Origin: an uncultured virus (IMG/VR IMGVR_UViG_3300036806_000229)
Taxonomy: Duplodnaviria; Heunggongvirae; Uroviricota; Caudoviricetes
Virus record (IMG/VR): IMGVR_UViG_3300036806_000229
Strand: one strand, 5' to 3'
DNA: 64,000 nucleotides
Shown here: positions 1 through 64,000 of the stretch, piece by piece
How positions within the stretch are numbered: position 1 is the first letter of the stretch
How the letters are laid out: each line of letters starts with the position of its first letter
Translations under genes and position numbers: made by a program
The notes under the pieces: generated by a model
Databases searched by the model: none
What the model saw: the letters and a program-made list of their open reading frames with translations, nothing else
Told to the model about the DNA's origin: nothing

Positions 1-121
<121 letters not shown>

Positions 122-440
122 AACAGATCAAAATTTCCAGATTGGTTAAACCAGACTGACCTAAGCCAGATAGACCTATCTGACTCGAAATGTGGACGGA
201 ATCTATTGTCATGTTGACTGCTGGGTTGATTGGAGTGTGGACTGGGGTAATGAGTGATGGTGGAGTGAGCAGGGATCGTGATTGATGGGTTGAAAGGGAC
301 GCGATTGTGGATTGAATGGTGGTCCGTGGGTTAAGATGGCCATCGTCGGTTAATCCAATCGTGGCCATCAAAAACCGGGATGGCATCACCCCGGTGTCAA
401 CACCGGACCAAAAAAACTTTGCCGCGCTGGCAGATTTTTG

Positions 441-474
441 TTGAACTGGGCTCAAAAAGGTTTATATGTATAAT
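441..474 (+). promoter_or_regulatory. Putative sigma70-type promoter for the 687..1253 unit
   Basis: TTGAAC at 441-446 followed by AT-rich TTATATGTATAAT (TATAAT at 469-474); palindrome CCGGTGT-CA-ACACCGG just upstream at 391-406. Confidence 0.45.
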
Positions 475-686
475 TGTTCCGAAGGAACAACGGGGTTCAT
501 ATAGAACCCTATGACGAGGTAAGGGACGCGATCACGTCACAATCCCTCCTCGGGGCCACGGTACTCACCCCGCCGCCTTAACGGAAGCACCCGGCAAAGA
601 CATAATCCGGTTGCTATACGTTATACCTCACACCTGACGAACTGCGACGAAACTGTGACGAAACCCATACATAAGGAAAACCCACT

Positions 687-1253
687 ATGGCACGGACGCA
701 CGAAACCCACGACGAAACCACTACCACCAATGTAAACGGCGTCAACACCATCGCCGACATGTTCCCTGACGCACAGTCCGTATTCGCCCGCGTAATCGGC
801 GGTTTCACCATCCCGGTCCCGCGCAAGTATGCACCGGGTCACGTTTGTTCCCCTGCCGATGCACTCGCGCTAGACATGCGTCGGGCGCAGATGCTTTCCG
901 CTACTGCGCAATCCAACATGGAACGCGGCGCATGGTCCAAGCTCTCCGACGAAGAGAAGCTTGCCAAGGCATCTGACTACGCAACGTCTTACGAATTCTC
1001 ATCCGACGTTGGCGCCAGCAACTCGCTGTTGGAAGATGCGGTCGAACGGATCGTGAACAAACTCGCCGAAGGTCAAGGCGTCACGCTCACTGCACAGGCA
1101 CGCAACGAAAACGTGCAAAAAATCCTGCACACTCCAGCGCTGCGGGACAAATACGGTGAAATGGTCCGCTCTAATATCGCGGCGATTATGTCTGAGCGGC
1201 ACGAGAAGCGCACCCGGAATGCGAAAGGCGATACCAGCGGTTTGGAACTGTAA
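687..1253 (+). CDS. Hypothetical phage protein (188 aa), stand-alone transcription unit
   Basis: Clean ORF with AAGGA RBS, upstream promoter-like sequence and downstream hairpin; no family recognised. Confidence 0.75.
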   Translation: MARTHETHDETTTTNVNGVNTIADMFPDAQSVFARVIGGFTIPVPRKYAPGHVCSPADALALDMRRAQMLSATAQSNMERGAWSKLSDEEKLAKASDYATSYEFSSDVGASNSLLEDAVERIVNKLAEGQGVTLTAQARNENVQKILHTPALRDKYGEMVRSNIAAIMSERHEKRTRNAKGDTSGLEL

Positions 1254-1258
1254 TCCAC

Positions 1259-1298
1259 GCCATCGCTAGAGGCGGGTCTAAACCCGCCTCACGATGGC
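1259..1298 (+). terminator. Stem-loop after the 188-aa ORF (terminator or processing site)
   Basis: GCCATCG..GAGGCGGGT-CTAA-ACCCGCCTC..CGATGGC inverted repeat; no U-tract. Confidence 0.4.
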
Positions 1299-1487
1299 GA
1301 ATGGCACGATTACGCCGCTGAGAGGAACGCATGATCGCTGATGCATAGCACCCGTCAGGGGGCCCCATCTGAACGATGGGGTTCTGTGGTATGGTGTACC
1401 CAGGTTCCGGTAAAAATTTAAATCTTTACATATCCACCAAAGGAGTCCAGATGGTGGGGTAGATGGAGTTCAGAGGGTAATAACACC

Positions 1488-2117
1488 ATGGCTCAAAACC
1501 AGGATTTCAAACGCGACCTAATCCCAAAACGCGGGTCGGTGGGTAAAGCCCTGGTTTTGGAAATAGTCCGCGAATTAGAGCCGGCGGACCTGGCCCTGTT
1601 GTCTGCCGACTTCAAGCCCCGGACCGGGCCGCCACCGATCCAACAGCTAAAAGCCATTCACCACCGGCAAGCCGAATTATTGGCTCAGGGAATGAAGGTC
1701 ATTGATGTGGCCAGGGCGTTAGGAACTACTCCGGCCAGGATTCATCAGTTGCAAAAAGATCCAACGTTTGTTGAAGCTGTAGCAATCTATCGATCCAGGT
1801 TACATGACCAGACCATGGACGATGCAAATCGGATCCAGGGCAAACTGGTCGTGGCGGCCGAGATGGCTTTAGATGAATTAAACGATCGGTTGGAAGATCC
1901 TGCCAAGCGGTCCCAAATCCCGCTTGGCGAGTTGCGGAAAGTTGTAGAAATGGGCGGGGACAGAACCGTCGCCCCATCTAAATCCGCCGGCCCCCAATCC
2001 ACTGTCCCGTCCAGGATCACTCTCAACTTCAGCACGGTACTGGACGATAAAGTGGAAAAGGCAGAAAACCCTGTCATCGACATTACCCCAAACCAACGTC
2101 CAAAGGACAAAGACTGA
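1488..2117 (+). CDS. HTH protein, candidate terminase small subunit
   Basis: HTH (QAELLAQGMKVIDVARALGTTPARIHQL), helical middle and C-terminal VIDITP tail typical of TerS; upstream of TerL. Confidence 0.55.
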   Translation: MAQNQDFKRDLIPKRGSVGKALVLEIVRELEPADLALLSADFKPRTGPPPIQQLKAIHHRQAELLAQGMKVIDVARALGTTPARIHQLQKDPTFVEAVAIYRSRLHDQTMDDANRIQGKLVVAAEMALDELNDRLEDPAKRSQIPLGELRKVVEMGGDRTVAPSKSAGPQSTVPSRITLNFSTVLDDKVEKAENPVIDITPNQRPKDKD

Positions 2118-2560
2118 TGGAAATCACATCTGCCCAACGATGCAGACCGTTAACCGTTCCACGAAACCGGGGTAATGTTTTCAGTCAAATGGGTGTGAGG
2201 TATGAACGCAGGCTGTTTAAGGCGATCCAGGCTTGGGGATTTAAAGCCGAACACAATCCGTGGTTTATGTACACGGCCACTGGTTTCCGATCACAATTCT
2301 GTTCCCCTGACATCATCCTCGATCACGGACGATTCCTAATCGTGGTTGAATGCAAATTAACCTATCGAAAACAGGCTGAGGAAAAACTTCTAGATTTGTA
2401 CATTCCAGTGGTGAAGCTGGCTACGGGACAGAAGCGTGTCTATCCTCTTGTCATATGCAAAAATCTTACCCCATTCTCTCCCACGCCAAGCCTTAGCCTT
2501 CCTGAGGCATTGACCAAATCCCACGTGGACGGAATGGCATTGTTTCAGTATTTAGGATGA
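2117..2560 (+). CDS. PD-(D/E)XK nuclease (resolvase-like)
   Basis: E...PDIILD...IVVECK catalytic pattern. Confidence 0.65.
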   Translation: MEITSAQRCRPLTVPRNRGNVFSQMGVRYERRLFKAIQAWGFKAEHNPWFMYTATGFRSQFCSPDIILDHGRFLIVVECKLTYRKQAEEKLLDLYIPVVKLATGQKRVYPLVICKNLTPFSPTPSLSLPEALTKSHVDGMALFQYLG

Positions 2561-2586
2561 CAGAGGATGATAGAGGATGATAGAGG

Positions 2587-3024
2587 ATGACAGATCTAGA
2601 CAATATCCAGTCCTGGCTAGAATGGGCCGGGAAATCCCTCCTGCTTCTTCCCGTCAAGGGCTGCAAGCCTGCATCATATCGTTCCTTCTGGCCAGATTTT
2701 CCTCCTGATCCAAACGAGGCATACGGCTATAACCAACAATCCTTAAAACTCAGTCCTCCATCTGCCGAGGAAATTGGTAAGATGGACCTGGTTTTTGAAC
2801 TAATTTTACTAATCCCCGACGAACGAACTAGGCGGATAATTCAAGCCCGGAGCTTGGTAGCGCCGTTGTCTGGTAAGTATATCTGGTCCTGGGCACGGAT
2901 CGGGCGCTTAATTCATCTGGACCGACGATCAGTTCGCCGTCTATACTACCAGGGCCTGGTTTATATATCTAAACATTCTGATCCATGTAAAGTGGACGTG
3001 TTAACCGCCTTTTTCAACCGCTAA
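2587..3024 (+). CDS. DUF6362-like protein, putative late-gene regulator or antiterminator
   Basis: YRSFWPD, PPSAEEI and C-terminal HTH WARIGRLIHLDRRSVRR resemble DUF6362 of alphaproteobacterial prophages; lies just before the lysis and late genes. Confidence 0.6.
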   Translation: MTDLDNIQSWLEWAGKSLLLLPVKGCKPASYRSFWPDFPPDPNEAYGYNQQSLKLSPPSAEEIGKMDLVFELILLIPDERTRRIIQARSLVAPLSGKYIWSWARIGRLIHLDRRSVRRLYYQGLVYISKHSDPCKVDVLTAFFNR

Positions 3025-3034
3025 CCCTATCCCG

Positions 3035-3064
3035 CTTGACACCGCGCCCGTTTTCCTATACCGC
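3035..3064 (+). promoter_or_regulatory. Putative late promoter (pR'-like)
   Basis: CTTGACA -35 at 3035-3041 and CTATAC/TACCGC -10 region, immediately after the DUF6362 stop. Confidence 0.5.
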
Positions 3065-3113
3065 TTAAATCTACGCTTGGCGATCCCCCGCCATTGCGTT
3101 CCCCCGTGAAACT

Positions 3114-3152
3114 TACCTGGAACTGGCTTAACCTGGTTCCAGGTATTTTTTT
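3114..3152 (+). terminator. Intrinsic terminator upstream of the late operon (tR'-like)
   Basis: TACCTGGAAC...GTTCCAGGTA perfect 10-bp stem followed by T7. Confidence 0.85.
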
Positions 3153-3194
3153 GTCCAAACCAATACCCAAAATCCAAATCACGGATTAGGTGTT

Positions 3195-3338
3195 ATGAAC
3201 ATGCTTATGATTATCCTAATCATAGTTTTGCTTTTTGGCAGCGGGCTTGGATATGCCAACTGGGGTTATCCTGGCGGCTTAGGCATTGGAGGGGTGCTTT
3301 TGGTTGTGTTAATTATTATCTTACTATTGGGGAGATAA
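3195..3338 (+). CDS. Small two-TM membrane protein (47 aa, DUF3309-like; possible holin or antiholin)
   Basis: Below the ORF-track cutoff; hand translation MNMLMIILIIVLLFGSGLGYANWGYPGGLGIGGVLLVVLIIILLLGR; AGGTG RBS. Confidence 0.65.
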   Translation: MNMLMIILIIVLLFGSGLGYANWGYPGGLGIGGVLLVVLIIILLLGR

Positions 3339-3339
3339 A

Positions 3340-3708
3340 ATGAACAAAATGAATAAAATTTTTCCCATAGTTTTATGCCCATTCTTTCTTTCTGGTTGTG
3401 CACTGTCTGGTGCCGTCGGGATTGGTCAAGTTGGTCAAATCGGTCAACAAATCCCTGGGGTTGTCGCCGACTTCGACAACACAATCAATGCCCTGATTTT
3501 ACAAAAAAAGATCGGGCTACATAATTTGCAAGTCGGGCTAGAACAGATCGACAGGATCCCCGGTATGGTCACTATGCAGAACATGCCGCCAAGTCCGGTC
3601 CCAGCCCCAGTTCCTCCTGCACCCCCGGCGCCAAGTACCCCGTCCAATCCGTCCAATCCGTCCACACCATCCAATCCCTCTGGTCCAGTTGTTACTCCAA
3701 TTCCATGA
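3340..3708 (+). CDS. Lipoprotein with Pro-rich tail, possible spanin component
   Basis: Lipobox LSGC; Pro/Ser-rich C-terminus; adjacent to the endolysin. Confidence 0.55.
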   Translation: MNKMNKIFPIVLCPFFLSGCALSGAVGIGQVGQIGQQIPGVVADFDNTINALILQKKIGLHNLQVGLEQIDRIPGMVTMQNMPPSPVPAPVPPAPPAPSTPSNPSNPSTPSNPSGPVVTPIP

Positions 3709-4223
3709 CCGGGTTATCATCGTCTCAACGGAAATACTTGACCATGGTGATGCAGGTTCTGAACCTGCACCCTAAATGGGTTTATATCGACCCGGCCTGG
3801 ATCATGGCAATCATGAACAATGAAAGTGGGTATAATCCTACCGTTGTCAATGCCACTGGCCGGCAAGATGGTCTGATGCAGGTAATCCCATCCACTGCCC
3901 AACAAATGTCATCGGTGTATGGTATCCCGTACTCGCCGCAAACCGACCCGATGATATCGATTCTCTGCGGCACGGCATACTTGGACTACAGTGCCCGGCA
4001 GATTACCCAGTTCCGTAAAACTACATCGTTGCCACTATGGGATCTAGTTCAAGCCTATAATGAAGGACTCGGTGCTGTGGAACAAGGGAAGCTGGACACG
4101 GCATACTTGATTAAGTTCCAAAACGAACTCCCAATCATCGAGGCCCAGATGGCCGCCACTGCGGTTATGACTGCGAAAACGGCTATTGCGCCAGAACTCC
4201 TGCGAAATGTTATCCCGGTTTAA
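3705..4223 (+). CDS. Lytic transglycosylase (SLT family), probable endolysin
   Basis: Motifs NES-GYNP, GLMQV, AYNEG. Confidence 0.85.
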   Translation: MTGLSSSQRKYLTMVMQVLNLHPKWVYIDPAWIMAIMNNESGYNPTVVNATGRQDGLMQVIPSTAQQMSSVYGIPYSPQTDPMISILCGTAYLDYSARQITQFRKTTSLPLWDLVQAYNEGLGAVEQGKLDTAYLIKFQNELPIIEAQMAATAVMTAKTAIAPELLRNVIPV

Positions 4224-4231
4224 TACGAGGA

Positions 4232-4897
4232 ATGGAAATGTTGAACAAGAAGATTCTACTGGCCGCCGCCACAGCCCTTGGACTTAGTCTTTCAGCCTGC
4301 GGTGTTCATGCCCAAACTACGGGCGGAAACACTGGTGCATTGATCGGCGGTGATGGGGTTTATATCTTCAAAACCCTGCCAATGGCCTCGGGCGGCATTG
4401 TTATTGGTCAAGGCGCCGCATCTGACCCGGTCATTGCTAATATGTCCGGGGACTGTACCATGAACGCTAGTGCCGTGGTGACGTGCACCAAAACCAACGG
4501 CGCGAATCTGGGCACTGCGGCGGCAGTAAACACCGGAACCAGCGGCAACACACTCGGAACCTTGTCCTCGGCCAAGACCGATTCCGGGGCTCTGAACACC
4601 TATCTTGGTCATGTAGCGGCTGGGACATCTGCTCCAACCTTGTCTTCATGTGGTGGGGGTAGCCCAGCAGTTCTGGGTGACGACAAGGATGGGGAAATCA
4701 CCCTTGGCACATCAACGGCAGGTTGCACACTCACCTTTGCTACGGCATACACATCCAAGCCCCTTTGCACCGTAACGTGGCAAGCCAACCTAGCCGCGAT
4801 GGGTTACACCCCTGCTAGTGGAACGTTGACACTAACTCAGACCTCTGCCTCATCTAATAAGGTAAACTATCACTGCACCGCCCAAAACGGCGGCTGA
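4232..4897 (+). CDS. Exported fibre/spike-like protein
   Basis: Signal peptide (VHA-Q; alternative lipobox LSAC); Gly/Thr-rich; C-terminal CTLTFATAYTSKPLC like fibre tip domains. Confidence 0.55.
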   Translation: MEMLNKKILLAAATALGLSLSACGVHAQTTGGNTGALIGGDGVYIFKTLPMASGGIVIGQGAASDPVIANMSGDCTMNASAVVTCTKTNGANLGTAAAVNTGTSGNTLGTLSSAKTDSGALNTYLGHVAAGTSAPTLSSCGGGSPAVLGDDKDGEITLGTSTAGCTLTFATAYTSKPLCTVTWQANLAAMGYTPASGTLTLTQTSASSNKVNYHCTAQNGG

Positions 4898-4898
4898 G

Positions 4899-5201
4899 GT
4901 GAAGGGGCAGAGAGGAGAATTTCCTGGTACATATCGCTGCGGCTCAAGATGGGGAGCAAAAGTCTGGATAGACGGCGAACTTCACTACATTGGTTGTTTC
5001 AAAGATCGTAAGGTTGGAGCGGATTATGTACGGCTTGTTGAGAGTCGCTATCCTCAAAGGCTGAGGCGTCCTCGCGGTACGATCCGACGACAAAGAGGAA
5101 GGTGGCGCTGTCAAGCGCCACGGCCTAATCGTGATAGCCTAGGCTATTTCACAACAAAATGGGCCGCTGAGCGGTTTATGAAAAGGCTGGGCTACAGATG
5201 A
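4899..5201 (+). CDS. AP2-like DNA-binding protein (two AP2-like repeats, no nuclease domain)
   Basis: RWGAKVWIDGELHYIGCF and RWRCQA...SLGYF repeats. Confidence 0.55.
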   Translation: MKGQRGEFPGTYRCGSRWGAKVWIDGELHYIGCFKDRKVGADYVRLVESRYPQRLRRPRGTIRRQRGRWRCQAPRPNRDSLGYFTTKWAAERFMKRLGYR

Positions 5202-5560
5202 GAAAGGTACTAGCCTTCGCGATCGCGCTGGGACTATCGCACGGCGCATTGGCTGCAGGCATTTCGACATCCAGCAATCTCACAATTACGGTTACAGGTG
5301 TACCAATCATCGGATTTTCGCCGAACAACCCAATGATATCATGCACACTGGCCGCGGGCACTGTGGTTTCAGCGGTAAGCATAACCGGAGGGGATGGTCA
5401 GCCTATAACGCTTGCGCTGAGCAGTGATACGACAGACTTTGCCTTAAGCGGGACTGCTCCCCCGGCCAACGTCATCGTCGGACCGAACGGCATCACATGT
5501 CCCGTGGCGCCAGCAACGAGCACCACCGATATCGTCACCGTCACGGCGACACAGCCGTAA
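5198..5560 (+). CDS. Exported Ig/cadherin-like small protein
   Basis: Signal peptide ALA-A; beta-strand pattern AGTVVSAVSI...DFAL...VTVTATQ. Confidence 0.6.
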   Translation: MRKVLAFAIALGLSHGALAAGISTSSNLTITVTGVPIIGFSPNNPMISCTLAAGTVVSAVSITGGDGQPITLALSSDTTDFALSGTAPPANVIVGPNGITCPVAPATSTTDIVTVTATQP

Positions 5561-5564
5561 ATAT

Positions 5565-7061
5565 ATGCTCGCGTCTGTCTATACCCGGCCAAAACTCTAT
5601 CCGAAACAGTTATCTGCGATCTTCTGTCCAGAACGCTGGAGTTTCATCGAAGCCAGTACAAAGAGCGGAAAAACGGTCGGATGTATGGCGTGGTTGGTTG
5701 AAAAGGCGTTTGAAGGCAAACCGGGCCAGAACTTCTGGTGGGTTGCTCCGGTGTTTTCACAAGCCGATATTGCCTATCAACGGATAAAGAATGGACTAAC
5801 CCGTGGTTCGTTCACACCACACGGCGGACCGCAGCCGCACATTAGTCTGATCTCTGGTTCAACCATATGGATTAAATCCGGCGACAATCCAGATAGTCTG
5901 TACGGTGAAGACGTTCACGCAGTGACCGTGGACGAGGCCAGTCGAACTAAACCAGAGGTTTACCACGCTGTCCGATCCACCTTAACTGCAACTAGAGGCC
6001 CTGGACGGTTTATTGGCAATGTCAATGGCCGGAAGAACTGGTTCTTTGACCTAGCGCGCCGGGCCGAGAAAGGTGATCTACCTAACGCCCATTATGCAAA
6101 AATCACCTGCGAAGATGCGGTCGAGGCCGGCGTTCTTCGGCAGGAAGAAATCGACGATGCAAGGGCTACGTTGCCGGAGTCAGTCTTTCGTGAATTGTAC
6201 ATGGCCGAAGCCGCTGATGATGGCGGTAATCCATTCGGCCTACATCACATCGCGGCCTGTGCATTTCCGATCTCAAGTCTAAGCCCCGTGGCATGGGGCG
6301 TTGACCTGGCCAAAAAACAAGACTGGACAGTACTGATCGGGTTTGATGAATTTGGTCACGTTTGTCAGTTCCACCGCTGGCAATTTGTCCCTTGGCGCGA
6401 AACCATACGTCGCATCCATCAGATAATTGGGGATGATACGCCGGCCTTAGTTGATTCAACTGGAATTGGTGATCCAGTTCTAGAAGAACTTCAGGTCGAA
6501 CATGGGAACTTTATCGGCTATAATTTCAGTATGAACTCAAAACAAAAACTTATGGAGGGTCTAGCCGTTAGTATCCAGGGCCGCGAAATCACATTCCCCT
6601 CCGGTGTTATTCAACAGGAACTGGAAACCTTTGGATACGAATACACCAGAACCGGGGTAAGGTACACGGCGCCTGAAGGCTATAACGATGACTGTGTCTG
6701 CGCGTTAGCTTTGGCTCGGCAAATGTGGGTTGAGAAAGAGCCCAGTGCGAATGTTGTCCAGTTCTATGCTGAACAAGCAAAATCAAAGCGGCAAAAAGAA
6801 CTGGATCTAAACGCCGTCGACAAGATTGACGGGTATTTGCCACCTGGTGCTGACCGTCGGTTAAAGCAAAACCAAATACCCACCCAAACCCCGTCTTATG
6901 ATCTGGACAACGAACTAACTGCCCTATACAACTCTACCTTTGCGCAGCACGTTGTCAATCATCTCTTCTGTTACCATTGTGGCGAACTGGTCTCCGGGCC
7001 GCATCGAGTATCAGATGGGGAAAACATATGGCATCCCCAATGTACAACTTTGGTAGCTTGA
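5565..7061 (+). CDS. terL: Terminase large subunit
   Basis: Walker A ASTKSGKT, Walker B VTVDEA, RNase H-like GVDLA..D and DDCVCALA. Confidence 0.93.
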   Translation: MLASVYTRPKLYPKQLSAIFCPERWSFIEASTKSGKTVGCMAWLVEKAFEGKPGQNFWWVAPVFSQADIAYQRIKNGLTRGSFTPHGGPQPHISLISGSTIWIKSGDNPDSLYGEDVHAVTVDEASRTKPEVYHAVRSTLTATRGPGRFIGNVNGRKNWFFDLARRAEKGDLPNAHYAKITCEDAVEAGVLRQEEIDDARATLPESVFRELYMAEAADDGGNPFGLHHIAACAFPISSLSPVAWGVDLAKKQDWTVLIGFDEFGHVCQFHRWQFVPWRETIRRIHQIIGDDTPALVDSTGIGDPVLEELQVEHGNFIGYNFSMNSKQKLMEGLAVSIQGREITFPSGVIQQELETFGYEYTRTGVRYTAPEGYNDDCVCALALARQMWVEKEPSANVVQFYAEQAKSKRQKELDLNAVDKIDGYLPPGADRRLKQNQIPTQTPSYDLDNELTALYNSTFAQHVVNHLFCYHCGELVSGPHRVSDGENIWHPQCTTLVA

Positions 7062-7273
7062 AGGAAGGGACGGTGATCATTCTCTGTAAAGTTGACGACA
7101 AGAACGGGATTATCATCGGCTTCGGGCCAGGTGAAAAGGGCGAGCCGAAGGCTATTGTCGCACTTTGTGATTCAAACTATCCCGTCGCCGTGAAACTTGG
7201 CGACTGTCAAATCATTAACATGACAAAGAAGTGGAAAAAGCGCCTGCATGTCCATCATGGAGATGGGGGTTGA
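7058..7273 (+). CDS. Hypothetical protein
   Basis: ORF coupled to the terL stop (TTGA overlap). Confidence 0.5.
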   Translation: MKEGTVIILCKVDDKNGIIIGFGPGEKGEPKAIVALCDSNYPVAVKLGDCQIINMTKKWKKRLHVHHGDGG

Positions 7274-7447
7274 ATGGCAGTTTTGGGCGAGATTTTAACC
7301 GATGTGATCTCGCTTTTAAAATCGCAGGGATTTTCAACGTCGATTGAACTGAAGATCCTATGGACCGGCACGGATAATCTCACGGCGGTTTCATGCCGGC
7401 CTGGAATCATCCGGCATCTTAACCTCACAACCAAGGAACCGATCTTA

Positions 7448-7810
7448 ATGACTACCAACATCTTGAACGACGTGATTTCGGTTGTTCCAGTCGAGTTTGA
7501 CAATCCTGAAGGAACGGCAGTACCAAAGCCAGCTTCGGACACGATCACTGTCACTGGTGACGACCCGTCGGTAACGGTGGCGCTCGATGCAGATGGTTCC
7601 AGTTTCGATATCACGCCGGCACTGCCTGCTGGTACGTCGACTGGGGTTTTGAACGTGACCTACACTGCCACACCATCAGATGGCTCTGCAGCGTTTGGTT
7701 TTACGACCCAGTTCCAGTTTACGGCAGATAAGACCGCCGTATCAGCGCATCCGGTCACTACGGGCATCACAACTCGGCCTCTGCCCGCAGCGCCGCCCGC
7801 AGGTCCGTAA
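7448..7810 (+). CDS. Ig-like beta-sandwich virion protein (start could be 7274)
   Basis: Thr/Val-rich beta pattern; AAGGA RBS before ATG 7448. Confidence 0.55.
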   Translation: MTTNILNDVISVVPVEFDNPEGTAVPKPASDTITVTGDDPSVTVALDADGSSFDITPALPAGTSTGVLNVTYTATPSDGSAAFGFTTQFQFTADKTAVSAHPVTTGITTRPLPAAPPAGP

Positions 7811-7817
7811 GCATTTT

Positions 7818-10361
7818 ATGGATTCAGATTTCAACATCCTCGACGCGCTGAGGGATTATCAGTCCCGATCCCTCCCGCGCAACGGGCATATGTCATTTGA
7901 TGAGTGGAGGGTAGAAACCCAACTGGGCAAATCGCCCAGTAATTCTGGGCGCCAGTCATCATTAGGTCATCTGAATCCAGGAGTCGGTATGCTTGGCCAC
8001 GCGGGGCACACATCCTCGCGTGCGCCAGCGGGACCAAACCAAAGGCCAAGCGGGAACCAAGCCACTGGCTTAAGACAATGGCCGCAGCAGTTTGGCGGCA
8101 TTCCGACCGGGAATGAAGGCCAGGATATTCCCAGCAAGTACAATTCCCAACGGATTCAACAGCCAACGCCCTGGGTCAACGATGTGGACATGGCGAGTAT
8201 TTGGTACTCGCCGATGGAGCCTGTTTGGCCGTTCGGGCCACCCTATTACAACAGACCAAGGGAATGGGATTTTCCCGTTGGTTATAATTTAAACTATATT
8301 CCCCAGCGCCTGCAAAACGTGTCCATGCTACGCGGGATGCGGAAGTCGTGGGGAGTGTTGTCAACTTTGATCGAGACCCGTAAGGATCAGTTGCTTCGCC
8401 TGCCGTGGACAATCCAGATGAAGGATAAGCCCCGGGCGAGCAACAAGCGGGTTGAGGAATGTAGGAAGTTTTTTCGCCGCCCAGATGGGAAGAATTCTTA
8501 CGGCCAGTGGTCCAGACTGTTACTCGACGATCTTTTTGTCATTGATAGCCCGACCATATTTCTGGATCGCATGGCTAGTGGCAAGATTCGGCAAGCTGAA
8601 GTTCTGGACGGTGGGACAATTTTCCCCATAATCGACGACGCGGGACGAAGACCAGATACAATTTACCAGATGAACGATTCCGGCATTGTGTATGAGGAGC
8701 GCCAGCCGGCATTTCAGCAAATCATCTACGGCCTTCCGATGGTGAATATGTCGGAAGATGAATTGATTTATGCCAAAATGCGCCCGTTGCCGGAACTGCC
8801 CGTCTTTGGCTTCAGTCCAGTCGAACAGATCCTGATCGAGGCCACAGAAGCCATACGTAAAACGTTTTATCAGCTAGAATTCTGGCGTTCTGGCTCCATG
8901 CCAGAAATGATCGTCACGGTTCCAGACACGTGGTCACCGAAACAAATCGCCGTTTTCCAGGCCCATTTCGACGCATTGTTATCGGGGCAGTTAAGTCTTA
9001 AATCCAAGGTCCGGTTTTTGCCGGGCGGAATGAAGCCCTTTGATATAAAAAACGCATCTGGCGAAAGCCTCTGGTCTCAGCGAGACGAAACCCTGATCCG
9101 ATTGGCATGTTTTGCCTTTTCTATCCCGCCGACTCCATTTGTTAAACAGGCTAATCGATCCACGGCTCAAAATGCCCAGCAAACTGCACAAGAAGAGGGG
9201 TTATACCCCCTCATGGGCTGGTGGAAAGACGACATCATCGACTGTATTATACAAGAAAAGTTCGGTTATGATGATATTGAGTTCGTTTTTCTGCCCAGGC
9301 CCGAGGTTGATCTTCTCAAACAGTCGCAAATACATCAAATCCAATTGAATGAGGGGATTAGAACCCGGAATGAAGTTCGAGAAGAACTGGGTCAAGAGCC
9401 GTTTGGGCAAGGTGGCGACATCCCAACTATAACCACTGGAGCTGGCGTTATCCCGCTTCATATGGCAGTGGAGGGGCAACAGTTCGCAATAGGCAGTGGA
9501 AGTGTGGGTGGTGATGATAAACCCGCGCCGAAATCCATGCCAAAGCCAAAGCCCGAACCCAATCAACAGGGTCAAAGCCAAAATACACCGCAAAAAGGCA
9601 ACGCCAAGCCGCATTCGGCCACACCTCAGCCGCCGGCGAAGCCCACGTCAGTGCATAAGGTCAGCCATGAAGATGTGAAATCAGCTGCAAAAGAGGCAGA
9701 AAAGAACCCGAAGGGCAATAAAAAACGTGCGGGGAATTATCCAAAGGGGCATATTTGGGTTCAGGGTCTAAATATCTCGATTGAAAATGCCAAGGGATCT
9801 AAGCGCGGCGAGAAGGACAAGTTCGGTCGTGGGCAGGAGGTTAAGATGCCTACTGCCTATGGCTATATCCGTGGCCATTTTGGCGCGGATGGAGACCAGA
9901 TTGATGTCTACATTGGCAAACATCCCGAAAGCCCGAATGTTTGGGTTATTGACCAGGATAAAGTTAATGAAGAGGGTCATGACCAAGGTTTTGACGAACA
10001 CAAGGTCATGTTGGGATATAAAAAACTGAAGCGGGCGGTTAAAGACTACCTTAAATCCCATTTCGACAACCAAGGGCATGAACGGGTTCAATCTGTTACG
10101 TTAATTTCCGTTAAGGATTTCAAGGAATGGTTGAAAAGCGGTGACCTTAAGCGCCCGGTTAGTGAGCAACACGTCGGCCAGGTGGTTCTCCGCCGCGGCG
10201 ATGAAATGTTACAGAAAGCCGGGGATACGATTCAGCAGTCTACGGGGCTGTTGCACTATGACCAGAAGGTTTCGGCGAAAAAGAGAAAGAAGAATAAGAA
10301 GGCGAGACGACAGAAATCTGACCTCGGCCCTCGATGGTTGACCCTTCGTGCCGGGGCCTAA
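7818..10361 (+). CDS. Portal protein fused to a C-terminal InPase (inorganic pyrophosphatase-like) domain
   Basis: Portal motifs GFSPVEQ and GIRTRNEVREELG.EP; after a Pro/Gln/Lys linker, GNYPKGH..ISIEN..YGYIRG..GADGDQIDVY..FDEHKVMLGY. Confidence 0.88.
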   Translation: MDSDFNILDALRDYQSRSLPRNGHMSFDEWRVETQLGKSPSNSGRQSSLGHLNPGVGMLGHAGHTSSRAPAGPNQRPSGNQATGLRQWPQQFGGIPTGNEGQDIPSKYNSQRIQQPTPWVNDVDMASIWYSPMEPVWPFGPPYYNRPREWDFPVGYNLNYIPQRLQNVSMLRGMRKSWGVLSTLIETRKDQLLRLPWTIQMKDKPRASNKRVEECRKFFRRPDGKNSYGQWSRLLLDDLFVIDSPTIFLDRMASGKIRQAEVLDGGTIFPIIDDAGRRPDTIYQMNDSGIVYEERQPAFQQIIYGLPMVNMSEDELIYAKMRPLPELPVFGFSPVEQILIEATEAIRKTFYQLEFWRSGSMPEMIVTVPDTWSPKQIAVFQAHFDALLSGQLSLKSKVRFLPGGMKPFDIKNASGESLWSQRDETLIRLACFAFSIPPTPFVKQANRSTAQNAQQTAQEEGLYPLMGWWKDDIIDCIIQEKFGYDDIEFVFLPRPEVDLLKQSQIHQIQLNEGIRTRNEVREELGQEPFGQGGDIPTITTGAGVIPLHMAVEGQQFAIGSGSVGGDDKPAPKSMPKPKPEPNQQGQSQNTPQKGNAKPHSATPQPPAKPTSVHKVSHEDVKSAAKEAEKNPKGNKKRAGNYPKGHIWVQGLNISIENAKGSKRGEKDKFGRGQEVKMPTAYGYIRGHFGADGDQIDVYIGKHPESPNVWVIDQDKVNEEGHDQGFDEHKVMLGYKKLKRAVKDYLKSHFDNQGHERVQSVTLISVKDFKEWLKSGDLKRPVSEQHVGQVVLRRGDEMLQKAGDTIQQSTGLLHYDQKVSAKKRKKNKKARRQKSDLGPRWLTLRAGA

Positions 10362-10794
10362 TCCGTATCCGCTGGTTAAGATGCAGACTTTTAACCTTGG
10401 CGGGGTGATACAGACGACGATCGGTCCAGTGCCTATCGGCAATGATGGGATATTCTTCGCCCCGGCCAGTGATATCGGCACGCTTCAGGCGATCGGCTGT
10501 ATATTGGTCCAACAACCAGCCGGCGGCAATGGAACAACCCATTACGTTGATCTCGACACCAGCCTCGCGTCACAAACCTATATCCTCCCTTCAGATCCCA
10601 TTGACAACGACGTGTATGTGTTAAAGGATGCGAAGGGTATGATTCAAACAAACCCGGTAACAGTGATCCCGGGCACTGGTGGCGTGTTGATTGACAATGC
10701 CAGTCAGTTCCCAAACCCGCCTAGTGTCTGGATCAATTGGTCCGCGTTCAGTTTCCGTTGGAGCCAGGGTCAAGGTAAATGGTTAGTGCAGTAA
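10348..10794 (+). CDS. Putative virion adaptor or decoration protein (no signal peptide)
   Basis: N-terminal module shared with ORF 15100; C-terminal LP..P..ND....KD module of the T4 gp9/gp10-like type. Confidence 0.5.
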   Translation: MPGPNPYPLVKMQTFNLGGVIQTTIGPVPIGNDGIFFAPASDIGTLQAIGCILVQQPAGGNGTTHYVDLDTSLASQTYILPSDPIDNDVYVLKDAKGMIQTNPVTVIPGTGGVLIDNASQFPNPPSVWINWSAFSFRWSQGQGKWLVQ

Positions 10795-11111
10795 TTTGGT
10801 TCCTGCTTGGCATCACCCCGGCTTTGGCGGGTGAGATGCCATCTGCGTGTTCACCAGATACGCCATACGAAATTTGTATCTTAATCATCCAACGCAACAA
10901 CGCCCTGAATGATGTGGCACACAATGCCGGCCAGCAAGATTTACAAGAAAAGAAATGGAAAGCTGAAGATGAAGCAAAGGCCAAATATTGGAAGAAATAC
11001 ATTGATGGGGAAGAAATCCAACGGCAGGGGTTAGCTCAATACTGGTCCGAATACATCACCGGAATGCAAATCAAAACCGCCCGTGCCGCTGAAGTTGGTA
11101 GGAGACACTAA
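10779..11111 (+). CDS. Exported small coiled-coil protein
   Basis: Signal peptide ALA-G; helical QRNNALND segment; 2 Cys. Confidence 0.55.
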   Translation: MVSAVIWFLLGITPALAGEMPSACSPDTPYEICILIIQRNNALNDVAHNAGQQDLQEKKWKAEDEAKAKYWKKYIDGEEIQRQGLAQYWSEYITGMQIKTARAAEVGRRH

Positions 11112-12059
11112 GTGAAAAGATGGATTGTATTACTTAGTATCTTTGCACTGGTTTGGTCACAAACCGCCAATGCCGCGTATGTACCAACACCAACGTCGGT
11201 AATTGCTGGCGGTACTGGCTTGGCAACTCTTACCGCGCACGGGGTATTGGTAGGAAATGGAACATCAAGTGTGGTATTGGTTGGACCAGGAAGTACTTCC
11301 GGCGTCGCATTGGTTTCCGGTGGTTCTTCAGCCGATCCAAGTTTCACCACCGTCTTGCCAGTAGGCGGTGGTACTGGTTTAGCAACGCTCACTGCCCATA
11401 ATGTAATGTTGGGTGAAGGAACCAGTAACGTTGCCTTCGCCGCGCCAGGTGCAACTACTGGTGTTCCACTCATTTCAAACAACGCCACAACCGACCCGTC
11501 ATTCGGCACCGCGGCGGTGGCCGGTGGTGGTACAGGCGCCACAACCCTTGCCGCAAACGGTGTGCTGGTCGGTGAAGGTACATCTGCCGTTCATGTGGTG
11601 GGAACATCGTCCACAGCCGATTCCGTCGTCGCATGGGCAGCGGCAGGTTCCGATCCTGCGGCCTTGGCCATTGGCTCATGTTCGGCAGCGTCAAACGCCC
11701 TGACATATAGCACTTCATCCCATGTTTTTGGTTGTAACACCATTTCCGCCGGTGCCGCACCGTCTGTTGCCATTGCCGCCACATCTGCGTCAATCACCCT
11801 AGCCTCAACCAATCTTCTAACCACGGTAGTAAACAACACCACCGTTGCTACGGCAACATTGCCCAGCGCCGTGACCGTAGGCACTGGTTTCCGTGGATGC
11901 ATTAAAGATGGAACAGAAGATTTTTCTGCCCATAACGTAACATTGAAGAGTACCGCCGGGACCATTGATGGAATTGCTGCCGCGACAGGAATTGTTATGA
12001 ATATAACCCACCAGGAACTCTGCGCCATATCTGATGGAACTAACTGGTACGTTGAGTGA
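11112..12059 (+). CDS. Exported tail-fibre-like protein
   Basis: Signal peptide ANA-A; three GGTG.ATL.AhgVl.GeGTS fibre-shaft repeats; C-terminal gp10-like module. Confidence 0.7.
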   Translation: MKRWIVLLSIFALVWSQTANAAYVPTPTSVIAGGTGLATLTAHGVLVGNGTSSVVLVGPGSTSGVALVSGGSSADPSFTTVLPVGGGTGLATLTAHNVMLGEGTSNVAFAAPGATTGVPLISNNATTDPSFGTAAVAGGGTGATTLAANGVLVGEGTSAVHVVGTSSTADSVVAWAAAGSDPAALAIGSCSAASNALTYSTSSHVFGCNTISAGAAPSVAIAATSASITLASTNLLTTVVNNTTVATATLPSAVTVGTGFRGCIKDGTEDFSAHNVTLKSTAGTIDGIAAATGIVMNITHQELCAISDGTNWYVE

Positions 12060-12071
12060 TTTGGGCGATGG

Positions 12072-12932
12072 ATGATGCGCCGATGGATATGGGTTGTAAT
12101 CGGTTTATGGTTTGGGTTGTTCATTTCGTCAGTAGGCCAGACTGCATACCGTGATATATTTCAGTATGGCGGCCAAGGCAACGCGGGAGTTGGGATTGTA
12201 CCGTCGGCACTGACGGATGGAAGTTCAATCGCCGTCAATGCGCATTTATCAAACACATTTACATTAACAATTACCGGTACCAGCCACACAATTTCAAACC
12301 CAACAAACGAGGTCACTGGTCAACCAGTTGACTTTATCATTACACAAAATGCCACTGGCGGTTTCAGTCCACTTTGGGACACGCATTTTACATTTCCCGG
12401 CGGTGGCCCGAGTTTAAACACTGCCGCGAATGCGGTAAGTGTAATTTCATGTAAAGTTGCAACTGCAAATGCAGTTGGTGGGATTATTTGTCTAGCCGGT
12501 CCTCAGGCCCAAGGTACTGGGGCGAGTTTTTCGGGCAACCCAGCTGACCCGACAGGCGCGGGGACATCTGGCACCGCAGCCATGATGGGGATGGGTAGCA
12601 CGTGCAAAGTTACGCCAGCAACAACTGGTCGGATTAACTTTACTTTTGACGGAACAGTTGCATCTGCCACTATCGCCGATGGCGGTACGATCGCGTTACG
12701 GTATGGAACGGGAACTGCACCGGCAAATGCAGCCGCAGCTACCGGAACAGTATTGGGTAATAGTCCTCAATACCTGGTTTCGACCACTGCGGCTCGCTAC
12801 CCTTATGCACTTAACCGAGTAGTGACAGGATTAACAGTAGGAACTGCATATTGGTTCGATGTGAGCTTAACACCTAACGCATCGGTTGTGGTAACTATAC
12901 GGGGTAATACATGCACTGCAATGGAGTATTAA
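12072..12932 (+). CDS. Exported fibre/spike-like protein
   Basis: RR + hydrophobic leader; LTDGSSIAV..NPTN..G..FIITQ fibre domain shared with ORF 16141. Confidence 0.6.
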   Translation: MMRRWIWVVIGLWFGLFISSVGQTAYRDIFQYGGQGNAGVGIVPSALTDGSSIAVNAHLSNTFTLTITGTSHTISNPTNEVTGQPVDFIITQNATGGFSPLWDTHFTFPGGGPSLNTAANAVSVISCKVATANAVGGIICLAGPQAQGTGASFSGNPADPTGAGTSGTAAMMGMGSTCKVTPATTGRINFTFDGTVASATIADGGTIALRYGTGTAPANAAAATGTVLGNSPQYLVSTTAARYPYALNRVVTGLTVGTAYWFDVSLTPNASVVVTIRGNTCTAMEY

Positions 12933-12934
12933 AT

Positions 12935-13195
12935 ATGAAGTGGACCTGGGGTTTAATTTTCCTGGCCATGATTAGTACGGTCCATGTGGTTCATGCCCGA
13001 GATATGAAAGCTAAAAATCCGGCCCCAGTCTCCTGTCCCTCAACCCAATCAATGGTTTCCTTTTCCTCCACCCATAAAGGCTGTGTGTTGTACTGGTTAA
13101 GTATAAATGGGGCAACCATAGCCGGGGTCAGGGATCTGAAAACTAACACCATTGTCGAACAGCCGGCGTTGAACCTGCATTATGAAGGTAAGTAA
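12935..13195 (+). CDS. Exported small protein
   Basis: Signal peptide VHA-R; 2 Cys. Confidence 0.55.
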   Translation: MKWTWGLIFLAMISTVHVVHARDMKAKNPAPVSCPSTQSMVSFSSTHKGCVLYWLSINGATIAGVRDLKTNTIVEQPALNLHYEGK

Positions 13196-13196
13196 A

Positions 13197-13652
13197 ATGC
13201 GGAAATGGATCTTAGTCCTCGCGTTAGCTTTGGCATTTCCATTTACATCTCAGGCCGCACCTCCGGCTGCCTGTGGTACAGGTGTTACCAACTGTACGAA
13301 TGACACATCTGCAGATGAACTTTTACGCGCCGCGAGTCTTGATCCTAATTCACAAGCCCGAATTTATGGTCTGTGGGTCGGAGAATGTTTAAGTGTGTTC
13401 AATGAAGATCCAGGAACTGCAAACCATACCTCTCGTGTTCAATACTGCGGCGCGGTAGTTGGGCAAAAAGTTCCTCTAAACATGCTGGTTTGGATTGTAT
13501 TTGCAAGTTCGAATATAAGAAACCAGGTACTAGTTAATTACCCTAACCCATCATCGCCGTTGTTGGGTAATATGGTCGATGTGGACGCGAAAACTGCAAT
13601 TGATTCATCGATTACTGGTTACGGTCTCGCGGGAACATGGCCGGCTCCGTGA
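13197..13652 (+). CDS. Exported protein
   Basis: Signal peptide MRKWILVLALALAFPFTSQA-A; 4 Cys. Confidence 0.65.
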   Translation: MRKWILVLALALAFPFTSQAAPPAACGTGVTNCTNDTSADELLRAASLDPNSQARIYGLWVGECLSVFNEDPGTANHTSRVQYCGAVVGQKVPLNMLVWIVFASSNIRNQVLVNYPNPSSPLLGNMVDVDAKTAIDSSITGYGLAGTWPAP

Positions 13653-14200
13653 GAAAGTTTACTGCATATTTAATTGGATTGTTGCTACTATCCCGGCCAG
13701 TTTATGCAGATTGTTTATACGACCCAACATATCCATTAGTTTCTACTACCAGCCTTTTTGCTGCTGCAGATTTATCCAGTCTCGGTGCAAACGCGTGTAA
13801 ATTATCCACCGGCGGAACAAGTGGTGTATTTACAGTCAGTACCGTTACTGGTTACGCACTTTTCGGCCGAATTGCATTTAAAGTCATCACGACAGGATTT
13901 ACCCCATCTGCAGGGCAGAATTTATCTATCTGGCTCCTTCGTTCATTCGACGGGTCGACTTATGAACAAAACTACGTATCATCATGCGGATCTACTCAGG
14001 GTCCAGTTCAACGTGCCCCGGATTTTGTTATCCCACTACCGCCGGTTGCTTTGGCTGCTAACGACCTTCTCTGGTCTTATCCAGGTTTAGTCCCTGAAGG
14101 GCAGACATTTAAAGTCGTGCTTTGGAATAATGGAACTACGGCATTGACCGCGGCCAATCACACCGTGACTTTGGGCGTTTCGGCAGTGAAATGTCAATAA
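13637..14200 (+). CDS. Exported jelly-roll-like virion protein
   Basis: Signal peptide VYA-D; WLLRSFDGSTYE and FKVVLWNNG beta pattern seen in phage spike-base-like proteins. Confidence 0.55.
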   Translation: MAGSVRKFTAYLIGLLLLSRPVYADCLYDPTYPLVSTTSLFAAADLSSLGANACKLSTGGTSGVFTVSTVTGYALFGRIAFKVITTGFTPSAGQNLSIWLLRSFDGSTYEQNYVSSCGSTQGPVQRAPDFVIPLPPVALAANDLLWSYPGLVPEGQTFKVVLWNNGTTALTAANHTVTLGVSAVKCQ

Positions 14201-15084
14201 GGGCGCTATTTGGGGCTGTAATTTGGCTTCTGTATAGCGGTTCTGGCTATGCACAGCAAATTCCCACAAATCAACCCAACTGGGCTTTTACAGGCTGTTC
14301 ACCCCGGGTTAATTACTCAAATCCATTAACTCAAGGATTAAGCGCTTTATGGGTTACGATTGGTGGTTTACAGTATGAACTGATAAGCAATACATACGGA
14401 ATATATACTTCACAGGGACCGATAACTGGACCTTATGGTCAAACTACCCCATTTGGATCATCGAATATACTTTTTACCCATGCTTCTGTACCGCAAATTA
14501 ATAATTCCAATGGGTTAAGTGTTTTTTTCTTAGGCAATCCCGCGTCAAGCGCCTCTAATATTAGTTTCGCGGTTGTGGTTGGATTTGGTACTGGAGCAGA
14601 CCCAAATATGGGTTTGGTAATGAATGCGGATGAAACCTTTAGTGCTTCAGCCCACTCGTTTCTAATTTATAACGTAGATTCGTTGTCTAATATTTTTACT
14701 GCAGCCACAGACGGAAATGGTGGGGTAGATGGTGAATGGCATGTATTTATAGCCACGATACAAGGGTCCAATACCACTGGTTATCAAATATATGTAGATA
14801 ACAAAAATCTAGGCATAACCGTAGGATCTACAACTGGCCCGTGGACCAGTTATTCTGGAAACACTCTAAGCATTGGCGCAAATATAGACGGGACTAATAG
14901 TCTTACAGGTGGATCTATAGCAATGGTCGGAGCGTATAATCGAATACTTTCTCCAAATGATCGGGCAAGTTTGACTGTAAATCCCTATCAATTGATCAGC
15001 TGTCCAGTTCCAGATCAATTGTTAACTATGATGGGGAACTGGTTTCTAACCCAAGGCGGTTCATTCATCTTCAAACCGTTCTAA
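14191..15084 (+). CDS. Exported concanavalin A / LamG-like lectin domain protein
   Basis: Signal peptide GYA-Q; GEWHVFIATI..YQIYVD..LSIGA..GSIAMVGAYNRILS LamG-like motifs. Confidence 0.75.
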   Translation: MSIRALFGAVIWLLYSGSGYAQQIPTNQPNWAFTGCSPRVNYSNPLTQGLSALWVTIGGLQYELISNTYGIYTSQGPITGPYGQTTPFGSSNILFTHASVPQINNSNGLSVFFLGNPASSASNISFAVVVGFGTGADPNMGLVMNADETFSASAHSFLIYNVDSLSNIFTAATDGNGGVDGEWHVFIATIQGSNTTGYQIYVDNKNLGITVGSTTGPWTSYSGNTLSIGANIDGTNSLTGGSIAMVGAYNRILSPNDRASLTVNPYQLISCPVPDQLLTMMGNWFLTQGGSFIFKPF

Positions 15085-15099
15085 AAGGAAGAGGACTAC

Positions 15100-15795
15100 A
15101 TGGCACAACCAGTACAGACCGTTCAACTTGCAACCAACGGGTTGAGCGGAGTGATTCAAGGACTGTTTGGAACCTACGTTCCACTAGCCGATGGGACGAT
15201 TCAAGCCGATTCCAGAGATGTAATTGACTTGATCCGGGCGGGAATGACATATGTGAACAAAGTCACCCGAACGATGTCATTTTCCATTGCTCCAGCTACA
15301 GCCTCGGCCACAGTTTACGTCGCCAACGTCGCGGCGACAAACGTAGCACTGACCATCGCCGCGCAACCGGATGTGGTCCGGCCGTTTCAGGCAGTCTTTG
15401 CCCCTGGTGCAGCAGCAGTCACCGCTGGCACACTTACGGTGGTGTATACCGGAAACGACGGTATTACCCACACGGATGTGTTCTCGCTCGTTACCGGCTC
15501 CGGCGTCAGTCTTACCCCTAACTCGTCCAAAGCCTGCGCCCATATTACCTCTGCCACCATCGCCGGAATCGCAGGCGGCTCGTCGCCAACGATTCAGATC
15601 GGCTCAACTGCTGCCTTGGGTCTGGTTTGCGATCCTGGGTTCCAGGGCTTCGCAGTCCAGAAAGAAAATGATGGAAGCGGCAATGCGACAGTTGGAACCG
15701 TTAACGCGGGACAAGGCGCTATTGCCCCGACTGCGGCTCCTAACGCGACGCGGACATATGAGTTTACTTACAGTTATATCGCGCCGGGTGTGTAA
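15100..15795 (+). CDS. Putative head decoration or adaptor protein (no signal peptide)
   Basis: Strong RBS; Ala/Thr-rich beta protein; N-terminal module shared with ORF 10348. Confidence 0.55.
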   Translation: MAQPVQTVQLATNGLSGVIQGLFGTYVPLADGTIQADSRDVIDLIRAGMTYVNKVTRTMSFSIAPATASATVYVANVAATNVALTIAAQPDVVRPFQAVFAPGAAAVTAGTLTVVYTGNDGITHTDVFSLVTGSGVSLTPNSSKACAHITSATIAGIAGGSSPTIQIGSTAALGLVCDPGFQGFAVQKENDGSGNATVGTVNAGQGAIAPTAAPNATRTYEFTYSYIAPGV

Positions 15796-15796
15796 T

Positions 15797-16144
15797 ATGA
15801 ACTGGGTTATAAGCGCCCTAGGGGCGCTTATGATTTGTCTGGGGTTTAATGCCCAGGCTCAAATTTCTATTTCCCGCCCATTGATCGTGGTTCCATCCAC
15901 TATTGGCGCGTCTCCCGTCACAGTTGACCAGGCTCGTCAGCGTGTGTATTTGGCAATGTTGAATCTTGATGGGGCCAATACAGTCGGTTGTACGTTTGAT
16001 GGCTCGACGCCAGTAGTAGGCGCCGCTGGGACGATGACATTCTTACCACATCAGGGTTATGTCTGGGACTCTGGCGTAATTCCGTCTAATATTCTCATCT
16101 GCATCGCCTCTGGCTCCAACACTGCATTTACGGTTCTTGAATGA
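15797..16144 (+). CDS. Exported small beta protein (paralog of 35190..35699)
   Basis: Signal peptide AQA-Q; R....LN.....V..TF pattern. Confidence 0.6.
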   Translation: MNWVISALGALMICLGFNAQAQISISRPLIVVPSTIGASPVTVDQARQRVYLAMLNLDGANTVGCTFDGSTPVVGAAGTMTFLPHQGYVWDSGVIPSNILICIASGSNTAFTVLE

Positions 16145-18600
16145 AAAAGATTTATGCGGTCCTCGGGCTTTTCCTTGGGCTGTGTATTAGTCATGTGGCG
16201 TGGGCAGGTGGGCCAGTAAACCCGCCGCCATGCTTTGTTGGCTCGATTCCGACCGGGAATTATCTTAAATACGCCGGTGGTGGTTGTGCCCAGGATGGCG
16301 GCACGGGAACCGGAGCAGCCACTCCAGGTGGTACAACTGGCCAAATACAACAAAACCGGCCACTTGGAACCTTTGCCCCGACAGCCTTAACTGACACCGG
16401 TACGACGATTACGTCATCTGAGCCATTGGCCGGGACTTGGAATTTTACTGGTACATTTCAGATTGGCGGCGTGACGATTACGTATCCAGCAAGTGGTGTA
16501 TTACTTGGGTCAACTGATACCCAGACCGTATCGGGTAAGAGCTTTAGCTGTTCAGCTAACACCTGCACCAATATTCCAAACTCGGCCCTTGTTAACCAGG
16601 GCTTAACTCTTGGTTCAACAAGCGGGATCAATCTCGGCTCAACAACTTCTTCCATTGCTGGGTTAACCCTTACCGCATCGCCCATCCTTGCATTGCGTGA
16701 CGCTAGTGCTGCATTTGACGTCAGCTTAGTTGCTACGTCCTCTGCAACACTTACAGGAGGCAGAGTAGTCACATTTGACGTGGTGAATGGAAGCCGGACA
16801 TTTAAACTTGGATCGAACCTTACCGTTGCAACAGACCCAGGTGCTGTAACTGGGGCTCTTAAGGCAAACGGCACGGGAACATTTACCCAAGCCGCCTGTG
16901 GCGATTTATCTAATTCTGGAAGTGGATGTGCAGGAACGCTGCCAACTGGCGCAAATCCATCCGCGACTATTGGAGCGGCAGCAACTAACGGCTCGGCCAC
17001 TACGTTCTTACGCTCGGACTCTGCGCCGGCCATCGGTTCCAATGCCGTTACAAACGCCCTTCTAGCTCAAGCAGCATCGAAAACCCTGAAGGGCAATTTA
17101 TCCGGTGTCACTGCCAATGTAAGCGACATATCCGCGCCAGATTGTCCTGACACTGGAGGGCAGCATTGGAACTCGTCCGGTGGTGTAATTATCTGTGGAA
17201 CTAGTGGCGGCGGCTCTGGTACGCCGATTATATTTGAAGGCGCAGCGACTGGTACGAATACTTATACCGTTTCATCGTTAACGCCAGGAAGTGGTTTTGC
17301 GTATACAGATGGTTATATTCTCCGTTTACGGTTTGCGAATGGAAATACATCTGGAGCTACAATCAATGCGCTGACCCTGGGCGCGATACCGATTAATAAA
17401 CAAACACTTAGTGGGCTGGCAGCACTAACCGGCAGTGAGATTCAAGCGGCGAATACGCAATATGATTTGGTGTATAATGCTGCTGCCGGTGTGTTTGTTA
17501 TGACTACGATAATCCCTGGCACTGCCGCGTTCCAAAACATCAGCACCAGTGGTGCGAATGTAGGTTTGTTAAGCACAGTAAATACATTTAGTAAGAAACA
17601 GTTTATTACCCCAGTAACATTAACCGATTCCTCGTCGATTGCAGTTGACCCTACATTATCAAATCAGTACTATTGGACCATTGGAACCAGTGGCAACTGC
17701 CTTGCCAATCCATCTCCCACACTTACGGGTAACGATACTACAGTTTTTTACATAATCCAAGGCGGCAGTGGAAATAACATCCCTTGTGCATCTGGTTGGC
17801 CGACGGCATACCACTGGGCAGATGGGTCGGTATGTACGCCAGGAGTTACATATCCGTGTTGGTCAACGGCAGTAGGCGCCGAAGACCGGATTGTATGTAA
17901 TGTTCCACTAGGGCAGACGTACTGGGATTGTAGCCATCCACAAATTTCCTTTGCCTTGCCAGCATGGTCGTTGTATGCAAATCATGCGATTAGCACGGTG
18001 GCCGGAAGTGGCGGCTCGACTACTGTAACCGTGGCAATAGCCAATACGGTTGCTGGTGCATTCCGTACAGTTGAGTTTGGGTTCTGTGGCAATTCAGGAT
18101 GTACTGGAGCAACGGCGTCTCCGACATCTGTAACAGATGGTACGACAGCGTGTACACATGAATCCGGTACATTGGTAAGTGTTGCTGCATATGCAACGGA
18201 TATTTGGAAATGTTCAAATGTGCAGAACGCCGGAACCATTACTGGCACATGGGCATCACCCGTATTTTACGGTGTCGCAGCAGCTCAGGAATGGAAAAAT
18301 GCCGCGGCGACAGTTTCAGCTGGCCTTGGAAATATAAACAGTGGAAATCCCGTAACTTCACTATCCGTATCGTCTAGTGGATCAGTATCCCAGATCGGCG
18401 CATTGGTTTTATCGGCTATACTTAATTCCGGTACGGCGGGGCAAACAAGTGGTCAAACATCTATTGACCAATCAGCTGGCAACGGGATTGAATTAGGCAT
18501 TGCATACCAGCTTCCATCTTCTACGGGAACCAAAACCAACAGCGCGACGTTTGGGAGTAGCTATGGCGTCGGTTCAATTGCGGTGTTTAATCATCAATGA
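16141..18600 (+). CDS. Large exported tail-fibre-like protein (819 aa)
   Basis: Signal peptide AWA-G; Gly/Ser/Thr-rich fibre segments (NGSATTFLRSD, AVTNALLAQ); 18 Cys in the mature chain. Confidence 0.75.
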   Translation: MKKIYAVLGLFLGLCISHVAWAGGPVNPPPCFVGSIPTGNYLKYAGGGCAQDGGTGTGAATPGGTTGQIQQNRPLGTFAPTALTDTGTTITSSEPLAGTWNFTGTFQIGGVTITYPASGVLLGSTDTQTVSGKSFSCSANTCTNIPNSALVNQGLTLGSTSGINLGSTTSSIAGLTLTASPILALRDASAAFDVSLVATSSATLTGGRVVTFDVVNGSRTFKLGSNLTVATDPGAVTGALKANGTGTFTQAACGDLSNSGSGCAGTLPTGANPSATIGAAATNGSATTFLRSDSAPAIGSNAVTNALLAQAASKTLKGNLSGVTANVSDISAPDCPDTGGQHWNSSGGVIICGTSGGGSGTPIIFEGAATGTNTYTVSSLTPGSGFAYTDGYILRLRFANGNTSGATINALTLGAIPINKQTLSGLAALTGSEIQAANTQYDLVYNAAAGVFVMTTIIPGTAAFQNISTSGANVGLLSTVNTFSKKQFITPVTLTDSSSIAVDPTLSNQYYWTIGTSGNCLANPSPTLTGNDTTVFYIIQGGSGNNIPCASGWPTAYHWADGSVCTPGVTYPCWSTAVGAEDRIVCNVPLGQTYWDCSHPQISFALPAWSLYANHAISTVAGSGGSTTVTVAIANTVAGAFRTVEFGFCGNSGCTGATASPTSVTDGTTACTHESGTLVSVAAYATDIWKCSNVQNAGTITGTWASPVFYGVAAAQEWKNAAATVSAGLGNINSGNPVTSLSVSSSGSVSQIGALVLSAILNSGTAGQTSGQTSIDQSAGNGIELGIAYQLPSSTGTKTNSATFGSSYGVGSIAVFNHQ

Positions 18601-19664
18601 TCCGGGTCATTCTACTTTCCCTGTTCACATGGTTAAGTCTAACTACCCACGCGTCAGCTCAATTCTCTGACCTTCTAATCGGCGAGCAAAGCCGGAAAGT
18701 TGTTGTTGCAACACCACCACCGCCGCCAGGCGGCATATGTTCAACAACTCCTACGACTGCAGTTGCTCTAGGCATGACGCAGCAGATCTACTGCGCCGAC
18801 TTTTCTTTAAGTTCATACAGTACCCAAGCGTCCCCAGGTTATTTTAATCTAACAAACGGCTGGTTTGGATGCAACGGCGATACCAATCAACATGAATGGT
18901 ATCAGACCTATATTTACGTTCACTCTGGTGGGCCGTTCCCACCATGCTCCAATTTCTCCCCCGGAACCGCTGATCCATCTACCGGAACAACGACACTCAA
19001 GATTCACTGGAATGCGGCGGACTGCCCAAGCAGTTGCAACAGTCAAGCAAACGCCAATACCAATGCGATGCAAAATGGTTTGTGGGGCGGCAATGACGGC
19101 GGTTCTGGCTTTTGGTCCATGCCGACCAATTACTACTACAGCATTAAGTGGCGCGTATCAAGCGCTGTGTCTGGTTCGTACAACGCCGCAGATACCGTGG
19201 GGCTTGCGACATATTTGTTTGATGTTAACAGCCTACACTCAGGGAGCTTTACCTCCAACGAGTTAGACCCGGCGAATTGGCAGGCGGACAACAACCCATG
19301 CTGCAATCAGTATGGATTTGTGAACAATTGGGGAAACGGCAGCGATCCGGACCAGACAATTTACGCCTCGGGGAGCCCTGACATGGTGGCGGCACCGCAT
19401 ACGTTCGCCATCACGATCCGCAATAATGGGTCTTCGGGAGGAAGCAACGGGACGGCTTGCGAGTTTATCGACGATTCTCAGGTAGGGTCATGCATTGGGA
19501 TCAAGCCGACGACTGATCAGGGAAACAACTATCGCGGTATTGCCATTCATTCGATGGGGAACCTTCCGAGATCGTGGGATATGTATATCTACAGTATCCA
19601 AGTGTTCACTCGAGCTGGGTGTGCGTGGCAGAGCAATCCATGTTTAGGTTCAGCATCTCCGTAA
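18597..19664 (+). CDS. Exported ConA/GH16-like carbohydrate-binding protein
   Basis: Signal peptide ASA-Q; poly-Pro linker; NELD and HTFAI..FID..G GH16-like pattern; 12 Cys. Confidence 0.55.
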   Translation: MIRVILLSLFTWLSLTTHASAQFSDLLIGEQSRKVVVATPPPPPGGICSTTPTTAVALGMTQQIYCADFSLSSYSTQASPGYFNLTNGWFGCNGDTNQHEWYQTYIYVHSGGPFPPCSNFSPGTADPSTGTTTLKIHWNAADCPSSCNSQANANTNAMQNGLWGGNDGGSGFWSMPTNYYYSIKWRVSSAVSGSYNAADTVGLATYLFDVNSLHSGSFTSNELDPANWQADNNPCCNQYGFVNNWGNGSDPDQTIYASGSPDMVAAPHTFAITIRNNGSSGGSNGTACEFIDDSQVGSCIGIKPTTDQGNNYRGIAIHSMGNLPRSWDMYIYSIQVFTRAGCAWQSNPCLGSASP

Positions 19665-19673
19665 CGAGTTTCT

Positions 19674-20156
19674 ATGACAGTATTAACTCGATTTAAAGAC
19701 CTCTGGTCTCATGTGAAAGCATTTATTGATCGGCCAAGAGGCGGCCTGGAAGTTGAGATGGTTTACGCTGGAATTGAACTGTGTGTAGCAGTGTTGATAT
19801 TAATCAATGGACAGGAAATATTGGACACACCTTCGTTCCAGATATTTTATTGGAAATTGAGTTATGTCTATGTTGGAATTGCATGGTTAGTGTCTGCTGT
19901 ATTAACATATTTTGGTTTAATTCTTTTCTGGACACGGCATAAACTCTGTGCAGTTTTCCGTTTTCTTGGGGCTCTTTTTTCGGCCACGGTTTGGTTTTGG
20001 GTTTTATGGAACGTAACTACGACTTACGACCGGATGACTACAGCAATTATAACTGGTGTATCGGTTTTTGGGATCATATGGCAATATCGAATCATGATTT
20101 CAGCCTTGAGCCGCCAGCGACGGTATTGGATAGAATGGCATGTCAGTACCGATTGA
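19674..20156 (+). CDS. Membrane protein, about 4 TM
   Basis: Four hydrophobic segments. Confidence 0.7.
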   Translation: MTVLTRFKDLWSHVKAFIDRPRGGLEVEMVYAGIELCVAVLILINGQEILDTPSFQIFYWKLSYVYVGIAWLVSAVLTYFGLILFWTRHKLCAVFRFLGALFSATVWFWVLWNVTTTYDRMTTAIITGVSVFGIIWQYRIMISALSRQRRYWIEWHVSTD

Positions 20157-20571
20157 GGGTGCAGGTTCGGCACCTTGGTGGTTTTCGTTTATTGTATCTG
20201 CCGTAGTATCAGCAGTGTTGGGGTTATTAAGTGCCTTGTATGTTAAGAAATCTGATTGGCGGCGGGAAGACCATAAAACAGTTTCGGCAGCAGAGCTGGC
20301 ATTACCTAGTCAGATGAGTGAAGCATATAAAGGGCTGGTTGAGGATTTAAGTAAACAGTTAGCTGATCAAATAGAAAGCGGTAACAAACTGTGGATTGAG
20401 TTTCGTAAAATGCAGCAGGCATTGGTTGATGCCGAAAACAAACATCGAGAGTGTGAAACACGGGTGTTGAGACTTGAGTCGGAAAATAAGACACAAAGCC
20501 GTAGAATATCCGCCTTAGAAACTCGACAGCAAATTATTCGCCCGGATACTGATTATATAAAAGGAGGCTGA
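20140..20571 (+). CDS. TM-anchored coiled-coil protein (lysis-associated?)
   Basis: N-terminal TM then a long heptad coiled coil; between two membrane genes. Confidence 0.6.
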   Translation: MSVPIEGAGSAPWWFSFIVSAVVSAVLGLLSALYVKKSDWRREDHKTVSAAELALPSQMSEAYKGLVEDLSKQLADQIESGNKLWIEFRKMQQALVDAENKHRECETRVLRLESENKTQSRRISALETRQQIIRPDTDYIKGG

Positions 20572-20573
20572 AT

Positions 20574-20840
20574 TTGAATTCAGATACAGTAAGAACATGG
20601 GGGCAGTTGAGTTTATGTGTCTTGACCGGGATTATTTTCTGTGTAGGATTTACTGCCGCGTGGTTATCTAAAGACCAATCAAATCTTGGATTGTTCTACG
20701 GTGCAATAATCGCGTTGTTTACTCAGGTTGTTAATTACTTCATCGGCTCGTCAGCAAGTTCACAAAAAAAGGATGATATTATTGCGAATAGAGAAGTTCC
20801 AAACCCAACCCCAACCCCGCCTTCAACCCCAAATCCTTAG
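20574..20840 (+). CDS. Holin-like protein
   Basis: Two TM helices followed by YFIGSSASSQKKD, a C-terminal motif common in phage holins. Confidence 0.6.
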   Translation: MNSDTVRTWGQLSLCVLTGIIFCVGFTAAWLSKDQSNLGLFYGAIIALFTQVVNYFIGSSASSQKKDDIIANREVPNPTPTPPSTPNP

Positions 20841-20852
20841 GAGAAGTTTAAC

Positions 20853-21062
20853 ATGTCACTACCGTGGACCAAAACAGTAAGCGGCATCACCACAACCTAT
20901 ACCATTACCGATCAATCCGGCAGTTCGCTGGCTTTGGCGGTGCAAACCGGCGTGACAGGAAATATAATCACATCCACGACGCAAAGTGGCAACTTTCATC
21001 AGGACGGAATGGATAATCTCATGATCCTGATGCAGTTGGTCGGCACGGGTTTACTCCCGTAA
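20853..21062 (+). CDS. Hypothetical protein
   Basis: AGGAG RBS; fills the operon gap. Confidence 0.6.
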   Translation: MSLPWTKTVSGITTTYTITDQSGSSLALAVQTGVTGNIITSTTQSGNFHQDGMDNLMILMQLVGTGLLP

Positions 21063-21099
21063 GAAAAATCAGGTCTACGGTGTAGAAAGGATACATATC

Positions 21100-23208
21100 G
21101 TGGATACTTTTAATTTCTTCCTTCCCTTGTCCAAGGTCGAGAAAAACAAGGATGGAAGCTGCACCGTAGCCGGGTACGCATCAACGCCGTCGATTGATCT
21201 GGATGGCGAGATTGTCAGTCTCGACGCGGTTAAAGCCGCCCTTCCTGGTTATTGGGAATGGCGGAACATTAGAGAAATGCACCAACCACGGGCAGTGGGT
21301 GTTGCAAAAGAAGCGAATGTGGATGACAAGGGTTTATTTCTTACGTCTCGGATCACCGATAAGGAGGCGGCCCAGAAGTGCCTAGATCAGGTTTACAAGG
21401 GCTATTCCATTGGTGGGAAGAAGCTGAGTAAGCAGGGAAATATTATTACGGAAATCGAGTTGATCGAGGTTAGTTTGGTTGATCGACCCGCCAATCCAGA
21501 TTGTCGAATTGAATTGTCGAAACGGGCTAAAGATGGAGATAATTATTTAATTAAAACTAAACCATCCCGTGAACCAGCGGCCAAGGCCATTGCTAAAATG
21601 GCACAGGCTGTGGAACTGATGTCAAAGGCCGGACCAAAAGCCGCGCATGATGGCTTTAGCCTGCCGGCAGGGCCGGAAAGTAAAGTTCCGTTGCCTAAAG
21701 ATCCCCATCCTAACGAAAATATCACCCGCAAAGACGGCGGAATTGCATGTAAAGAACATGGTAAGGTTGACTGCGCCGAATGTGCCGGGATGGATAAGCG
21801 GGACGTTGGGAAGGATGAACGAAAAGATTTGGCTGGGAAAGGTGATGCCAATCCAGATGGTTCGTTCCCGATTAAGAACAAATCAGATCTTGCCAATGCG
21901 CGACAGGCGATTGGTAGAAGTAAAAATCCTGGCAAAACCCGGGCGTTAATTCGTCGTCGGGCAAAGGAACTTGGCGTCAAGCTCCCATCCAATTGGAAGA
22001 AAAAACTAGCCAAAAAGCTGATTAAAAAGGCCGAGAAGAAATGTGCTAAGGCGGCAGCGATTGCGGACCTCGGCAAGTCCATGTCTGTAATTCCGCCACT
22101 TTCTTCCGCCTTTGATTCGATTCGCAATTCCCAGCGCAGTTTGATTATGGAATCCAAGCGCGAAAAAGATGGAAAGGATAAAAAACTTGCCGAGAAGTTA
22201 GGCAGTATTTCAAATGACCTGGCCGCGGTCATCGGCCAGAAAGCAACGCACGAAGGATCGGAGGCGATTGACTATTCCGATGCCGATGACCAGTGGATTC
22301 AGTCATACCTAACAGACGGTGATGAGGACGAGATGACGCAAAAAACGGTACAGGGTGCGGGTCTGGATCAGGCGCTAGCTACCCTGGTTAAAAAGGCAAT
22401 GATGCCAAGCCGCGCTAGCCGGATGAATATGGCAAAAGCCAATATTCAAAAGGCAAGGAAGATGCGGAAAGAATGTTCAGCATCTATTTCCAAGGCACAT
22501 GGGATGTTGAAAGCGGTTTATTTGTCCAAGACCGCCGGGTCAAAGAAAAAAGAAGAAATGGATGACGACATGGACAACATGGAAAAGGTAATGGGCGAAT
22601 TACAGAAAGCCCACACCGCAATGGAGAATATGAAAACGTTTCATAAAGCCGCGGAAGGGCATATTGAAAAGCTCAGCCGTGCTGGTCAACGCGGACAGGA
22701 AGCCGCCGACTCCGAGCCGGGATTTTACGAAGTGCCGCCAGGAGTTAAGGACATGACCCCGGATGCAATGGCATCGTCACCGCCAGGCGCTCGCGGTGGT
22801 GGAAGTATGCCACCGGCATATCCTGATTCGGGTCAGCAATATCCTGGCAAAGCCGCCAAGTTTGCCAAAGGTGGTATGGTTCCGGTCGAGGTCGCCGAAC
22901 TCATGGCCGAGAATGCAAGACTTTCCGGCCAGGTCGCAGCCCTAGACCGGCTGCCCTCGGGCCGCGGTAAGCCTCATGTATTTGATCTGAACAAGACGTT
23001 TAACGGTGGCGGGCAACAACAGGACCGTAATTCGCTCCTGTTCGATGGCGTGAACACCAACCTTCTTAATGCCGAAGAGGAATCTATCCGTACCCCGGAA
23101 ATTGGGAAGGTTGTAGGCAACTACCTCCTTTCAGGTCGTGCCTTCGGTAAATCTATTCTCGATCCGAGTTTTAAAGGCTCGGCAGGGAATGGAAAAAGAT
23201 CAGCATAA
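21100..23208 (+). CDS. HK97-type prohead protease with scaffold region and DUF6582-like insert
   Basis: VAGYAST..DLDGE, REMH, GYSIGG, EVSLVDRPANP; central DGSFPIKNKSDLANA module; Lys/Met-rich helical C-terminus. Confidence 0.85.
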   Translation: MDTFNFFLPLSKVEKNKDGSCTVAGYASTPSIDLDGEIVSLDAVKAALPGYWEWRNIREMHQPRAVGVAKEANVDDKGLFLTSRITDKEAAQKCLDQVYKGYSIGGKKLSKQGNIITEIELIEVSLVDRPANPDCRIELSKRAKDGDNYLIKTKPSREPAAKAIAKMAQAVELMSKAGPKAAHDGFSLPAGPESKVPLPKDPHPNENITRKDGGIACKEHGKVDCAECAGMDKRDVGKDERKDLAGKGDANPDGSFPIKNKSDLANARQAIGRSKNPGKTRALIRRRAKELGVKLPSNWKKKLAKKLIKKAEKKCAKAAAIADLGKSMSVIPPLSSAFDSIRNSQRSLIMESKREKDGKDKKLAEKLGSISNDLAAVIGQKATHEGSEAIDYSDADDQWIQSYLTDGDEDEMTQKTVQGAGLDQALATLVKKAMMPSRASRMNMAKANIQKARKMRKECSASISKAHGMLKAVYLSKTAGSKKKEEMDDDMDNMEKVMGELQKAHTAMENMKTFHKAAEGHIEKLSRAGQRGQEAADSEPGFYEVPPGVKDMTPDAMASSPPGARGGGSMPPAYPDSGQQYPGKAAKFAKGGMVPVEVAELMAENARLSGQVAALDRLPSGRGKPHVFDLNKTFNGGGQQQDRNSLLFDGVNTNLLNAEEESIRTPEIGKVVGNYLLSGRAFGKSILDPSFKGSAGNGKRSA

Positions 23209-23226
23209 AGAAAGGAGATAGTTTAA

Positions 23227-24900
23227 ATGGATAACATGCAACCAGTACCATTTACTGGTAACAACGGTATCGGCAACGAATTTGTCCTGGCCCTGTTAAA
23301 CAACGAGGGCTTTGTCAATGAGTTGCAGAAACGGTTGGGCGGGGATCTGTATAAGGCAGATACGATTTCCCAGGCGACAAACCTGCTCTGGTATGATCTT
23401 AAGCCGATTGTCCAGATGTTATATCCTTATCGGGAATTGATCCCGAGAATTAGCAGGCTTCCGCGTGTACCGGCAGATGGTGGAAATTCGTACCATTGGA
23501 AACGTATCACTGCCGTGAACGTGAACGGGGCCAGTTCCGGTGTCAGTGAGGGCAATCGCGGCGCGAGGATCGCGATTTCCGAACAGGACATGTTGGCCGC
23601 GTACAAGACCCTGGGTTTTGAATCCAGTGTCACGTTCGAGGCCAGGCTTGGGGGTCGGAATCTAAGCCCCGAAACCCTCGGGATTTCAGTTCAATCCAGC
23701 CTGCGTTCGTTGATGATCGATGAGGAAAAGATCCTCATCAACGGTGATGCTGGGATGCCGTTGGGTGTGACCCCGACGCCTACCTTGGCTAATGCGACAA
23801 TCTCAGGTTTAACCGGCGCGTTTTCATCTGGGACAGTGTATGTAATCTGCGTCGCCCTTACCGGCATGGGGTTCTTGGGGTACCAACCCTATTCATCGGT
23901 CACGAACCTTGGCGGGGTACTTGGACAGGTTACCAAGATCAATGCTGATGGGTCCAGTGATACCTACGGTGGTGGCTCGGCTCAGCCTTCTGCCGAAGCA
24001 TCGTTGGCTTCGTCTGGTGTCCAGGTTGTGGTTGCATCCGTGACCCCAGTTGCCGGTGCCTTTGCATATGCTTGGTTCGTCGGCTCGGCTTCCGGTGCAG
24101 AATACCTGGCCGGGCTCTCACCTTCGAGCCAGGTGTACTTGACCAAATACCCTGCCACGACAAACCAGCCGGTTGGGAATCTGAAAGTCGGCGCAACCTA
24201 TGCCGACAATTCAACCGATGTGCTGGTACCGGACGGGATCTTGACCCAGATCTCTGGCGCCATCCTAGGTCCTGATCCAGGTCGGTACATGGCAACAAAT
24301 CCGCTGTTGCCAAGCGTGGTTAATGCCGGCGATACTATGACTATCTCCCCCGGCGGTAGTATAATCTACAACATGAGGAATGGTAATACTGGCCTGACAC
24401 TATCGGGAAGCAATTTCGCCGAAATCGACGCAGTGTTGAGGGCGGCATACGATCAGTACAAAATCGGTTTCGATCGGATCTTGATCTCGGCGCAGGATTT
24501 GGCCGATACATTCGGCGCGATGTTAGGTCAGGCATCGACTAACAACGGCTTCCGGATCTGGTTCGATGCGGACCAAGAAACCGGGCGGATTGTTGCGGGT
24601 AGACGGGTTACGTCGTACCTGAACAAGTTCTTCAACAACACCCTTGACGTTGAAGTTCATCCATATGTTCCGCCGGGGACCATTATATTCTGGTCAGATC
24701 GATCGCCATACGAACTTTCGGGCATTGCCAACTTGCTCGAAGCCCGTGTGAGACAGGACTATTACCAGATCCAGTGGCCCTGGAAATCCCGCCGGTATGA
24801 ATATGGCGTGTATGTGGACGAAGTGTTTTCGTGCTACTTCACCCCGGCATTTGCCATGATTACCAACAAAAACCCGGCTACTGGTAACTTTGCGTTATAA
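23227..24900 (+). CDS. Major capsid protein (with Ig/FN3-like insertion)
   Basis: Follows the protease, strong AAGGAG RBS, 557 aa; HK97-like features (EEKILINGD, VHPYVPPGTI). Confidence 0.85.
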   Translation: MDNMQPVPFTGNNGIGNEFVLALLNNEGFVNELQKRLGGDLYKADTISQATNLLWYDLKPIVQMLYPYRELIPRISRLPRVPADGGNSYHWKRITAVNVNGASSGVSEGNRGARIAISEQDMLAAYKTLGFESSVTFEARLGGRNLSPETLGISVQSSLRSLMIDEEKILINGDAGMPLGVTPTPTLANATISGLTGAFSSGTVYVICVALTGMGFLGYQPYSSVTNLGGVLGQVTKINADGSSDTYGGGSAQPSAEASLASSGVQVVVASVTPVAGAFAYAWFVGSASGAEYLAGLSPSSQVYLTKYPATTNQPVGNLKVGATYADNSTDVLVPDGILTQISGAILGPDPGRYMATNPLLPSVVNAGDTMTISPGGSIIYNMRNGNTGLTLSGSNFAEIDAVLRAAYDQYKIGFDRILISAQDLADTFGAMLGQASTNNGFRIWFDADQETGRIVAGRRVTSYLNKFFNNTLDVEVHPYVPPGTIIFWSDRSPYELSGIANLLEARVRQDYYQIQWPWKSRRYEYGVYVDEVFSCYFTPAFAMITNKNPATGNFAL

Positions 24901-24905
24901 TCCAT

Positions 24906-25367
24906 ATGGCCGGACTTTGTGCAGATTGTGATGGTTGCTGCAGGGTTTTTGAAGTAAAGGAGGTTCAAAAACCCTTCGGCGAACCGTGTAAACATCTGGG
25001 GCCAACAGCCTTTGGTCACGGATGTAGAATTTATGCCGACCGGCCACAGGCATGCCAGAATTATGTATGCCTGTGGCTAGATTCTCAACGGCGTAAAGAT
25101 ACCGAACGAATGGCCGAGAACCTTCGGCCAAACGTGTGTAAAGTGGTTATGGGTTGGCCGTGGGGCGAGGATAGGGAAACGCTTTTTGTCTATCCATACC
25201 CATCCCATCCTAATGCCTGGCGAATTCCACCAGTTTCAGACCATCTTCGCATGATCCTGTCTCGCGGCGGGAAAATTGTAGTTGTGACCGGGAAACACCG
25301 CATCGCCCTTCGGGGCGACATGGCGATTATTGGGACAGAAGACGAGTTTGAACAATATCTAAAATAG
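24906..25367 (+). CDS. YkgJ-like cysteine-cluster protein
   Basis: CADCDGCC...CKHL...CRIYADRPQAC..YVC. Confidence 0.75.
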   Translation: MAGLCADCDGCCRVFEVKEVQKPFGEPCKHLGPTAFGHGCRIYADRPQACQNYVCLWLDSQRRKDTERMAENLRPNVCKVVMGWPWGEDRETLFVYPYPSHPNAWRIPPVSDHLRMILSRGGKIVVVTGKHRIALRGDMAIIGTEDEFEQYLK

Positions 25368-25376
25368 GAGAAAATC

Positions 25377-25829
25377 ATGTGGGTTAGGTTTCCATCTAGT
25401 ACGACTGCGATCACAATTCAACAACAGAACTTTACTGCCGAAGCAAAAGATGCAGAAGGCAGACACTATGCCCGCATCCCGGCACATTTTACCCCATACC
25501 TGCTCAATATGAATATGGGGTTTGAAATCTGTGATCCTCCCGCCGACACCGACTTGCCGGATTTGCCGACAAAGGACCCAGACAGTGACAAGGATATGAA
25601 ACATATGGGGCAGCAGTTGATTGCGGCCCAAACTGAAATGACCTCCATGCGTGAAGATTTCGCCGCTATGTCTGCGAAGCTCGCCTCTACAGTTCATGAA
25701 CGGGACAAGCTTTTTCAGGAAAATGAAAAACTCAAGGCACAGATTCAGGACATGGAAGAGGCGGCGGAAGACAAGCCGGCGGACAAGGCCCCGGCCCCGG
25801 CTCCTGACCTTTCTAAGCCTAAAAAATGA
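25377..25829 (+). CDS. Hypothetical head-associated coiled-coil protein
   Basis: AGGAG RBS; coiled-coil C-terminal half. Confidence 0.6.
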   Translation: MWVRFPSSTTAITIQQQNFTAEAKDAEGRHYARIPAHFTPYLLNMNMGFEICDPPADTDLPDLPTKDPDSDKDMKHMGQQLIAAQTEMTSMREDFAAMSAKLASTVHERDKLFQENEKLKAQIQDMEEAAEDKPADKAPAPAPDLSKPKK

Positions 25830-26731
25830 GCCTAGCAGGCGGAGATCTCACTACTCCGGCCAGATTTGGAACGTGGTTGCCGAACTTAAACTCAGCTTCC
25901 AATGCGATCGTTGCCCAGTTAATCACGGCATGTTCGCAGGCAATCTATTCCAAACTCAGCCGGGCAAGGACGTATTCCCAGTTATTCACCCGGATATTTG
26001 ACGGTGTTGGCACGAACCAGATTGTCCTGCCTGACTATCCAGTAACATCGATTAGTATAGTCCAGATTGCTGGCCGAGTAATTAACCCTGCGCCATTGCC
26101 GCTCTATAACCAGGGTGTAATTTCGGAGGCAAGTCCTGGTTATGGCTATCGATTCGTGCCGTGGAGTGGGGAGTTACCCGGCCAACCATCTGTGTTGGAA
26201 TTTAATAACGGATACTTTCCTCAAGGCGCCCAAAACGTTAAGGTTACTTACACGGCGGGATATTTGATTCAAGCGGAGCCTGTGGTCGTGCCGGTAAATC
26301 CCGGCCCATATGCCGTAACGGTAATGCAGCCGGAGGGTATCTGGTGCCTGGATAATGGGGTGACCTATGCCTCTGGCACCAGCTTGGTTCCCGTGACTGG
26401 AACGCCATCCACTGGGCAATATGTGGCTCCGACAGATACTAACCCCGGCGTCTATACCTTTTCATCTGGCGATGCAGGTAGACCGCTCTTTGTATCCTAT
26501 TCATTCATCCCCGCGGATTTGGAGGAGGCCTGTATTCAATACGTCGCCGAGAGATATTCCTACCGCTCCCGTATTGGGGAAATGAGTAAGAGCCTCGGAG
26601 GACAGGAGACGATTCATTATATGCGTGGCGGGAGAATGAACAGTCCATTCCCGGATCTCCCGCCCGAAGTTATGGGGTTGATCTGGCCCTACGTCACCGT
26701 TGTCCCGCCGGCAATCGGAGCGCCGATCTGA
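25826..26731 (+). CDS. Head-tail connector/adaptor
   Basis: LITACS.., LPDYPV.SI, QNVKVTYTAGY, PADLEEAC; gene position. Confidence 0.75.
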   Translation: MSLAGGDLTTPARFGTWLPNLNSASNAIVAQLITACSQAIYSKLSRARTYSQLFTRIFDGVGTNQIVLPDYPVTSISIVQIAGRVINPAPLPLYNQGVISEASPGYGYRFVPWSGELPGQPSVLEFNNGYFPQGAQNVKVTYTAGYLIQAEPVVVPVNPGPYAVTVMQPEGIWCLDNGVTYASGTSLVPVTGTPSTGQYVAPTDTNPGVYTFSSGDAGRPLFVSYSFIPADLEEACIQYVAERYSYRSRIGEMSKSLGGQETIHYMRGGRMNSPFPDLPPEVMGLIWPYVTVVPPAIGAPI

Positions 26732-27246
26732 TGTTTGACTTACACATCGAATTGACAGATATTTCCGCCCTGCTCAAAGTCGATACTTTGGATGCGAAGA
26801 TCGATAAGCAGGTGCGGATCAAGGTCGAGGCCGAAACGGATCGGTTGCGGGAAAAGGTTGTGGAAAACCTTTCGGGAAGGATATTAAAAACTCAGTCCGG
26901 ACGGTTGGCAGGAAGTGTTGTATCACATGTAACGACTGGCAGCGGGGAAGAAGGATATAGATTTTCTTCCCGAACCGTTGTCGGTACAGTTGAGATTGAA
27001 GACACTGATCCGAAGGTCTATGCCTACGGCATGGCTCATGAATATGGGGGTAAAGGATCGTATTCAATAATCCCGATTAATAAACGGTTCTTGGTTTTTG
27101 AACTGGATGGTAAGAACATATTCACCCGGTCGGTAGTCCATCCCGGTGCCAAGGAAAACAGCTTCATGCGCCTGGCTTTACGCGAAAGCCGCGAACATAT
27201 AATCTCGTCCATTGAACAAGGTGTTAATGAGGCAATACGATCGTGA
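26731..27246 (+). CDS. HK97 gp10-like neck/tail completion protein
   Basis: SGRLAGSV, AHEYGG, VVHPG..FMR.AL. Confidence 0.7.
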   Translation: MFDLHIELTDISALLKVDTLDAKIDKQVRIKVEAETDRLREKVVENLSGRILKTQSGRLAGSVVSHVTTGSGEEGYRFSSRTVVGTVEIEDTDPKVYAYGMAHEYGGKGSYSIIPINKRFLVFELDGKNIFTRSVVHPGAKENSFMRLALRESREHIISSIEQGVNEAIRS

Positions 27247-27707
27247 CGGCGGCAAATGAACGGGGACAGGTAATGTCGGCCTTGGAAACCGTGATTCAGG
27301 GTATGATATTTCCGGCAGCCATCAACGGCAGTACTTCGTGGCGTACCGTCAGCCGCCGGCTCCGGCTCTGGGGTGATGTGCCAGCTGATCAACAGCCTTA
27401 TGTCGCCCTTGTAACCCATATGGAGATGGATGAGTATCGGAACCTAGGAACACTACGCCGGCGGCTTGATCTTCGTGCCTGGTGTTATTCCCGCACTGAC
27501 GACCCGAATGCTATTGGCGGGATTGATCTTGACAACATGATGCAGGCGTTTGAAACGGCCTTGATGCCTGACAACCCTAGTCAAAACACCTTCACCTTAA
27601 ACGGCCTTGTCTACTGGTGCCGGATCGAAGGCCGTGTGTTTAAAGATCCCGGAGATATAGACAACCAGACCTTGTTAATGGTGCCAATTGTGGTTGAATG
27701 GCCATGA
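27243..27707 (+). CDS. Tail terminator-like protein
   Basis: Position before the tail tube; TLNGLV..CRIEG pattern. Confidence 0.6.
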   Translation: MTAANERGQVMSALETVIQGMIFPAAINGSTSWRTVSRRLRLWGDVPADQQPYVALVTHMEMDEYRNLGTLRRRLDLRAWCYSRTDDPNAIGGIDLDNMMQAFETALMPDNPSQNTFTLNGLVYWCRIEGRVFKDPGDIDNQTLLMVPIVVEWP

Positions 27708-27745
27708 TTGGATTAGACGACAATACCCACTAAAGGAGAGAAAAA

Positions 27746-27982
27746 GTGTCTGATGAACATGAACCAACCCATGAACTAGCCCAGCCAGTGAACAGCGATC
27801 TATCCGAGCCAAAGGCAAAGGCATTGCCAGAGCCGGCATTGCCAGAACCTTCAAACACGGATAAGAAAATTGACGCCTGGTGGCAGGACAAGATGCAAGG
27901 GTCAATCGTAGCCAGGAATGTGGAAATCTGGAACTACATGCGTGAGGCCATGGAAGATCTGAAGAAACGGCTGGGAGGCTAA
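27746..27982 (+). CDS. Hypothetical protein
   Basis: AAGGAG RBS; in operon. Confidence 0.55.
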   Translation: MSDEHEPTHELAQPVNSDLSEPKAKALPEPALPEPSNTDKKIDAWWQDKMQGSIVARNVEIWNYMREAMEDLKKRLGG

Positions 27983-27983
27983 A

Positions 27984-28196
27984 TTGAAGGTGGCCAAGGT
28001 TTCCTTCTGGTTCCATCGAATCCATCTATGGTGGAAAAAGTCAAAAAATCCAGACGACGCGTTGATATTCTGGGAATCTTTTGGCTTTAAACACGTCCCG
28101 GAAACTGGTCTACCGCCGCCGGTATTTAATCTGGATATTCTTCATCAACGGAACGCCGACGCGATCCGAAAACTAGCGAGGTTGAAATGCAGTTAA
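27984..28196 (+). CDS. Hypothetical protein
   Basis: GGAGG RBS; in operon. Confidence 0.4.
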   Translation: MKVAKVSFWFHRIHLWWKKSKNPDDALIFWESFGFKHVPETGLPPPVFNLDILHQRNADAIRKLARLKCS

Positions 28197-28945
28197 TTTT
28201 TGGTATCGGCGCGTTGTGGGGGACCAGATCAGATGTGAGTGGAGTTGGTCCAGATCAGTTCGCCATCCTTCAAGAAAACGAAGTTGATTTCACCTTTGAA
28301 TTGAAGGAATTGTATTCGCAATTGCAATTCCCAGTTGACATTGCTCGCGGCAAAGGTAAAATCACTGGCAAAGCCAAAATGGCCCGCGTGTTTGCTGCAT
28401 TGTATGCGGATCTGTTCTTCGGTTCTACGGTTCAAACTGGTGAGACTAATGTCCAGGAAAATGAAGCGGACACGATTCCGGTTTCAAGCCCATATACCAT
28501 CACCGTCGCCAATGCCGCTACCTTTGTGGCAGATTTGGGTGTGTTTTATGCCGGCAGCTTAAATCAAGGCAAACGGTTTTCGTATGTAACTACACCTACG
28601 GCAACTGGGCAGTATACAGTTAACCCGGCATCTGGTGTCTATACCTTCGCCTCGGTGGATGCAAGCCAGCCGGTACAGATTTCTTATGTCTATACCGATG
28701 TGAATGGGAAGACGATAGCCCTGGCAAACAACTTCATGGGCTTTACGCCGACGTTCATCGCGACGTTTTATCAACAGCGCAATACCCTAGGCGCGGCAGG
28801 GCAGTTGACTTTGAGATTGAATGAATGTGTTTCGTCTCGACTGAATTTTCCCTCCCGCATCGACGACTACGGCATCCCGGATTTTGATTTCATGGCCTTT
28901 TCAAACCAGGCCAATTCGATCGGTACATTGTCAACTTCGGAGTAA
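28187..28945 (+). CDS. Major tail (tube) protein
   Basis: Position before the chaperones and TMP; LQE..VDF.FELKELY..FPVDIARGKGKITGKAK. Confidence 0.75.
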   Translation: MQLIFGIGALWGTRSDVSGVGPDQFAILQENEVDFTFELKELYSQLQFPVDIARGKGKITGKAKMARVFAALYADLFFGSTVQTGETNVQENEADTIPVSSPYTITVANAATFVADLGVFYAGSLNQGKRFSYVTTPTATGQYTVNPASGVYTFASVDASQPVQISYVYTDVNGKTIALANNFMGFTPTFIATFYQQRNTLGAAGQLTLRLNECVSSRLNFPSRIDDYGIPDFDFMAFSNQANSIGTLSTSE

Positions 28946-28950
28946 AAATT

Positions 28951-29337
28951 ATGATCCCGGGCGTGAGACTCAGTTTGGGGGACAAGGATTTTATTGTCCC
29001 GCCGTTGACATTGGGAATGTTAAGGAATGGATTGCTAGTCAAACTGGAAGAACATGATAGACTGGTTGGCCAGGATGGAGAACAATGGAACCTGGTCGAC
29101 CTTCGCGGCCAAATTATCCTGGCAGCGTTGCGCCGTAATTATTCCGAAACCGATCTTCCCGAGTCTGAATTCTGGGACCGCATGGACATGGGAAATGTAA
29201 ATCAGGCCTGGGTCGCGGTGCTCGGTATCAGTGGATTTATCCCTGTGGGGGAAACTCCGGCGGCGGTGGAAACTGGGATCTCAGACCAATCTATCAATCC
29301 CTCGCCGCCGCCTATGGTTGGACCTATCGGGAGATAG
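28951..29337 (+). CDS. Tail assembly chaperone (gpG-like)
   Basis: Between tail tube and TMP; contains a slippery GGGGGAA. Confidence 0.75.
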   Translation: MIPGVRLSLGDKDFIVPPLTLGMLRNGLLVKLEEHDRLVGQDGEQWNLVDLRGQIILAALRRNYSETDLPESEFWDRMDMGNVNQAWVAVLGISGFIPVGETPAAVETGISDQSINPSPPPMVGPIGR

Positions 29338-29627
29338 ATGAGCATACACTTCAGGAGGTAAACGACTTATTTTCCGGTTGGAAAGACCATCCGCCGGTTT
29401 ATGTCCTGGTTAAGGCCATTGTAGAAGGATTTGGTGGCGGCAAGAAAACGGATATTGACGAAAAAGACATCGACCAACTTCAGCGTGAATCTCGCGGGCT
29501 GCTTCCAATCTTACGGGGAACGAAGGATCCTGGGCTACCAAAATCGGCCCCGGTTTTTGATCTAGATCAAATGCGAATAAAAAACCAGGAACGTATTAAG
29601 GCCAATCTTAAACTGAAAGCGAAGTAA
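29247..29627 (+). CDS. -1 frameshift extension of the tail chaperone (gpGT-like)
   Basis: G GGG GAA at 29247-29253; the -1 frame stays open (…YGWTYREIDEHTLQEV…WKDHPP…) to TAA at 29625-29627, overlapping the TMP ATG. Confidence 0.75.
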   Translation, partial: GGNSGGGGNWDLRPIYQSLAAAYGWTYREIDEHTLQEVNDLFSGWKDHPPVYVLVKAIVEGFGGGKKTDIDEKDIDQLQRESRGLLPILRGTKDPGLPKSAPVFDLDQMRIKNQERIKANLKLKAK

Positions 29628-32600
29628 TGTCTGAAACCCGCCTTGGTATAAATATCACCGCTAGTAATTCAGCCAGCACGGCCATTGCCGCGGTTTCAGC
29701 ACAGATCAAGGCCCTTGAAGGACATTTAAAAGCACTAACAACTGGATCAGCTGAATTTCAACGGCTGAATGCTAGTACCGCAGCGAGTTTACAGGCTGAA
29801 ATTGCGGCATTACGCGGCACGTCCGGGGCATTAGATTCCACTGCCGCAGCTACCACCCGAGCCGTTTCGGCAAACGAACGGCTTAAAGCCAGTTTTGTAA
29901 GCCAGGCAACCCTTAGGTCTATCTCAGCCGATCTAGATATACAAGCTGCGGTCTATCGTCGACTTGGAACAGAGGCTGGAAAGTATGCCGCGACTAAGGC
30001 GGCTCAGGCAAAGACAATTGCAGCGATTACCGCTGCCGAGACTGCTTCCCAACGCCGGGCGTATAAAGAGCAGATGGCGGCGCAGAAGGAAGCTGAGACG
30101 TTCCGGTTCCGAGTAATTCAAGGGATTGCCCCGTCAAGTTCAATAGCTGGGCATGACAAACAGGTTCGAGATTCACTTAGGGGCGCAGAACAGGAAGGCA
30201 GAGCTGCCCAGGCTTTTCGATTTAATATGCAACAGGCCCTTGCGCCAAAATCTTCTGTTGCAGCACATGCTAAGGAACTAGAACAGGTTGGCCGGGGGGC
30301 AAGACGAGCAGCTGAAGGAACTGCAATTCTTCAACGCGAGAGTAAACATCTGGTCTCCGCGTTTGACGAATTGGCGTCTGGGCGCCGTGGTCAGTTCTTC
30401 GCCACATTGGGCTCGTCAATTCGCGATGCAGGATTGGGTTCTACACCGCTTATTGCATCTATTGGGGTATTGGGTGGGGTATTGGCGACCACTGCCATTG
30501 TCCGCGGCGCTGAACACATGGGGCAGTGGGCCGAAAAGACCAAGGCCGCAGCTGCTGCTGCCGGGACTGCATTGCCGCAGTTTTCTCAACTCCAGGGCGC
30601 GTTGGAACTAACGGGTGCGAAAGGTGAGTCTGCCAACACGGCTCTGCGTCATTTTGCTGACAACGTCGGCAAGGCAATGGCGAATTCGAAAGGAATACAA
30701 GCCCAGGCATTCAACGCTATCGGCATTTCGATGGATGAATTGAGACAGAAGTCTCAAAACCTGCCCGAATTGTTCAAACGTGTTGCAGATGCGCTAGGCG
30801 GATTTTCTGACGGGGCAAATAAGGCCCGGGCGGCAGAGGAGATTTTCGGTCAGGGTTTGGCTACTGTCGAACCGTTGTTAAATACAAGTGGACAACAGAT
30901 CCAAGATCTGATGAACAAGGCCCGGGAATTAGGCATCACGCTTGATTCACAGACGGCGAAGTCGTTGATCGAGACCGGAAATAAAGCTAGTACCCTCGCC
31001 GCGATTATTAAGGGCGAGGCGATTAAGGCGTTTGTTGAATGGGGGCCGGCGATCCAAGATGTGATTGGGTTCCTTGGCACCTTGGACAAGGCTCTAAACA
31101 CGGTTGTAGGGGCCGTGCAACGAGCTGGAACGGCGATCCATGACTTTATGGCCGCCGTGGGCCGTGGCATGGCTATGGGCGAGGGTTTCGGTATGGTTGA
31201 CACCATAACCGGCGGCCCGGGCAAATCGCCTTTTGAACGCGGTGGGCGGGAGGGGATGAGTGAAATGTCCACTACCCTTCCTGATGTTGCAGTAATTGGG
31301 CAACCAAAGCCGAAGGCAGGACGGAAGCCAAGGGTTGACCACGGGCCAGATAAGGCCGCGTTTGCCGAATATAAGTCCAACATCACGGAGCTACGCGAAC
31401 AACTATCCTCTCTCCGCCGGGATCATGAATTAAATGATCAGATGCTTGAAGCACAGTCCGCGGCGGCTAGAACCGTGGATTATGGAGCCGGGCCAACGGG
31501 CAGATTTAAACGTGCCCAGAGTGAATATGCGGCCTTTAAATCCGTACAGGAGCAAAAACTTCAAGCCCTAAAACAGTTTCAGTCTCAAAGCGATTCGATA
31601 TATGACCAGATAGCTGCCGCGGCTACTAAGGAATATGCTGTTGGCGGGGCAAAGTACAACATTGCATCCCAGGCCGAAAAATCGGCCCAAATATGGGGCC
31701 AAGACTCTGCCGCGTATAAAAAGGCCGTCGGAGACAAGATCGCTGCGGATAAGGAATTTGCAATTCAACACCAACGGATTGAGAACGAAATCCAGTCCCA
31801 TGTCCAGACTGTAATCGATGCCCACACCGCTGCTGTTGAGGAAGTGACCAAGAAGTGGGGTTCTGCGTTTGATAAGATTGGCGATGATATAGAGAATAGT
31901 ATTACTGACGCGATTAAATCCGCCTTTCGGCCAATGAAACCAGAATACTGGTACAGTTCAATCCGAGGGCCGCACGGGGCAGCACTAACTCAGTCGCATC
32001 GAATCAGTCCATCGACACAGATTTTTGAAAAACTAGGCACAAGCGTCGCGACGGAACTGGGCCACACACTCCAATCAACATTAACCGAATCATTGGCAAA
32101 GTCGTTGTCTGGCGGTACAGCCTCATCGTTAGGTGGATTATTGGCCAAATCTATTGGTCTAGGAACCCCTGGTGGGTTGTTTGGTTCCGGTATCGGAGCT
32201 GTGGCGGGAGTGGATCAGGCCGCAACCCAGGCTGCGTTTTCGGCTAGTGTAGCGACATTCACTGCCGCGGTTGGAACCTTTGCGGCAGCAGCTGGTACAT
32301 CTGCCGTCGGTGGAGTTGGAGCGGCAGCTGGAGCAGCTGGCGGGTTGGCTGGTGTCGGTAAGTTCGTCGGCGGCTTGTTGCCATTTGGGTTTAAATCCGG
32401 TGGTGTTGTACCATCAGCTGCCGGTGGCTGGGCACTTGGTTCATTTCCCGGTGCAACGCCGGCACTGCTTCATTCGCGTGAAATGGTATTACCAAGCCAT
32501 ATTTCTGAAGGCTTGCAGGGTATGATTGGCAGTGGTAAATCTCCTGGCGGCGATATGCACATGCACTTCCACGGGCCAGCTGATGCGCCGTCAATTGCCA

Positions 32601-32686
32601 AATGGTTTAAAGACAATGTTCAAGCCAATTCGGGAGCAATCAAAGCTATGTTTAGAAACAATTCTCTAACGCCCAGGAGTATTTGA
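29627..32686 (+). CDS. Tape measure protein
   Basis: 1019 aa, Ala-rich helical; C-terminal GGVVP..LLHSREMVLP; follows the chaperone frameshift. Confidence 0.9.
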   Translation: MSETRLGINITASNSASTAIAAVSAQIKALEGHLKALTTGSAEFQRLNASTAASLQAEIAALRGTSGALDSTAAATTRAVSANERLKASFVSQATLRSISADLDIQAAVYRRLGTEAGKYAATKAAQAKTIAAITAAETASQRRAYKEQMAAQKEAETFRFRVIQGIAPSSSIAGHDKQVRDSLRGAEQEGRAAQAFRFNMQQALAPKSSVAAHAKELEQVGRGARRAAEGTAILQRESKHLVSAFDELASGRRGQFFATLGSSIRDAGLGSTPLIASIGVLGGVLATTAIVRGAEHMGQWAEKTKAAAAAAGTALPQFSQLQGALELTGAKGESANTALRHFADNVGKAMANSKGIQAQAFNAIGISMDELRQKSQNLPELFKRVADALGGFSDGANKARAAEEIFGQGLATVEPLLNTSGQQIQDLMNKARELGITLDSQTAKSLIETGNKASTLAAIIKGEAIKAFVEWGPAIQDVIGFLGTLDKALNTVVGAVQRAGTAIHDFMAAVGRGMAMGEGFGMVDTITGGPGKSPFERGGREGMSEMSTTLPDVAVIGQPKPKAGRKPRVDHGPDKAAFAEYKSNITELREQLSSLRRDHELNDQMLEAQSAAARTVDYGAGPTGRFKRAQSEYAAFKSVQEQKLQALKQFQSQSDSIYDQIAAAATKEYAVGGAKYNIASQAEKSAQIWGQDSAAYKKAVGDKIAADKEFAIQHQRIENEIQSHVQTVIDAHTAAVEEVTKKWGSAFDKIGDDIENSITDAIKSAFRPMKPEYWYSSIRGPHGAALTQSHRISPSTQIFEKLGTSVATELGHTLQSTLTESLAKSLSGGTASSLGGLLAKSIGLGTPGGLFGSGIGAVAGVDQAATQAAFSASVATFTAAVGTFAAAAGTSAVGGVGAAAGAAGGLAGVGKFVGGLLPFGFKSGGVVPSAAGGWALGSFPGATPALLHSREMVLPSHISEGLQGMIGSGKSPGGDMHMHFHGPADAPSIAKWFKDNVQANSGAIKAMFRNNSLTPRSI

Positions 32687-32689
32687 TCT

Positions 32690-34528
32690 GTGAAACAACG
32701 GGTTTTATACGGCCTGGTAGTTTGGATATTGAGTTGTGGGTTGGCTCTAGCCCAGACTACTGGATGGGAATATCCAACAACAAGTTCGTACACAGCTAGT
32801 TCAGCGGATAACGGTAAAATCCTTGCCAGTGATAATATTCCCGGCGCGACGATTACGGTCACACTTCCCAGCCCCGTAACTGTTGGTCAGGGTTGGGAAA
32901 TGGGTTTCAGCAACGGCGGCGGACATGGTATCATAATCAATACACCGATAAGCACGTATATACTTTCTGGCCAAAAAACCTTCACATCCTTTACCTCGCC
33001 TAGTAATACGAATTTTGAATACTTTGCGATTCAGTCAGATGGAACAAATTTCCGTCTTCTGGTTGCTACTACAACCACTGCCCTATTTAATGGAATCGAT
33101 GGTGCGGCAGGGGGTTTGAAGTGGGAATATCTATTCTCGACCGGCTATGCCGCTACTCTTACCGACAACGGCATGACTATGAGTACGATTTTGGCAGGAG
33201 GTGATTCAACCATAACCCTGCCATCTATATCGTTAATACCAAATGGCTGGACAATTGGAATATATACCGGCGGTAATAACGCAGCAATTATCCAACCAAA
33301 TGGAGTTTCCGGGGGAACGTTGATTGATACAGATGGAAATAGTGTTTCTAGTTTAAATATTCCAGGAAATCCAGTAAACAATTACATCACCTTGGCATTT
33401 GACGGCGCGGCGTTCCGTGTTACGTCTACGACTTATAATTCCCATCTTGGAGTTTTTGATAACAAAACTGCCCCGATCGGGCGTCCACAAGAAGGAGAGG
33501 CGATTTTAGGAAAATCTGAGCCGGGTTTTACAGCAGAACAAATTGCTGATTGGATTTTCTGCAACTGCACTGACCCGGTGAGTTATGATGCAGTGCGTGG
33601 TATTGGTATTTTGACCCCTGGATCGACTATCGATTTAGTAAACGGTGTTGCCGGCTATGTAATGTCGCAAACGCCTATTTCTGGTCCTTACCCGACCTCA
33701 GTAGCACTCTTCGGAATGGGAATTGCTGACGCTGACGGCGCTGCCGTTTGGGGTCTTAATACAGCTATATCCGATCACCGTGGACAGGTCGTCAGCACTG
33801 GTACTGGCAGAAGTATGTATAATGAACTTGACTTGAATTTTACCAGCCCTGGTTCTACGGGGATTGGTTTACAAGTAGCTGGAGCCTCTCTAGCGCAGCC
33901 GGCTTCTGCTCTTGGACTAGTATGTGCCAATTTGGACGCGGCCTCTCCAGTAGGTAGTGTCGCACAGTGGTCTAATTGTTTTTACACTAACGATAACGCC
34001 TCGCACGTTGCGATGTCTGTAGGAACTGATGGCATTGTAGCAAATTCAAACAGCCAAGCAATGCAGTTTCGCTATCGTGACGGGTCAAATTTTGTTCAAA
34101 GCGTAGCTTTTGCGATAAATCCTGGCGCCCAAATAGGATTTGCAAATACCGCTGGAGGCGCTACAACTATAAACGGAGCTACCATAATAACGCCGAGTGG
34201 AAGTTTTGCTAATGAATATGTCGGGCTTGATTTAGGTTATTATTCTGGAACTCCACCAAGCAGTGGTTCTCCGATAACAGGGCAGCCAGTATCTAAACCA
34301 AGCTCGGTTCTTGATTTTACATATACCGATTCTAGCGGGACAATTCAGTCTTTGGCGTTTCAGGCACTTGGAGGAGACGTGCCGATAGTTACGTTAACAT
34401 CAAACTCAGGCCCAGCATATCTTAAAGTAGGAACTTCGGTTACTGCTAACTGGCCCGGTTCATGTACAGGTCAGCCTCATGGTGCGATATGGAATGATGG
34501 ATCTGGTAATGCTAAAATCTGTCCTTAG
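32690..34528 (+). CDS. Exported fibre/spike-like protein with two gp10-like modules
   Basis: Signal peptide ALA-Q; two WEY..Y.A...DNG.....TLPS....GW repeats. Confidence 0.65.
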   Translation: MKQRVLYGLVVWILSCGLALAQTTGWEYPTTSSYTASSADNGKILASDNIPGATITVTLPSPVTVGQGWEMGFSNGGGHGIIINTPISTYILSGQKTFTSFTSPSNTNFEYFAIQSDGTNFRLLVATTTTALFNGIDGAAGGLKWEYLFSTGYAATLTDNGMTMSTILAGGDSTITLPSISLIPNGWTIGIYTGGNNAAIIQPNGVSGGTLIDTDGNSVSSLNIPGNPVNNYITLAFDGAAFRVTSTTYNSHLGVFDNKTAPIGRPQEGEAILGKSEPGFTAEQIADWIFCNCTDPVSYDAVRGIGILTPGSTIDLVNGVAGYVMSQTPISGPYPTSVALFGMGIADADGAAVWGLNTAISDHRGQVVSTGTGRSMYNELDLNFTSPGSTGIGLQVAGASLAQPASALGLVCANLDAASPVGSVAQWSNCFYTNDNASHVAMSVGTDGIVANSNSQAMQFRYRDGSNFVQSVAFAINPGAQIGFANTAGGATTINGATIITPSGSFANEYVGLDLGYYSGTPPSSGSPITGQPVSKPSSVLDFTYTDSSGTIQSLAFQALGGDVPIVTLTSNSGPAYLKVGTSVTANWPGSCTGQPHGAIWNDGSGNAKICP

Positions 34529-34538
34529 GAGTGATTCA

Positions 34539-34778
34539 ATGAGAAAGATTAGTCTTGGTTTTGTGCTTGGATTAGTGCCAGGAATTGCAATGGCAGCAGA
34601 GAACGCGGTTCAACCGTTGCCTACCTGGCAGGATGTGGCGATACAATCAAGTGTTAATTCCGCATCGGATCATGCGTTGGATCTGACAATTATTCGGTCC
34701 TTGCAAAATGAAATTGTGGAATTAAAAGCAAAACTTAATCCCCCTAAAACGCCGCCAACTAATTCCCCGTCGCCTTGA
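34539..34778 (+). CDS. Exported small coiled-coil protein
   Basis: AGGAG RBS; signal peptide AMA-A. Confidence 0.6.
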   Translation: MRKISLGFVLGLVPGIAMAAENAVQPLPTWQDVAIQSSVNSASDHALDLTIIRSLQNEIVELKAKLNPPKTPPTNSPSP

Positions 34779-35203
34779 TGTCCGGGGATTCACAAGCCGC
34801 CTTAGCTCGGGCCGCGGCAGAGATTGCGGATTTAAAAACAAAGTTAAACCAAGCCAATATCCAGGTCGCCGAGGCGAAGCAAAATACTTCTGCGGCGCAT
34901 ACGGCGGCGACCAAAGCTCAGACTGAAACCACTGCCGCGATTCATGCCCGTGATGAATGGAAAGATAAATATAATGACGTAGCCAGGCAGTTGGCAGATA
35001 TAAATTCTTCTATCGAGCCAGGAATAACAAAACAAACTATGTTTGTAACGGCGGGCGATGGAACAGTACACAGATCTATGAACCAAGCCCGGCGGCATTT
35101 GGTTCGTAGCATGTTAGGGATAACTGAAAGCCAAATGGACAGTGTTCTTGTCCACGGTGAAACGGTAATGGGGATTTTACAAAGGATAAATGCCAGTGGA
35201 TAA
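34775..35203 (+). CDS. Coiled-coil hypothetical protein
   Basis: Coupled ORF; heptad-rich N-terminal half. Confidence 0.6.
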   Translation: MMSGDSQAALARAAAEIADLKTKLNQANIQVAEAKQNTSAAHTAATKAQTETTAAIHARDEWKDKYNDVARQLADINSSIEPGITKQTMFVTAGDGTVHRSMNQARRHLVRSMLGITESQMDSVLVHGETVMGILQRINASG

Positions 35204-35699
35204 AAGTGTATTTATATTCCTAACTTGGGTATTGTTGCCTATCTCAGCCTTTGCCCAGGCAACTGGAAATGTGTTTCCAACGCCTAATGGTCAGGTTGCG
35301 CCGGGGTATATGACCCTGGTTCCAGCAGGACCTATTGTTAATGGTCAACCTGTCGCCGCGCCACCTAGTTTAGTCAATGGAATGCCGGTTGTGTGTACGA
35401 ATTGCAGTCCAAGTGCTCCGACAGGCGCGAGCTCAAACCCAATCAACGGGACTATTGCAGTTACTAACACGTTTCAGACTCTAACCGCCTTAAATACGGC
35501 GCGTAAGAGTTGTACGTTTCAAAACCAAGGCACACACACGATGTATTTTAGTATCGCACCGAGTCCGACATTAACCAATTCACTTCAAGTACCACCGGGC
35601 GGCTTGTACGAATGTGCTAGTTCGTCTAATGTTGTAATTACGGATCTGATTTATATCACTGGAACCGCCGGCGATGCCTTTGCGGGGGAATGGCAGTGA
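35190..35699 (+). CDS. Exported small beta protein (paralog of 15797..16144)
   Basis: Signal peptide AFA-Q; RKSCTFQNQGTHTMYFS..QVPPGG. Confidence 0.65.
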   Translation: MPVDKSVFIFLTWVLLPISAFAQATGNVFPTPNGQVAPGYMTLVPAGPIVNGQPVAAPPSLVNGMPVVCTNCSPSAPTGASSNPINGTIAVTNTFQTLTALNTARKSCTFQNQGTHTMYFSIAPSPTLTNSLQVPPGGLYECASSSNVVITDLIYITGTAGDAFAGEWQ

Positions 35700-37057
35700 A
35701 TAAATCTGGATTAATTTTTGCTTTATGGTTTGGGTTTATAACCCCTGCCCTGGCTCAAAGAATTGTTCAACCTCCAGCAGTTACTACGTCGCCTAGTGTA
35801 ACTGCTCCGATTTCACATGAATTTGTAACTGGATATCCATCCCCCGGTGGCGCGTTAAGCCAGGCACAACCAAGTACGGCGGATTTAACAACCAGTATCA
35901 ATGCCTTAATCAAGGGCAATGGTTCAGTACTTTCAGCATATGCCGGGACTGGCTGTACAAATCAAGTTCCGACAGCAATTTCCGCCCTTGGTGTTGCAAC
36001 GTGTTCATCGTTAACAAATGCGTATCTTACAGCAGGGACATATAGCAATATTACTGGAACTGGAACCTTACTCGCGGGAGCTACTGGAGCTGGATTTACA
36101 ATAGCCTTGGGCGCTAGTACCGTTACGGGAATTTTAGGTATTGTTAACGGTGGGACTGGAAGTGCAAACTGGCTTGGCGCAGGAAATGTGTTCACTGTTA
36201 ATCAAACAATAAACCTCAATGCTGCCTCGTTGCCGGTTATTAATTCTCCATCCTTGACCATTTCTAATGTTGATGGGACGACGGCGGCAGAGAATATTAT
36301 CGCAGCTGCTTCTGGGGCATCGGTAAGGATGTATAGGGCCGATGGGACTATTGCATCTCCAACAACCTTGGTCAATACCGACGCTATTGGAATTGTGTCT
36401 TGGGGTGGGTACAACAGCAGTGCATATAAATCCGGCGCGGCGATTATGGAAGCCCACGCGACGGAAACCTGGTCCGGCGCCACAAACGGCACGGCGGTTT
36501 CGATCCAATCCACGCCGAACAGTTCAACCACACGACAGATTGAAGCAACGTTCCAAGGCGGCATTGCCTCCGGCAGTGGAACGCCGCAAGGTTTGGGTTC
36601 GGTTAATGCTCCTGGGGGGTTTTATGTTGGATCTCAGTCGGTGATTAACGGTTCTTCCGGCGCCAATTTCCCTGGTGGCTTGACCGCGACTATTGCCTCC
36701 GCAACAGCAGCGTTGACTTATGCCTGTTATAACAGTTCAACAGGCGTGTTCACGTATGATAGTGCGGGAACCTGTCTTGTGTCGTCATTACGATTCAAGC
36801 ATGATGTGAAGGAAATAACCAATCCGATTGATAAAATCATGGCACTACAACCTATTGACTTTGTTTATAATGACCAGTCAAACCTTCCTGGCCGGCATAT
36901 TGGCCTTAGTGCCGAATCAGTCGCTGCCGCGGTTCCGGAACTAGTAACCTATGACCATGACCATAGACCAGAGAAGGTGAAATACTTGGAATTGATAGGT
37001 TTGCTCACGGCGGCGATACAGGATCAACAGAAAGAAATCAATGCCTTGAGGCATTAA
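35690..37057 (+). CDS. Tail fibre with C-terminal peptidase S74 intramolecular chaperone, carrying a signal peptide
   Basis: SSLRFKHDV..IMALQPIDFVY..HIGLSAESV..VPELV..AIQDQQKEI; N-terminal signal peptide ALA-Q. Confidence 0.85.
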   Translation: MAVNKSGLIFALWFGFITPALAQRIVQPPAVTTSPSVTAPISHEFVTGYPSPGGALSQAQPSTADLTTSINALIKGNGSVLSAYAGTGCTNQVPTAISALGVATCSSLTNAYLTAGTYSNITGTGTLLAGATGAGFTIALGASTVTGILGIVNGGTGSANWLGAGNVFTVNQTINLNAASLPVINSPSLTISNVDGTTAAENIIAAASGASVRMYRADGTIASPTTLVNTDAIGIVSWGGYNSSAYKSGAAIMEAHATETWSGATNGTAVSIQSTPNSSTTRQIEATFQGGIASGSGTPQGLGSVNAPGGFYVGSQSVINGSSGANFPGGLTATIASATAALTYACYNSSTGVFTYDSAGTCLVSSLRFKHDVKEITNPIDKIMALQPIDFVYNDQSNLPGRHIGLSAESVAAAVPELVTYDHDHRPEKVKYLELIGLLTAAIQDQQKEINALRH

Positions 37058-37684
37058 ATGCCAAATGTGTTCCCAATTTTACCCGGACTGAGTTTTTCCT
37101 CGTTTAAAGCACCGATGTTTAAAACGCGCGTGCAACGAGGGATCTCAGGCCGCACACTTCGCGTCAGCTTTCAACCCGTGCCGACGTGGAGCTTTAAATT
37201 AAAGTTTGACATTCTGCGCGACAAATGGCCAAACCAGCAGCCGGGTTGGACTGGGACGTTGCAGGATGAATTAAGAACCTTGATGGGGTTCTTTTTAGGA
37301 CAACAGGGAAGTTTAATCCCGTTCCTGTATCAGGATCCGACAGATTACTTTATCACTGGCCAGCAACTAGGTAATGGCAATGGGAGTTTGACTACTTACC
37401 AGTTGATTCGTACTATGTACGATTTTAACGAACCGATCATCGCGCCGAATGCAGTGACGGCGGTTTATATAAATGGTACTCCACAAAGCACGGCAACATG
37501 GTCCGTAAACGCGTCAAACGGTGTGATTACCTTTACCTCGCCGCCGGCAAATGAGACAGTTATCACGGCAGATTTTTCATATTATTTCCTCTGTGCTTTT
37601 TCAGAAGATACCTATTCGTTTGAATACTTCATGTATCAATTATGGCAGTTGGGCGAGATGAAGTTTGAGAGTGTGCTTTTATGA
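37058..37684 (+). CDS. DUF2460 distal tail protein (RcGTA g12-like)
   Basis: P.FKT.VQ..ISG, FF....G....FLY.DP.D, G.G.G....YQL, ITADF.YYF. Confidence 0.85.
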   Translation: MPNVFPILPGLSFSSFKAPMFKTRVQRGISGRTLRVSFQPVPTWSFKLKFDILRDKWPNQQPGWTGTLQDELRTLMGFFLGQQGSLIPFLYQDPTDYFITGQQLGNGNGSLTTYQLIRTMYDFNEPIIAPNAVTAVYINGTPQSTATWSVNASNGVITFTSPPANETVITADFSYYFLCAFSEDTYSFEYFMYQLWQLGEMKFESVLL

Positions 37685-38637
37685 AACAGGCAACGTCGGC
37701 CCTGATTTCATACCTGGCCAATAACAACAACGCCGTGGTCACGGATTTATATACATTTGCCTTGGTCAACGGGCAAATAATTCGGGTTATGGATTATCCC
37801 TTGGCAAACTTGGTCGTGCCGAGTGCGAATTTGCCTGGATCGCCGCTAAATTCTGGCGGCGGAAACATAACTTTCACCCGCGGACCGAAGTTTGGCAGAT
37901 CCAAGGTTTCGACGAAGATTGGCATCGAGCCCAGTGATTTAGAAGTTAATATCTATGCCGGAAGTACGGATTTAATTGGAGATTTGTCTTGGCAAGCCTT
38001 GACCGTGGTTGGGGGGTTTGACGGGTGTACAGTGGAATTGGATCGGTTCTTCTTTCCAATCGGCGGCGATGGAATAAATGGGAGCCTGAACGTCAGTCTG
38101 GGCGGCATTGTTTGGTTCTATGGAAAAGTTTCCGACTCCGAAGTCTCCCGCAGCTTAGTAACGTTTAAAGTCAAGTCTTTGTTGCTGTTGCTTCAACAAC
38201 AAACTATGCCAAGGAGATTGTTTCAAACTGGTTGTACCCATATCTTTGGTGATACGATGTGTGGGTATAACAGGTTTGATGGGAAGAATGCGTTAGGCGC
38301 CAGCACCGGAGTTGGTCACGTGGATATTACCGCCTTGGCGTCCTCAAGCCAGACGGATATTGTCTGTGCCTCGGTTGGCGGCAGTGCAAACTATACTCTA
38401 GGATCGTGTACCGGGTTGTCTGGACAAAATGCCGGAATCACGGCCGGGATCGTTTCCTTCGCAATATCCACCGTGGTTGGATTATCCAAACCATTTCCGT
38501 ATCCGGTTCAGATCGGCGATACGTTTCGACTATTGCCGGGTTGTGACCATACCAGTTCGACATGTATGAATGTGTTTAACAATCTGTTACGATATGGCGG
38601 CTTTGACTATATCCCGCCTCCTGAGCTTTCGGTCTAA
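37681..38637 (+). CDS. DUF2163 baseplate hub protein (RcGTA g13-like)
   Basis: C...FGD..C and GDTF..LPGCD....C..F.N...YGGF.YIP.PE. Confidence 0.85.
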   Translation: MKQATSALISYLANNNNAVVTDLYTFALVNGQIIRVMDYPLANLVVPSANLPGSPLNSGGGNITFTRGPKFGRSKVSTKIGIEPSDLEVNIYAGSTDLIGDLSWQALTVVGGFDGCTVELDRFFFPIGGDGINGSLNVSLGGIVWFYGKVSDSEVSRSLVTFKVKSLLLLLQQQTMPRRLFQTGCTHIFGDTMCGYNRFDGKNALGASTGVGHVDITALASSSQTDIVCASVGGSANYTLGSCTGLSGQNAGITAGIVSFAISTVVGLSKPFPYPVQIGDTFRLLPGCDHTSSTCMNVFNNLLRYGGFDYIPPPELSV

Positions 38638-38668
38638 TTATAGCTAGGATTTATGATCAGGAGTTTAC

Positions 38669-39124
38669 ATGAACAACCACAACCACAACCGCAACCCCAA
38701 CCTTCGCCAAATGGTTATCGATGAGGTAAAGACCTGGATCGGAACCAAGTTTCATCACGAGGCCAGAGTTAAAGGTCATGGTGTGGATTGTGGTCAGATG
38801 CTCATCGCCGTGTATGGAAAGTTTGGGTTTATGCCGGAAGATTATAAGCTGGAACATTATCCTGCCGATTTCGCTATGCACCGGGATCGGGAATGGTATT
38901 TGGAGATTGTCCAGGAATTTGCCAAAGAAGTTGACAAACCCGGGCCGGGTGACGTGGTGTTGTTCAAGTGGGGCCGGTTATATTCGCATGGTGGTATTGT
39001 TGTGGATTGGCCGAACATCATCCACGCATGGGCTCCCGCCGAGTGTGTGACACCTTTTAACGCGGAGTTTAACCCGCTTGGCGCTAAGCCCCGGCGGTTT
39101 TTCTCGCCCTTTGACTCGGATTAG
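38669..39124 (+). CDS. NlpC/P60 tail-tip peptidase (RcGTA g14-like)
   Basis: WIGT.FHH..GVDC, PGDVVLF, HGGI, IIHA. Confidence 0.9.
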   Translation: MNNHNHNRNPNLRQMVIDEVKTWIGTKFHHEARVKGHGVDCGQMLIAVYGKFGFMPEDYKLEHYPADFAMHRDREWYLEIVQEFAKEVDKPGPGDVVLFKWGRLYSHGGIVVDWPNIIHAWAPAECVTPFNAEFNPLGAKPRRFFSPFDSD

Positions 39125-39130
39125 ACCCTT

Positions 39131-41104
39131 ATGGCAGGCGGACCCACACCCTTTGTCAATTCCTTTGCCGAACCTGGCCTTGGCTCACTTCGTTACAACA
39201 CCAGTCAATATGGCAATCCATTGCCACTGGTTTATGGTACCCAGCGCGTTAGTGTAAATTTGCTTGAGTTCTGGGGCTTTGAGGGCAGTAATGGCGGCGG
39301 CGGGAAAGGGGGGTTGACTGGGAAATCAGCGGGCGGAAAAAAGGGATCGAATTTTTCCGTTTACATTGCTATGGCCATATGCCAGGGCCCAGTGGCGGCT
39401 TCGGGTTCACATTTCGGTTCCCGTGTCTGGGCTAACGCGGGGATTAAATTCGGCATTTCAAGCGTCGGGTTGAATTTCTTTAGCGGAACAGACGGCCAGT
39501 TACCGGATTCAATATTCGTGTCTAAGGATATGAATACCCCGGTTTTGGGTTATTCTGGTACGGCCTATGTAACTGGTGATCCATTACAACTGGGTGCGAC
39601 GCCAGTTGTACCAAACATCTCGTTTGAGATTACGGGATTTTATGCCGGAACCTGTGGACCAAACTTTCCGGACGATGCGCGTCCGGATAATATCATTTCG
39701 GATTTCCTAACCAATAGTCGGTACGGTGCAGGGTATCCAGGTGTGAATATTGACTATACTGCCCTGGGAGATTTTGGAAACTATTGCCAAGCCGCAAACC
39801 TGGCAATGAGTATGTTAATTGATCGATGCGAGCCAGCGGCCCGGTCAATTGAATATATTTGTCAGGCGGCTGTAGCCGCGGTGTTCTTTTCTGGCGGGTT
39901 GTTGAAAATCGTTCCGTATTCGATTGCGTCGTATTCAGGCAATGGGGCCAGTTGGTCGCCAAATGTCCCAGTTCAATACTCTCTCTCCGATCATGATTTT
40001 CTAGACTGGGGTGGTGGATCTGATCCGGTGATCACAACCCGTACCGATCCATACCAGGCAACGAATTGGTATTCGTGTGAATATCTGGATTCGAGCAATG
40101 CATACAACAATAACATTGCCTATGCATTTGATCAGGGAGCAATTGACCAGTACGGCGTCCGGACCGAAGCCAGCGAAGAAACGCATTTAATCACAAATAT
40201 TACTTCGGCCTCGGCCTCGGCGCAGATCCAGCTTCAACGGAAGCAATTAATCCGTAACACATTTAAATTCCAGCTGCCGTGGATTTATTCACTACTAGAC
40301 CCGATGGACGTGGTGGAACTGACAGATTTAAATGCTGGTTTGGACTATACCCAGGTCCGTATCACGTCAATTTCTGAAAACGATGATTATCAACTCGTTT
40401 TCGAGGCAGAGAATTTGTATGGTGTCACGGCTCCGGTTCCGAGCCCGAATACTCAGGCTCCTAGCGGCACTGTTCCAAATGTCTTTGCTACTCCACCAGA
40501 TGCTAACCCGCCTATAATTTTCCAAGCCAAGCCGCCACTGGGTGGCAGTAATTTTGAAGTTTGGATCTTGTCCTCTGGCGGCGCTGAATGGGGCGGCGCG
40601 AATGTGTGGATCAGTACAGACGGGTCCACATATAACATGGTCGGGGTGTTGTTTGTCGGCGCGAAACAGGGATTATTAACCGCGGGCCTTGCATCATATG
40701 GCGGGGCGAATCCAGATATAACCCATACTCTTTCCGTGGACCTGACGGAGAGTTTTGGAACATTGATGTCAGTTAGCCCGACTGATGCCAGTAATTTTGT
40801 CAGTCTGTGTTTTTGCGACGGGGAATTGTTGAGCTACGAAACCGCGACACTGACAACGACCAGTAATTACAATCTCACCACACTATACCGCGGTTTGTAT
40901 GGGACAACAGGTTTGGGCCACAGTTCTGGGACTAAGTTCGCATTCCTCGGCCTTAGTCCCAGCCCTGTCGGCGTGTTGAAATATACCTATCCGTCGAATT
41001 TGTCGGGAGTATTGATTTATGTCAAACTCCAATCGTTTAACGGGTTTTTGAACGAGACACAGGATTTGTCAAGCCTGACGCCGACGACGTTTACACTGCC
41101 TTAG
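39131..41104 (+). CDS. Tail tip / host-specificity protein (RcGTA g15 / lambda J-like)
   Basis: YG.PLPLVYGT.R, PNISFEI, LDPMDVV, RGLYGT. Confidence 0.85.
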   Translation: MAGGPTPFVNSFAEPGLGSLRYNTSQYGNPLPLVYGTQRVSVNLLEFWGFEGSNGGGGKGGLTGKSAGGKKGSNFSVYIAMAICQGPVAASGSHFGSRVWANAGIKFGISSVGLNFFSGTDGQLPDSIFVSKDMNTPVLGYSGTAYVTGDPLQLGATPVVPNISFEITGFYAGTCGPNFPDDARPDNIISDFLTNSRYGAGYPGVNIDYTALGDFGNYCQAANLAMSMLIDRCEPAARSIEYICQAAVAAVFFSGGLLKIVPYSIASYSGNGASWSPNVPVQYSLSDHDFLDWGGGSDPVITTRTDPYQATNWYSCEYLDSSNAYNNNIAYAFDQGAIDQYGVRTEASEETHLITNITSASASAQIQLQRKQLIRNTFKFQLPWIYSLLDPMDVVELTDLNAGLDYTQVRITSISENDDYQLVFEAENLYGVTAPVPSPNTQAPSGTVPNVFATPPDANPPIIFQAKPPLGGSNFEVWILSSGGAEWGGANVWISTDGSTYNMVGVLFVGAKQGLLTAGLASYGGANPDITHTLSVDLTESFGTLMSVSPTDASNFVSLCFCDGELLSYETATLTTTSNYNLTTLYRGLYGTTGLGHSSGTKFAFLGLSPSPVGVLKYTYPSNLSGVLIYVKLQSFNGFLNETQDLSSLTPTTFTLP

Positions 41105-41116
41105 CGTTTTCGTTGT

Positions 41117-41503
41117 TTATCCTATCCCCGCACCGAAAGCCTCAGCGCACATCTGTGCTGCTGACCCGCATGAACTGTTCGTTGGTCGTGATAGGGTAAA
41201 TACACCTTTATCATCACCTGGATCAGATGCAGGACCAAAATTTAAGTTCTCTGGCCATTCGGCTATTTGTCTTGATTCTTGTTCTAATTCGCCGCCCCGT
41301 TTCCATTTGTCTCTATTCATCCACGCTTCTGTGGATTGAGAATCGATATCCATATCCCTCACTACCCGGCTAGTTTTATTCATGACTGAAGAATATGGGC
41401 GATTGAGTTTTTGAGCCATTTCTGTAACAGAAATTTTGTCCTTTATATAGATTTTTAATTGGTTGATTTCACTTTCCGTCCAGTATTTATTCGTCTTTTT
41501 CAT
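41117..41503 (-). CDS. GcrA/Myb-like HTH regulator
   Basis: WTESEINQLK...SVTEMAQKLNRPYSSVMNK. Confidence 0.55.
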   Translation of the reverse strand: MKKTNKYWTESEINQLKIYIKDKISVTEMAQKLNRPYSSVMNKTSRVVRDMDIDSQSTEAWMNRDKWKRGGELEQESRQIAEWPENLNFGPASDPGDDKGVFTLSRPTNSSCGSAAQMCAEAFGAGIG

Positions 41504-41506
41504 CTC

Positions 41507-41929
41507 TCACTTCTTCCTTTCGATTCGGAGTTTGTATTCAGAAGGTGCTTCTCCAACCACAAACTGCATCTTCCCTTCCATGTGCTCGACCATGTGTTTG
41601 CTACAATACCAATGACCATCGATTCGGTAGAAAATTGATTGGTCGTTGGCAAGGCAGCCAGGTATTCTACATTCCTGCTTCGGAACTGTCTTTGCCTCTG
41701 GTTCTTTCCATGGACAGTTTTCATATTTGTCTTGTTCTAGATCCTGGTTAAAGTCTTCAACTGTTTTGTCATAAGACTTCAACAATCGTTCGAGCCTTGC
41801 GGTTTCACATAACCAGTTGCCGAGATTAATCGCCATCGTTTTGGTTAGCCGGAAGGTTATGCCGGCGACCTCGACCCATATTTCTTCATCCTTAACATAG
41901 GCGCGGATTTGACCTGAAAATTCACTCAT
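41507..41929 (-). CDS. Hypothetical protein with Cys/His metal-binding motif
   Basis: CRIPGC...WYCSKH. Confidence 0.55.
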   Translation of the reverse strand: MSEFSGQIRAYVKDEEIWVEVAGITFRLTKTMAINLGNWLCETARLERLLKSYDKTVEDFNQDLEQDKYENCPWKEPEAKTVPKQECRIPGCLANDQSIFYRIDGHWYCSKHMVEHMEGKMQFVVGEAPSEYKLRIERKK

Positions 41930-41951
41930 TATGTGCGTTCCATGTGTTGGA

Positions 41952-42134
41952 TCATAGATCTGAATACTCCGTTATAATCACCCCGTCTTCAATACGGGTT
42001 GTTTTTTCTGGTTTCTTAACAGGAACTCCAGGAACTCCATATTTTTCTGGATCACCCCAGAAGCCGCATTCTGTACACGGTTCAGTAAGTGTCATCACAT
42101 CCCGGCCACAGTTTATGCATGTACTTGAACTCAT
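41952..42134 (-). CDS. Small zinc-ribbon protein
   Basis: CINC...CTEC. Confidence 0.55.
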   Translation of the reverse strand: MSSSTCINCGRDVMTLTEPCTECGFWGDPEKYGVPGVPVKKPEKTTRIEDGVIITEYSDL

Positions 42135-42135
42135 C

Positions 42136-43332
42136 TCACACTCCTTTTATACTGATCTCGTTTAAGGCTCCTGGTATCCAATACCCGGACCCAGCGGATT
42201 TAATTACCCCAGTTCGTTTTGCCCCCTCAAACACCGGCACAACCCGTTCAGACGGGAGCCGTTGATGAAGCCAGTTGAAGATGTCCTTTTCAAACACTGG
42301 TTTTCGATTGTCTCGGACGTTAGTTCCGTAGGTTTGGTAGACGTAGTAGCGTAATTCGTGCAGTAGGGTCGTGTCGGATTTCATCCCCATTGACAAGAAG
42401 ACATTGGGCATTTGTTCCTCGACGATTAGTAACCACTTCTTTGCCCGGTGAAAATCATGTAAATTGACATGCAGCCCGCGGCCAGAGGACAAGGCCGAAA
42501 TCATACACAACTTTATCGCATACACCGCGCGGCGGGATAGATACTGCGTCAACTTACTATGCGTCGGTAGCGGCGGCATATCTTGACGATACCAGGTGTT
42601 TAATTCATCACACGCATCGTCGTCCCACATGAACTCGCCACACAATTCAAACATTTTATTCAAATCCCGTTCTAAACTGGGAAATTCTTTCTTTTCGGGT
42701 TTTTTAAACAAATCCTTGTCCGCTTGGTTTAGTTTTTCGCCATAGACAAAAATCAATCTTGAGGCAAAGCCTTCGCCCCAGGCGGCTTCGGGGAGGAGAT
42801 TGTTTAAAAAGTCCGGCGTCGTACCGGCCATGAGAGTAAAATTTGGGCGGATAATACGAGTGTCTTTCGTGGTTCTTCTGGGCGCGTTGTAATGCGGCGG
42901 GTTGTCAAAGATATGGTTTAGTGTTGATAAGAAATCTCGATCATTGGCTGGGATTAGGACGCCAAGCTCGAAACAGCAGGATGTCATGGAGGAGAAAATC
43001 AACGGCGTAGTGTGGCCGTTGATTATCATCCGAGTAGAACTTTCCAACGAATCGGTAAAACTGGCCTTGGTCACGTTATCCGGGGCCAGATGCAAGCCTT
43101 TGACTTTGGACAGGAGCATGTAGGCAATCTTCAATGCCACCGTCTTGCCCGACCCCGGACCGCCGACAAGGATTGTATACAGGTTTCCATAACACGGATC
43201 TGGTGCCCAGGTTTCGGTATAAACTCTCCGCTCCATAACTGCGGCAATGGTTGAGATAGCGGTCCAGAGCCGGAAGGATTCCGGTATGTGCATCTCAGCG
43301 GTTTCGGAAAGAAACGTGGTGATCCAGTCCAA
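42136..43332 (-). CDS. DUF3987 / YfjI-like P-loop protein, putative replicative helicase
   Basis: NLYTILVGGPGSGKT, GTTP, GFASRLIFV; next to PolA. Confidence 0.7.
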   Translation of the reverse strand: MDWITTFLSETAEMHIPESFRLWTAISTIAAVMERRVYTETWAPDPCYGNLYTILVGGPGSGKTVALKIAYMLLSKVKGLHLAPDNVTKASFTDSLESSTRMIINGHTTPLIFSSMTSCCFELGVLIPANDRDFLSTLNHIFDNPPHYNAPRRTTKDTRIIRPNFTLMAGTTPDFLNNLLPEAAWGEGFASRLIFVYGEKLNQADKDLFKKPEKKEFPSLERDLNKMFELCGEFMWDDDACDELNTWYRQDMPPLPTHSKLTQYLSRRAVYAIKLCMISALSSGRGLHVNLHDFHRAKKWLLIVEEQMPNVFLSMGMKSDTTLLHELRYYVYQTYGTNVRDNRKPVFEKDIFNWLHQRLPSERVVPVFEGAKRTGVIKSAGSGYWIPGALNEISIKGV

Positions 43333-43355
43333 GATACTGACCTGGGTTGGGTTTT

Positions 43356-43754
43356 TTATCTTTTATGCCGGCTACATCCTATATGGCCACAGATTTCACA
43401 CGATGGTATATCTTCAATACAATCCAATGTGTTCAATGTAAGTAACAGTAGTTTTATATCTCCTCTACATTCTGCGGCTCGCAATTCAAACTTTCCTAAA
43501 GCGTCCCGTAAATCGTTTAGTATATATTTATTTTCAATACATGGTTCTTGTTTGTCCATATATTTAACCCGGTTAATGAGAACTCGTAGAACTTCCTGGC
43601 AGTTAGTTCCTTCTTGCGGTCTCTTCATATCACCAGGAAGCTTATCTCCTATCTTCTTAACGAAGATTATGTGTTCATTGAAAATCCCACGTTCGTCTTC
43701 ATATATAGAATATGATGTCATCTCATATTCATGACCAGGATTAATAACCTTCAT
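43356..43754 (-). CDS. Tad1/Acb2-like anti-defence (signal sponge) protein
   Basis: HEY..I.F..G....VLRVLINRV..PCIEN....L.DAL...E.R pattern like Tad1. Confidence 0.5.
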   Translation of the reverse strand: MKVINPGHEYEMTSYSIYEDERGIFNEHIIFVKKIGDKLPGDMKRPQEGTNCQEVLRVLINRVKYMDKQEPCIENKYILNDLRDALGKFELRAAECRGDIKLLLLTLNTLDCIEDIPSCEICGHIGCSRHKR

Positions 43755-43764
43755 TCTTTATCTC

Positions 43765-45276
43765 CTAAGCCGCGAGTGCCGCGAGCTTCAACTTATCCAA
43801 TCCTCTTGGATTGACTTCGATCAGTTTGCCATCTGACCCTGGTTTGAACCTATTTCCCCATGACCAGCCTCCCTTAACGTCGATTGGGACTGAAAATTCT
43901 CGATCTTTACACCGCAACACCACCTTTGTATGGTTTTTTACCTCGTTAATCAGATCCACTTCATCATCACCTTCCCGAGCCTGAAAATAAATCGCATCGT
44001 GTAGTTGACCCATAAGCCGGATTCGTTTTCCCATATATTTCCACATCCGGTACATGCCGAGGTTGAGGTCCAGAGCCGTAGCACTTTGCGGCATATGCGC
44101 CACCGCGGCTTTGATTGTCTCCTGATCCGTAGGCCGGTCGAAAAAATTCCGTTCCACACCAAAGGCATTGGTTAGTTTTTGATGCCGTTGGAGTTCAGCC
44201 GCGACCCACTGATGAAATCTTGGAATACATGGAAACGCTTGGAAATATGACCGTAGAAATTCTCTTACAAATTCGACGGGGATGTGAACTTCAGACGCCA
44301 TGTGGTCAGGGGTTCCGAGATAATTACATCCATGACCGAGACGTTTAGACTGGTCTCTTCTCGTAAAATGGCGGTAATATGGCATCTCGGCAAGTTTACG
44401 ATCTGTCTTAAGATCACCAGTCCAAGATAAATCCGGCCAAACAAGCCGGGAAACATAGGTGTGTAGATCACCTGATTCGCACGCGTCAAGATACCGCCAG
44501 TCCCCGAATAAGACGCCGCATAAAAAACCCAGCTCTCGACTCTCAGCCTGTTCCTTATCCACTCCATAGAGTTTCCATCCTTCATCTACGATGAACATAT
44601 GGCGGAGATCCGCAGTGATGTTTTGCAGATTCGCGCCGGTGCCGAGAGTTGATTTACTTGATGAAAAGCGATAGCTTACCGTGCCACCGATGTTGTAACT
44701 GGTCCGCATCCGCCAATCATTATCAACCTGGGTTTCTAGAACCTCCAATATCCCTGCCAGATCGCGGTAGAGTAAAATTACCGATACGATTGGTCTGGCG
44801 GCGATGTAATTGCCAATTTTTTCCAGCGCCTTCCGGTCCATCGGAAGTTTAATCCCGTCCTTTGTCCACTTCTTTACCGGCGGGATGCCTAGGTTTTGGT
44901 AAAAGAACCGTTGAAGCTGGGCCGTGGATTCGGGATTGAGTTTTGTAGGTTGTGGATAGTTTTTGGTTTTACTAGGCCCGGGAACTTCGTCCCAGATCGC
45001 TGCTGCGTAAGCGTCGATTATGGCACTCAATTTTGCTAGCTTGTCGCGTGTTTCACGTATCCCTTTCTCCCGCAAATACGGGTCAACCCTCCAGCCTCGT
45101 AACATCATTTCGATAACCAGACCCTGGAGACTGAGCAGAAATTCGTAGATCGGCGATGTGGTTTCGATGTTTTCCAACTTGTCCATGATTTCATACGTAC
45201 CCAGGACATCGCCGCCGTTATATACTTCGGGGTTGGCGTCCTGGGCCGTTAGTTCATGGAAGGCAATAATTGGCAT
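43765..45276 (-). CDS. polA: DNA polymerase family A, polymerase half (with ExoIII motif)
   Basis: T.SYRFSS..NLQNI, motif A DKEQAESR, motif B RDQSKRLGHGCNY, motif C QLHDAI. Confidence 0.9.
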   Translation of the reverse strand: MPIIAFHELTAQDANPEVYNGGDVLGTYEIMDKLENIETTSPIYEFLLSLQGLVIEMMLRGWRVDPYLREKGIRETRDKLAKLSAIIDAYAAAIWDEVPGPSKTKNYPQPTKLNPESTAQLQRFFYQNLGIPPVKKWTKDGIKLPMDRKALEKIGNYIAARPIVSVILLYRDLAGILEVLETQVDNDWRMRTSYNIGGTVSYRFSSSKSTLGTGANLQNITADLRHMFIVDEGWKLYGVDKEQAESRELGFLCGVLFGDWRYLDACESGDLHTYVSRLVWPDLSWTGDLKTDRKLAEMPYYRHFTRRDQSKRLGHGCNYLGTPDHMASEVHIPVEFVREFLRSYFQAFPCIPRFHQWVAAELQRHQKLTNAFGVERNFFDRPTDQETIKAAVAHMPQSATALDLNLGMYRMWKYMGKRIRLMGQLHDAIYFQAREGDDEVDLINEVKNHTKVVLRCKDREFSVPIDVKGGWSWGNRFKPGSDGKLIEVNPRGLDKLKLAALAA

Positions 45277-45284
45277 GGACCGAC

Positions 45285-45632
45285 TTATTGCATAAGATCA
45301 TGTATATCCTCAACCGTGTAACACATGGCGTTAACTATTTCCAAATAAAAGATCCGTTTGTCTCTGAGTCTCGCCCAACGAATCTCCCTGGCTGTGCTTT
45401 CGCCAATGTACCCATCTTTGTTTAGAACCAGGATCGCATCACTGGCGTCGATCTTGGCCAGATGTGTCAGATCTAACAATTCTTTCTGTTCTGATGTGTA
45501 CCAGGTTTTTCCACCTTCTATTGATGGGAAGGTCATAAGTGAATATGAAATATGGCCCATTAGTCCGAGTTTTTTATTCCACTCATGCCAGAGGGACTCA
45601 AACTTGGCACTACCGCAGATTGTAAACTTCAT
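45285..45632 (-). CDS. Nucleoside 2-deoxyribosyltransferase-like protein
   Basis: TICGS..F, H..KID.SDAILVLNKDGYIGEST.REI..A. Confidence 0.65.
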   Translation of the reverse strand: MKFTICGSAKFESLWHEWNKKLGLMGHISYSLMTFPSIEGGKTWYTSEQKELLDLTHLAKIDASDAILVLNKDGYIGESTAREIRWARLRDKRIFYLEIVNAMCYTVEDIHDLMQ

Positions 45633-46126
45633 ATCACATCTCCTGTTTCTTTAACAATTAAACACACATTCACCATTGCCTCATCGAACAGTTGACGCGC
45701 TTGGTTTACAGATTCCAACTTAAAACCCTCTTCTATTGGAGTGTAAAAGGCAAATACATTTTTAATTCCGGCTTGGATTAAATGAACTGCGCATCGAACG
45801 CAGGTTGGGGTAAAGCCTGGTCCATGAATATATATACTACACCCTGTAACATCTTCCCTGGAATTAATTAACGCGTTTTGTTCAGCATGAATCACACGGG
45901 AGTATTTTATTTCCCGGTCGTTGTATAATCTTTCCGCGTCACTAACCCCGCGCGGGAAGCCATTAAACCCAACCGAAGCAATGGTTCGGTTTGGCCGGAT
46001 GATTACTGCACCACATTTGGTACTTGGATCTTTAGACCAGTAAGAAATGTGTTCAGCGAGGTCAAGAAAACGGTAATGCCATTTTAAGGATTCTAATTTT
46101 AATGATTCTGAATATTGTTTAATCAT
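45629..46126 (-). CDS. dCMP deaminase
   Basis: SKDPSTKCGAVI, GFNGFPRG, HAEQNA, PTCVRC. Confidence 0.9.
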   Translation of the reverse strand: MIKQYSESLKLESLKWHYRFLDLAEHISYWSKDPSTKCGAVIIRPNRTIASVGFNGFPRGVSDAERLYNDREIKYSRVIHAEQNALINSREDVTGCSIYIHGPGFTPTCVRCAVHLIQAGIKNVFAFYTPIEEGFKLESVNQARQLFDEAMVNVCLIVKETGDVI

Positions 46127-46728
46127 TTGGTTAGGTTCCTCATTAACGGACCGGCTCCTAATTCTTTCTCGACAGAAGGACGATCGTCAATTAATCGATT
46201 TTGGACCGTACAATCAGCAAGAATACCGAGACATGCAATTCCATGAGCTAAATGAGGTATTCCGCTTTCTGGATCAATATCTTCTCCGTCCTGCCATGCC
46301 AAGATATGGCGCATCGCAGCTCCCACATAAGTTTGAGCCTTAACCGCACTTTTCCGCCAATTGAAAGGGCCATACTTATCCCCTCCTTGCTTGAAAGCTA
46401 GAGCTGCATATATCATTAACGTAGACGGAACCAAATGAAGTGGAATCTTTTTATCTCCATATATTTGCTTTAGGTTGGGCGGCAAGTTATTTAAATCTTT
46501 TTCGACATTAGATTCCAAAACCGAACGGTTTGGATGATAATTTGAACTAGAATCAACTTGCCGTGGAACCTTACGCTGGATCTTTGGATCATGTCCCGCA
46601 GCGAGTTTCTTATCCTTTTCACTTTTCCATTCTGGAAAGGATGGAAATTTAGTCCAATGTTCAGGCACACATCTTTGTTTTGCTTTCTCATATTCAGCCA
46701 GCTCATCCATTTCTACCGCCATAATCAT
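46123..46728 (-). CDS. dATP/dGTP diphosphohydrolase domain protein (DUF5664)
   Basis: G..KYG.FNWR..RH..AW.DGED.DPESG.PHLAH. Confidence 0.8.
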   Translation of the reverse strand: MIMAVEMDELAEYEKAKQRCVPEHWTKFPSFPEWKSEKDKKLAAGHDPKIQRKVPRQVDSSSNYHPNRSVLESNVEKDLNNLPPNLKQIYGDKKIPLHLVPSTLMIYAALAFKQGGDKYGPFNWRKSAVKAQTYVGAAMRHILAWQDGEDIDPESGIPHLAHGIACLGILADCTVQNRLIDDRPSVEKELGAGPLMRNLTK

Positions 46729-46764
46729 CCTCCATGTTTGGGTGAATCGAAACTCGGAACTAGT

Positions 46765-47958
46765 TTATTCGTCTCGTTTTAATGAATCCCCTTGCCCGTA
46801 CATCTGTTTCCATCCTATCTCATCCATGTGGATGGATGCCATATATCCCAGGCTTTTTTGCATTTCTGAAAAAAGAGCATGATGTTTTAACATCGTGTCG
46901 TGGCGGCAGTTCCTGGGTCGTACACAGAAATGCAACAGCCGTGACACGTCATATACACCGTTTTGAAAGACCTTTTCGATTGGCGACGCCAGGCTTTTGC
47001 CGGTTAGTTCCCAGGCGCGGATTTCATCTTCAGGATCTTGATAAAAATTCAAGCCTGGCTTGTGCCGATCCATAAAACTGATAACCATACTATCGGACTT
47101 GCTTCGGGCAAAACCGATCATGCTGATCTGACTCGCTAGCAAGTACCGCATTTGCGGGGTCATGTGTTTTAGTTCGAGTTTGGTATATAGTGCATAGCCA
47201 GACTCGATGTCGATCGCATATCTTGTTGCTGGTCGCGAAAACCATTCCTCAATTTCGTCAAAGGTTGGATATTTTAATAACCAACGTTTAGTCCGGTTGA
47301 CCTTGGTGCTGTCGCGGTGGGATCGGGCTTTTTGTAAATCGGCGATGACCGTGGGTCTAAGGGGCCAGTTGCGCAACACGGCGGATGGATGGAAGGTTGG
47401 GAGGAGTTTGTATCCACCGATCTTCGTGGTTGTGATCGTGCCGCGCATGGCGGTTATTTTGGGTGTGACGCCTAACAATGCCCAACTTGCCGTGTTGCCA
47501 AGGGCGACGATTAAGTTCGGCTCGGCCTCCGAAACCTCGTGTAAAAGCCGGTGGAGGTAGTGCAGGTATTGTTTCTTTAAATATTTTCCTGCCTTGAGCG
47601 GCGGAAGGTCGAGGCAGACGTCTTCAGTTCTATTGCCGAAAAAGTATTCCACATTGTCACTTGGTGGCTGTTCTTCAAACACATTTGTAGTTAGAATTTC
47701 ATTGGATTGTTCTAACGAGTCCCAGTATTTAATCAGTATCCTTGCATCGGGCTTGTAATATTCGCCGCAATTTGGACAGCGGCCCAGGTTAACGGACTTA
47801 CCACATCCATAACAGTTGTTACGGAACGGCAGATCTGTTAACCCAGCATCGTCGATCATGGTTATTAATTCACGGCCTGTAGTTCCGACAAAGGCATGTT
47901 TGAACATGTCTTCATGTTTGCCCCATGCTTCCCCACAGAGAACAACCTTAAAGGTCAT
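46765..47958 (-). CDS. Uracil-DNA-glycosylase-like + 3'-5' exonuclease protein (N-terminal half of the split PolA)
   Basis: GEAWG, ALGNTA and PTFHPS (family-4 UDG-like); ExoI AIDIESG, ExoII FQNGVYD, HDTML. Confidence 0.8.
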   Translation of the reverse strand: MTFKVVLCGEAWGKHEDMFKHAFVGTTGRELITMIDDAGLTDLPFRNNCYGCGKSVNLGRCPNCGEYYKPDARILIKYWDSLEQSNEILTTNVFEEQPPSDNVEYFFGNRTEDVCLDLPPLKAGKYLKKQYLHYLHRLLHEVSEAEPNLIVALGNTASWALLGVTPKITAMRGTITTTKIGGYKLLPTFHPSAVLRNWPLRPTVIADLQKARSHRDSTKVNRTKRWLLKYPTFDEIEEWFSRPATRYAIDIESGYALYTKLELKHMTPQMRYLLASQISMIGFARSKSDSMVISFMDRHKPGLNFYQDPEDEIRAWELTGKSLASPIEKVFQNGVYDVSRLLHFCVRPRNCRHDTMLKHHALFSEMQKSLGYMASIHMDEIGWKQMYGQGDSLKRDE

Positions 47959-48009
47959 TGTGGAATCGCGTAGTGTGATCTAGTTCCATGTTTCACTCCG
48001 TTCCATATT

Positions 48010-48177
48010 TCACTCCTCGATCCACTCCAATAGTTCTCCCAGTGCGTCGTAATAGCCGGTGTCATAGCCTGCGGAAAAGGATTTGACAGCCTTGCGTAAT
48101 GAGGCTTTGGATTTTTCCATGCTTGATTGTTTGCGTTCTTGAATTTCGCGGATGATTTCTTCTTTAGATCTGGTCAT
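48010..48177 (-). CDS. Small hypothetical protein (55 aa)
   Basis: Hand translation MTRSKEEIIREIQ...LLEWIEE; ATGA-coupled to the upstream gene. Confidence 0.55.
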   Translation of the reverse strand: MTRSKEEIIREIQERKQSSMEKSKASLRKAVKSFSAGYDTGYYDALGELLEWIEE

Positions 48178-49634
48178 ATCTTCACCCCTCTCATACTGCG
48201 TGCGCGCAGGCAGGCGATGTTGGCTGCCTGTTGAAATTCGGAATTTAGTTCAAGGCCGAGTACAGCCCGGGCTCCCAATTCATCGGCCACCCGCAGTGCA
48301 GATCCCGAGCCGGCGGTTGGATCAAAAACCAGGGTCGTTTCGTCGACTAGACCTGAAAGAAAATACCGTAACAACGGTTCTGGTTTCTGGGTCGGATGGA
48401 TTGGTCGGTCGGGTGATGGACAGGCGTAGGAATCACCGATTTGTTTCACCAGTGGCCGCTCGCCACGATAGGCCAAGATTGCGGCTTCATACGTGTGCCT
48501 TGGCTGTTTCATATCGGTCGACGTACTGCCACGCATGTCGGATTTATGCCAGATCAATGGCCGGTCGATTACTTTCCAGCTAAAGTTCTGAACCTTGCGT
48601 TTCGTTTCGATAAAGAATTTCATACTTAGCCAGCAGATTAAATGTGCCGATTGGGAAATGAATTTGTCTTGGTTGTTTAACATGAAGTCTAATAAATAGA
48701 AGTACAGTTCCGGCGTGTTTTCATAGCCCTCTAACTGGGCATCGGCTGTGTTTACGCCGTAGGGAAAATCACAATGGATCAGGTTAAATTTTGGGCCGGT
48801 ATAGGTCTTGACCCAGTGGGTGAAGTCGGCCTGGATTATCACATCCTGGGTACTAGGGCGGAGAGTATGAGCAGTAGTGTACAGATCCAGACCAGGCACA
48901 TTGCCAGTGTCCGCTGATTGTGGTTGCGGGAGATCAGGGCAGTTAGCGTGATTATTAGTGTCAAACACAGAAGTCTGGACATGTTGCGTACTATTGTCAG
49001 GGGTTGGCAGGATTGGCAGTTCTTCACCAAAGATTTTACTGCCGATGGATTTCAGTTCCTCTACAATCCCGGCAGTGCGACGTTCGGCGAATCGGGCCAG
49101 GATGCCTTCGGCATGAGAGATACCATTTGCATCTTTTAATCGATCCGTGTCTAAATGCTTCGCGATATTTAATATGCTATAAATGTATTGGACGTTGTAT
49201 GATAAGGCCTCTGCAGTTTTGGTAACGGTCCAGGTTGGATCAGAACTGCTATAAAGTTTATGTATCTGGCTTATGGCCCGGACTTGATCTTTCCAATCTA
49301 AATCACTGCGTTTTAGATTCTCCTCAAGCTCAATGACTTGGACTTTGGTTTCTTCAAGTTTTTCGGCAGTGTCCAGATTTTCCCAATACCGTACTGGGAC
49401 CTGTATATTTAATTCAATACAAGATTGCAGCCGACGCTCCCCTGCTACTAATACCAGGCCTTGGCTGCCGTCTTCAAAACTTTGATTTTTAATAATGATC
49501 GGGTTTAGAACTCCATACTTCTGAATTGATGGTTTTAAACCCGCTATATCAATTTTCTTTCTCTGCCGGTTATCACGGTCAACAATTATGGTTTTTGGGT
49601 CAAGCAATTCGTCAGGGTTGTGGGTTATGGGCAT
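48174..49634 (-). CDS. ParB-N domain + N6A/N4C DNA methyltransferase fusion
   Basis: GVLNPI..LVAGERRL..ELEENLKR (ParB); DFPYG, HPTQKP and DPTAGSGS (beta-class MTase). Confidence 0.85.
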   Translation of the reverse strand: MPITHNPDELLDPKTIIVDRDNRQRKKIDIAGLKPSIQKYGVLNPIIIKNQSFEDGSQGLVLVAGERRLQSCIELNIQVPVRYWENLDTAEKLEETKVQVIELEENLKRSDLDWKDQVRAISQIHKLYSSSDPTWTVTKTAEALSYNVQYIYSILNIAKHLDTDRLKDANGISHAEGILARFAERRTAGIVEELKSIGSKIFGEELPILPTPDNSTQHVQTSVFDTNNHANCPDLPQPQSADTGNVPGLDLYTTAHTLRPSTQDVIIQADFTHWVKTYTGPKFNLIHCDFPYGVNTADAQLEGYENTPELYFYLLDFMLNNQDKFISQSAHLICWLSMKFFIETKRKVQNFSWKVIDRPLIWHKSDMRGSTSTDMKQPRHTYEAAILAYRGERPLVKQIGDSYACPSPDRPIHPTQKPEPLLRYFLSGLVDETTLVFDPTAGSGSALRVADELGARAVLGLELNSEFQQAANIACLRARSMRGVKI

Positions 49635-49810
49635 TGCAGCGTCCTAACTATTTTTATCCTCCCCGCTGCTAGTGTTGGTTGTTCCAATTCATGTTGAATA
49701 TTCCAATTAAATGAGACCTTTAATCCGGCATTAACTGCGACTTGAACGTGGCCGCGTAATGTTATATACGCTTCTCGTACATTCTTTGCCAGTTCTTCAT
49801 CTGTTAACAT
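49625..49810 (-). CDS. Hypothetical protein
   Basis: GAGG RBS; coupled ORF. Confidence 0.55.
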   Translation of the reverse strand: MLTDEELAKNVREAYITLRGHVQVAVNAGLKVSFNWNIQHELEQPTLAAGRIKIVRTLQCP

Positions 49811-49913
49811 AACTTGTTCCCTCAGAAAAGTTTCCTCTGGGCAAAGGTTTTAACAGTTTAACCCCTTTTATTTAAACCACGCCGGTTATGGCGAGAGATG
49901 GTCCCAGAGGAAA

Positions 49914-49946
49914 GACTTTAGCCGACTTTAGCCGGCTTTAGTCGAC
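49914..49946. repeat. 10-bp tandem repeat GACTTTAGCC, about 3 copies
   Basis: gactttagcc gactttagcc ggctttagtc gac. Confidence 0.75.
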
Positions 49947-49965
49947 GATTTGGGTTTGGTTTATG

Positions 49966-50430
49966 TTATGCCGCAGCGTCTTCCATTTCCCGTTCTGCCA
50001 ACCCAACGATTTCGGAGATGTTAGCAAACGGGTTTTTTTTCTCCCGATCTTTGCGGGAATAGCCGTGTACCACAGTCACCAGTACTGGTAGCCCGCGGGT
50101 GTTAGAAAAATCGTCGTCGAAGTTGGAGTTTTCATCAAACCCCAAACTGACGTGAAATTCGCGTAGTCTATACAATGCCTTCGGCGTGATATAGAATTCG
50201 ACCTGGAGTTCGTATTCAGTGATGTTCACGCCTTCCAGCTCCGCTTCCTCCACATCTTCTGTCGCCGCTGTTGGCTGGATGAAGTAACGCACGAAAGGAG
50301 TCTGCTTCTCACTCGACCGATCGAACTCGTGTCGGATGATCCGACCAAGGTAATGGCCCTCAGGCAACGTTGGCGGCTTGTCATACTCGACCTTTGGCCT
50401 CGACAACAGTTCACGAAAATCTACGCTCAT
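49966..50430 (-). CDS. DUF669-like single-stranded DNA-binding protein
   Basis: LPEGHY..I..S..TP; acidic C-terminus; next to the Sak4-like ATPase. Confidence 0.65.
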   Translation of the reverse strand: MSVDFRELLSRPKVEYDKPPTLPEGHYLGRIIRHEFDRSSEKQTPFVRYFIQPTAATEDVEEAELEGVNITEYELQVEFYITPKALYRLREFHVSLGFDENSNFDDDFSNTRGLPVLVTVVHGYSRKDREKKNPFANISEIVGLAEREMEDAAA

Positions 50431-50433
50431 GTT

Positions 50434-51432
50434 TTACGCCTTTGGTTTGGGTGGAAGTTCGGGCAGCGGGGGAAGTGGTTGTAACGGCTCGGCTCCGCCG
50501 CCCTTTGATTTCGAGCCGGATGGTAATAGGGATTTACGACCAAGGGCCTGCATCAGTTCAAACGGCGGCTCTTGGCCTTTCATTTTGGCGAATATCTCCG
50601 CCAGCCCGGTTTCAACCGTATAGGATGATTTGAGGGCAGCACTGGCTTTGGTAATTACGCCGTCCTGTGGTACGGTGCTGATGTCCCGTCTTGTCATTAC
50701 CCCGTCGCCGGTTTTACGAGCGAGAAAGAAATCAGGGAAAAATTCCGGGATTTTAGGGCTTAATGCCCTACCGATGGTTGAGGGGTAAATATCTGGGTTA
50801 GATTTTTCATTCGGTCTGGATGCACTGCCGTGCGTCTCGTCAACGGCAACTAGATGGGAAATTAAAATAACGTTACACTTTACATCGATATCGAACAGTA
50901 ACTGCATTAGACTTTTTATTCGATTTTGTGCCTGCCCAACATCACGTTGGTAGTCGTATCCTTCGGGCATAACACCAAGGCGGCCATTCAGTTCTTGAAC
51001 ATTGTAATAGGCATCGTCGGAGATCCTGGATAGGTTATCCAAGACAAATACGTCCTTTGATCCCCATGATGTAATCGATCCGAGTTTGTGAGGCCCGTCG
51101 TTCCAATTCTTCAACGCCGCAACTACCTTCTCCCAAACTACGGCTCCAGCTGGGGAGATATCTGAACCAAGCAGGGTCATTTTTTGGCTCAGATGAATCA
51201 TACTTACGGTTTGGGTTGGGTCGATGTTCTTTTTTCGTAAGTATTCCTTATATGGATATTCAGGTGACCCGAGCAATGATTTGAGGGTTTTGATCCCCGG
51301 ATCTCGGTTTAGGATACGTAGGTGATACCCCAGGCAAACCAAACTGGCCAGTGCTCCAGTTTTCCCGGTCCCATACCTGCCAGCCAGTTCAATTTTGCAG
51401 GGGTCGGATTCGTAATCCAGATCAAATGGCAT
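50434..51432 (-). CDS. Sak4-like / AAA_24 ATPase (recombinase)
   Basis: GRYGTGKT, FVLDNLS, NVILISH; between SSB and exonuclease. Confidence 0.7.
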   Translation of the reverse strand: MPFDLDYESDPCKIELAGRYGTGKTGALASLVCLGYHLRILNRDPGIKTLKSLLGSPEYPYKEYLRKKNIDPTQTVSMIHLSQKMTLLGSDISPAGAVVWEKVVAALKNWNDGPHKLGSITSWGSKDVFVLDNLSRISDDAYYNVQELNGRLGVMPEGYDYQRDVGQAQNRIKSLMQLLFDIDVKCNVILISHLVAVDETHGSASRPNEKSNPDIYPSTIGRALSPKIPEFFPDFFLARKTGDGVMTRRDISTVPQDGVITKASAALKSSYTVETGLAEIFAKMKGQEPPFELMQALGRKSLLPSGSKSKGGGAEPLQPLPPLPELPPKPKA

Positions 51433-51436
51433 GGAT

Positions 51437-51715
51437 CTATTCTTCCTTGTCTGGATCAAAATGTTGTTCAAGGATCTTGTCAATTTGACGGTTGGGAATT
51501 TTGCGCTGACGTACAGGGCGGCTGATTTCTACAACCTCCCAAAAACGTAGCATTGATTCCAATTCGTACAAAACTCGCCTCGTAGCTAACTTGTCTCGCT
51601 GAGAATCGCCTAGCAATGGATCGTTCTTTACCCGATCGATCCTGCGTCGAAGGTCGGTCAGGAACTCGTCTCTGGTTTCTTCCGGGGTTCGTGGGTGGAT
51701 GATGAACTGGGTCAT
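51437..51715 (-). CDS. Hypothetical protein
   Basis: ORF in operon. Confidence 0.6.
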   Translation of the reverse strand: MTQFIIHPRTPEETRDEFLTDLRRRIDRVKNDPLLGDSQRDKLATRRVLYELESMLRFWEVVEISRPVRQRKIPNRQIDKILEQHFDPDKEE

Positions 51716-51731
51716 GATGTTCTTTTCCCGT

Positions 51732-51785
51732 GATTAGACTTTGATTAGACTTTGATTAGACTTTGATTAGACTTTGATTAGACTT
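51732..51785. repeat. 11-bp tandem repeat GATTAGACTTT x5
   Basis: Directly visible; last copy overlaps the exonuclease stop codon. Confidence 0.9.
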
Positions 51786-52734
51786 CTCTGGTTTTCAGTG
51801 GGTCCCATACCCGCCTAACATACTTTCCTGACGTTAACAACGTTTCCCTAACACTGTTCCGTGACGTGCACACACCCAAAAATTCACAAGGTCGGTTGTA
51901 GCGGAAGCAGGATTTGCGGTTTTTCGGCCAGTAATTGTCTTTAACAAACTTTTCATTCTCACCGATGTAATACCAAATGTCTTTCATCCATTCGTCAAGT
52001 TCAGTGGGATGGATATCGATTTCACTGCGTTGGAACCGGGTAAAACCAGCACCGATTTGCGCCGCGTCAATTATTACCCCGTCGATATCCTGAGTATAAA
52101 CAACTTTACCACCATAAGAATACCCAGACATTTGATTATCGTTGGCAAAAGGAAGGAAGTATTCTGATGCTAATTGATATTTAGTCGTCTTTCTATCTAC
52201 GATCCTGATTCTTTCGTGCCATTCAACCAGTTTGTCAATATGCCCGGTGTATAAATATGGCTCGTGGGTTAGGCCAGAAACTTTGCCCAGTTCGAACCGG
52301 AAGGATTTTTCCACTGCCGGCGTACCGTCGGCGAAGATCACGGTTTTTAACGAATCGTTTTCAAAATGAAGCAAGTACCACACCACACTGCGGATTAATG
52401 TAAATCGATTCTTGGTCGGATGGTCGGAGAACCACGGGCGTTTTAGTTTAAAATTCCATGTCAGTGTTAATGCCTTATGTGCCGCGTTTAACAACGCTTC
52501 GTCATGGCTCATACCATCGACTTTGCATCTATCGTAAAATTCCAGACATGAATGATACATTATACCGAACGTTAAATCAATTACATCTCCACTCCCCGCG
52601 ATCCCATACACGATGGAATATTGGTAATATCTCGGGCAGGTGATTAATGCCCCGGAGCTGACACTGTCGTATGCCAGCTGATGCGCGGGTATGGATTGCG
52701 AAAAGCTTTCGCGGAGGGGAAGGTTGAGGTTCAT
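51778..52734 (-). CDS. PD-(D/E)XK RecB/Cas4-like exonuclease
   Basis: CPRYY, G..YH, E..F, G.IDK..IVDRKT, Q..GY, C-terminal C...CEF...C. Confidence 0.85.
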   Translation of the reverse strand: MNLNLPLRESFSQSIPAHQLAYDSVSSGALITCPRYYQYSIVYGIAGSGDVIDLTFGIMYHSCLEFYDRCKVDGMSHDEALLNAAHKALTLTWNFKLKRPWFSDHPTKNRFTLIRSVVWYLLHFENDSLKTVIFADGTPAVEKSFRFELGKVSGLTHEPYLYTGHIDKLVEWHERIRIVDRKTTKYQLASEYFLPFANDNQMSGYSYGGKVVYTQDIDGVIIDAAQIGAGFTRFQRSEIDIHPTELDEWMKDIWYYIGENEKFVKDNYWPKNRKSCFRYNRPCEFLGVCTSRNSVRETLLTSGKYVRRVWDPLKTREV

Positions 52735-52901
52735 GGTATTAATCCCAGGTTTATTACAGCATCGATGTCGTGGATTATAATCACCGATACCGCGGCGAGG
52801 GTTAATGCCAGTGTGATGGTTATTATTAATTGGACCTTGGCAGATTTGGGTGGGTGTTGAAAGATGGTGTGAATATGGCCATCTTTACCGATCCAGGTCA
52901 T
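52731..52901 (-). CDS. Small membrane protein (56 aa)
   Basis: Hand translation with one TM segment (LIITITLALTLAAVSVIII); ATGA-coupled at both ends. Confidence 0.55.
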   Translation of the reverse strand: MTWIGKDGHIHTIFQHPPKSAKVQLIITITLALTLAAVSVIIIHDIDAVINLGLIP

Positions 52902-53602
52902 GGCTTAACTTCTTGCCAAGCTGACAAACAAACCGGGACAATTGGTCGGATTAGGCTGATTATTGCTTCCGCATAGACCCGGATTTCGTGCTGGGCATGT
53001 GGATCACAACGTAGGGTGAGGAACTTGAAAAGGTTGAGTAAGTTTACCTTGGCAAACATGCGGCTGTAGGTACTGACGGGCAGTACCCCGCGGGCTAGTT
53101 CACGAGGCCAACTAGAATCCAATAAATACCGATAGAGTACTGTTGCCTGGTTACACATCTCTCTATACTCATCGACTTCAAACTTCCTGGCCTCGATTAA
53201 TTCGGCACTGTTATCAAAGATTCGCCCTTGTTTATTATTAGTAGATTGAGTCCCAATGTTTTCGGCCTGTGGAACATAAAATTCTTCCGGCAGTTCAGTA
53301 TACCGGGCCGAGATTTCGTTATATGACCAGGTTCTATGTCTATGCCATTGTCTAAAGACAAAGATCGGCGCTTTGACTTCGAACTGAAACTCCACTGCCT
53401 CGAATGGGGTGGCATGGTGGTGTTTCCATAAATAGTGGATTAGTTTGTAATCACTGCCGGTGTCAGTGCCAGCTCGCCAATCTGCATTATACGATACACG
53501 GGCGGCACGGACAACGGACAGATCGGTTCCCATATGGTCTACTAGCCGAATAAAGCCGTGGTCAAGGACTGAAATTGTGTTCATTGTGTTCATTGTGTTC
53601 AC
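52898..53602 (-). CDS. thyX: Flavin-dependent thymidylate synthase
   Basis: AARVSY, H.TPFE, RQWHRHR..SYNEISARY, ELARGVLP, HAQHEIR. Confidence 0.95.
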   Translation of the reverse strand: MNTMNTMNTISVLDHGFIRLVDHMGTDLSVVRAARVSYNADWRAGTDTGSDYKLIHYLWKHHHATPFEAVEFQFEVKAPIFVFRQWHRHRTWSYNEISARYTELPEEFYVPQAENIGTQSTNNKQGRIFDNSAELIEARKFEVDEYREMCNQATVLYRYLLDSSWPRELARGVLPVSTYSRMFAKVNLLNLFKFLTLRCDPHAQHEIRVYAEAIISLIRPIVPVCLSAWQEVKP

Positions 53603-53850
53603 AGTTCCAACTCCTTCATTATCCCTTTCACAGATGTCGGCTTGGCCTTCTTCACCCCCTTTGGTGGTTTGTCTGCGTCTTGGGCTAGGAACTTTTCCCG
53701 CTGCTCACGTAAAAACCCAACCATCTTCACAATATGCGGATGGGTTGGCGGCGGGATTTGTTCCAAAGCCAGATACGAATCGATCCGAGAGATTAATTCA
53801 TCGATGGAGGTTGGTTCGGCCTCGGTCAGTGGGTTTGGACTGTCGATCAT
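53599..53850 (-). CDS. Hypothetical protein
   Basis: Coupled ORF. Confidence 0.6.
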   Translation of the reverse strand: MIDSPNPLTEAEPTSIDELISRIDSYLALEQIPPPTHPHIVKMVGFLREQREKFLAQDADKPPKGVKKAKPTSVKGIMKELEL

Positions 53851-54041
53851 GGCTTCAGCTCCATTTCATCGATCTTTTTTCGCAGTTCATATCCCGCCTG
53901 GACACAGAACCGATGCACCGTTTCCCGGATGATTTCACTGACGCCGGGATCTTTGGCATACAGTTCGCGTAACAGTTTCACATCCTCGGCAAAGAACGGG
54001 ATGTGAAGTTTGATTAGTGGCTTGCCGACGATTTTTGGCAT
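53847..54041 (-). CDS. Small hypothetical protein (possible ribbon-helix-helix)
   Basis: Coupled ORF; VSEIIRETV helix. Confidence 0.5.
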   Translation of the reverse strand: MPKIVGKPLIKLHIPFFAEDVKLLRELYAKDPGVSEIIRETVHRFCVQAGYELRKKIDEMELKP

Positions 54042-54256
54042 AGCGGCAGCTTAGCGAGCAATGTCCACAAGTTGTTTATAACCACCTGCCAATCTTCGGG
54101 GCTGTGCGCACAGGATGCAAACGGTGTTCCATCAGCATCGCGAAGTATCAAGACACATACGCCGTCGTTTCTCACTGCCCAGCTTGTACACACGGCTTTG
54201 AGTTCTGGTACAGTAATCGATTCAAACTGATCGCTTAGCGTTGGGGTTTTCGTCAT
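54014..54256 (-). CDS. Hypothetical protein
   Basis: ORF with GGAG/AGGA RBS. Confidence 0.55.
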   Translation of the reverse strand: MTKTPTLSDQFESITVPELKAVCTSWAVRNDGVCVLILRDADGTPFASCAHSPEDWQVVINNLWTLLAKLPLCQKSSASH

Positions 54257-54337
54257 CCTGTGGCTCCGATTAAGATCACAGCTATTATCATTGTAATGAT
54301 AAACAATGATAAAAATAGGCTGTTTGCGTTTGCTTCG

Positions 54338-54616
54338 TCAGAGGACGAGATCCGGCTGCGGATCAGTGCCTTGGCTTTGGTCATCGGTTCCAGATCCTTT
54401 CAGGATAAATAGTTCGGTTTCAGGATTAGTTGGACTGAGGCGGAAGTGAAGTTCCAGTCCCAGTTCGCGTTTGAACCTGCCTAGTTGTTGCATGATACGA
54501 TATAAGGCTCCAGCTACTGGCTCGTCGCCAAAGTCTTGGATTTTGGTCAACAGACCATATTCGGCCTCGACTGCCCGGAACAGGATTGCTTCGGCGGCAC
54601 TGGCAAGGATTGTCAT
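54338..54616 (-). CDS. Hypothetical protein
   Basis: Coupled ORF. Confidence 0.55.
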   Translation of the reverse strand: MTILASAAEAILFRAVEAEYGLLTKIQDFGDEPVAGALYRIMQQLGRFKRELGLELHFRLSPTNPETELFILKGSGTDDQSQGTDPQPDLVL

Positions 54617-54825
54617 GACGTTTTCCCGTTCACATGCTTCCAAGTTTGGCCGATTATCATTTTGTGGAAGTTTTGCCTGCTCAAATATGGCGCCAATCTA
54701 TTATGGATAACCTTTATAACATATCCTTCCCGATACATCTCACGAGCTTTAACGACGATCTCGTCTGTTAGCTTCGAGTGAGGGTTCTTTTCTCCCTGAA
54801 GCCAAGGGCGCGGTTTACTGATCAT
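54613..54825 (-). CDS. Small HTH protein resembling the DNA-binding C-terminus of HNH homing endonucleases
   Basis: GEKNPHSKLTDEIV...I..GQTWKHV. Confidence 0.6.
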   Translation of the reverse strand: MISKPRPWLQGEKNPHSKLTDEIVVKAREMYREGYVIKVIHNRLAPYLSRQNFHKMIIGQTWKHVNGKTS

Positions 54826-55259
54826 GACCTCACTCTAATCATCATTTCCCTTGCAACTTGGTTTTTGACCACAGCCTGGGCCTGGGCTCGGGCTAGGATT
54901 TGTGGATTAGATTTGAGTAATTCTTCCGCGTGCCAGCGGAGGTCTTTTGGCAGTGGTAAGTCTTCTGCCATTAGTTTATTTGTGATTAATTCGCCGGCCA
55001 TTTCCACTGCCGCGTTCCAGCACGGGTCGAGTTTGGAAGATGAAATATCCTGGGATGAATATACAGTTTCGTCCACAATGGATTTGATTTCGTCTGGATC
55101 GTGGCTGGTGTAGAACTTTAGCTTCGTTTCGAGTTTTTGTTCGATGGTTTGCAGCCAAAGAGTGTTGAGGATCTTGGCGTCGAGGACGGAACAAATGTGG
55201 CCGGGAGAGTAATGGTTGGGAATAGATAGTAAATCGCTGTAGATGGAAACTAGAGGCAT
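54822..55259 (-). CDS. Hypothetical protein
   Basis: Coupled ORF. Confidence 0.6.
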   Translation of the reverse strand: MPLVSIYSDLLSIPNHYSPGHICSVLDAKILNTLWLQTIEQKLETKLKFYTSHDPDEIKSIVDETVYSSQDISSSKLDPCWNAAVEMAGELITNKLMAEDLPLPKDLRWHAEELLKSNPQILARAQAQAVVKNQVAREMMIRVRS

Positions 55260-55261
55260 GG

Positions 55262-55492
55262 TTATTTCTTTACTAATCTAAGAACCGGGGCGGATTGACG
55301 TGGATATGCGGTAAAACCTCGATACCTTTTGTTGATGTTTGGCCAGGGAACCATTTGGCCGCGGACTGATTCGGCCATGGCCATTAGTTCAACACCGATT
55401 TCACCTAACCGGGAATTACCGCGTCGATTCAGGTAAATTTCCCGGCCAAGATCAAACAGATGCTCGTAATCATCGCAGTTGAAGGACGCCAT
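55262..55492 (-). CDS. Hypothetical protein
   Basis: AGGAG RBS. Confidence 0.6.
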   Translation of the reverse strand: MASFNCDDYEHLFDLGREIYLNRRGNSRLGEIGVELMAMAESVRGQMVPWPNINKRYRGFTAYPRQSAPVLRLVKK

Positions 55493-55706
55493 TGATCTTC
55501 TCTCCTATGCGGTAGAAGGTGAGTTTCAGTTCATTGTCCACGACCTGGATCGATATGTTCGACCCCTGTTTCGTTCTACGTCGGTAGTTGTAAATGGCAA
55601 AACGAAATAATCGTGCCTCGCGAGCAGAATCAAGTCGCAGCCGGACCGATCCCAGTCTTTCGACTTCGGCCAGGAGGGTTGGGATTTGGTCCGTTGCCCA
55701 GATCAT
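55470..55706 (-). CDS. Hypothetical protein
   Basis: ORF in operon. Confidence 0.55.
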   Translation of the reverse strand: MIWATDQIPTLLAEVERLGSVRLRLDSAREARLFRFAIYNYRRRTKQGSNISIQVVDNELKLTFYRIGEKINGVLQLR

Positions 55707-55744
55707 GAAAATTTCAGTCCTTGATTTTAGTAAAATTGGTAATT

Positions 55745-56125
55745 TTAATCCAACTCGAAGCGGACTTTACCGCCGCCATCTGAACCAAAGACTAATGTCC
55801 CAGACCATTTTTCGGGCAGGGAATGATCCTCTTTAAGCCTCGCCGCGATGGCACGGGGGATGTAGCCCAGATGAAGCATTCCTGTGGACAATATCCGGTC
55901 CATTGACCAGCTTGAATAGCCTCGGGACAGATTGTCCAATTCCCCATAACACTCCAGTGGAATATTACTGGCGTCGAGCCATACCATAATCGCGTTTTCG
56001 TCATGGGGGTTGCTTGGTTCGAGGCAGAGCTGCAGTGGAATGTCCGCCGAACATGCGGCCAGGATTGCGTTGGCAGGCGGGTGGAAACGTGTGCCGACGA
56101 TGGGGTATTGATAGATTGTGCTCAT
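55745..56125 (-). CDS. HIRAN domain protein
   Basis: IVGTRF, L.LEP.NPHDENAIMV, HLGYIPR..A. Confidence 0.85.
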   Translation of the reverse strand: MSTIYQYPIVGTRFHPPANAILAACSADIPLQLCLEPSNPHDENAIMVWLDASNIPLECYGELDNLSRGYSSWSMDRILSTGMLHLGYIPRAIAARLKEDHSLPEKWSGTLVFGSDGGGKVRFELD

Positions 56126-56175
56126 GGTATTTCCTCTGGTGCGTTGAGATGATCGGTCGTTTGCTCATCACTCCA

Positions 56176-57639
56176 TCATGGGCACACGCCTAAGCTGCCG
56201 GCCGCCGTTCCCATGTTAGAATTGCACACAAAGCCACCGCGCACACCGACGCCGTTCGGCAGGGTGCCGCCGTTGAAGACTGCGGTTGAATTAGTGTCCG
56301 GGTTAAAGCTCAGCGCTTGCCATTGTGAAAATGTGTAGCTCGTTTGCGTCGAGCATGCGCCGCTATTTGATACCGTACAATGGAACAGCGCCGAGCCGCT
56401 TGCTGGTAAGTAATAGGTATTGCCGGATGGAACTCCCCACTGATTGTTACTATGAGCCCAGTCAGATCCAGGGGTACCATCATCTTGGTTATAGTAGGTA
56501 TAGTCGCCGTTCGTTACGATAATATTATTATAAATTCTTATGTATTGTAGGAGACAAAGGCCACCAGTCCCGCCACAGCCAGTTATGTCACTACGAGCCC
56601 CTTCGTCAAAAAGAATGATCACTGCTCCTCCGTTTCCGGAGAAGTTTTGAGTTTGCACCATAGTGTTGTTGTAAATATCCCAACTACCACTGTTACTTAG
56701 CTGAAGATCGGCCCCCGGGCCATTGTCATGCAGATAGTTATCATGAAATAAATTTATTCCATAGGATGTGTGTGGAGCACCTATTTCATCTATGAAACCA
56801 TTGCTTCCGCACCATTGGGTTCCATTTACGTTGCCAAAGAACTCGTTAAATGCTATTGTTCTGTGATCAGCAGTAATATCAAACCACAGCCCAGATGAAT
56901 TATTGTTGTGCATTTTATTGTTGGTGTATAACGCAGAGGTCACGCCACTAAGTTTTTGACCAGCACTGTCGGAAGTTGCTGTGCAAGGATCTGAAAGACT
57001 CGTGTTATTGGCGTATATGTCGTTGTTATTTGCAACGATACTTGGACCATTAGCCGCATGAACGCCGTTCAAAAAATTGTCATGAATAAGACTGTTCTGT
57101 ATTGTCGTATTGGGGCCGATATCAAACCCCTCGTTGTTGTTGAACGCGACTTCAACCGTGTCTATCAACCATCCACTTGCCCCGTTACAGCAGCTTGGGT
57201 AAACACCCGCAAAGCCGTTGTAGTGCTGAATGGTCATGTTCTTGATCGTCACGTCGGTAATCGCGGCGCCATTCGATAAGAAAGCGCTGGTAAGCGAATT
57301 ACTCCCGTCGAGAATGGTCTGCCCGATATTGGCTCCCCAGAAAACGTCGCCGCTCTTCGGTATCACTGCCTCATGGTAAGTGCCAGCAGCGATACAGAAA
57401 GTCGTATTGTTACCGTGTGCGTTGACCGCAGCCTGAATAGCGCCGGCCGTGGCCGAGACAAGTGTGCCTGAACAGGTCGGAGGCGGAGGCGGCCCGGTTG
57501 GGGTTGGCTGCTTCGCCGTGGTAGACAACAAAACCTGGCTCGCATCCTGAGCCAGAGCAACGGCGCCTAGAGCGATCAACGCAACAAAGGAAATTACGGT
57601 TCCAGTTCCTACGGTAGTTAATGTAGGCGGCGGGATCAT
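56176..57639 (-). CDS. Exported right-handed beta-helix (pectin-lyase-like) protein, possible depolymerase or adhesin
   Basis: Hydrophobic leader ending ALA-Q; IQAAVN..FCIAAGTY, ILDG and Asn-ladder repeats (IHDN, IYANN, GLWFD); 12 Cys. Confidence 0.75.
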   Translation of the reverse strand: MIPPPTLTTVGTGTVISFVALIALGAVALAQDASQVLLSTTAKQPTPTGPPPPPTCSGTLVSATAGAIQAAVNAHGNNTTFCIAAGTYHEAVIPKSGDVFWGANIGQTILDGSNSLTSAFLSNGAAITDVTIKNMTIQHYNGFAGVYPSCCNGASGWLIDTVEVAFNNNEGFDIGPNTTIQNSLIHDNFLNGVHAANGPSIVANNNDIYANNTSLSDPCTATSDSAGQKLSGVTSALYTNNKMHNNNSSGLWFDITADHRTIAFNEFFGNVNGTQWCGSNGFIDEIGAPHTSYGINLFHDNYLHDNGPGADLQLSNSGSWDIYNNTMVQTQNFSGNGGAVIILFDEGARSDITGCGGTGGLCLLQYIRIYNNIIVTNGDYTYYNQDDGTPGSDWAHSNNQWGVPSGNTYYLPASGSALFHCTVSNSGACSTQTSYTFSQWQALSFNPDTNSTAVFNGGTLPNGVGVRGGFVCNSNMGTAAGSLGVCP

Positions 57640-57697
57640 AGATGAACCTTCCGATATCCGCTCGTCGCGTCCATTTTTATCAAACTCTCCTCTGAAT

Positions 57698-57741
57698 TAA
57701 AAGCCCCGGCTCTCGACCTCTGGTGGCTTGGGGAGGGGCTC
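57698..57741 (-). terminator. Possible intrinsic terminator (minus strand)
   Basis: AGCCCC...GGGGCT stem followed by TTTAATT on the minus strand, after ORF 57768..58073. Confidence 0.4.
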
Positions 57742-57767
57742 CTGGCCCCTCCCTCTCCATGTGTTTG

Positions 57768-58073
57768 CTAAGGCGCGCAGGTGAACGGGCAACCTCCCCA
57801 GCTGTAGGGTGGTAGCGCTGCCGATGCGGCCTTCGCGGCCTCATCGCATAGCGCGGGTGTGGCGAAGCACTCCCGAATTTGCCGCAGGCCGACGGTGCCA
57901 TCGCCGACCGGCGAGCAGCCATTGACGATCATTTTCTTGGTGCCGTAGGTCACATATATCGGCGTGCAAACTTCGGTGCCGATAAAGGAATTGCCGCCGG
58001 CTTTCGCTGTGGTGGGTATGCTGCCGGCAAGACAACAGGATGCGACGGCCGCGAGTGCGAGTGTTTTAAACAT
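57768..58073 (-). CDS. Exported small Cys-rich protein
   Basis: Signal peptide AKA-G; 6 Cys in the mature part. Confidence 0.6.
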   Translation of the reverse strand: MFKTLALAAVASCCLAGSIPTTAKAGGNSFIGTEVCTPIYVTYGTKKMIVNGCSPVGDGTVGLRQIRECFATPALCDEAAKAASAALPPYSWGGCPFTCAP

Positions 58074-58126
58074 TTAAAGACCGATCCTTTGTGTGCGCTG
58101 GATTACGTGAGCAGTCATCGGTAACG

Positions 58127-58492
58127 TTAGAATACCTGATCCACATCCGTAATACGGAGGATCATGCCGTTGTTGCCAAAGTCCAGCTTGCATTGCATGT
58201 AGTCGCCTGGGACTAAAAAACTGACCCGTTGCTTGTTATTCGCCGCCTGAATAAGCCCATCAGCCTGCTCCCCGAGAGCAACTTTCACTGCCTCGAATGT
58301 GCTTTCCCGCCCGGGCCACGCCGCAGCTGTTAGGCCAATGCCATACCACACGTCAACGTCGTCAAACTGCCACCCATCGCATTGCGTGCCGAGATGTTGA
58401 TTGGTGATGCGGTGCGTCGAATCATCCGCGAACGCCGTGCCAGCAAGCGCTGTCAACGCAGTGGCGACAAAAGCAAGTGATTTGAGCTTCAT
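58127..58492 (-). CDS. Exported protein
   Basis: Signal peptide MKLKSLAFVATALTALAGTAFA-D; GGAG RBS; 2 Cys. Confidence 0.7.
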   Translation of the reverse strand: MKLKSLAFVATALTALAGTAFADDSTHRITNQHLGTQCDGWQFDDVDVWYGIGLTAAAWPGRESTFEAVKVALGEQADGLIQAANNKQRVSFLVPGDYMQCKLDFGNNGMILRITDVDQVF

Positions 58493-58513
58493 TTGTTACT
58501 CTCCGTGGTTGAA

Positions 58514-58897
58514 TTAAAGAACCAGTTCCTTTGAACCTGACCTTGCTATATGTTCCCTCCTTTCGTCTCGTTCGCGTTGCTTACGCAGATCTGGTTCAAG
58601 GTTTGGAACCAGATCCATGTTGGTGTCGATCCATTTCTGGATCTCATCATGAAACAACCACTTTAACGTTGCTTCAGGATCGGAAATGAAATCTTCAAGC
58701 ATGGCTTGAACGGAAGTGATGTGCAGTGTCCGATGGAATGCCTTGGCGGTGAACCTGCCGGCCTTTATCGGCAACATACAACTCACGTCAATGGTGCCAT
58801 CGATATTAGGAAACAGTTGAAGCGTAGGAACGATTGCCCCGGTTAGTAATCCTGGACGGAAGTTGACTTGAGGCCGGTTTGGGTCGAAGAGTTGCAT
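58514..58897 (-). CDS. Hypothetical protein
   Basis: ORF in the early arm. Confidence 0.6.
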   Translation of the reverse strand: MQLFDPNRPQVNFRPGLLTGAIVPTLQLFPNIDGTIDVSCMLPIKAGRFTAKAFHRTLHITSVQAMLEDFISDPEATLKWLFHDEIQKWIDTNMDLVPNLEPDLRKQRERDERREHIARSGSKELVL

Positions 58898-58945
58898 GTT
58901 ACAGCGTTCCTGGCGGCGGCCATTAGAGAGTGCGGTTTTCGTCCG

Positions 58946-59161
58946 TCATAGCGGCGGGCCAGCCAGATCTGCAGACTCCTGCCCACCTCGGCCGCATGGT
59001 CGAATATCAATGATCGTGACACGATATCCTGCGTGTAACCGAACCGACGTGGCGGCATTAGCAGCCGAGTATGCGTCAACCTCCATCGACCTTGCAAGTC
59101 CACCACAGAGATATTCGATACGGTATCGGGTCATATTCGAGCGTTCGGTTTTGTTACTCAT
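58946..59161 (-). CDS. Hypothetical protein
   Basis: ATGA-coupled to the upstream gene. Confidence 0.45.
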   Translation of the reverse strand: MSNKTERSNMTRYRIEYLCGGLARSMEVDAYSAANAATSVRLHAGYRVTIIDIRPCGRGGQESADLAGPPL

Positions 59162-59592
59162 AAAGGTTTCCACAAAATCGGGCGCGACGGACCCATGTCG
59201 GCTTCCTCTTCGATCCACCACGTGCCTTTTATCCATTCGCCGTTGTAGTGGGCGCGATGAAAGCCGGTTGATCCGGGCTCGATGACCTGGAACAACGAGC
59301 CGTCCTTCGGACAATAGATCGCGTCTTGCCAGCCCAAATCTTTCAGGCGCTCCGTTGCCTCGAACAGCATTTTCACGGCCGCGCCCTCGTCAGGCATCAG
59401 CTCGGCGCGCCGCTCCTCAGCCTTCTTCGCCGCTGCCAACAACGAATTTGCACGCTCCCTGTCCAGCTGCCGAAGCAACGCAGCTATCTCATATGGGCCT
59501 AGGACTCGTAATTTAGTCGGATGGATATCGGCCATTTCGGCACGAGTCCGAGTTTCAATCTCGACATCGGTCGGCTCCAATACCACATTCAT
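59158..59592 (-). CDS. Hypothetical phage protein
   Basis: LGW.DAIYCPKDGS.F.VIEPGSTG motif typical of small phage proteins. Confidence 0.65.
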   Translation of the reverse strand: MNVVLEPTDVEIETRTRAEMADIHPTKLRVLGPYEIAALLRQLDRERANSLLAAAKKAEERRAELMPDEGAAVKMLFEATERLKDLGWQDAIYCPKDGSLFQVIEPGSTGFHRAHYNGEWIKGTWWIEEEADMGPSRPILWKPL

Positions 59593-60248
59593 GACGCGGC
59601 CTCTAATTCTTCGATCGTCACACCGAAAAGCGGCAAGAAAAACAAAGGCTTCCCTTGCTTTCGCAATACATCGATTCCCTGGATCTCGTTGGTGGCCCAG
59701 GCTGCTTCCCTGGCTCCGGTCCTGGCTCCTATGGCTCTGACCCTGGGTGCGACCCAGGCTATTTTCCTGACTACGGCATTGGTCGCTTCTATAGCTGCGG
59801 CACTAGCTGTGGCACTGGCCGCGACCCAGTTTGCGCCCCAGGTTACTTCCCATTGCGTCGATGTAAATCTGAAAGGTTTTGGCGCCATCCTATCCAATAA
59901 ACGCCAGAAGCGCAGAACTAGCGGCGCCTTGTCCCCCAGGACTCGCTCGGGACGGTCCAGCACGTCTTGCGGGCACCCTGTAGCATGGTCGTTGACTATT
60001 CGCAGCAAACAAGCGTGAGCTACTGATATCCCAAGCAGTTTAGCGACCTCACGATCAGCGATATATTGCTCAGCGTCGCGCAACTGACCGTCGGACCATC
60101 CTGCGAGCCGCAAGATGTCGCCTTGGGCGCAACAACAGCCGTCATCGTCGATTAACCTGCCTTTGAACAGAGGCCGACTATTCGGATCTTCCCATCGCTT
60201 AATGATTTTCTCGATGGTGATCTGTTCAGGTGGCTTTCCGTCTCGCAT
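59589..60248 (-). CDS. Hypothetical protein with Ala/Trp-rich repeat region
   Basis: GAGG RBS; CCCAQG motif. Confidence 0.6.
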   Translation of the reverse strand: MRDGKPPEQITIEKIIKRWEDPNSRPLFKGRLIDDDGCCCAQGDILRLAGWSDGQLRDAEQYIADREVAKLLGISVAHACLLRIVNDHATGCPQDVLDRPERVLGDKAPLVLRFWRLLDRMAPKPFRFTSTQWEVTWGANWVAASATASAAAIEATNAVVRKIAWVAPRVRAIGARTGAREAAWATNEIQGIDVLRKQGKPLFFLPLFGVTIEELEAAS

Positions 60249-60402
60249 CGTTGACCTCAGGGGTTCATTAGTTGATATGAGATAGGTGCCTTGGAAGGGT
60301 GGGTACAATAGCACAATATGGATGGATGGTCATGCAAAATTGGTGCGGCGGAGTGTCGCATGACCACCCAAATCATCCCAGTGAACCCACCCTCCGTTGT
60401 CC

Positions 60403-60705
60403 TTAGTTCATTGTTGTATTCGGCGGTGGTACAGTCGCAGTCATCATGATTGTGATTTCGGACTTTAACATGTCTGTGATTAAGCGGTACAGAGATACAA
60501 GCTTGACCTGTAACCGTTGTGGCTCGGCTTGGACTTCTGGATCGCATACCGCCGTTGCCATCATCATACTAGCGGTAATCTTGACTAGCATTTCCACAGC
60601 ATCGCTGCATTGGGCTTTGTTGGCTTGGAATAGTGCTATAACCTGTTGGCTTAGTTCGGTTTTGGCTTCTTCAGAAAGATATTCACGTTCTGGATTCATG
60701 TTCAT
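60403..60705 (-). CDS. Hypothetical protein
   Basis: AGGAG RBS; coupled ORF. Confidence 0.55.
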   Translation of the reverse strand: MNMNPEREYLSEEAKTELSQQVIALFQANKAQCSDAVEMLVKITASMMMATAVCDPEVQAEPQRLQVKLVSLYRLITDMLKSEITIMMTATVPPPNTTMN

Positions 60706-61184
60706 GGCTCCTGGTTGTAGATTTGTTTGTACAGTTTTCGCCAATCGGTTCTGAAACCTTCTTGCCACCATACAACACTGCCGTGGTAATAGCAGATATC
60801 GGCGTGGGCATAGTTTTCTAAAGCATCTTTTTCCCTTGCCTCGGGCCAGGGTTGTGGCCAGTAGTTTGGCATGGAATCCTTGCCGCCGATTTCGATCGGG
60901 ACTAGATGATCGCCTTCGTATTGATTCTCGGTTCGAACATCCAGTCCATATTGCAACATGGACATGATTTTGAATTTCTTATCCTGATTTTTATCCCGGT
61001 GTGCGGTGCTGTAGTTCCAGGCACATATTACCTTTGGATCGGTTGTATCTATGTCACCGGGGGTAAGCAATTCGTCTGGTAAACTTACCAGTCCAGCATG
61101 GACTGGAAGTGAATCTGTGCTCGCTGCGAGGAATATACCCATACAGAGGGCGGGGATTTGAATCCCGAGGCGGGAAGTGGTCAT
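60702..61184 (-). CDS. Exported HNH-like (His-Me finger) nuclease
   Basis: Signal peptide VHA-G; LTPG, YEGDHLVPIEIGG..N.WPQP..KD.LEN. Confidence 0.65.
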   Translation of the reverse strand: MTTSRLGIQIPALCMGIFLAASTDSLPVHAGLVSLPDELLTPGDIDTTDPKVICAWNYSTAHRDKNQDKKFKIMSMLQYGLDVRTENQYEGDHLVPIEIGGKDSMPNYWPQPWPEAREKDALENYAHADICYYHGSVVWWQEGFRTDWRKLYKQIYNQEP

Positions 61185-61286
61185 CGGTTCGGTTTCCTTT
61201 CCATGTTGAGTAAGTTTTCAGGGTGGATTGCGGCGCGGATCAGAAGCTTGACGCGTGGTTTCATGCCGGAGTGCCCTTTCTGGCGT

Positions 61287-61613
61287 TTAAGAATAATAGG
61301 GGCCAATTATATAGTAGCCCATTATTACTTGGTCAGTGTATTCCTCGCCGTCGAACACGAACTTGACGAGGATACCTGAGAAGAAACTGTCAGTCTGACA
61401 ATTGTCCCAGCCCTTGAACTGCTGAGAAAAGCCGTCGCCACGTTTCATGTCGTGCAAATCGTAGAGTTTACCCCTGTATCGCACGAACTCAGCGTCATCC
61501 TGTCTCGTTTCATCGTTGATATAGTAGAATTCAGCCTGTTCCCTTGGTGTCAAATTGTACCAACGCAGAGTTGAGCGAGGCTTGTGATTGGTGATGATTA
61601 CTAGATCAGACAT
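61287..61613 (-). CDS. Hypothetical phage early protein
   Basis: AAGGA RBS; FVRYRG..YDL..GWD..DSFFSG. Confidence 0.65.
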   Translation of the reverse strand: MSDLVIITNHKPRSTLRWYNLTPREQAEFYYINDETRQDDAEFVRYRGKLYDLHDMKRGDGFSQQFKGWDNCQTDSFFSGILVKFVFDGEEYTDQVIMGYYIIGPYYS

Positions 61614-61659
61614 TGGGTTTATTTTCCTTCCATTGTCCTTTTCAACTTCGGTTAAACGG

Positions 61660-62487
61660 TTAAACGGTTAATCGGTTAAACTTCCGTATCTGGTTGTTGA
61701 TCCATTCCACTGGTCTGGATACGATTTCCTCGTCATGGAGCCGGACAGGTGGGATGAATAAGGTGGTTTCGGGTTTGAGACCAAAAGCCCGGGTTAGATA
61801 TTCGTAATATTTTTCGGGATCGAGATAATCAAATCCATTTACGCCATGCGGCCAGGCAATGTGACTGGACCGGGTTCTGTGTATATTTAACCAATTACAC
61901 ACATCATATGTCATACGGCGGGAAAAGCCCTGAGAGGTTAGAGCGTAACATGCCGTAGCCAGATCTATTGGATGGGTGTTGATTTCGGCGGTGATTACGG
62001 TCTCGCCGTTGTCTTCACCTTCGGTGATTGATATGATGGAGAGTTTGACTGGGCGGATCCTGGTCATTGCCAAAGCTAACGCGAGGACGGTGACGCCGCG
62101 TTTGGTTAGGATTTTGGCATTAACACCGCCAGATGACGTGACGCATAGATAGATGTTTATACCAGTGCGGTCGTTCGGGATTTCCACCCGTCGCCGCATT
62201 GACGTTGGCAAGCTGCGCAAGTGATCGGGGATTATGGGATATGCACCTGCCGGCGATGGTATCCATTCCGCCTTCGGTACGTTGATTTCGGTTGTGAGTT
62301 TCCGGATCAGGGCCTCGGCTTCGGGAACCAGGCGCTTGTCGCCAACAAGGCTAAATTTTTCCGTCTGGTCCACGGTCTCGCCACCGTGCCATGCGAGGTC
62401 TGTGCTGATGGGTATTTTTCTATACCCTTTCGCGTGTTGGATCCAGTCCTGGCGGAGGGCGGCGATTGATGAATAGTGTTTGATCAT
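61660..62487 (-). CDS. vWA-like partner of the MoxR/CobS-type ATPase
   Basis: AGAYP.IP..L...P.SMRR, S.GV.A....KRG..LAL; downstream of the AAA gene. Confidence 0.55.
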   Translation of the reverse strand: MIKHYSSIAALRQDWIQHAKGYRKIPISTDLAWHGGETVDQTEKFSLVGDKRLVPEAEALIRKLTTEINVPKAEWIPSPAGAYPIIPDHLRSLPTSMRRRVEIPNDRTGINIYLCVTSSGGVNAKILTKRGVTVLALALAMTRIRPVKLSIISITEGEDNGETVITAEINTHPIDLATACYALTSQGFSRRMTYDVCNWLNIHRTRSSHIAWPHGVNGFDYLDPEKYYEYLTRAFGLKPETTLFIPPVRLHDEEIVSRPVEWINNQIRKFNRLTV

Positions 62488-62546
62488 CGAATGATGGCGC
62501 TTAAAGTGGAAGGAATGGAGCTAACGCGTGGAGCTGACGCGTGGTT

Positions 62547-62762
62547 TTACGGATTTTGCTCCCTGTTCCAGGTCCAGTAACGCAAGATGGTTATACCAGT
62601 GATGTGGATATGGTCCAGGTTTTCGTCATGGGCTTTTCGCCTGGCTTGATCCTCAGCATGTTGCGCGTTTCTTGCCTGGATATGATAATCCTTAACAATG
62701 TTGTATTTTTCGCTGGTCGAGTTCAGCATACTGGCCCGGAGGCTGACGCGGTAGTTGATCAT
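62547..62762 (-). CDS. Hypothetical protein
   Basis: Coupled ORF. Confidence 0.55.
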   Translation of the reverse strand: MINYRVSLRASMLNSTSEKYNIVKDYHIQARNAQHAEDQARRKAHDENLDHIHITGITILRYWTWNREQNP

Positions 62763-63076
62763 GGGATAAGTACTCCGGCAGATGTCAAGATTGAATTGGC
62801 GCGTGACATGGCGTTGTGGATTGCTTTTTCCTTGTCGTTGGTTTTGTCTAAGGGGAAACTTCCGTGATAATTTAACCAGGCTCTATATATCTCTCTCAAT
62901 GCCATGAGAATTGTGTTTAAATCTGTGTTTAAATCCGTGTTTAAATCTGGTAAACTTTGCCACGATTTATCGTTTCGTTTGAACCAGTTCAACAACCCAT
63001 CCACGTTGCCATAGATCATAAACATTTCTTCGATGTGGTATGGATTGCAGACGGCAATCTTGGTAGCGTATTTCAT
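62759..63076 (-). CDS. Hypothetical protein
   Basis: GGAG RBS; internal DLNT x3 repeat. Confidence 0.55.
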   Translation of the reverse strand: MKYATKIAVCNPYHIEEMFMIYGNVDGLLNWFKRNDKSWQSLPDLNTDLNTDLNTILMALREIYRAWLNYHGSFPLDKTNDKEKAIHNAMSRANSILTSAGVLIP

Positions 63077-63273
63077 GTTTTGTCTCCCTGAAGGATTGGA
63101 TCCTGATAGATTGACACATGGCAATAGATACAAGCGATACAAGCTTCTTTGTCCCACGTGTGATAGTCCATCCATTTACAAGCAATCTGTGGTGAGATTG
63201 CGTGCGTAATTGTTTGTAATAAATCGATGAAGCTGTTTTCGGAACGCCAGTAGGCGATAGTTGTATTGTCCAT
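63073..63273 (-). CDS. Small Cys-containing hypothetical protein
   Basis: Coupled ORF; C...H....CIAC. Confidence 0.5.
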   Translation of the reverse strand: MDNTTIAYWRSENSFIDLLQTITHAISPQIACKWMDYHTWDKEACIACIYCHVSIYQDPILQGDKT

Positions 63274-63599
63274 TAGTTTTCTCCGTGTTCCAGTTCCGGT
63301 TCCGGTTTTAGTTGAGCTTGACGCCTGGTTTGTGTTTCGCGCATCGCGATTTCCAAGCCGGTTTTAAATTCAAGATATAAGCTCCAGGTTAATAAATCCC
63401 ATAAACAGAGCAAATACCCTGCCTGGAATTGGGTACTTGCCGGGTCGGTGTCGAAGCTGGCTATGGCGACGCAGAGTTCCATTTTTGTGGCGTGCTGATA
63501 CATTAACTGGGCGGCTTTATAACCACGAGCTTGACGCGCGGTTGGTGGGGGCTGAAGCTGGGAGGAAAAGCTGACGCGTGATACGCGTGATTCCATCAT
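63273..63599 (-). CDS. Hypothetical protein
   Basis: GAGG RBS; coupled ORF. Confidence 0.5.
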   Translation of the reverse strand: MMESRVSRVSFSSQLQPPPTARQARGYKAAQLMYQHATKMELCVAIASFDTDPASTQFQAGYLLCLWDLLTWSLYLEFKTGLEIAMRETQTRRQAQLKPEPELEHGEN

Positions 63600-63603
63600 A
63601 GTT

Positions 63604-64000
63604 TTACCTCGTGAGGCTGGTTTTTTGCTCTGGACTTAAGGCGGCAAACACAGTCATGTCCAAGGCTTCGTCTGTGCTAAAGCCTTGTTGGATCAAACCC
63701 GCGCCAGTGAAACTCGCGCGTGGAGAGATTATGATTTGTAAACCTTGGTTCTTGGCTTTTAGCCTAAGATTTTGCACCTTGGCACAGAATTGTTTATTTG
63801 GACATAAAACCATTTCCAACCCTTCGTCATAGGGCCAGTCAATCTTTGGATGAAACCGATCCAAACTCGCGGCGTCGAGCCGGGCACGACCCACGTATTC
63901 ACTTGTCGCACCTAAGCCCCATGTATTCGCGCAGGCGATGCAAATAAAATCCGGGTGCCGGCGAATTAAACCCCCTGGCGTTGACATGAAGTCATTCGCC
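63604..64000 (-). CDS. MoxR/CobS-like AAA+ ATPase, C-terminal part (gene continues beyond the window)
   Basis: HPDFICIACANTWG.GA...YVGR..LDAASLDRF, ISPRAS. Confidence 0.85.
   Translation of the reverse strand, partial: ANDFMSTPGGLIRRHPDFICIACANTWGLGATSEYVGRARLDAASLDRFHPKIDWPYDEGLEMVLCPNKQFCAKVQNLRLKAKNQGLQIIISPRASFTGAGLIQQGFSTDEALDMTVFAALSPEQKTSLTR

Follow-up and report, generated by a model that had tools for sequence, protein, structure and literature searches.

About a fifth of the proteins of the phage described here carry a predicted export leader, and many of these proteins are fibre-like or sugar-handling. This raises the question of whether they truly leave the cytoplasm and, if they do, where they act. 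The window, by which we mean the whole 64,000-nucleotide stretch analysed, belongs to a tailed phage, a siphophage of about 67 kb whose tail tip is RcGTA-like and whose genes include those for terminase, portal and prohead protease. Its gene set of 91 ORFs was hand-curated from a mechanical ORF list (strand consistency, minimal overlap), and the best explanation of what we found is that 20 of these ORFs (Table 1) are probably genuine Sec substrates. We are somewhat more confident that export and disulfide formation, as read from leaders and cysteine patterns, are real. An export signal together with strictly paired cysteines makes it very probable that the leader proteins fold outside the cytoplasm, the compartment where the particle itself is assembled.

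Table 1. Leader ORFs and neighbouring features of the window (mature Cys, count after the predicted cleavage site, marked by a slash; totals in brackets)
Positions	Strand	Length (aa)	Mature Cys	Feature	Basis
3340..3708	+	122		lipoprotein-type ORF, lipobox LSGC	N-terminus, leader heuristic
4232..4897	+	221	6 (total 7)	leader ORF; cut VHA/Q or lipobox LSAC	leader heuristic
5198..5560	+	120	2	leader ORF	leader heuristic, recount
10779..11111	+	110	2 (C24, C33)	leader ORF	leader heuristic, recount
11112..12059	+	315	4	leader ORF	leader heuristic, recount
12072..12932	+	286	4	leader ORF	leader heuristic, recount
12935..13195	+	86	2	leader ORF	leader heuristic; GGAG 5 nt 5' of ATG
13197..13652	+	151	4	leader ORF	leader heuristic, recount
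13637..14200	+	187	4	leader ORF; last Cys 1 residue from C-terminus	
14191..15084	+	297	2	leader ORF, concanavalin-A-like lectin/glucanase domain	Pfam Laminin_G_3, E 2.1e-7
15100..15795	+	231		leaderless gene, interrupts leader block	homologues in 16 loci
15797..16144	+	115	2 (total 3, one in leader)	leader ORF	leader heuristic
16141..18600	+	819	18 (total 19)	leader ORF, fibre-repeat protein	repeat motif alignment
18597..19664	+	355	12	leader ORF	leader heuristic, recount
19674..20840	+	160, 143, 88		three small membrane proteins	between leader block and prohead protease
32690..34528	+	612	6 (total 7)	leader ORF	phrog_32740 'tail fiber protein'
34539..34778	+	79	0	leader ORF	leader heuristic
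34775..35203	+	142	0	leaderless protein in post-tape-measure leader block	weak coiled-coil-type Pfam matches only
35190..35699	+	169	4	leader ORF	leader heuristic
35690..37057	+	455	4	leader ORF, S74 fibre	Pfam Peptidase_S74, E 1.4e-9, residues 365-420
56176..57639	-	487	12	leader ORF, right-handed beta-helix	Pfam Beta_helix, E 4e-5 (under curated cut-off)
57768..58073	-	101	6 if cut AKA/G	leader ORF	leader heuristic; lipobox alternative VASCC
58127..58492	-	121	2	leader ORF	leader heuristic
60702..61184	-	160	2 (total 3, one in leader)	leader ORF	leader heuristic

The leader genes form accessory blocks within the late operon, where they are tightly packed, and in the early/replication arm. 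Seven lie in a row (10779 to 14191) after the portal gene and ORF 10348, and four (56176, 57768, 58127, 60702) lie on the minus strand of the early arm. In relatives that lack leader genes the homologue of 15100 sits directly 3' of the portal gene (in L002, portal 2659-5232, then 5248-5931). The three small membrane proteins had no family match above threshold and are possibly, by our own inference, lysis proteins. Capsid relatives were found in Acetobacteraceae, Paraburkholderia and 'proteobacterium' genomes, with a GC content of 62-69% versus 46-53% in the window; one fibre homologue is labelled Verrucomicrobiae.

Leaders were called from a hydrophobic core and the -3/-1 rule, together with reading by eye. 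The heuristic flagged 23 of the 91 ORFs, comprising all 20 listed in the initial annotation and three more. One of the three, at 3340, is a lipoprotein leader absent from that annotation; it is the first gene past a terminator-like hairpin (3114-3145), with an SLT lysozyme immediately downstream, and would have no free mature cysteine because, of its two cysteines, one is part of the hydrophobic core and the second, the sole one left after cleavage, is the lipobox cysteine and would be lipidated. Another (20574-20840) is a membrane protein with no cysteine past the predicted site, and the third, the tail tube (28187-28945), was rejected as a false positive with a low score of 3.6. No positive n-region was seen in the leaders of 10779, 15797 and 56176. 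The parity of 57768 hinges on whether signal peptidase I or II acts, as the lipobox alternative would give eight cysteines, of which seven, an odd number, would be free; 4232, if a lipoprotein, would still have six free cysteines. The ILSC motif of 32690 was ruled out in practice as a lipobox because A21/Q22 is invariant in 9/9 aligned family members.

According to the initial annotation, hand counts gave an even number of cysteines in every mature chain. A scripted recount at the same cleavage sites returned identical numbers: all 20 are even, as are 19/19 of those containing cysteine (binomial at 0.5, 1.9e-6). Even counts were found in 39/71 leaderless ORFs, or in 25/57 where cysteine is present (Fisher one-sided, p = 4.3e-5 for all ORFs and 3.7e-6 for non-zero counts only). 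Structural proteins of this phage that have no leader show mixed parity, and the odd counts previously reported for 10348 (1), the adaptor 25826 (3), the tube 28187 (1) and Dit 37058 (1) hold. Before cleavage only 15/20 totals are even; the five odd ones have a cysteine within the leader and become even on its removal. Parity is thus complete only once the leader is gone, which supports cleavage by signal peptidase I. A bias towards even cysteine counts is an accepted sign that exported proteins fold oxidatively, as credited to Dutton et al. 2008 and Mallick et al. 2002 in PMC2823432, and the earlier reading that it backs real export is supported here by post-cleavage parity, sequential spacing, pair retention and even counts in leader-bearing homologues.

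The earlier observation that many cysteines occur in close pairs was also borne out. With pairs taken sequentially along the chain (1-2, 3-4 and so on), the median gap was 17 residues within pairs (n = 49) versus 53.5 between them (n = 30; Mann-Whitney p = 2e-6; 0/5000 random placements as extreme), an effect not seen in the 18 leaderless ORFs with at least four cysteines. Concordant to discordant cells numbered 25:3 for sequential pairs in the 56176 family versus 15:9 for pairs shifted by one, and 29:2 versus 14:12 in the 18597 family; in the former, loss of one cysteine of the 219-277 pair was accompanied by a new cysteine nearby (P0014, P0015). The joint retention or loss of sequential pairs in homologues supports the existence of real disulfides.

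Three families of metagenomic homologues have leaders too, with sites mostly Ala/Gln and even counts. In the 16141 family, whose short cysteine loops are conserved, leaders were present in 9/9 members (P0002-P0010), with even counts in 8/9 by script and in 9/9 after the P0004 site was moved by eye to AWA/Q. In the 32690 family predicted leader proteins were even in 18/19 by script and, after inspection by eye of truncated or mis-cut N-termini, in 23/23, with Gln at +1 in 21/23; the 56176 family was even in 3/4 full-length members. Among ORFs with any cysteine in other phage loci, 31/39 with a predicted leader were even versus 216/494 without (p = 1.2e-5). Exceptions outside the window include P0016 (3 Cys), L029 (809 aa, 3), L096 (132 aa, 5) and L115 (853 aa, 11). 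Where the fibre motif is accompanied by a leader there are 6 to 22 cysteines, even in 14/14, whereas leaderless proteins with the motif (507 to 3577 aa) have few and of mixed parity (9, 1, 3, 9, 2, 1, 1, 2). The probable scenario is that the leader carries each chain over the host inner membrane and signal peptidase I then removes it, as the parity emerging only after removal suggests, and that the mature chain would fold in an oxidising compartment with cysteines joined mostly 1-2 and 3-4, consistent with their spacing and covariation.

Parity could instead reflect chance, or be an artefact of hand-picked ORFs and cleavage sites. Both set and sites were indeed hand-chosen, ORF 3340 had been omitted and 57768 is site-dependent. 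Nevertheless, the independent rule-based scan picked up all 20 ORFs again with unchanged counts, leaderless ORFs of this phage provide the contrast given above, a cysteine lies near the cleavage site in only 6/20, the pattern recurs in other phages, and the 20 proteins are not paralogues, the one weak pair detected being 12072 with part of 16141 (34% identity over 100 aa). We consider this reading close to refuted, with a negligible probability. It is also very improbable that the hydrophobic N-termini are membrane anchors or buried assembly segments and that disulfides arise by air oxidation after lysis. Leaderless virion proteins can build extensive disulfide networks, as reported for Agrobacterium phage Milano (PMC10811340), but several findings argue against this explanation here: (i) parity is completed by leader removal, and the odd-to-even switch occurs in at least 10 homologues as well; (ii) the Ala at -1 and Gln at +1 are invariant in the nine aligned members of the 32690 family; (iii) parity is mixed in this phage's leaderless structural proteins and (iv) fibres that share the repeat motif but have no leader are cysteine-poor.

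If export is real, what are the proteins for? At least five are of the type that phages use for recognising and cutting host surface glycans: the fibre-repeat protein, the S74 fibre, the beta-helix, the lectin-like protein and 32690, with a tailspike-type docking domain behind its leader. The S74 intramolecular chaperone of 35690 is C-terminal, with C362 three residues ahead of its start (365), and the protein matches the long tail fibre distal subunit PDB 6f45 (E 4.6e-4). For 56176 (AF2 model, pLDDT 69.6) the best Foldseek matches were AlgE4/AlgE6 epimerases, an alginate lyase/epimerase, AlgG and phage tailspikes. In the 32690 model, of which residues 25-250 are usable (overall pLDDT only 43), two predicted beta-sandwich domains begin at Q22, and the first resembles tailspike N-terminal docking domains; residues 25-130 superpose on those of CBA120 TSP4 (7rej, 7rfv) and the Pa223 capsid spike (9ny6) with Z 10.6 to 11.5 and rmsd 2.3 to 2.5 Å over 93 to 97 residues (7rej, Z 10.8, 2.3 Å, 93 residues; 9ny6, Z 11.5). 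Unlike 32690, these branched tailspike adaptors are not known to carry leaders, and they are assembled in the cytoplasm. As leads only, an atlas structure search suggests a GH16/polysaccharide-lyase-like jelly-roll for 18597, and the closest protein-atlas clusters of 11112 are viral; 4232 has a weak Ig_3 match (E 0.083). The leaderless 34775 protein may be coiled-coil in character.

As to the fate of the leader proteins, with just under even confidence we favor the possibility that the larger ones are accessory host-recognition gear joining the particle late: they would reach their mature form in the periplasm and encounter the particle, itself built in the cytoplasm, only at holin breach or lysis, while the remainder would work as free envelope-active proteins. 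Appendage-type domains and fibre-gene positions in other phages favor a virion fate: a homologous leader fibre lies downstream of the tail-tip gene in L109, L117 and L119, and behind the baseplate genes of a myovirus in L094. There is also precedent in Cellulophaga phage phi10:1 (NC_021802), a cultured siphovirus of a Bacteroidota host, in which the consecutive leader genes gp091-gp094, including a 'pectate lyase' and a 'tail fiber protein', lie behind tail genes and, as translated here, have Gln at +1 and even cysteine counts (2, 0, 2, 0). Their products are annotated as virion structural from MS/MS, whereas those of the window are predictions from sequence; the phi10:1 proteins have very few cysteines, the phage has 4 to 5 such genes versus 20, and BLAST found no sequence similarity between its leader proteins and our leader ORFs. 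Virion proteins with Sec leaders are familiar from filamentous phages (pIII and pVIII, the former disulfide-bonded in the periplasm), whose particles form at the envelope and leave by extrusion through it; the present phage, with its terminase, portal and prohead protease, is tailed. That tailed-phage particles assemble in the cytoplasm counts against a virion fate, as do the nine of 20 leader proteins that are under 160 aa with no fibre features and the failure to find a conserved leaderless partner.

A rival that we hold to be a serious, if less than even, possibility is that the leader proteins are exported and disulfide-bonded yet never enter the particle, acting from the periplasm, from the cell surface or after release. 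They might cut or mask host polysaccharide and receptors, favoring progeny escape or blocking superinfection, or might form cell-surface fibres like the MAT adhesins of Bdellovibrio bacteriovorus. In line with this, leader blocks are missing from relatives whose capsids are 60-80% identical, and in a BLAST search of 78 capsid-related loci 19/20 leader ORFs had no match, the exception being 13197, whose match in L031 is a leader-bearing 299-aa ORF with 6 Cys; four leader genes are among the early genes; and the resemblance of 56176 to alginate epimerases and lyases, whether periplasmic or secreted, is as strong as that to tailspikes. MAT fibres, as described in PMC10769870, are phage-fibre-like trimers with a signal peptide followed by a conserved beta-rich domain, variable tips, disulphides and, in a subset, an S74 chaperone, and so combine these elements without any virion; they are, however, chromosomal and serve a predatory bacterium, whereas the window's genes lie within phage structural and early modules. 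Leader genes of P. gingivalis phages, described as of unknown function, have likewise been read as surface modifiers (PMC10367356). Set against this rival are the docking domain immediately behind the leader of 32690, the classical tail-fibre positions of homologues, the MS/MS placement in Cellulophaga phage virions and, by a weak test, promoter- and terminator-like sites around the leader blocks that were no more frequent than in shuffles and so give no sign of separate transcription units.

Whichever fate applies, a general parallel is with bacterial exported proteins, in which a leader and paired cysteines likewise mark substrates of a disulfide-forming pathway outside the cytoplasm; the bias described there is statistical (for example, ~60% even in aerobic Actinobacteria; Daniels et al. 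2010, PMC2823432), whereas here it is 20/20 and in a phage genome. Gln at +1 in eight of the 20, as first annotated, was confirmed at the same sites and becomes nine if 12072 is cut at VG/Q; Gln makes up 3.7% of mature-chain residues (binomial p = 3e-7 for +1 enrichment). Signal peptidase I sites exposing Gln are the Q-rule of Bacteroidetes (PMC5837995), already known for phage genes in P. gingivalis phages (PMC10367356). The window's share of 40-45% falls under the 48% or more reported for 332/334 Bacteroidetes species (PMC5837995), and nothing indicates a Bacteroidota host. As homologue families have near 100% Gln at +1 across loci of 59-68% GC, Gln at this position looks like a property of the protein class rather than of a single host phylum. 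The new N-terminal Gln could cyclise to pyroglutamate, and in 9/19 cysteine-containing leader proteins the C-terminus is at most 15 residues away from the last cysteine, so that both chain ends would be protected; such protection would suit long-lived extracellular proteins.

The perfect cysteine parity of the leader ORFs, the 20 signal-peptide genes that we name by their start coordinates, is confirmed. An even number of cysteines in every mature chain had been claimed in the initial annotation, and a scripted recount with the same cleavage sites returned exactly the same numbers. Among the 91 ORFs that we curated by hand out of a mechanical ORF list, counts were even in 20/20 leader ORFs versus 39/71 others and, when only ORFs with any Cys are considered, in 19/19 leader versus 25/57 leaderless ORFs (Fisher p = 3.7e-6). 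An independent leader rule (a hydrophobic core plus small residues at -3 and -1) flagged 23/91 ORFs, including all 20 with the same counts; the additional flags were 3340, a previously missed lipoprotein with an LSGC lipobox and no free Cys, the membrane protein 20574, and the tail tube, a low-scoring false positive. A positive n-region is absent from 3/20 leaders. The 57768 protein has a lipobox-like VASCC sequence and would retain 7 free Cys if read as a lipoprotein; the count for 4232 (LSAC) is even under either reading. The 20 proteins are not paralogous: the one resemblance is between 12072 and 16141 (34% identity over 100 residues), and we therefore treat all 20 as near-independent observations.

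Several properties of the mature chains support the earlier interpretation that these proteins are really exported. Six of the ORFs have a Cys inside the leader and uncut totals are even in only 15/20; removing the leader takes counts of 7, 3, 19, 7 and 3 to 6, 2, 18, 6 and 2, and this parity switch supports both export and cleavage. The close Cys pairs that had been noted also stood up to measurement: with cysteines paired sequentially (1-2, 3-4 and so on), the median gap was 17 residues within pairs (n = 49) and 53.5 between pairs (n = 30; Mann-Whitney p = 2e-6), and 0/5000 random placements were as extreme. This effect was not seen in the 18 leaderless ORFs with at least 4 Cys. Cysteines make up 2.04% of the residues of mature leader proteins (98/4807) versus 1.19% elsewhere (180/15099).

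Both ends of the mature chains are unusual. Gln occupies +1 in 8 to 9 of 20 leader ORFs (8 had been reported), versus 3.7% Gln overall (p = 3e-7). The last Cys lies no more than 15 residues from the C-terminus in 9/19 leader ORFs versus 11/57 others (p = 0.02); in 13637, 32690, 56176, 57768, 12072, 4232, 18597, 11112 and 15797 it is 1 to 13 residues before the end, where it looks like a disulfide staple. Three of these nine proteins end in Cys-Pro or Cys-Ala-Pro. Judging from sequence, the most likely scenario is that the leader ORFs would be exported by Sec and cut by signal peptidase I, that the mature chains would then fold oxidatively into disulfides which, given the spacing and the covariation described below, would be mostly sequential, and that Gln at +1 could give pyroglutamate. 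Together, the +1 Gln and the near-C-terminal Cys make both chain ends look protected, which would fit long-lived extracellular proteins. Pfam detected no thioredoxin-fold protein among the products of the phage.

The pattern was replicated in homologues. For 56176 and five homologues, sequential pairs gave 25 concordant to 3 split cells, compared with 15:9 when the pairing was shifted by one; for 18597 and six homologues the corresponding figures were 29:2 and 14:12. Two database homologues (P0014 and P0015) have no Cys aligned to C219 and have gained one a few residues before its partner. In the 16141 family, leaders were found in 9/9 non-self homologues, of which 8/9 were even by script; the remaining one, P0004, became even once its site was moved by eye to fall between AWA and Q, and by eye 9/9 start with Gln. 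The 32690 family has 25 non-self homologues; of the 19 in which the script predicted a leader, it scored 18 as even. After a by-eye check of truncated or mis-cut N-termini, 23/23 leader-bearing members were even and 21/23 had Gln at +1, while two members have no leader. In the 56176 family, 3/4 full-length members were even, the exception being P0016 with 3 Cys.

Parity also separated the two kinds of protein in the other phage loci that we fetched for comparison. Among de-duplicated plus-strand ORFs of at least 100 aa with any Cys, 31/39 with a predicted leader were even versus 216/494 without (p = 1.2e-5); the 8 odd cases include clear false positives along with three genuine exceptions, in L029, L096 and L115. 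Gln was at +1 in 13/41 predicted leader ORFs of these loci. Two uncultured phages of 63% GC carry runs of consecutive leader ORFs, six in one (L093:6704-13345, with 6, 8, 4, 2, 12 and 8 mature Cys) and four in the other (L099:7703-13989, with 16, 2, 4 and 18), and all are even. A natural control is available in 16141, whose fibre repeat (alignment A1) is also present in other phages' fibres. With two carriers that start at contig ends left out, eight distinct leaderless carriers of 507 to 3577 aa have 9, 1, 3, 9, 2, 1, 1 and 2 Cys (even in 2/8), whereas the leader-bearing carriers (the window's own protein, four from other loci and nine from the database) have 6 to 22 and are even in 14/14.

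Many of the leader proteins that could be assigned an architecture resemble phage appendages or glycan-active proteins. The 35690 protein has a C-terminal S74 intramolecular chaperone domain, finds a PDB match in the chaperone region of a phage long tail fibre, and has its last Cys 3 residues ahead of the S74 domain start. A right-handed beta-helix is predicted for 56176 (pLDDT 69.6), with alginate C5-epimerases, lyases and phage tailspikes as its closest structural matches; 14191 has a concanavalin-like lectin/glucanase domain, and the protein atlas gives, as a lead only, a GH16 or polysaccharide-lyase jelly roll for 18597. The repeat in 16141 is one common to giant leaderless fibres. For 32690, where the model is usable at residues 25-250 only, the stretch from residue 25 to 130 can be superposed, with Z from 10.4 to 11.6, on the N-terminal domains of tailspike 4 from CBA120, of the capsid spike of a Pseudomonas phage and of a baseplate protein from a Klebsiella phage. 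The predicted A21|Q22 site is invariant in 9/9 family members, so this docking-type domain starts exactly at the predicted mature N-terminus. Nine of the 20 leader proteins, all shorter than 160 aa, received no assignment. Relaxed-threshold Pfam added nothing for the leader ORFs or the 32690 family, and PDB sequence searches with 32690 and 16141 gave no match.

The window covers almost an entire tailed-phage genome; the cluster of its beta-helix protein sits on a 67,040-base sequence. A tightly packed late block takes up plus-strand positions from roughly 3340 to 41104, and replication and nucleotide-metabolism genes occupy the minus strand from 41117 on (see the table of features).

Features of the phage genome outside the leader genes, with positions and strand
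Feature	Position	Strand	Remark
Terminator-like hairpin, 13-bp stem then T run	3114-3145	+	Strongest of region, just 5' of lipoprotein gene 3340
SLT lysozyme	3705	+	Late block
Large terminase	5565	+	Late block
Portal fused to InPase domain	7680-10361	+	C-terminal PF18823, E 1.3e-38
Three small membrane proteins	19674-20840	+	Between leader block and prohead protease
Prohead protease	21100	+	Late block
557-aa protein at major-capsid position	23227-24900	+	PHROG: no function given
Leaderless 153-aa protein	24906-25367	+	Directly 3' of capsid-position gene
Tape measure	29627-32686	+	Late block
Family A DNA polymerase, apparently split in two genes, three others between	43765-45276 and 46765-47958	-	
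dCMP deaminase, MazZ-like dATP/dGTP diphosphohydrolase N-domain protein (PF18909, E 9.8e-27), ThyX	45629-46728 and 52898-53602	-	
127-aa ORF	63604-63987	-	phrog_249 'porphyrin biosynthesis', auxiliary-metabolic-gene category, E 2.6e-20

Arthrobacter phages have homologues of the 557-aa protein that bear the annotation major capsid protein, and the 557-aa gene is followed by those for an adaptor, a tube protein and then the tape measure; the distal tail is of RcGTA type (DUF2460, BR0599, and Phage-tail_3 with Rcc01698_C). Elsewhere, PHROG places the InPase domain in polyvalent, DarB-like or virion proteins of very large size. The leaderless 153-aa protein has 9 Cys with an N-terminal C-x2-C-x2-CC cluster, and our guess is that it binds metal; homologues in 30 related loci make it a conserved component of the head module. 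The hairpin is probably where the late transcription unit with the leader genes begins. The three small membrane proteins, lipoprotein 3340 and the SLT lysozyme may, we infer, form a dispersed lysis set; the 20140 product has one N-terminal membrane segment and then a coiled-coil-like stretch. On the minus strand, the upstream piece of the split polymerase also bears a UDG-superfamily domain and a zinc ribbon, and the presence of dCMP deaminase, the MazZ-like protein and ThyX suggests that the nucleotide pool is remodelled; no PurZ-like gene was seen within the window.

The leader genes are accessory insertions in this genome. By place, 2 precede the terminase, about 11 lie between portal and protease, about 5 between tape measure and Dit, and 4 in the early arm. 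Relatives whose capsid proteins are 60-80% identical have a homologue of the leaderless 15100 directly 3' of the portal gene, and a BLAST search of the 78 loci of relatives sharing capsid proteins found no match for 19/20 leader ORFs, the exception being 13197 with one homologue. Such variable presence among relatives is what is seen with phage morons, which are accessory genes transcribed on their own. In other phages, leader fibres of the 32690 type occur 3' of the tail-tip gene (L109, L117, L119) and also between terminase and portal (L110, L112, L113, L115, L116), and one of the 16141 type is 3' of baseplate genes in a myovirus (L094); no conserved leaderless partner was found beside them. 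Promoter and terminator consensus sites around the leader blocks were no commoner than in shuffles. Leader genes overlap or abut their neighbours, and the many starts that abut or overlap the preceding stop codon suggest translational coupling. A clear Shine-Dalgarno core is rare at 21 leader-gene starts, GGAG or AGGAG being present within 2 to 7 nt in 6/21.

As to the host, the capsid relatives (61-75% identity) lie in 62-69% GC genomes assigned to Acetobacteraceae, to Paraburkholderia or simply to a 'proteobacterium'; the window itself has a GC content of 46-53%. The nearest cultured phages infect Brevundimonas (36% protein identity), and one 32690 homologue, 71% identical, is labelled Verrucomicrobiae. 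Cultured phages gave no match in a DNA search with the capsid region or in tblastn with 16141, and a tRNA scan of the window found none. There is precedent for +1 Gln in Bacteroidetes, where, according to one report (PMC5837995), it is a rule and stabilises extracytoplasmic proteins; according to a second (PMC10367356), P. gingivalis phages carry leader genes that follow it. Under that rule most signal peptidase I substrates of an organism have the residue; 8 to 9 of 20 do here. We considered a Bacteroidota host but did not adopt it, since the genomes holding the capsid relatives are labelled Proteobacteria and GC ranges from 59 to 68% across the homologue families. Gln at +1 seems to go with the class of protein and not with a single phylum.

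Where the leader proteins go after export is a separate matter. Their architecture (S74, beta-helix, fibre repeat and tailspike-like N-domain) is that of tailed-phage fibres and tailspikes, but ordinary tail fibres lack an export signal and are both made and assembled in the cytoplasm, and all 20 proteins here bear leaders, so that they are not filed as such. That they join the virion is a possibility we put close to an even chance, given their resemblance to fibres, spikes and docking domains, where their genes lie, and a precedent in the cultured Cellulophaga phage phi10:1. The record for that phage annotates gp091-094 as virion proteins from MS/MS, and on translation these four have Sec-type leaders, Gln at +1 and 2, 0, 2 and 0 Cys. 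Literature searched in full text yielded no paper describing Sec-exported tail fibres or appendages of tailed phages. The alternative that the proteins stay free or cell-bound is one we hold to be somewhat short of even. It would account for (i) the accessory distribution of the leader blocks, (ii) the four leader genes in the early arm, (iii) the many small leader proteins without an assigned family and (iv) the likeness of 56176 to periplasmic enzymes. It would also be in keeping with the MAT fibres of Bdellovibrio, which, according to the report on them (PMC10769870), share this design although no virion is involved. These fibres have a signal peptide, a beta-rich domain and, in a subset, S74, a layout analogous to that of the 32690 family and 35690, although MAT genes are chromosomal and those studied here belong to a phage genome that also encodes terminase, portal, capsid, tape measure and replication proteins.

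If the leader proteins do join the virion, some tailed phages might assemble in two compartments. Head and tail would be built in the cytoplasm, while variable fibres, spikes and glycan-active proteins would be sent through Sec, cut to expose Gln (giving pyroglutamate) and disulfide-linked by host periplasmic machinery, docking via tailspike-type N-domains only after holin opens the membrane. This is a tentative working model, which we regard as somewhat less probable than not. The window is an extreme member of its class, since it has 20 leader ORFs with perfect parity, and the class is foreshadowed by the annotated but uncommented cases in phi10:1.

Whatever the destination of the proteins, the parity test provides a cheap, sequence-only way to separate exported phage proteins from chance hydrophobic N-termini. 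Should they stay free, the phage would devote roughly one gene in five (20/91 ORFs) to secreted, envelope-active proteins. If they fold in the periplasm, part of the host-recognition gear would break the textbook rule of all-cytoplasmic assembly, and annotation pipelines in which a signal peptide counts against a virion role would misjudge this class. The stability of soil phage appendages would then be explained by disulfides, pyroglutamate and C-terminal Cys staples, and Sec, signal peptidase and Dsb would be host factors for infectivity. On the two-compartment reading, the outermost gear of the virion would be hardened like a secreted protein, and infectivity would depend on host Sec and Dsb.

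Follow-up and report, generated by a model that had tools for sequence, protein, structure and literature searches.

The window, meaning the whole 64,000-nucleotide stretch of DNA analysed here, comes from an uncultured siphophage with an RcGTA-type tail and covers most of its genome. Between the portal gene and the genes for membrane proteins and the prohead protease lies an interval of 12 plus-strand genes (the block), ten of which encode proteins with a predicted Sec/SPase-I-type leader; 10348 and 15100 lack one. Genes and their proteins are named by their first coordinate.

3705..4223, +: SLT lytic transglycosylase, endolysin-type (PF01464, E 1.5e-18); no leader
7680..10361, +: portal with C-terminal InPase domain (PF04860, PF18823); no leader; left border of the block
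10348..10794, +: leaderless 148-aa protein; residues 7-56 are the N-terminal module of the 15100 family
10779..11111, +: small leader protein; mature part 93 aa, 2 Cys
11112..12059, +: leader-bearing fibre-like protein; three ~53-aa GGTG...G.GTS repeats, 4 Cys
12072..12932, +: leader protein; 4 Cys
12935..13195, +: small leader protein; 2 Cys
13197..13652, +: leader protein; 4 Cys
13637..14200, +: leader protein; 4 Cys
14191..15084, +: leader-bearing LamG/concanavalin-like lectin-fold protein (PF13385, E 2e-7); 2 Cys
15100..15795, +: leaderless 231-aa protein, conserved in the family, with a beta-sandwich middle domain
15797..16144, +: small leader protein; 2 Cys in the mature part
16141..18600, +: leader-bearing 819-aa fibre protein; 18 Cys; 'RDxSAAFD...NLT.A.DPG' fibre repeat
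18597..19664, +: leader-bearing 355-aa protein; 12 Cys
19674..20840, +: three membrane proteins of 160, 143 and 88 aa; right border of the block
20853..21062, +: small leaderless protein, conserved in relatives
21100..23208, +: prohead protease/scaffold (PF04586); no leader
29627..32686, +: tape measure protein; no leader
37058..37684, +: DUF2460 protein in the Dit position; no leader

Judged by topology only, the proteins at 19674..20840 may be holin- or inner-spanin-like. The DUF2460 gene is followed by BR0599 hub, NlpC/P60 and Phage-tail_3 genes, up to 41104. Three independently assembled contigs with 99.87-99.98% identity span the junctions at 4384-14128, 20043-33610 and 34109-42390.

Further leader genes lie outside the block. 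All leader genes together form five strain-specific islands, three of them within the long late operon. Proteins with a cleavable Sec leader account for about 21 of about 92 genes, corresponding to 16.2 kb or 25% of the window.

3340..3708, +: lipoprotein-type leader (MNKMNKIFPIVLCPFFLSG, cut before C), Pro-rich tail
4232..4897, +: leader protein, also a possible lipobox (LSAC); 6 Cys in the mature part
5198..5560, +: leader protein; 2 Cys
32690..34528, +: leader-bearing 612-aa fibre/spike-like protein; 6 Cys
34539..34778, +: small leader protein; mature part 60 aa, no Cys
34775..35203, +: leaderless 142-aa coiled-coil-like protein within the tail island
35190..35699, +: leader protein; 4 Cys
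35690..37057, +: leader fibre with C-terminal S74 intramolecular chaperone (PF13884, E 1.4e-9); 4 Cys
56176..57639, -: leader-bearing right-handed beta-helix protein; 12 Cys; outside the structural operon
57768..58492, -: two small leader proteins (57768-58073 and 58127-58492); 6 and 2 Cys
60702..61184, -: leader protein; 2 Cys

One or two of the leader proteins are lipoproteins. Protein 3340 is a possible outer-membrane spanin, and no homologue of it was found in the relatives searched.

Leader prediction and cysteine parity

Leaders were called with a heuristic of our own (not SignalP) that combines h-region hydropathy, n-region charge and the -3/-1 rule at a threshold of 2.8. Among 92 window ORFs it returned 22 positives, namely 21 exported proteins and 20574, which is probably a two-helix membrane protein. 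In the control sets, lambda had 4 positives among 76 ORFs (Lom, Bor, Rz and RexB), Brevundimonas phage Strzyga 2 among 67, and 76 loci of the same phage family 42 among 1082 (3.9%); the excess of leaders in the window has a Fisher p of 2e-10. The block leaders consist of a basic n-region, 11-14 uncharged residues that form the hydrophobic core, and a cut site of the small-x-small type, for example MKRWIVLLSIFALVWSQTANA cut before AY and MRKWILVLALALAFPFTSQA cut before AP. The exception is 10779, which has no basic n-region. The residue right after the predicted cut is Gln in 9 of 22 cases, against a Gln background of 4.1%. Most of the start sites that include the leader either lie 3-12 nt downstream of a GGAG/AGGAG/AAGG-type motif or overlap the stop of the gene before, which makes these starts plausible.

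The original prediction had counted 12 block genes with ten leaders, placed further leaders on 4232, 5198 and four genes after the tape measure, and held that the particle proteins have none. Gene calls and reading of the N-termini gave the same count. The heuristic and N-terminus reading likewise found leaders on 4232, 5198, 32690, 34539, 35190 and 35690, and the portal, protease, capsid, adaptor, tube, tape measure, DUF2460, hub and tail-tip proteins were all negative by the heuristic. Additional leaders were detected on 3340 (lipobox LSGC) and on the four minus-strand genes.

Cysteine parity provided an independent test and backs export. The predicted mature part has an even number of cysteines in all 19 leader proteins that contain any, and three more have none, whereas the leaderless window proteins divide into 26 even, 32 odd and 12 without cysteine (p = 2e-6 or less). 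Together, export signals and paired cysteines make it almost certain that these proteins fold in the host periplasm, whereas the particle itself is assembled in the cytoplasm. These sequence features strongly support that the leader proteins are translocated across the inner membrane, have the leader cleaved off and acquire disulfide bonds as they fold on the periplasmic side. Export and oxidative folding, as originally proposed, are thus upheld, also by the even counts in 17 of 17 leadered homologues of 16141.

Conservation and homologues of the leader proteins

In the comparison with the 76 family loci, portal, protease, capsid, tube, tape measure and Dit are retained; the portal is 54-61% identical to its relatives, and the protease has homologues in 60 loci. 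Among the leader genes only 13197 has any homologue in these loci, in one locus and with 37% identity. The portal-to-protease gap of 26 relatives measures 0.2-7.3 kb and holds 64 other genes, one of them leadered; in one close relative it contains TPR, DUF4422, DUF5672 and methyltransferase genes. In six relatives the Dit gene comes directly after the tape measure gene, only 168-190 bp away. Four consecutive leader genes follow the capsid gene in locus L091, one of them weakly matching LamG (E 3.6e-4, which falls short of Pfam's cut-off), and L089 and L090 encode two leader proteins with PEP-CTERM sorting signals (reaching the 20.7-bit cut-off), which indicate the host envelope as the destination. 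By sequence comparison, the leader proteins are an accessory, horizontally shuffled set outside the conserved particle of this phage family. The proposed virion appendage system inside the head operon therefore keeps its export part and is not supported as stated, with a single leader gene having a homologue in the family.

The only conserved block genes are the leaderless 15100 and the small 20853. Homologues of 15100 were found in 16 loci; its AF2 model has a pLDDT of 84.7, and fold comparison gave matches no better than background. It is probably the true particle-bound protein of the portal-protease gap. The N-terminal module of its family recurs in 10348 (hhalign probability 91%, E 9e-7; HMM E 2e-10) and is absent from all leader proteins. 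A pattern of leaderless N-module protein, small leader protein and large leader fibre is seen twice, in 10348/10779/11112 and in 15100/15797/16141.

From their sequences, the leader proteins are mosaics of host-surface-recognition modules: fibre repeats, LamG lectin, beta-helix and a possible jelly-roll glycanase or lyase. The repeat module of 11112 is also present in P0004, a leader-bearing homologue of 16141; residues 42-129 of 12072 are similar to residues 489-588 of 16141; and residues 302-464 of 32690 share 37% identity with the tail fibre of Burkholderia phage Bcep1/BcepNY3. The S74 motif of 35690 is SSLRFK at residue 365, and the beta-helix of 56176 is based on PF13229 (E 4e-5, below Pfam's cut-off). 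As for the lectin domains claimed earlier, LamG on 14191 stands, while the GH16-like domain on 18597 is only a lead: a GH16 or polysaccharide-lyase-type jelly roll is possible, and the AF2 model was of too poor quality for use.

Database homologues of 16141 carry a leader in nine of ten cases, and all nine have even cysteine numbers. Its RDxSAAFD repeat was found in 52 viral loci; in 43 of 50 viral loci with the repeat the fibre is leaderless. Such leaderless fibres, those of Bcep1/BcepNY3 and S74-ending fibres of Synechococcus, Vibrio and Streptomyces phages have shaft repeats, a spike-like middle domain and the S74 chaperone in common with the window proteins. They differ in that a distinct N-terminal region replaces the leader and in cysteine content. 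In viral and MAG loci, leaderless 16141-type fibres contain 0.27% Cys (n = 36, 15 of them without cysteine), and the leader-bearing ones 0.91%, with even numbers in 8 of 8. Leaders were also found in 13 of 16 homologues of 35690 and, by reading, in 4 of 4 full-length homologues of 18597; leaders of homologues recur without sequence conservation.

Related systems and possible roles

A literature search found no paper on phages with leader-bearing fibre sets, in agreement with the earlier remark that no system of this scale has been described. Genes for Sec-exported envelope proteins adjoin tail or receptor-binding genes not only in the window but also in the case of lambda lom and bor, T5 Llp and the Cor exclusion lipoproteins; Llp and Cor hide the receptor that the phage itself uses. 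Each such phage has just one or two genes of this kind, which are small and not fibre-like, whereas the window has about 21, many of them large and composed of fibre modules; in addition, lom and bor are prophage-expressed, and the phage studied here is apparently virulent. SAR endolysins, spanins and the Sec/YidC-inserted coat proteins of filamentous phages use the host Sec machinery as well, some with functional disulfides. Filamentous particles are assembled at the membrane from exported proteins and have no cytoplasmic capsid. Unlike the window proteins, the exported lysis proteins are not fibres.

The cultured tailed Cellulophaga phage phi18:3 (NC_021794) has adjacent large proteins with Sec-type leaders like those found here, gp085, gp086 and gp087 (heuristic scores 2.9-4.0). 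Its record lists them as structural or tail proteins by 'experimental MS/MS proteomics analysis', as 3 of 12 structural proteins so annotated; the other nine have no leader. The phage differs in being a podovirus of a Bacteroidota host with three such genes only and few cysteines (0, 1 and 3). The record, which presumably goes back to Holmfeldt et al. 2013, does not mention leaders; the comparison with the window proteins covered leaders, annotation and cysteine counts. According to PMC10769870, the mosaic adhesive trimer (MAT) fibres of Bdellovibrio bacteriovorus have a signal peptide and, behind it, a trimeric shaft that resembles phage tail fibres and whose tips can be exchanged; an autoproteolytic S74 chaperone (SDxxxK motif) forms the end of 13 of the 21, and the fibres are exported from the cytoplasm and displayed outside it. 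A conserved ~130-aa domain follows their signal peptide. Unlike the window proteins, they are encoded by a predator's own cellular genes and not by a phage, and they are described without lectin or small-protein companions (PMC10769870).

Our best explanation, to which as a whole we give about even credence, is that most leader proteins work off the particle. Fibre-type members would trimerise in the periplasm, 35690 via its own C-terminal S74 chaperone. In the periplasm, in the envelope or free after lysis, the leader proteins would bind or cut host surface polysaccharide or receptor, and their disulfides would lend stability outside the cell. The receptor on the doomed cell would be masked or destroyed and the matrix loosened; if so, progeny would not be lost on debris and superinfection would be blocked. 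In favour of action off the particle are the family comparison with its single leader-gene homologue, the exported cargo of relatives at other sites, the four leader genes outside the structural operon, the lower GC and reversed AT skew of the block, the distinct N-terminal region of leaderless homologues, the surface display of MAT fibres, and leadered S74 proteins, which are common on 230-250 kb cellular contigs. On the other hand, the leader genes stand close together in the late structural operon, where starts overlap or abut, and promoter- or terminator-like sites are not in excess around the islands, so that they resemble particle genes. Two islands occupy classical appendage positions, one directly after the tape measure, and the modules are those of real tail fibres. 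In unrelated phages, leader-bearing fibres stand at receptor-binding-protein positions, after Baseplate_J plus a fibre (L013), after TMP/Dit/Tal (L050) and after a baseplate wedge gene (a Rhizobiales MAG), which also counts against the off-particle role.

Translational coupling within the operon, the repeats and S74 chaperone common to leaderless tail fibres, and these receptor-binding-protein positions instead favour assembly in two compartments, which we regard as a tentative, somewhat doubtful alternative. Here, 11112, 12072, 16141, 32690 and 35690, perhaps with small leader proteins as connectors, would be true head or tail appendages that fold and oxidise in the periplasm, contact cytoplasm-built particles only after the holin has opened the inner membrane, and attach to them before the outer membrane ruptures or as it does so. 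The twofold gene pattern and phi18:3 also speak for it, the latter through an annotation line in a record. However, apart from 13197 the leader genes have no homologue in the family loci, where no conserved partner is evident either, and their proteins lack both the N-terminal module of the leaderless block proteins and the N-terminal regions seen in leaderless homologues. Many of these proteins are either small or look like lectins or enzymes, four of the genes lie outside the late operon, and the exported cargo of relatives includes the envelope-directed PEP-CTERM proteins. A host-surface or secreted structure is at least as likely as docking of the fibre-type members at lysis. Temperate-phage conversion genes (morons), expressed from a prophage and altering the host surface as adhesins or by exclusion, would match Lom and Bor, whose leader or lipoprotein genes adjoin tail and lysis genes, as well as the differing insertion sites among relatives and the base composition of the islands. 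This origin is improbable: neither integrase nor repressor was found among 74 scanned proteins of a window that is not the whole genome, the flanking promoter- and terminator-like sites are not enriched, leader genes overlap structural neighbours, and 21 genes on 25% of the DNA far exceed known morons. Least probable is that the hydrophobic N-termini are wrong starts, uncleaved anchors or particle-internal helices of proteins that stay cytoplasmic. The heuristic nature of the calls, 10779 and 20574 would fit this, but the 19 of 19 even counts arise only when cysteines are counted after the predicted cut, leaders recur in diverged homologues, and ribosome-binding-type motifs or stop-start overlaps mark the leader-including starts. 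Moreover, all lambda positives of the heuristic are real envelope proteins.

Leader-bearing genes in the late operon

The late genes of this siphophage form one long unit that runs along the plus strand between about 3.3 kb and 41.1 kb, and the minus strand beyond 41.1 kb carries replication and nucleotide-metabolism genes. No integrase was found among the 74 window proteins scanned. The capsid protein shares 36% identity with two Brevundimonas phages and 57-80% identity with 76 uncultured viral loci. These loci, chosen by the capsid match, were used as the comparative set and are referred to as family loci. Genes are named by their start coordinate.

Core genes of the late operon, with the number of family loci that hold a homologue
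5565-7061, plus strand: large terminase
7680-10361, plus strand: portal fused to an InPase domain (28/76)
21100-23208, plus strand: prohead protease/scaffold (60/76)
23227-24900, plus strand: capsid protein (76/76)
between capsid and tape measure, plus strand: adaptor (54/76), neck and tube (46/76) genes
29627-32686, plus strand: tape measure (17/76)
after the tape measure, plus strand: RcGTA-type tail tip with DUF2460 (10/76), BR0599 hub, NlpC/P60 and Phage-tail_3/Rcc01698_C

Leaders, i.e. Sec/SPase-I-type N-terminal signals, were called with our own heuristic and not with SignalP. The heuristic tests for a basic n-region, an uncharged hydrophobic h-region and small residues at -3 and -1, and an ORF was considered positive at a score of at least 2.8. 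With these parameters 22 of 92 window ORFs were positive, compared with 2/67 in Brevundimonas phage Strzyga, 42/1082 (3.9%) in the family loci and 4/76 in lambda, where Lom, Bor, Rz and RexB, every one a true envelope protein, were recovered. The excess in the window is significant with a Fisher p-value of 2e-10. One of the positives, 20574, is probably a membrane protein. Together the leader genes occupy 16.2 kb, or 25% of the window.

The original prediction placed 12 genes (10348..19664) after the portal and before the holin-like/protease genes and saw leaders on ten of them. ORF reading and the heuristic bear this out, with 10348 and 15100 as the two leaderless genes, and the heuristic likewise recovers the leaders predicted for 4232, 5198 and four genes 3′ of the tape measure. 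It adds 3340 and four genes on the minus strand. Most leader-including starts, which had been open to the objection that translation begins further downstream, are accompanied by a ribosome-binding-type motif or overlap the preceding stop. Individual signals vary: the 10779 leader has no basic n-region, 3340 carries the lipobox LSG|C (motif [LVI][ASTVI][GAS]C, SPase II), 4232 a possible one (LSA|C), and the imperfect lipobox ILS|C of 32690 is better read as an SPase I site. Where core genes meet islands, as we call the groups of leader-bearing genes, the DNA is crossed by three independently assembled contigs that are 99.87-99.98% identical, so the gene arrangement did not arise in assembly.

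Export, oxidative folding and nature of the leader proteins

Paired cysteines are usual in proteins that fold in the periplasm. We counted cysteines downstream of the predicted cut and found an even number in 19 of the 19 window leader proteins that contain cysteine, three others being Cys-free. Among the 70 leaderless window proteins, 26 have an even count, 32 an odd count and 12 no cysteine; the probability of 19/19 even counts is at most 2e-6. The pattern extends to homologues, for which the original prediction had proposed a survey of leaders. Nine of ten database homologues of 16141 carry a leader, and all nine have even counts, ranging from 8 to 22. For the 35690 fibre, leaders were found in 13 of 16 homologues (10 with even and three with odd counts), and for 18597 in all four full-length homologues, as judged by reading. 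Viral and MAG loci also yielded distinct fibre ORFs with the 16141 repeat: the eight that carry a leader all have even counts and contain 0.91% Cys; the 36 without a leader contain 0.27% Cys, and 15 of these have none. Together with the leader excess, these sequence data strongly support the predicted periplasmic export and oxidative folding, which we consider very probable; the leaders would then be cleaved at the predicted cuts. In addition, Gln directly follows the predicted cut in 9 of 22 leaders against a background of 4.1%, suggesting pyroglutamate at the mature N-terminus. Mature chains starting with Gln were also seen in most of the leader-bearing homologues that were read.

Several of the exported proteins are built from genuine fibre modules. 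16141 contains a repeat of about 76 residues (RDxSAAFD...NLT.A.DPG). Since an alignment of whole fibres (A1) was too divergent for scanning, it was replaced by a 76-column alignment of the repeat (A2), which detected the repeat in 52 viral loci. Of 50 complete fibre ORFs with this repeat, seven have a leader, the other 43 being tail fibres of the ordinary leaderless type. 11112 contains three GGTG repeats of about 53 residues, and the same module occurs in P0004, which is homologous to 16141 and also has a leader, indicating that modules are shuffled. The middle domain of 32690 shares 37% identity with the Bcep1/BcepNY3 tail fibre (Burkholderia phages). 35690 ends in a Peptidase_S74 chaperone domain (PF13884, residues 365-420; 38.5 bits against the 22-bit Pfam cut-off). 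Compared with the catalytic Ser...Lys motif SDxxxK, as given in an extract of PMC10769870, its SSLRFK at residue 365 keeps the Ser-Lys spacing with Ser in place of Asp.

Other members are of lectin or enzyme type. 14191 has a LamG/concanavalin-type domain, and 56176 matched a right-handed beta-helix profile weakly, at E 4e-5 and under Pfam's cut-off. The 18597 family is rare, with six matches among 1.84 billion representatives and no Pfam match. Atlas structure rows place it at TM 0.45-0.58 to GH16 and PL14 clusters, which is only a lead towards a GH16 or polysaccharide-lyase jelly-roll enzyme; an AF2 model from a seven-row alignment was poor, with a pLDDT of only 46.

Searches of cultured phages with tblastn matched only single domains of 32690 and 35690, and none were obtained for 16141 or 11112. 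The PDB sequence search gave 0 matches for 32690, 16141 and 56176, and among 27 proteins there were 0 matches to NCBIfam profiles and 0 to the known anti-phage defence and exclusion systems of PADLOC. In metagenome contigs 18597 had no match and 35690 matched nothing but distant S74 domains, while scans of viral contigs with DUF2460, Phage-tail_3 and P0029 returned only the phage itself or no match. In an all-versus-all BLASTP of window proteins no tip domain common to leader-bearing and leaderless proteins was found, and the sole match among leader proteins was that of 12072 with 16141.

Relatives, unrelated phages and cellular counterparts

Among 21 leader genes, 20 have no homologue in the 76 family loci; the exception, 13197, has one in a single locus with 37% identity. 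The spaces that the islands fill are narrow in the relatives or occupied by other genes. In the 26 family loci with both portal and protease the gap measures 0.2-7.3 kb, compared with 10.7 kb in the window, and just one of the 64 genes found in these gaps has a leader. Similarly, tape measure and DUF2460 lie 168-190 bp apart in six loci, compared with 4.4 kb and five genes in the window. In a relative with 54% portal identity, TPR, DUF4422, DUF5672 and methyltransferase genes occupy the gap together with one lipoprotein gene. Genes of the first four kinds, of cytoplasmic, sugar-modifying type, lie in the gap at L003:7579-10859, and also in L002 and L005, where the window has leader genes. Base composition is in line with a foreign origin of the islands: the GC content of the 12-gene block is 0.475-0.503 compared with about 0.51-0.53, and its AT skew is reversed. 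Along the window, 12001-20000 and 32001-34000 combine lower GC with negative AT skew, and the flanking core genes have positive skew.

Two further members of the family carry leader genes at other sites. In L091:11680-16255 four consecutive leader genes (201-459 aa) stand between capsid and adaptor, an insertion site different from those in the window, and one of the four proteins has a weak LamG match (E 3.6e-4) under Pfam's cut-off. In L089:14001-15615, and also in L090, two adjacent leader genes between the adaptor and neck genes end in PEP-CTERM signals (VNEPSS.../VPEPGS... followed by a helix and RRR), with scores of 22.1 and 28.8 bits where the cut-off is 20.7 bits; the capsid family identity is 70%. 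In the exosortase system such a signal directs proteins to the cell envelope. By their sequence, these genes are predicted to be phage-encoded exosortase substrates. In the window, no leader protein has a C-terminal sorting helix.

Conservation within the block is limited to two genes, the leaderless 15100, found in 16 family loci, and the small 20853. 15100 and 10348 have a common N-terminal module of 50 residues (hhalign probability 91%, E 9e-7). An HMM of this module matches just these two among the 92 window proteins, and the module is found in 22 family loci. We infer that 10348 and 15100 are particle-bound proteins of the portal-to-protease gap and that their docking module is not used by the leader proteins. 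The mature chain of 35690 opens directly with shaft-type repeats and does not match this module. Behind each of the two leaderless genes stand a small leader gene and, after it, a large one for a leader fibre, so that this order is seen twice. The model of 15100 (pLDDT 84.7) gave generic beta-sandwich matches only, with none at E 0.001 or better by Foldseek against the PDB, a best Z of 7.8 in VIA, inside the tool's stated background, and uncharacterised phage proteins only in BFVD. A complex prediction of 15100 with mature 15797 gave no answer, with a score of 0.00, and speaks neither for nor against binding.

Outside the family, leader-bearing, cysteine-paired fibres were found within structural modules of unrelated phages:

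Leader fibres in structural modules of unrelated phages
L013: fibre with an S74 domain, following Baseplate_J and a leaderless fibre
L050: following tape measure, Dit and Tal
L057: flanked by capsid and tail genes
L055 and L062: adjoining terminase and protease
L065 (a Rhizobiales MAG): following a baseplate-wedge gene

A cultured precedent for leader-bearing structural proteins is Cellulophaga phage phi18:3, whose gp085, gp086 and gp087 are annotated as structural/tail "based on experimental MS/MS proteomics analysis". All three are leader-positive by the heuristic, and the other nine MS-annotated proteins are not. The closest relatives of the modules come from MAGs labelled Rhizobium, Rhizobiales and Bradyrhizobium, and the host is probably a diderm of this kind. 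Cells contain similar proteins as well: on large cellular contigs, six of ten S74 ORFs examined have leaders, and three of the four negatives are short fragments. Two contigs of 252 and 233 kb (L151 and L152), presumably chromosomal, encode leader-bearing proteins with a terminal S74 chaperone. The described cellular case is that of the Bdellovibrio MAT fibres, exported phage-like fibres which, according to an extract of PMC10769870, carry a beta-rich, conserved domain about 130 aa long directly after the signal peptide. MAT-like exported fibres may be widespread in bacteria.

Destination of the exported proteins

Where the exported proteins act was weighed between the phage particle and sites away from it. 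Docking of the fibre-type leader proteins onto the particle would agree with their placement in the late operon, translationally coupled, with their fibre modules and S74 chaperone, and with the position of leader fibres at receptor-binding-protein sites in other phages. The repeated order of a leaderless N-module protein, a small leader protein and a large leader fibre, and the precedent of phi18:3, point in the same direction. Docking would also be physically possible, since periplasm and cytoplasm would mix between holin firing and outer-membrane rupture, as we infer from lambda lysis. However, conservation alongside the particle genes was not found for 20 of the 21 leader genes in the 76 family loci; they are missing from relatives with the same particle genes. 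An HMM of the 10348/15100 module detected no such anchor in the leader proteins, many of which are either small or resemble enzymes or lectins, and four of the leader genes lie outside the late operon. Relatives also carry PEP-CTERM cargo directed to the envelope, and the cellular look-alikes are surface adhesins. Taken together, we lean against docking while regarding it as a serious possibility, and give action of the leader proteins off the particle an even chance. The original prediction had described the block as a candidate virion appendage system: the gene set is as observed there, the appendage role is unproven, and an exported accessory surface toolkit is here the likelier description.

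Autonomously expressed conversion genes (morons) would offer a different account of the leader genes. In consensus scans, promoter-like sites numbered 27 compared with 22.1 expected and 25 compared with 20.1, and terminator-like sites 25 compared with 20.6 and 24 compared with 16.9, with none of either kind flanking the islands. In addition, the leader genes overlap their neighbours.

As a tentative proposal that we hold with more doubt than confidence, several tailed-phage lineages, including this phage, might export their host-recognition fibres through Sec, have them oxidised by the periplasmic disulfide machinery and trimerised there, and attach them to particles built in the cytoplasm only during the few seconds that separate holin firing from rupture of the outer membrane. 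Assembly split over two compartments in this way would be a pathway so far undescribed in Caudoviricetes. In textbook tailed phages all particle parts are made in the cytoplasm, and the small number of proteins that they export serve in lysis or exclusion. Exported phage proteins already known are lysis proteins, the exclusion lipoproteins Llp and Cor, and Lom and Bor. In contrast, about 21 exported proteins of fibre, lectin and glycan-enzyme type are encoded here by one tailed phage. A literature search found no paper on signal peptides of tailed-phage tail fibres, and an extract of the phiCbK paper gave matches on lysis genes only. Exported phage proteins and bacterial MAT fibres were known before; a set of this size and type in a tailed-phage late operon is a new form of these.

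A quarter of the phage DNA is spent on proteins, very probably exported and disulfide-bonded, that are built from tail-fibre, lectin and glycan-enzyme modules, and the design is seen again in uncultured phages and prophages unrelated to this one. If the proteins dock onto the particle, tailed-phage assembly includes a periplasmic branch that has gone unrecognised, Sec and Dsb functions of the host become determinants of infection, and receptor-binding proteins of such phages would need periplasmic production when applied. If they act off the particle, they form a large new class of phage-secreted effectors on the host surface, with a bearing on phage loss to debris, escape from biofilm matrix and exclusion of rivals. 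Either outcome would be new biology and is directly testable, and annotation as plain "tail fibre" by gene callers and annotators overlooks it either way.

Some further features of the phage and its relatives were observed. In three relatives the DUF2460 homologue is split into short ORFs, 60-90 aa long, that lie on both strands (L084:20650-21400, L102:17700-18400 and L095:20660-20950), which could reflect frameshifts, sequencing errors or a recoded stop. The strongest terminator-like hairpin in its region, a 13-bp stem with a T run at 3114-3145, lies just 5′ of the island at 3340 and is a probable marker of where the late transcription unit begins. The InPase domain at the C-terminus of the portal (PF18823, E 1.3e-38) is placed by PHROG matches in large virion-borne proteins. 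Finally, the minus-strand cluster at 45629-53602 encodes a dCMP deaminase, a PF18909 dATP/dGTP diphosphohydrolase N-domain, a UDG-superfamily protein, a ParB-methylase, ThyX and a family A DNA polymerase, which suggests modified DNA bases.
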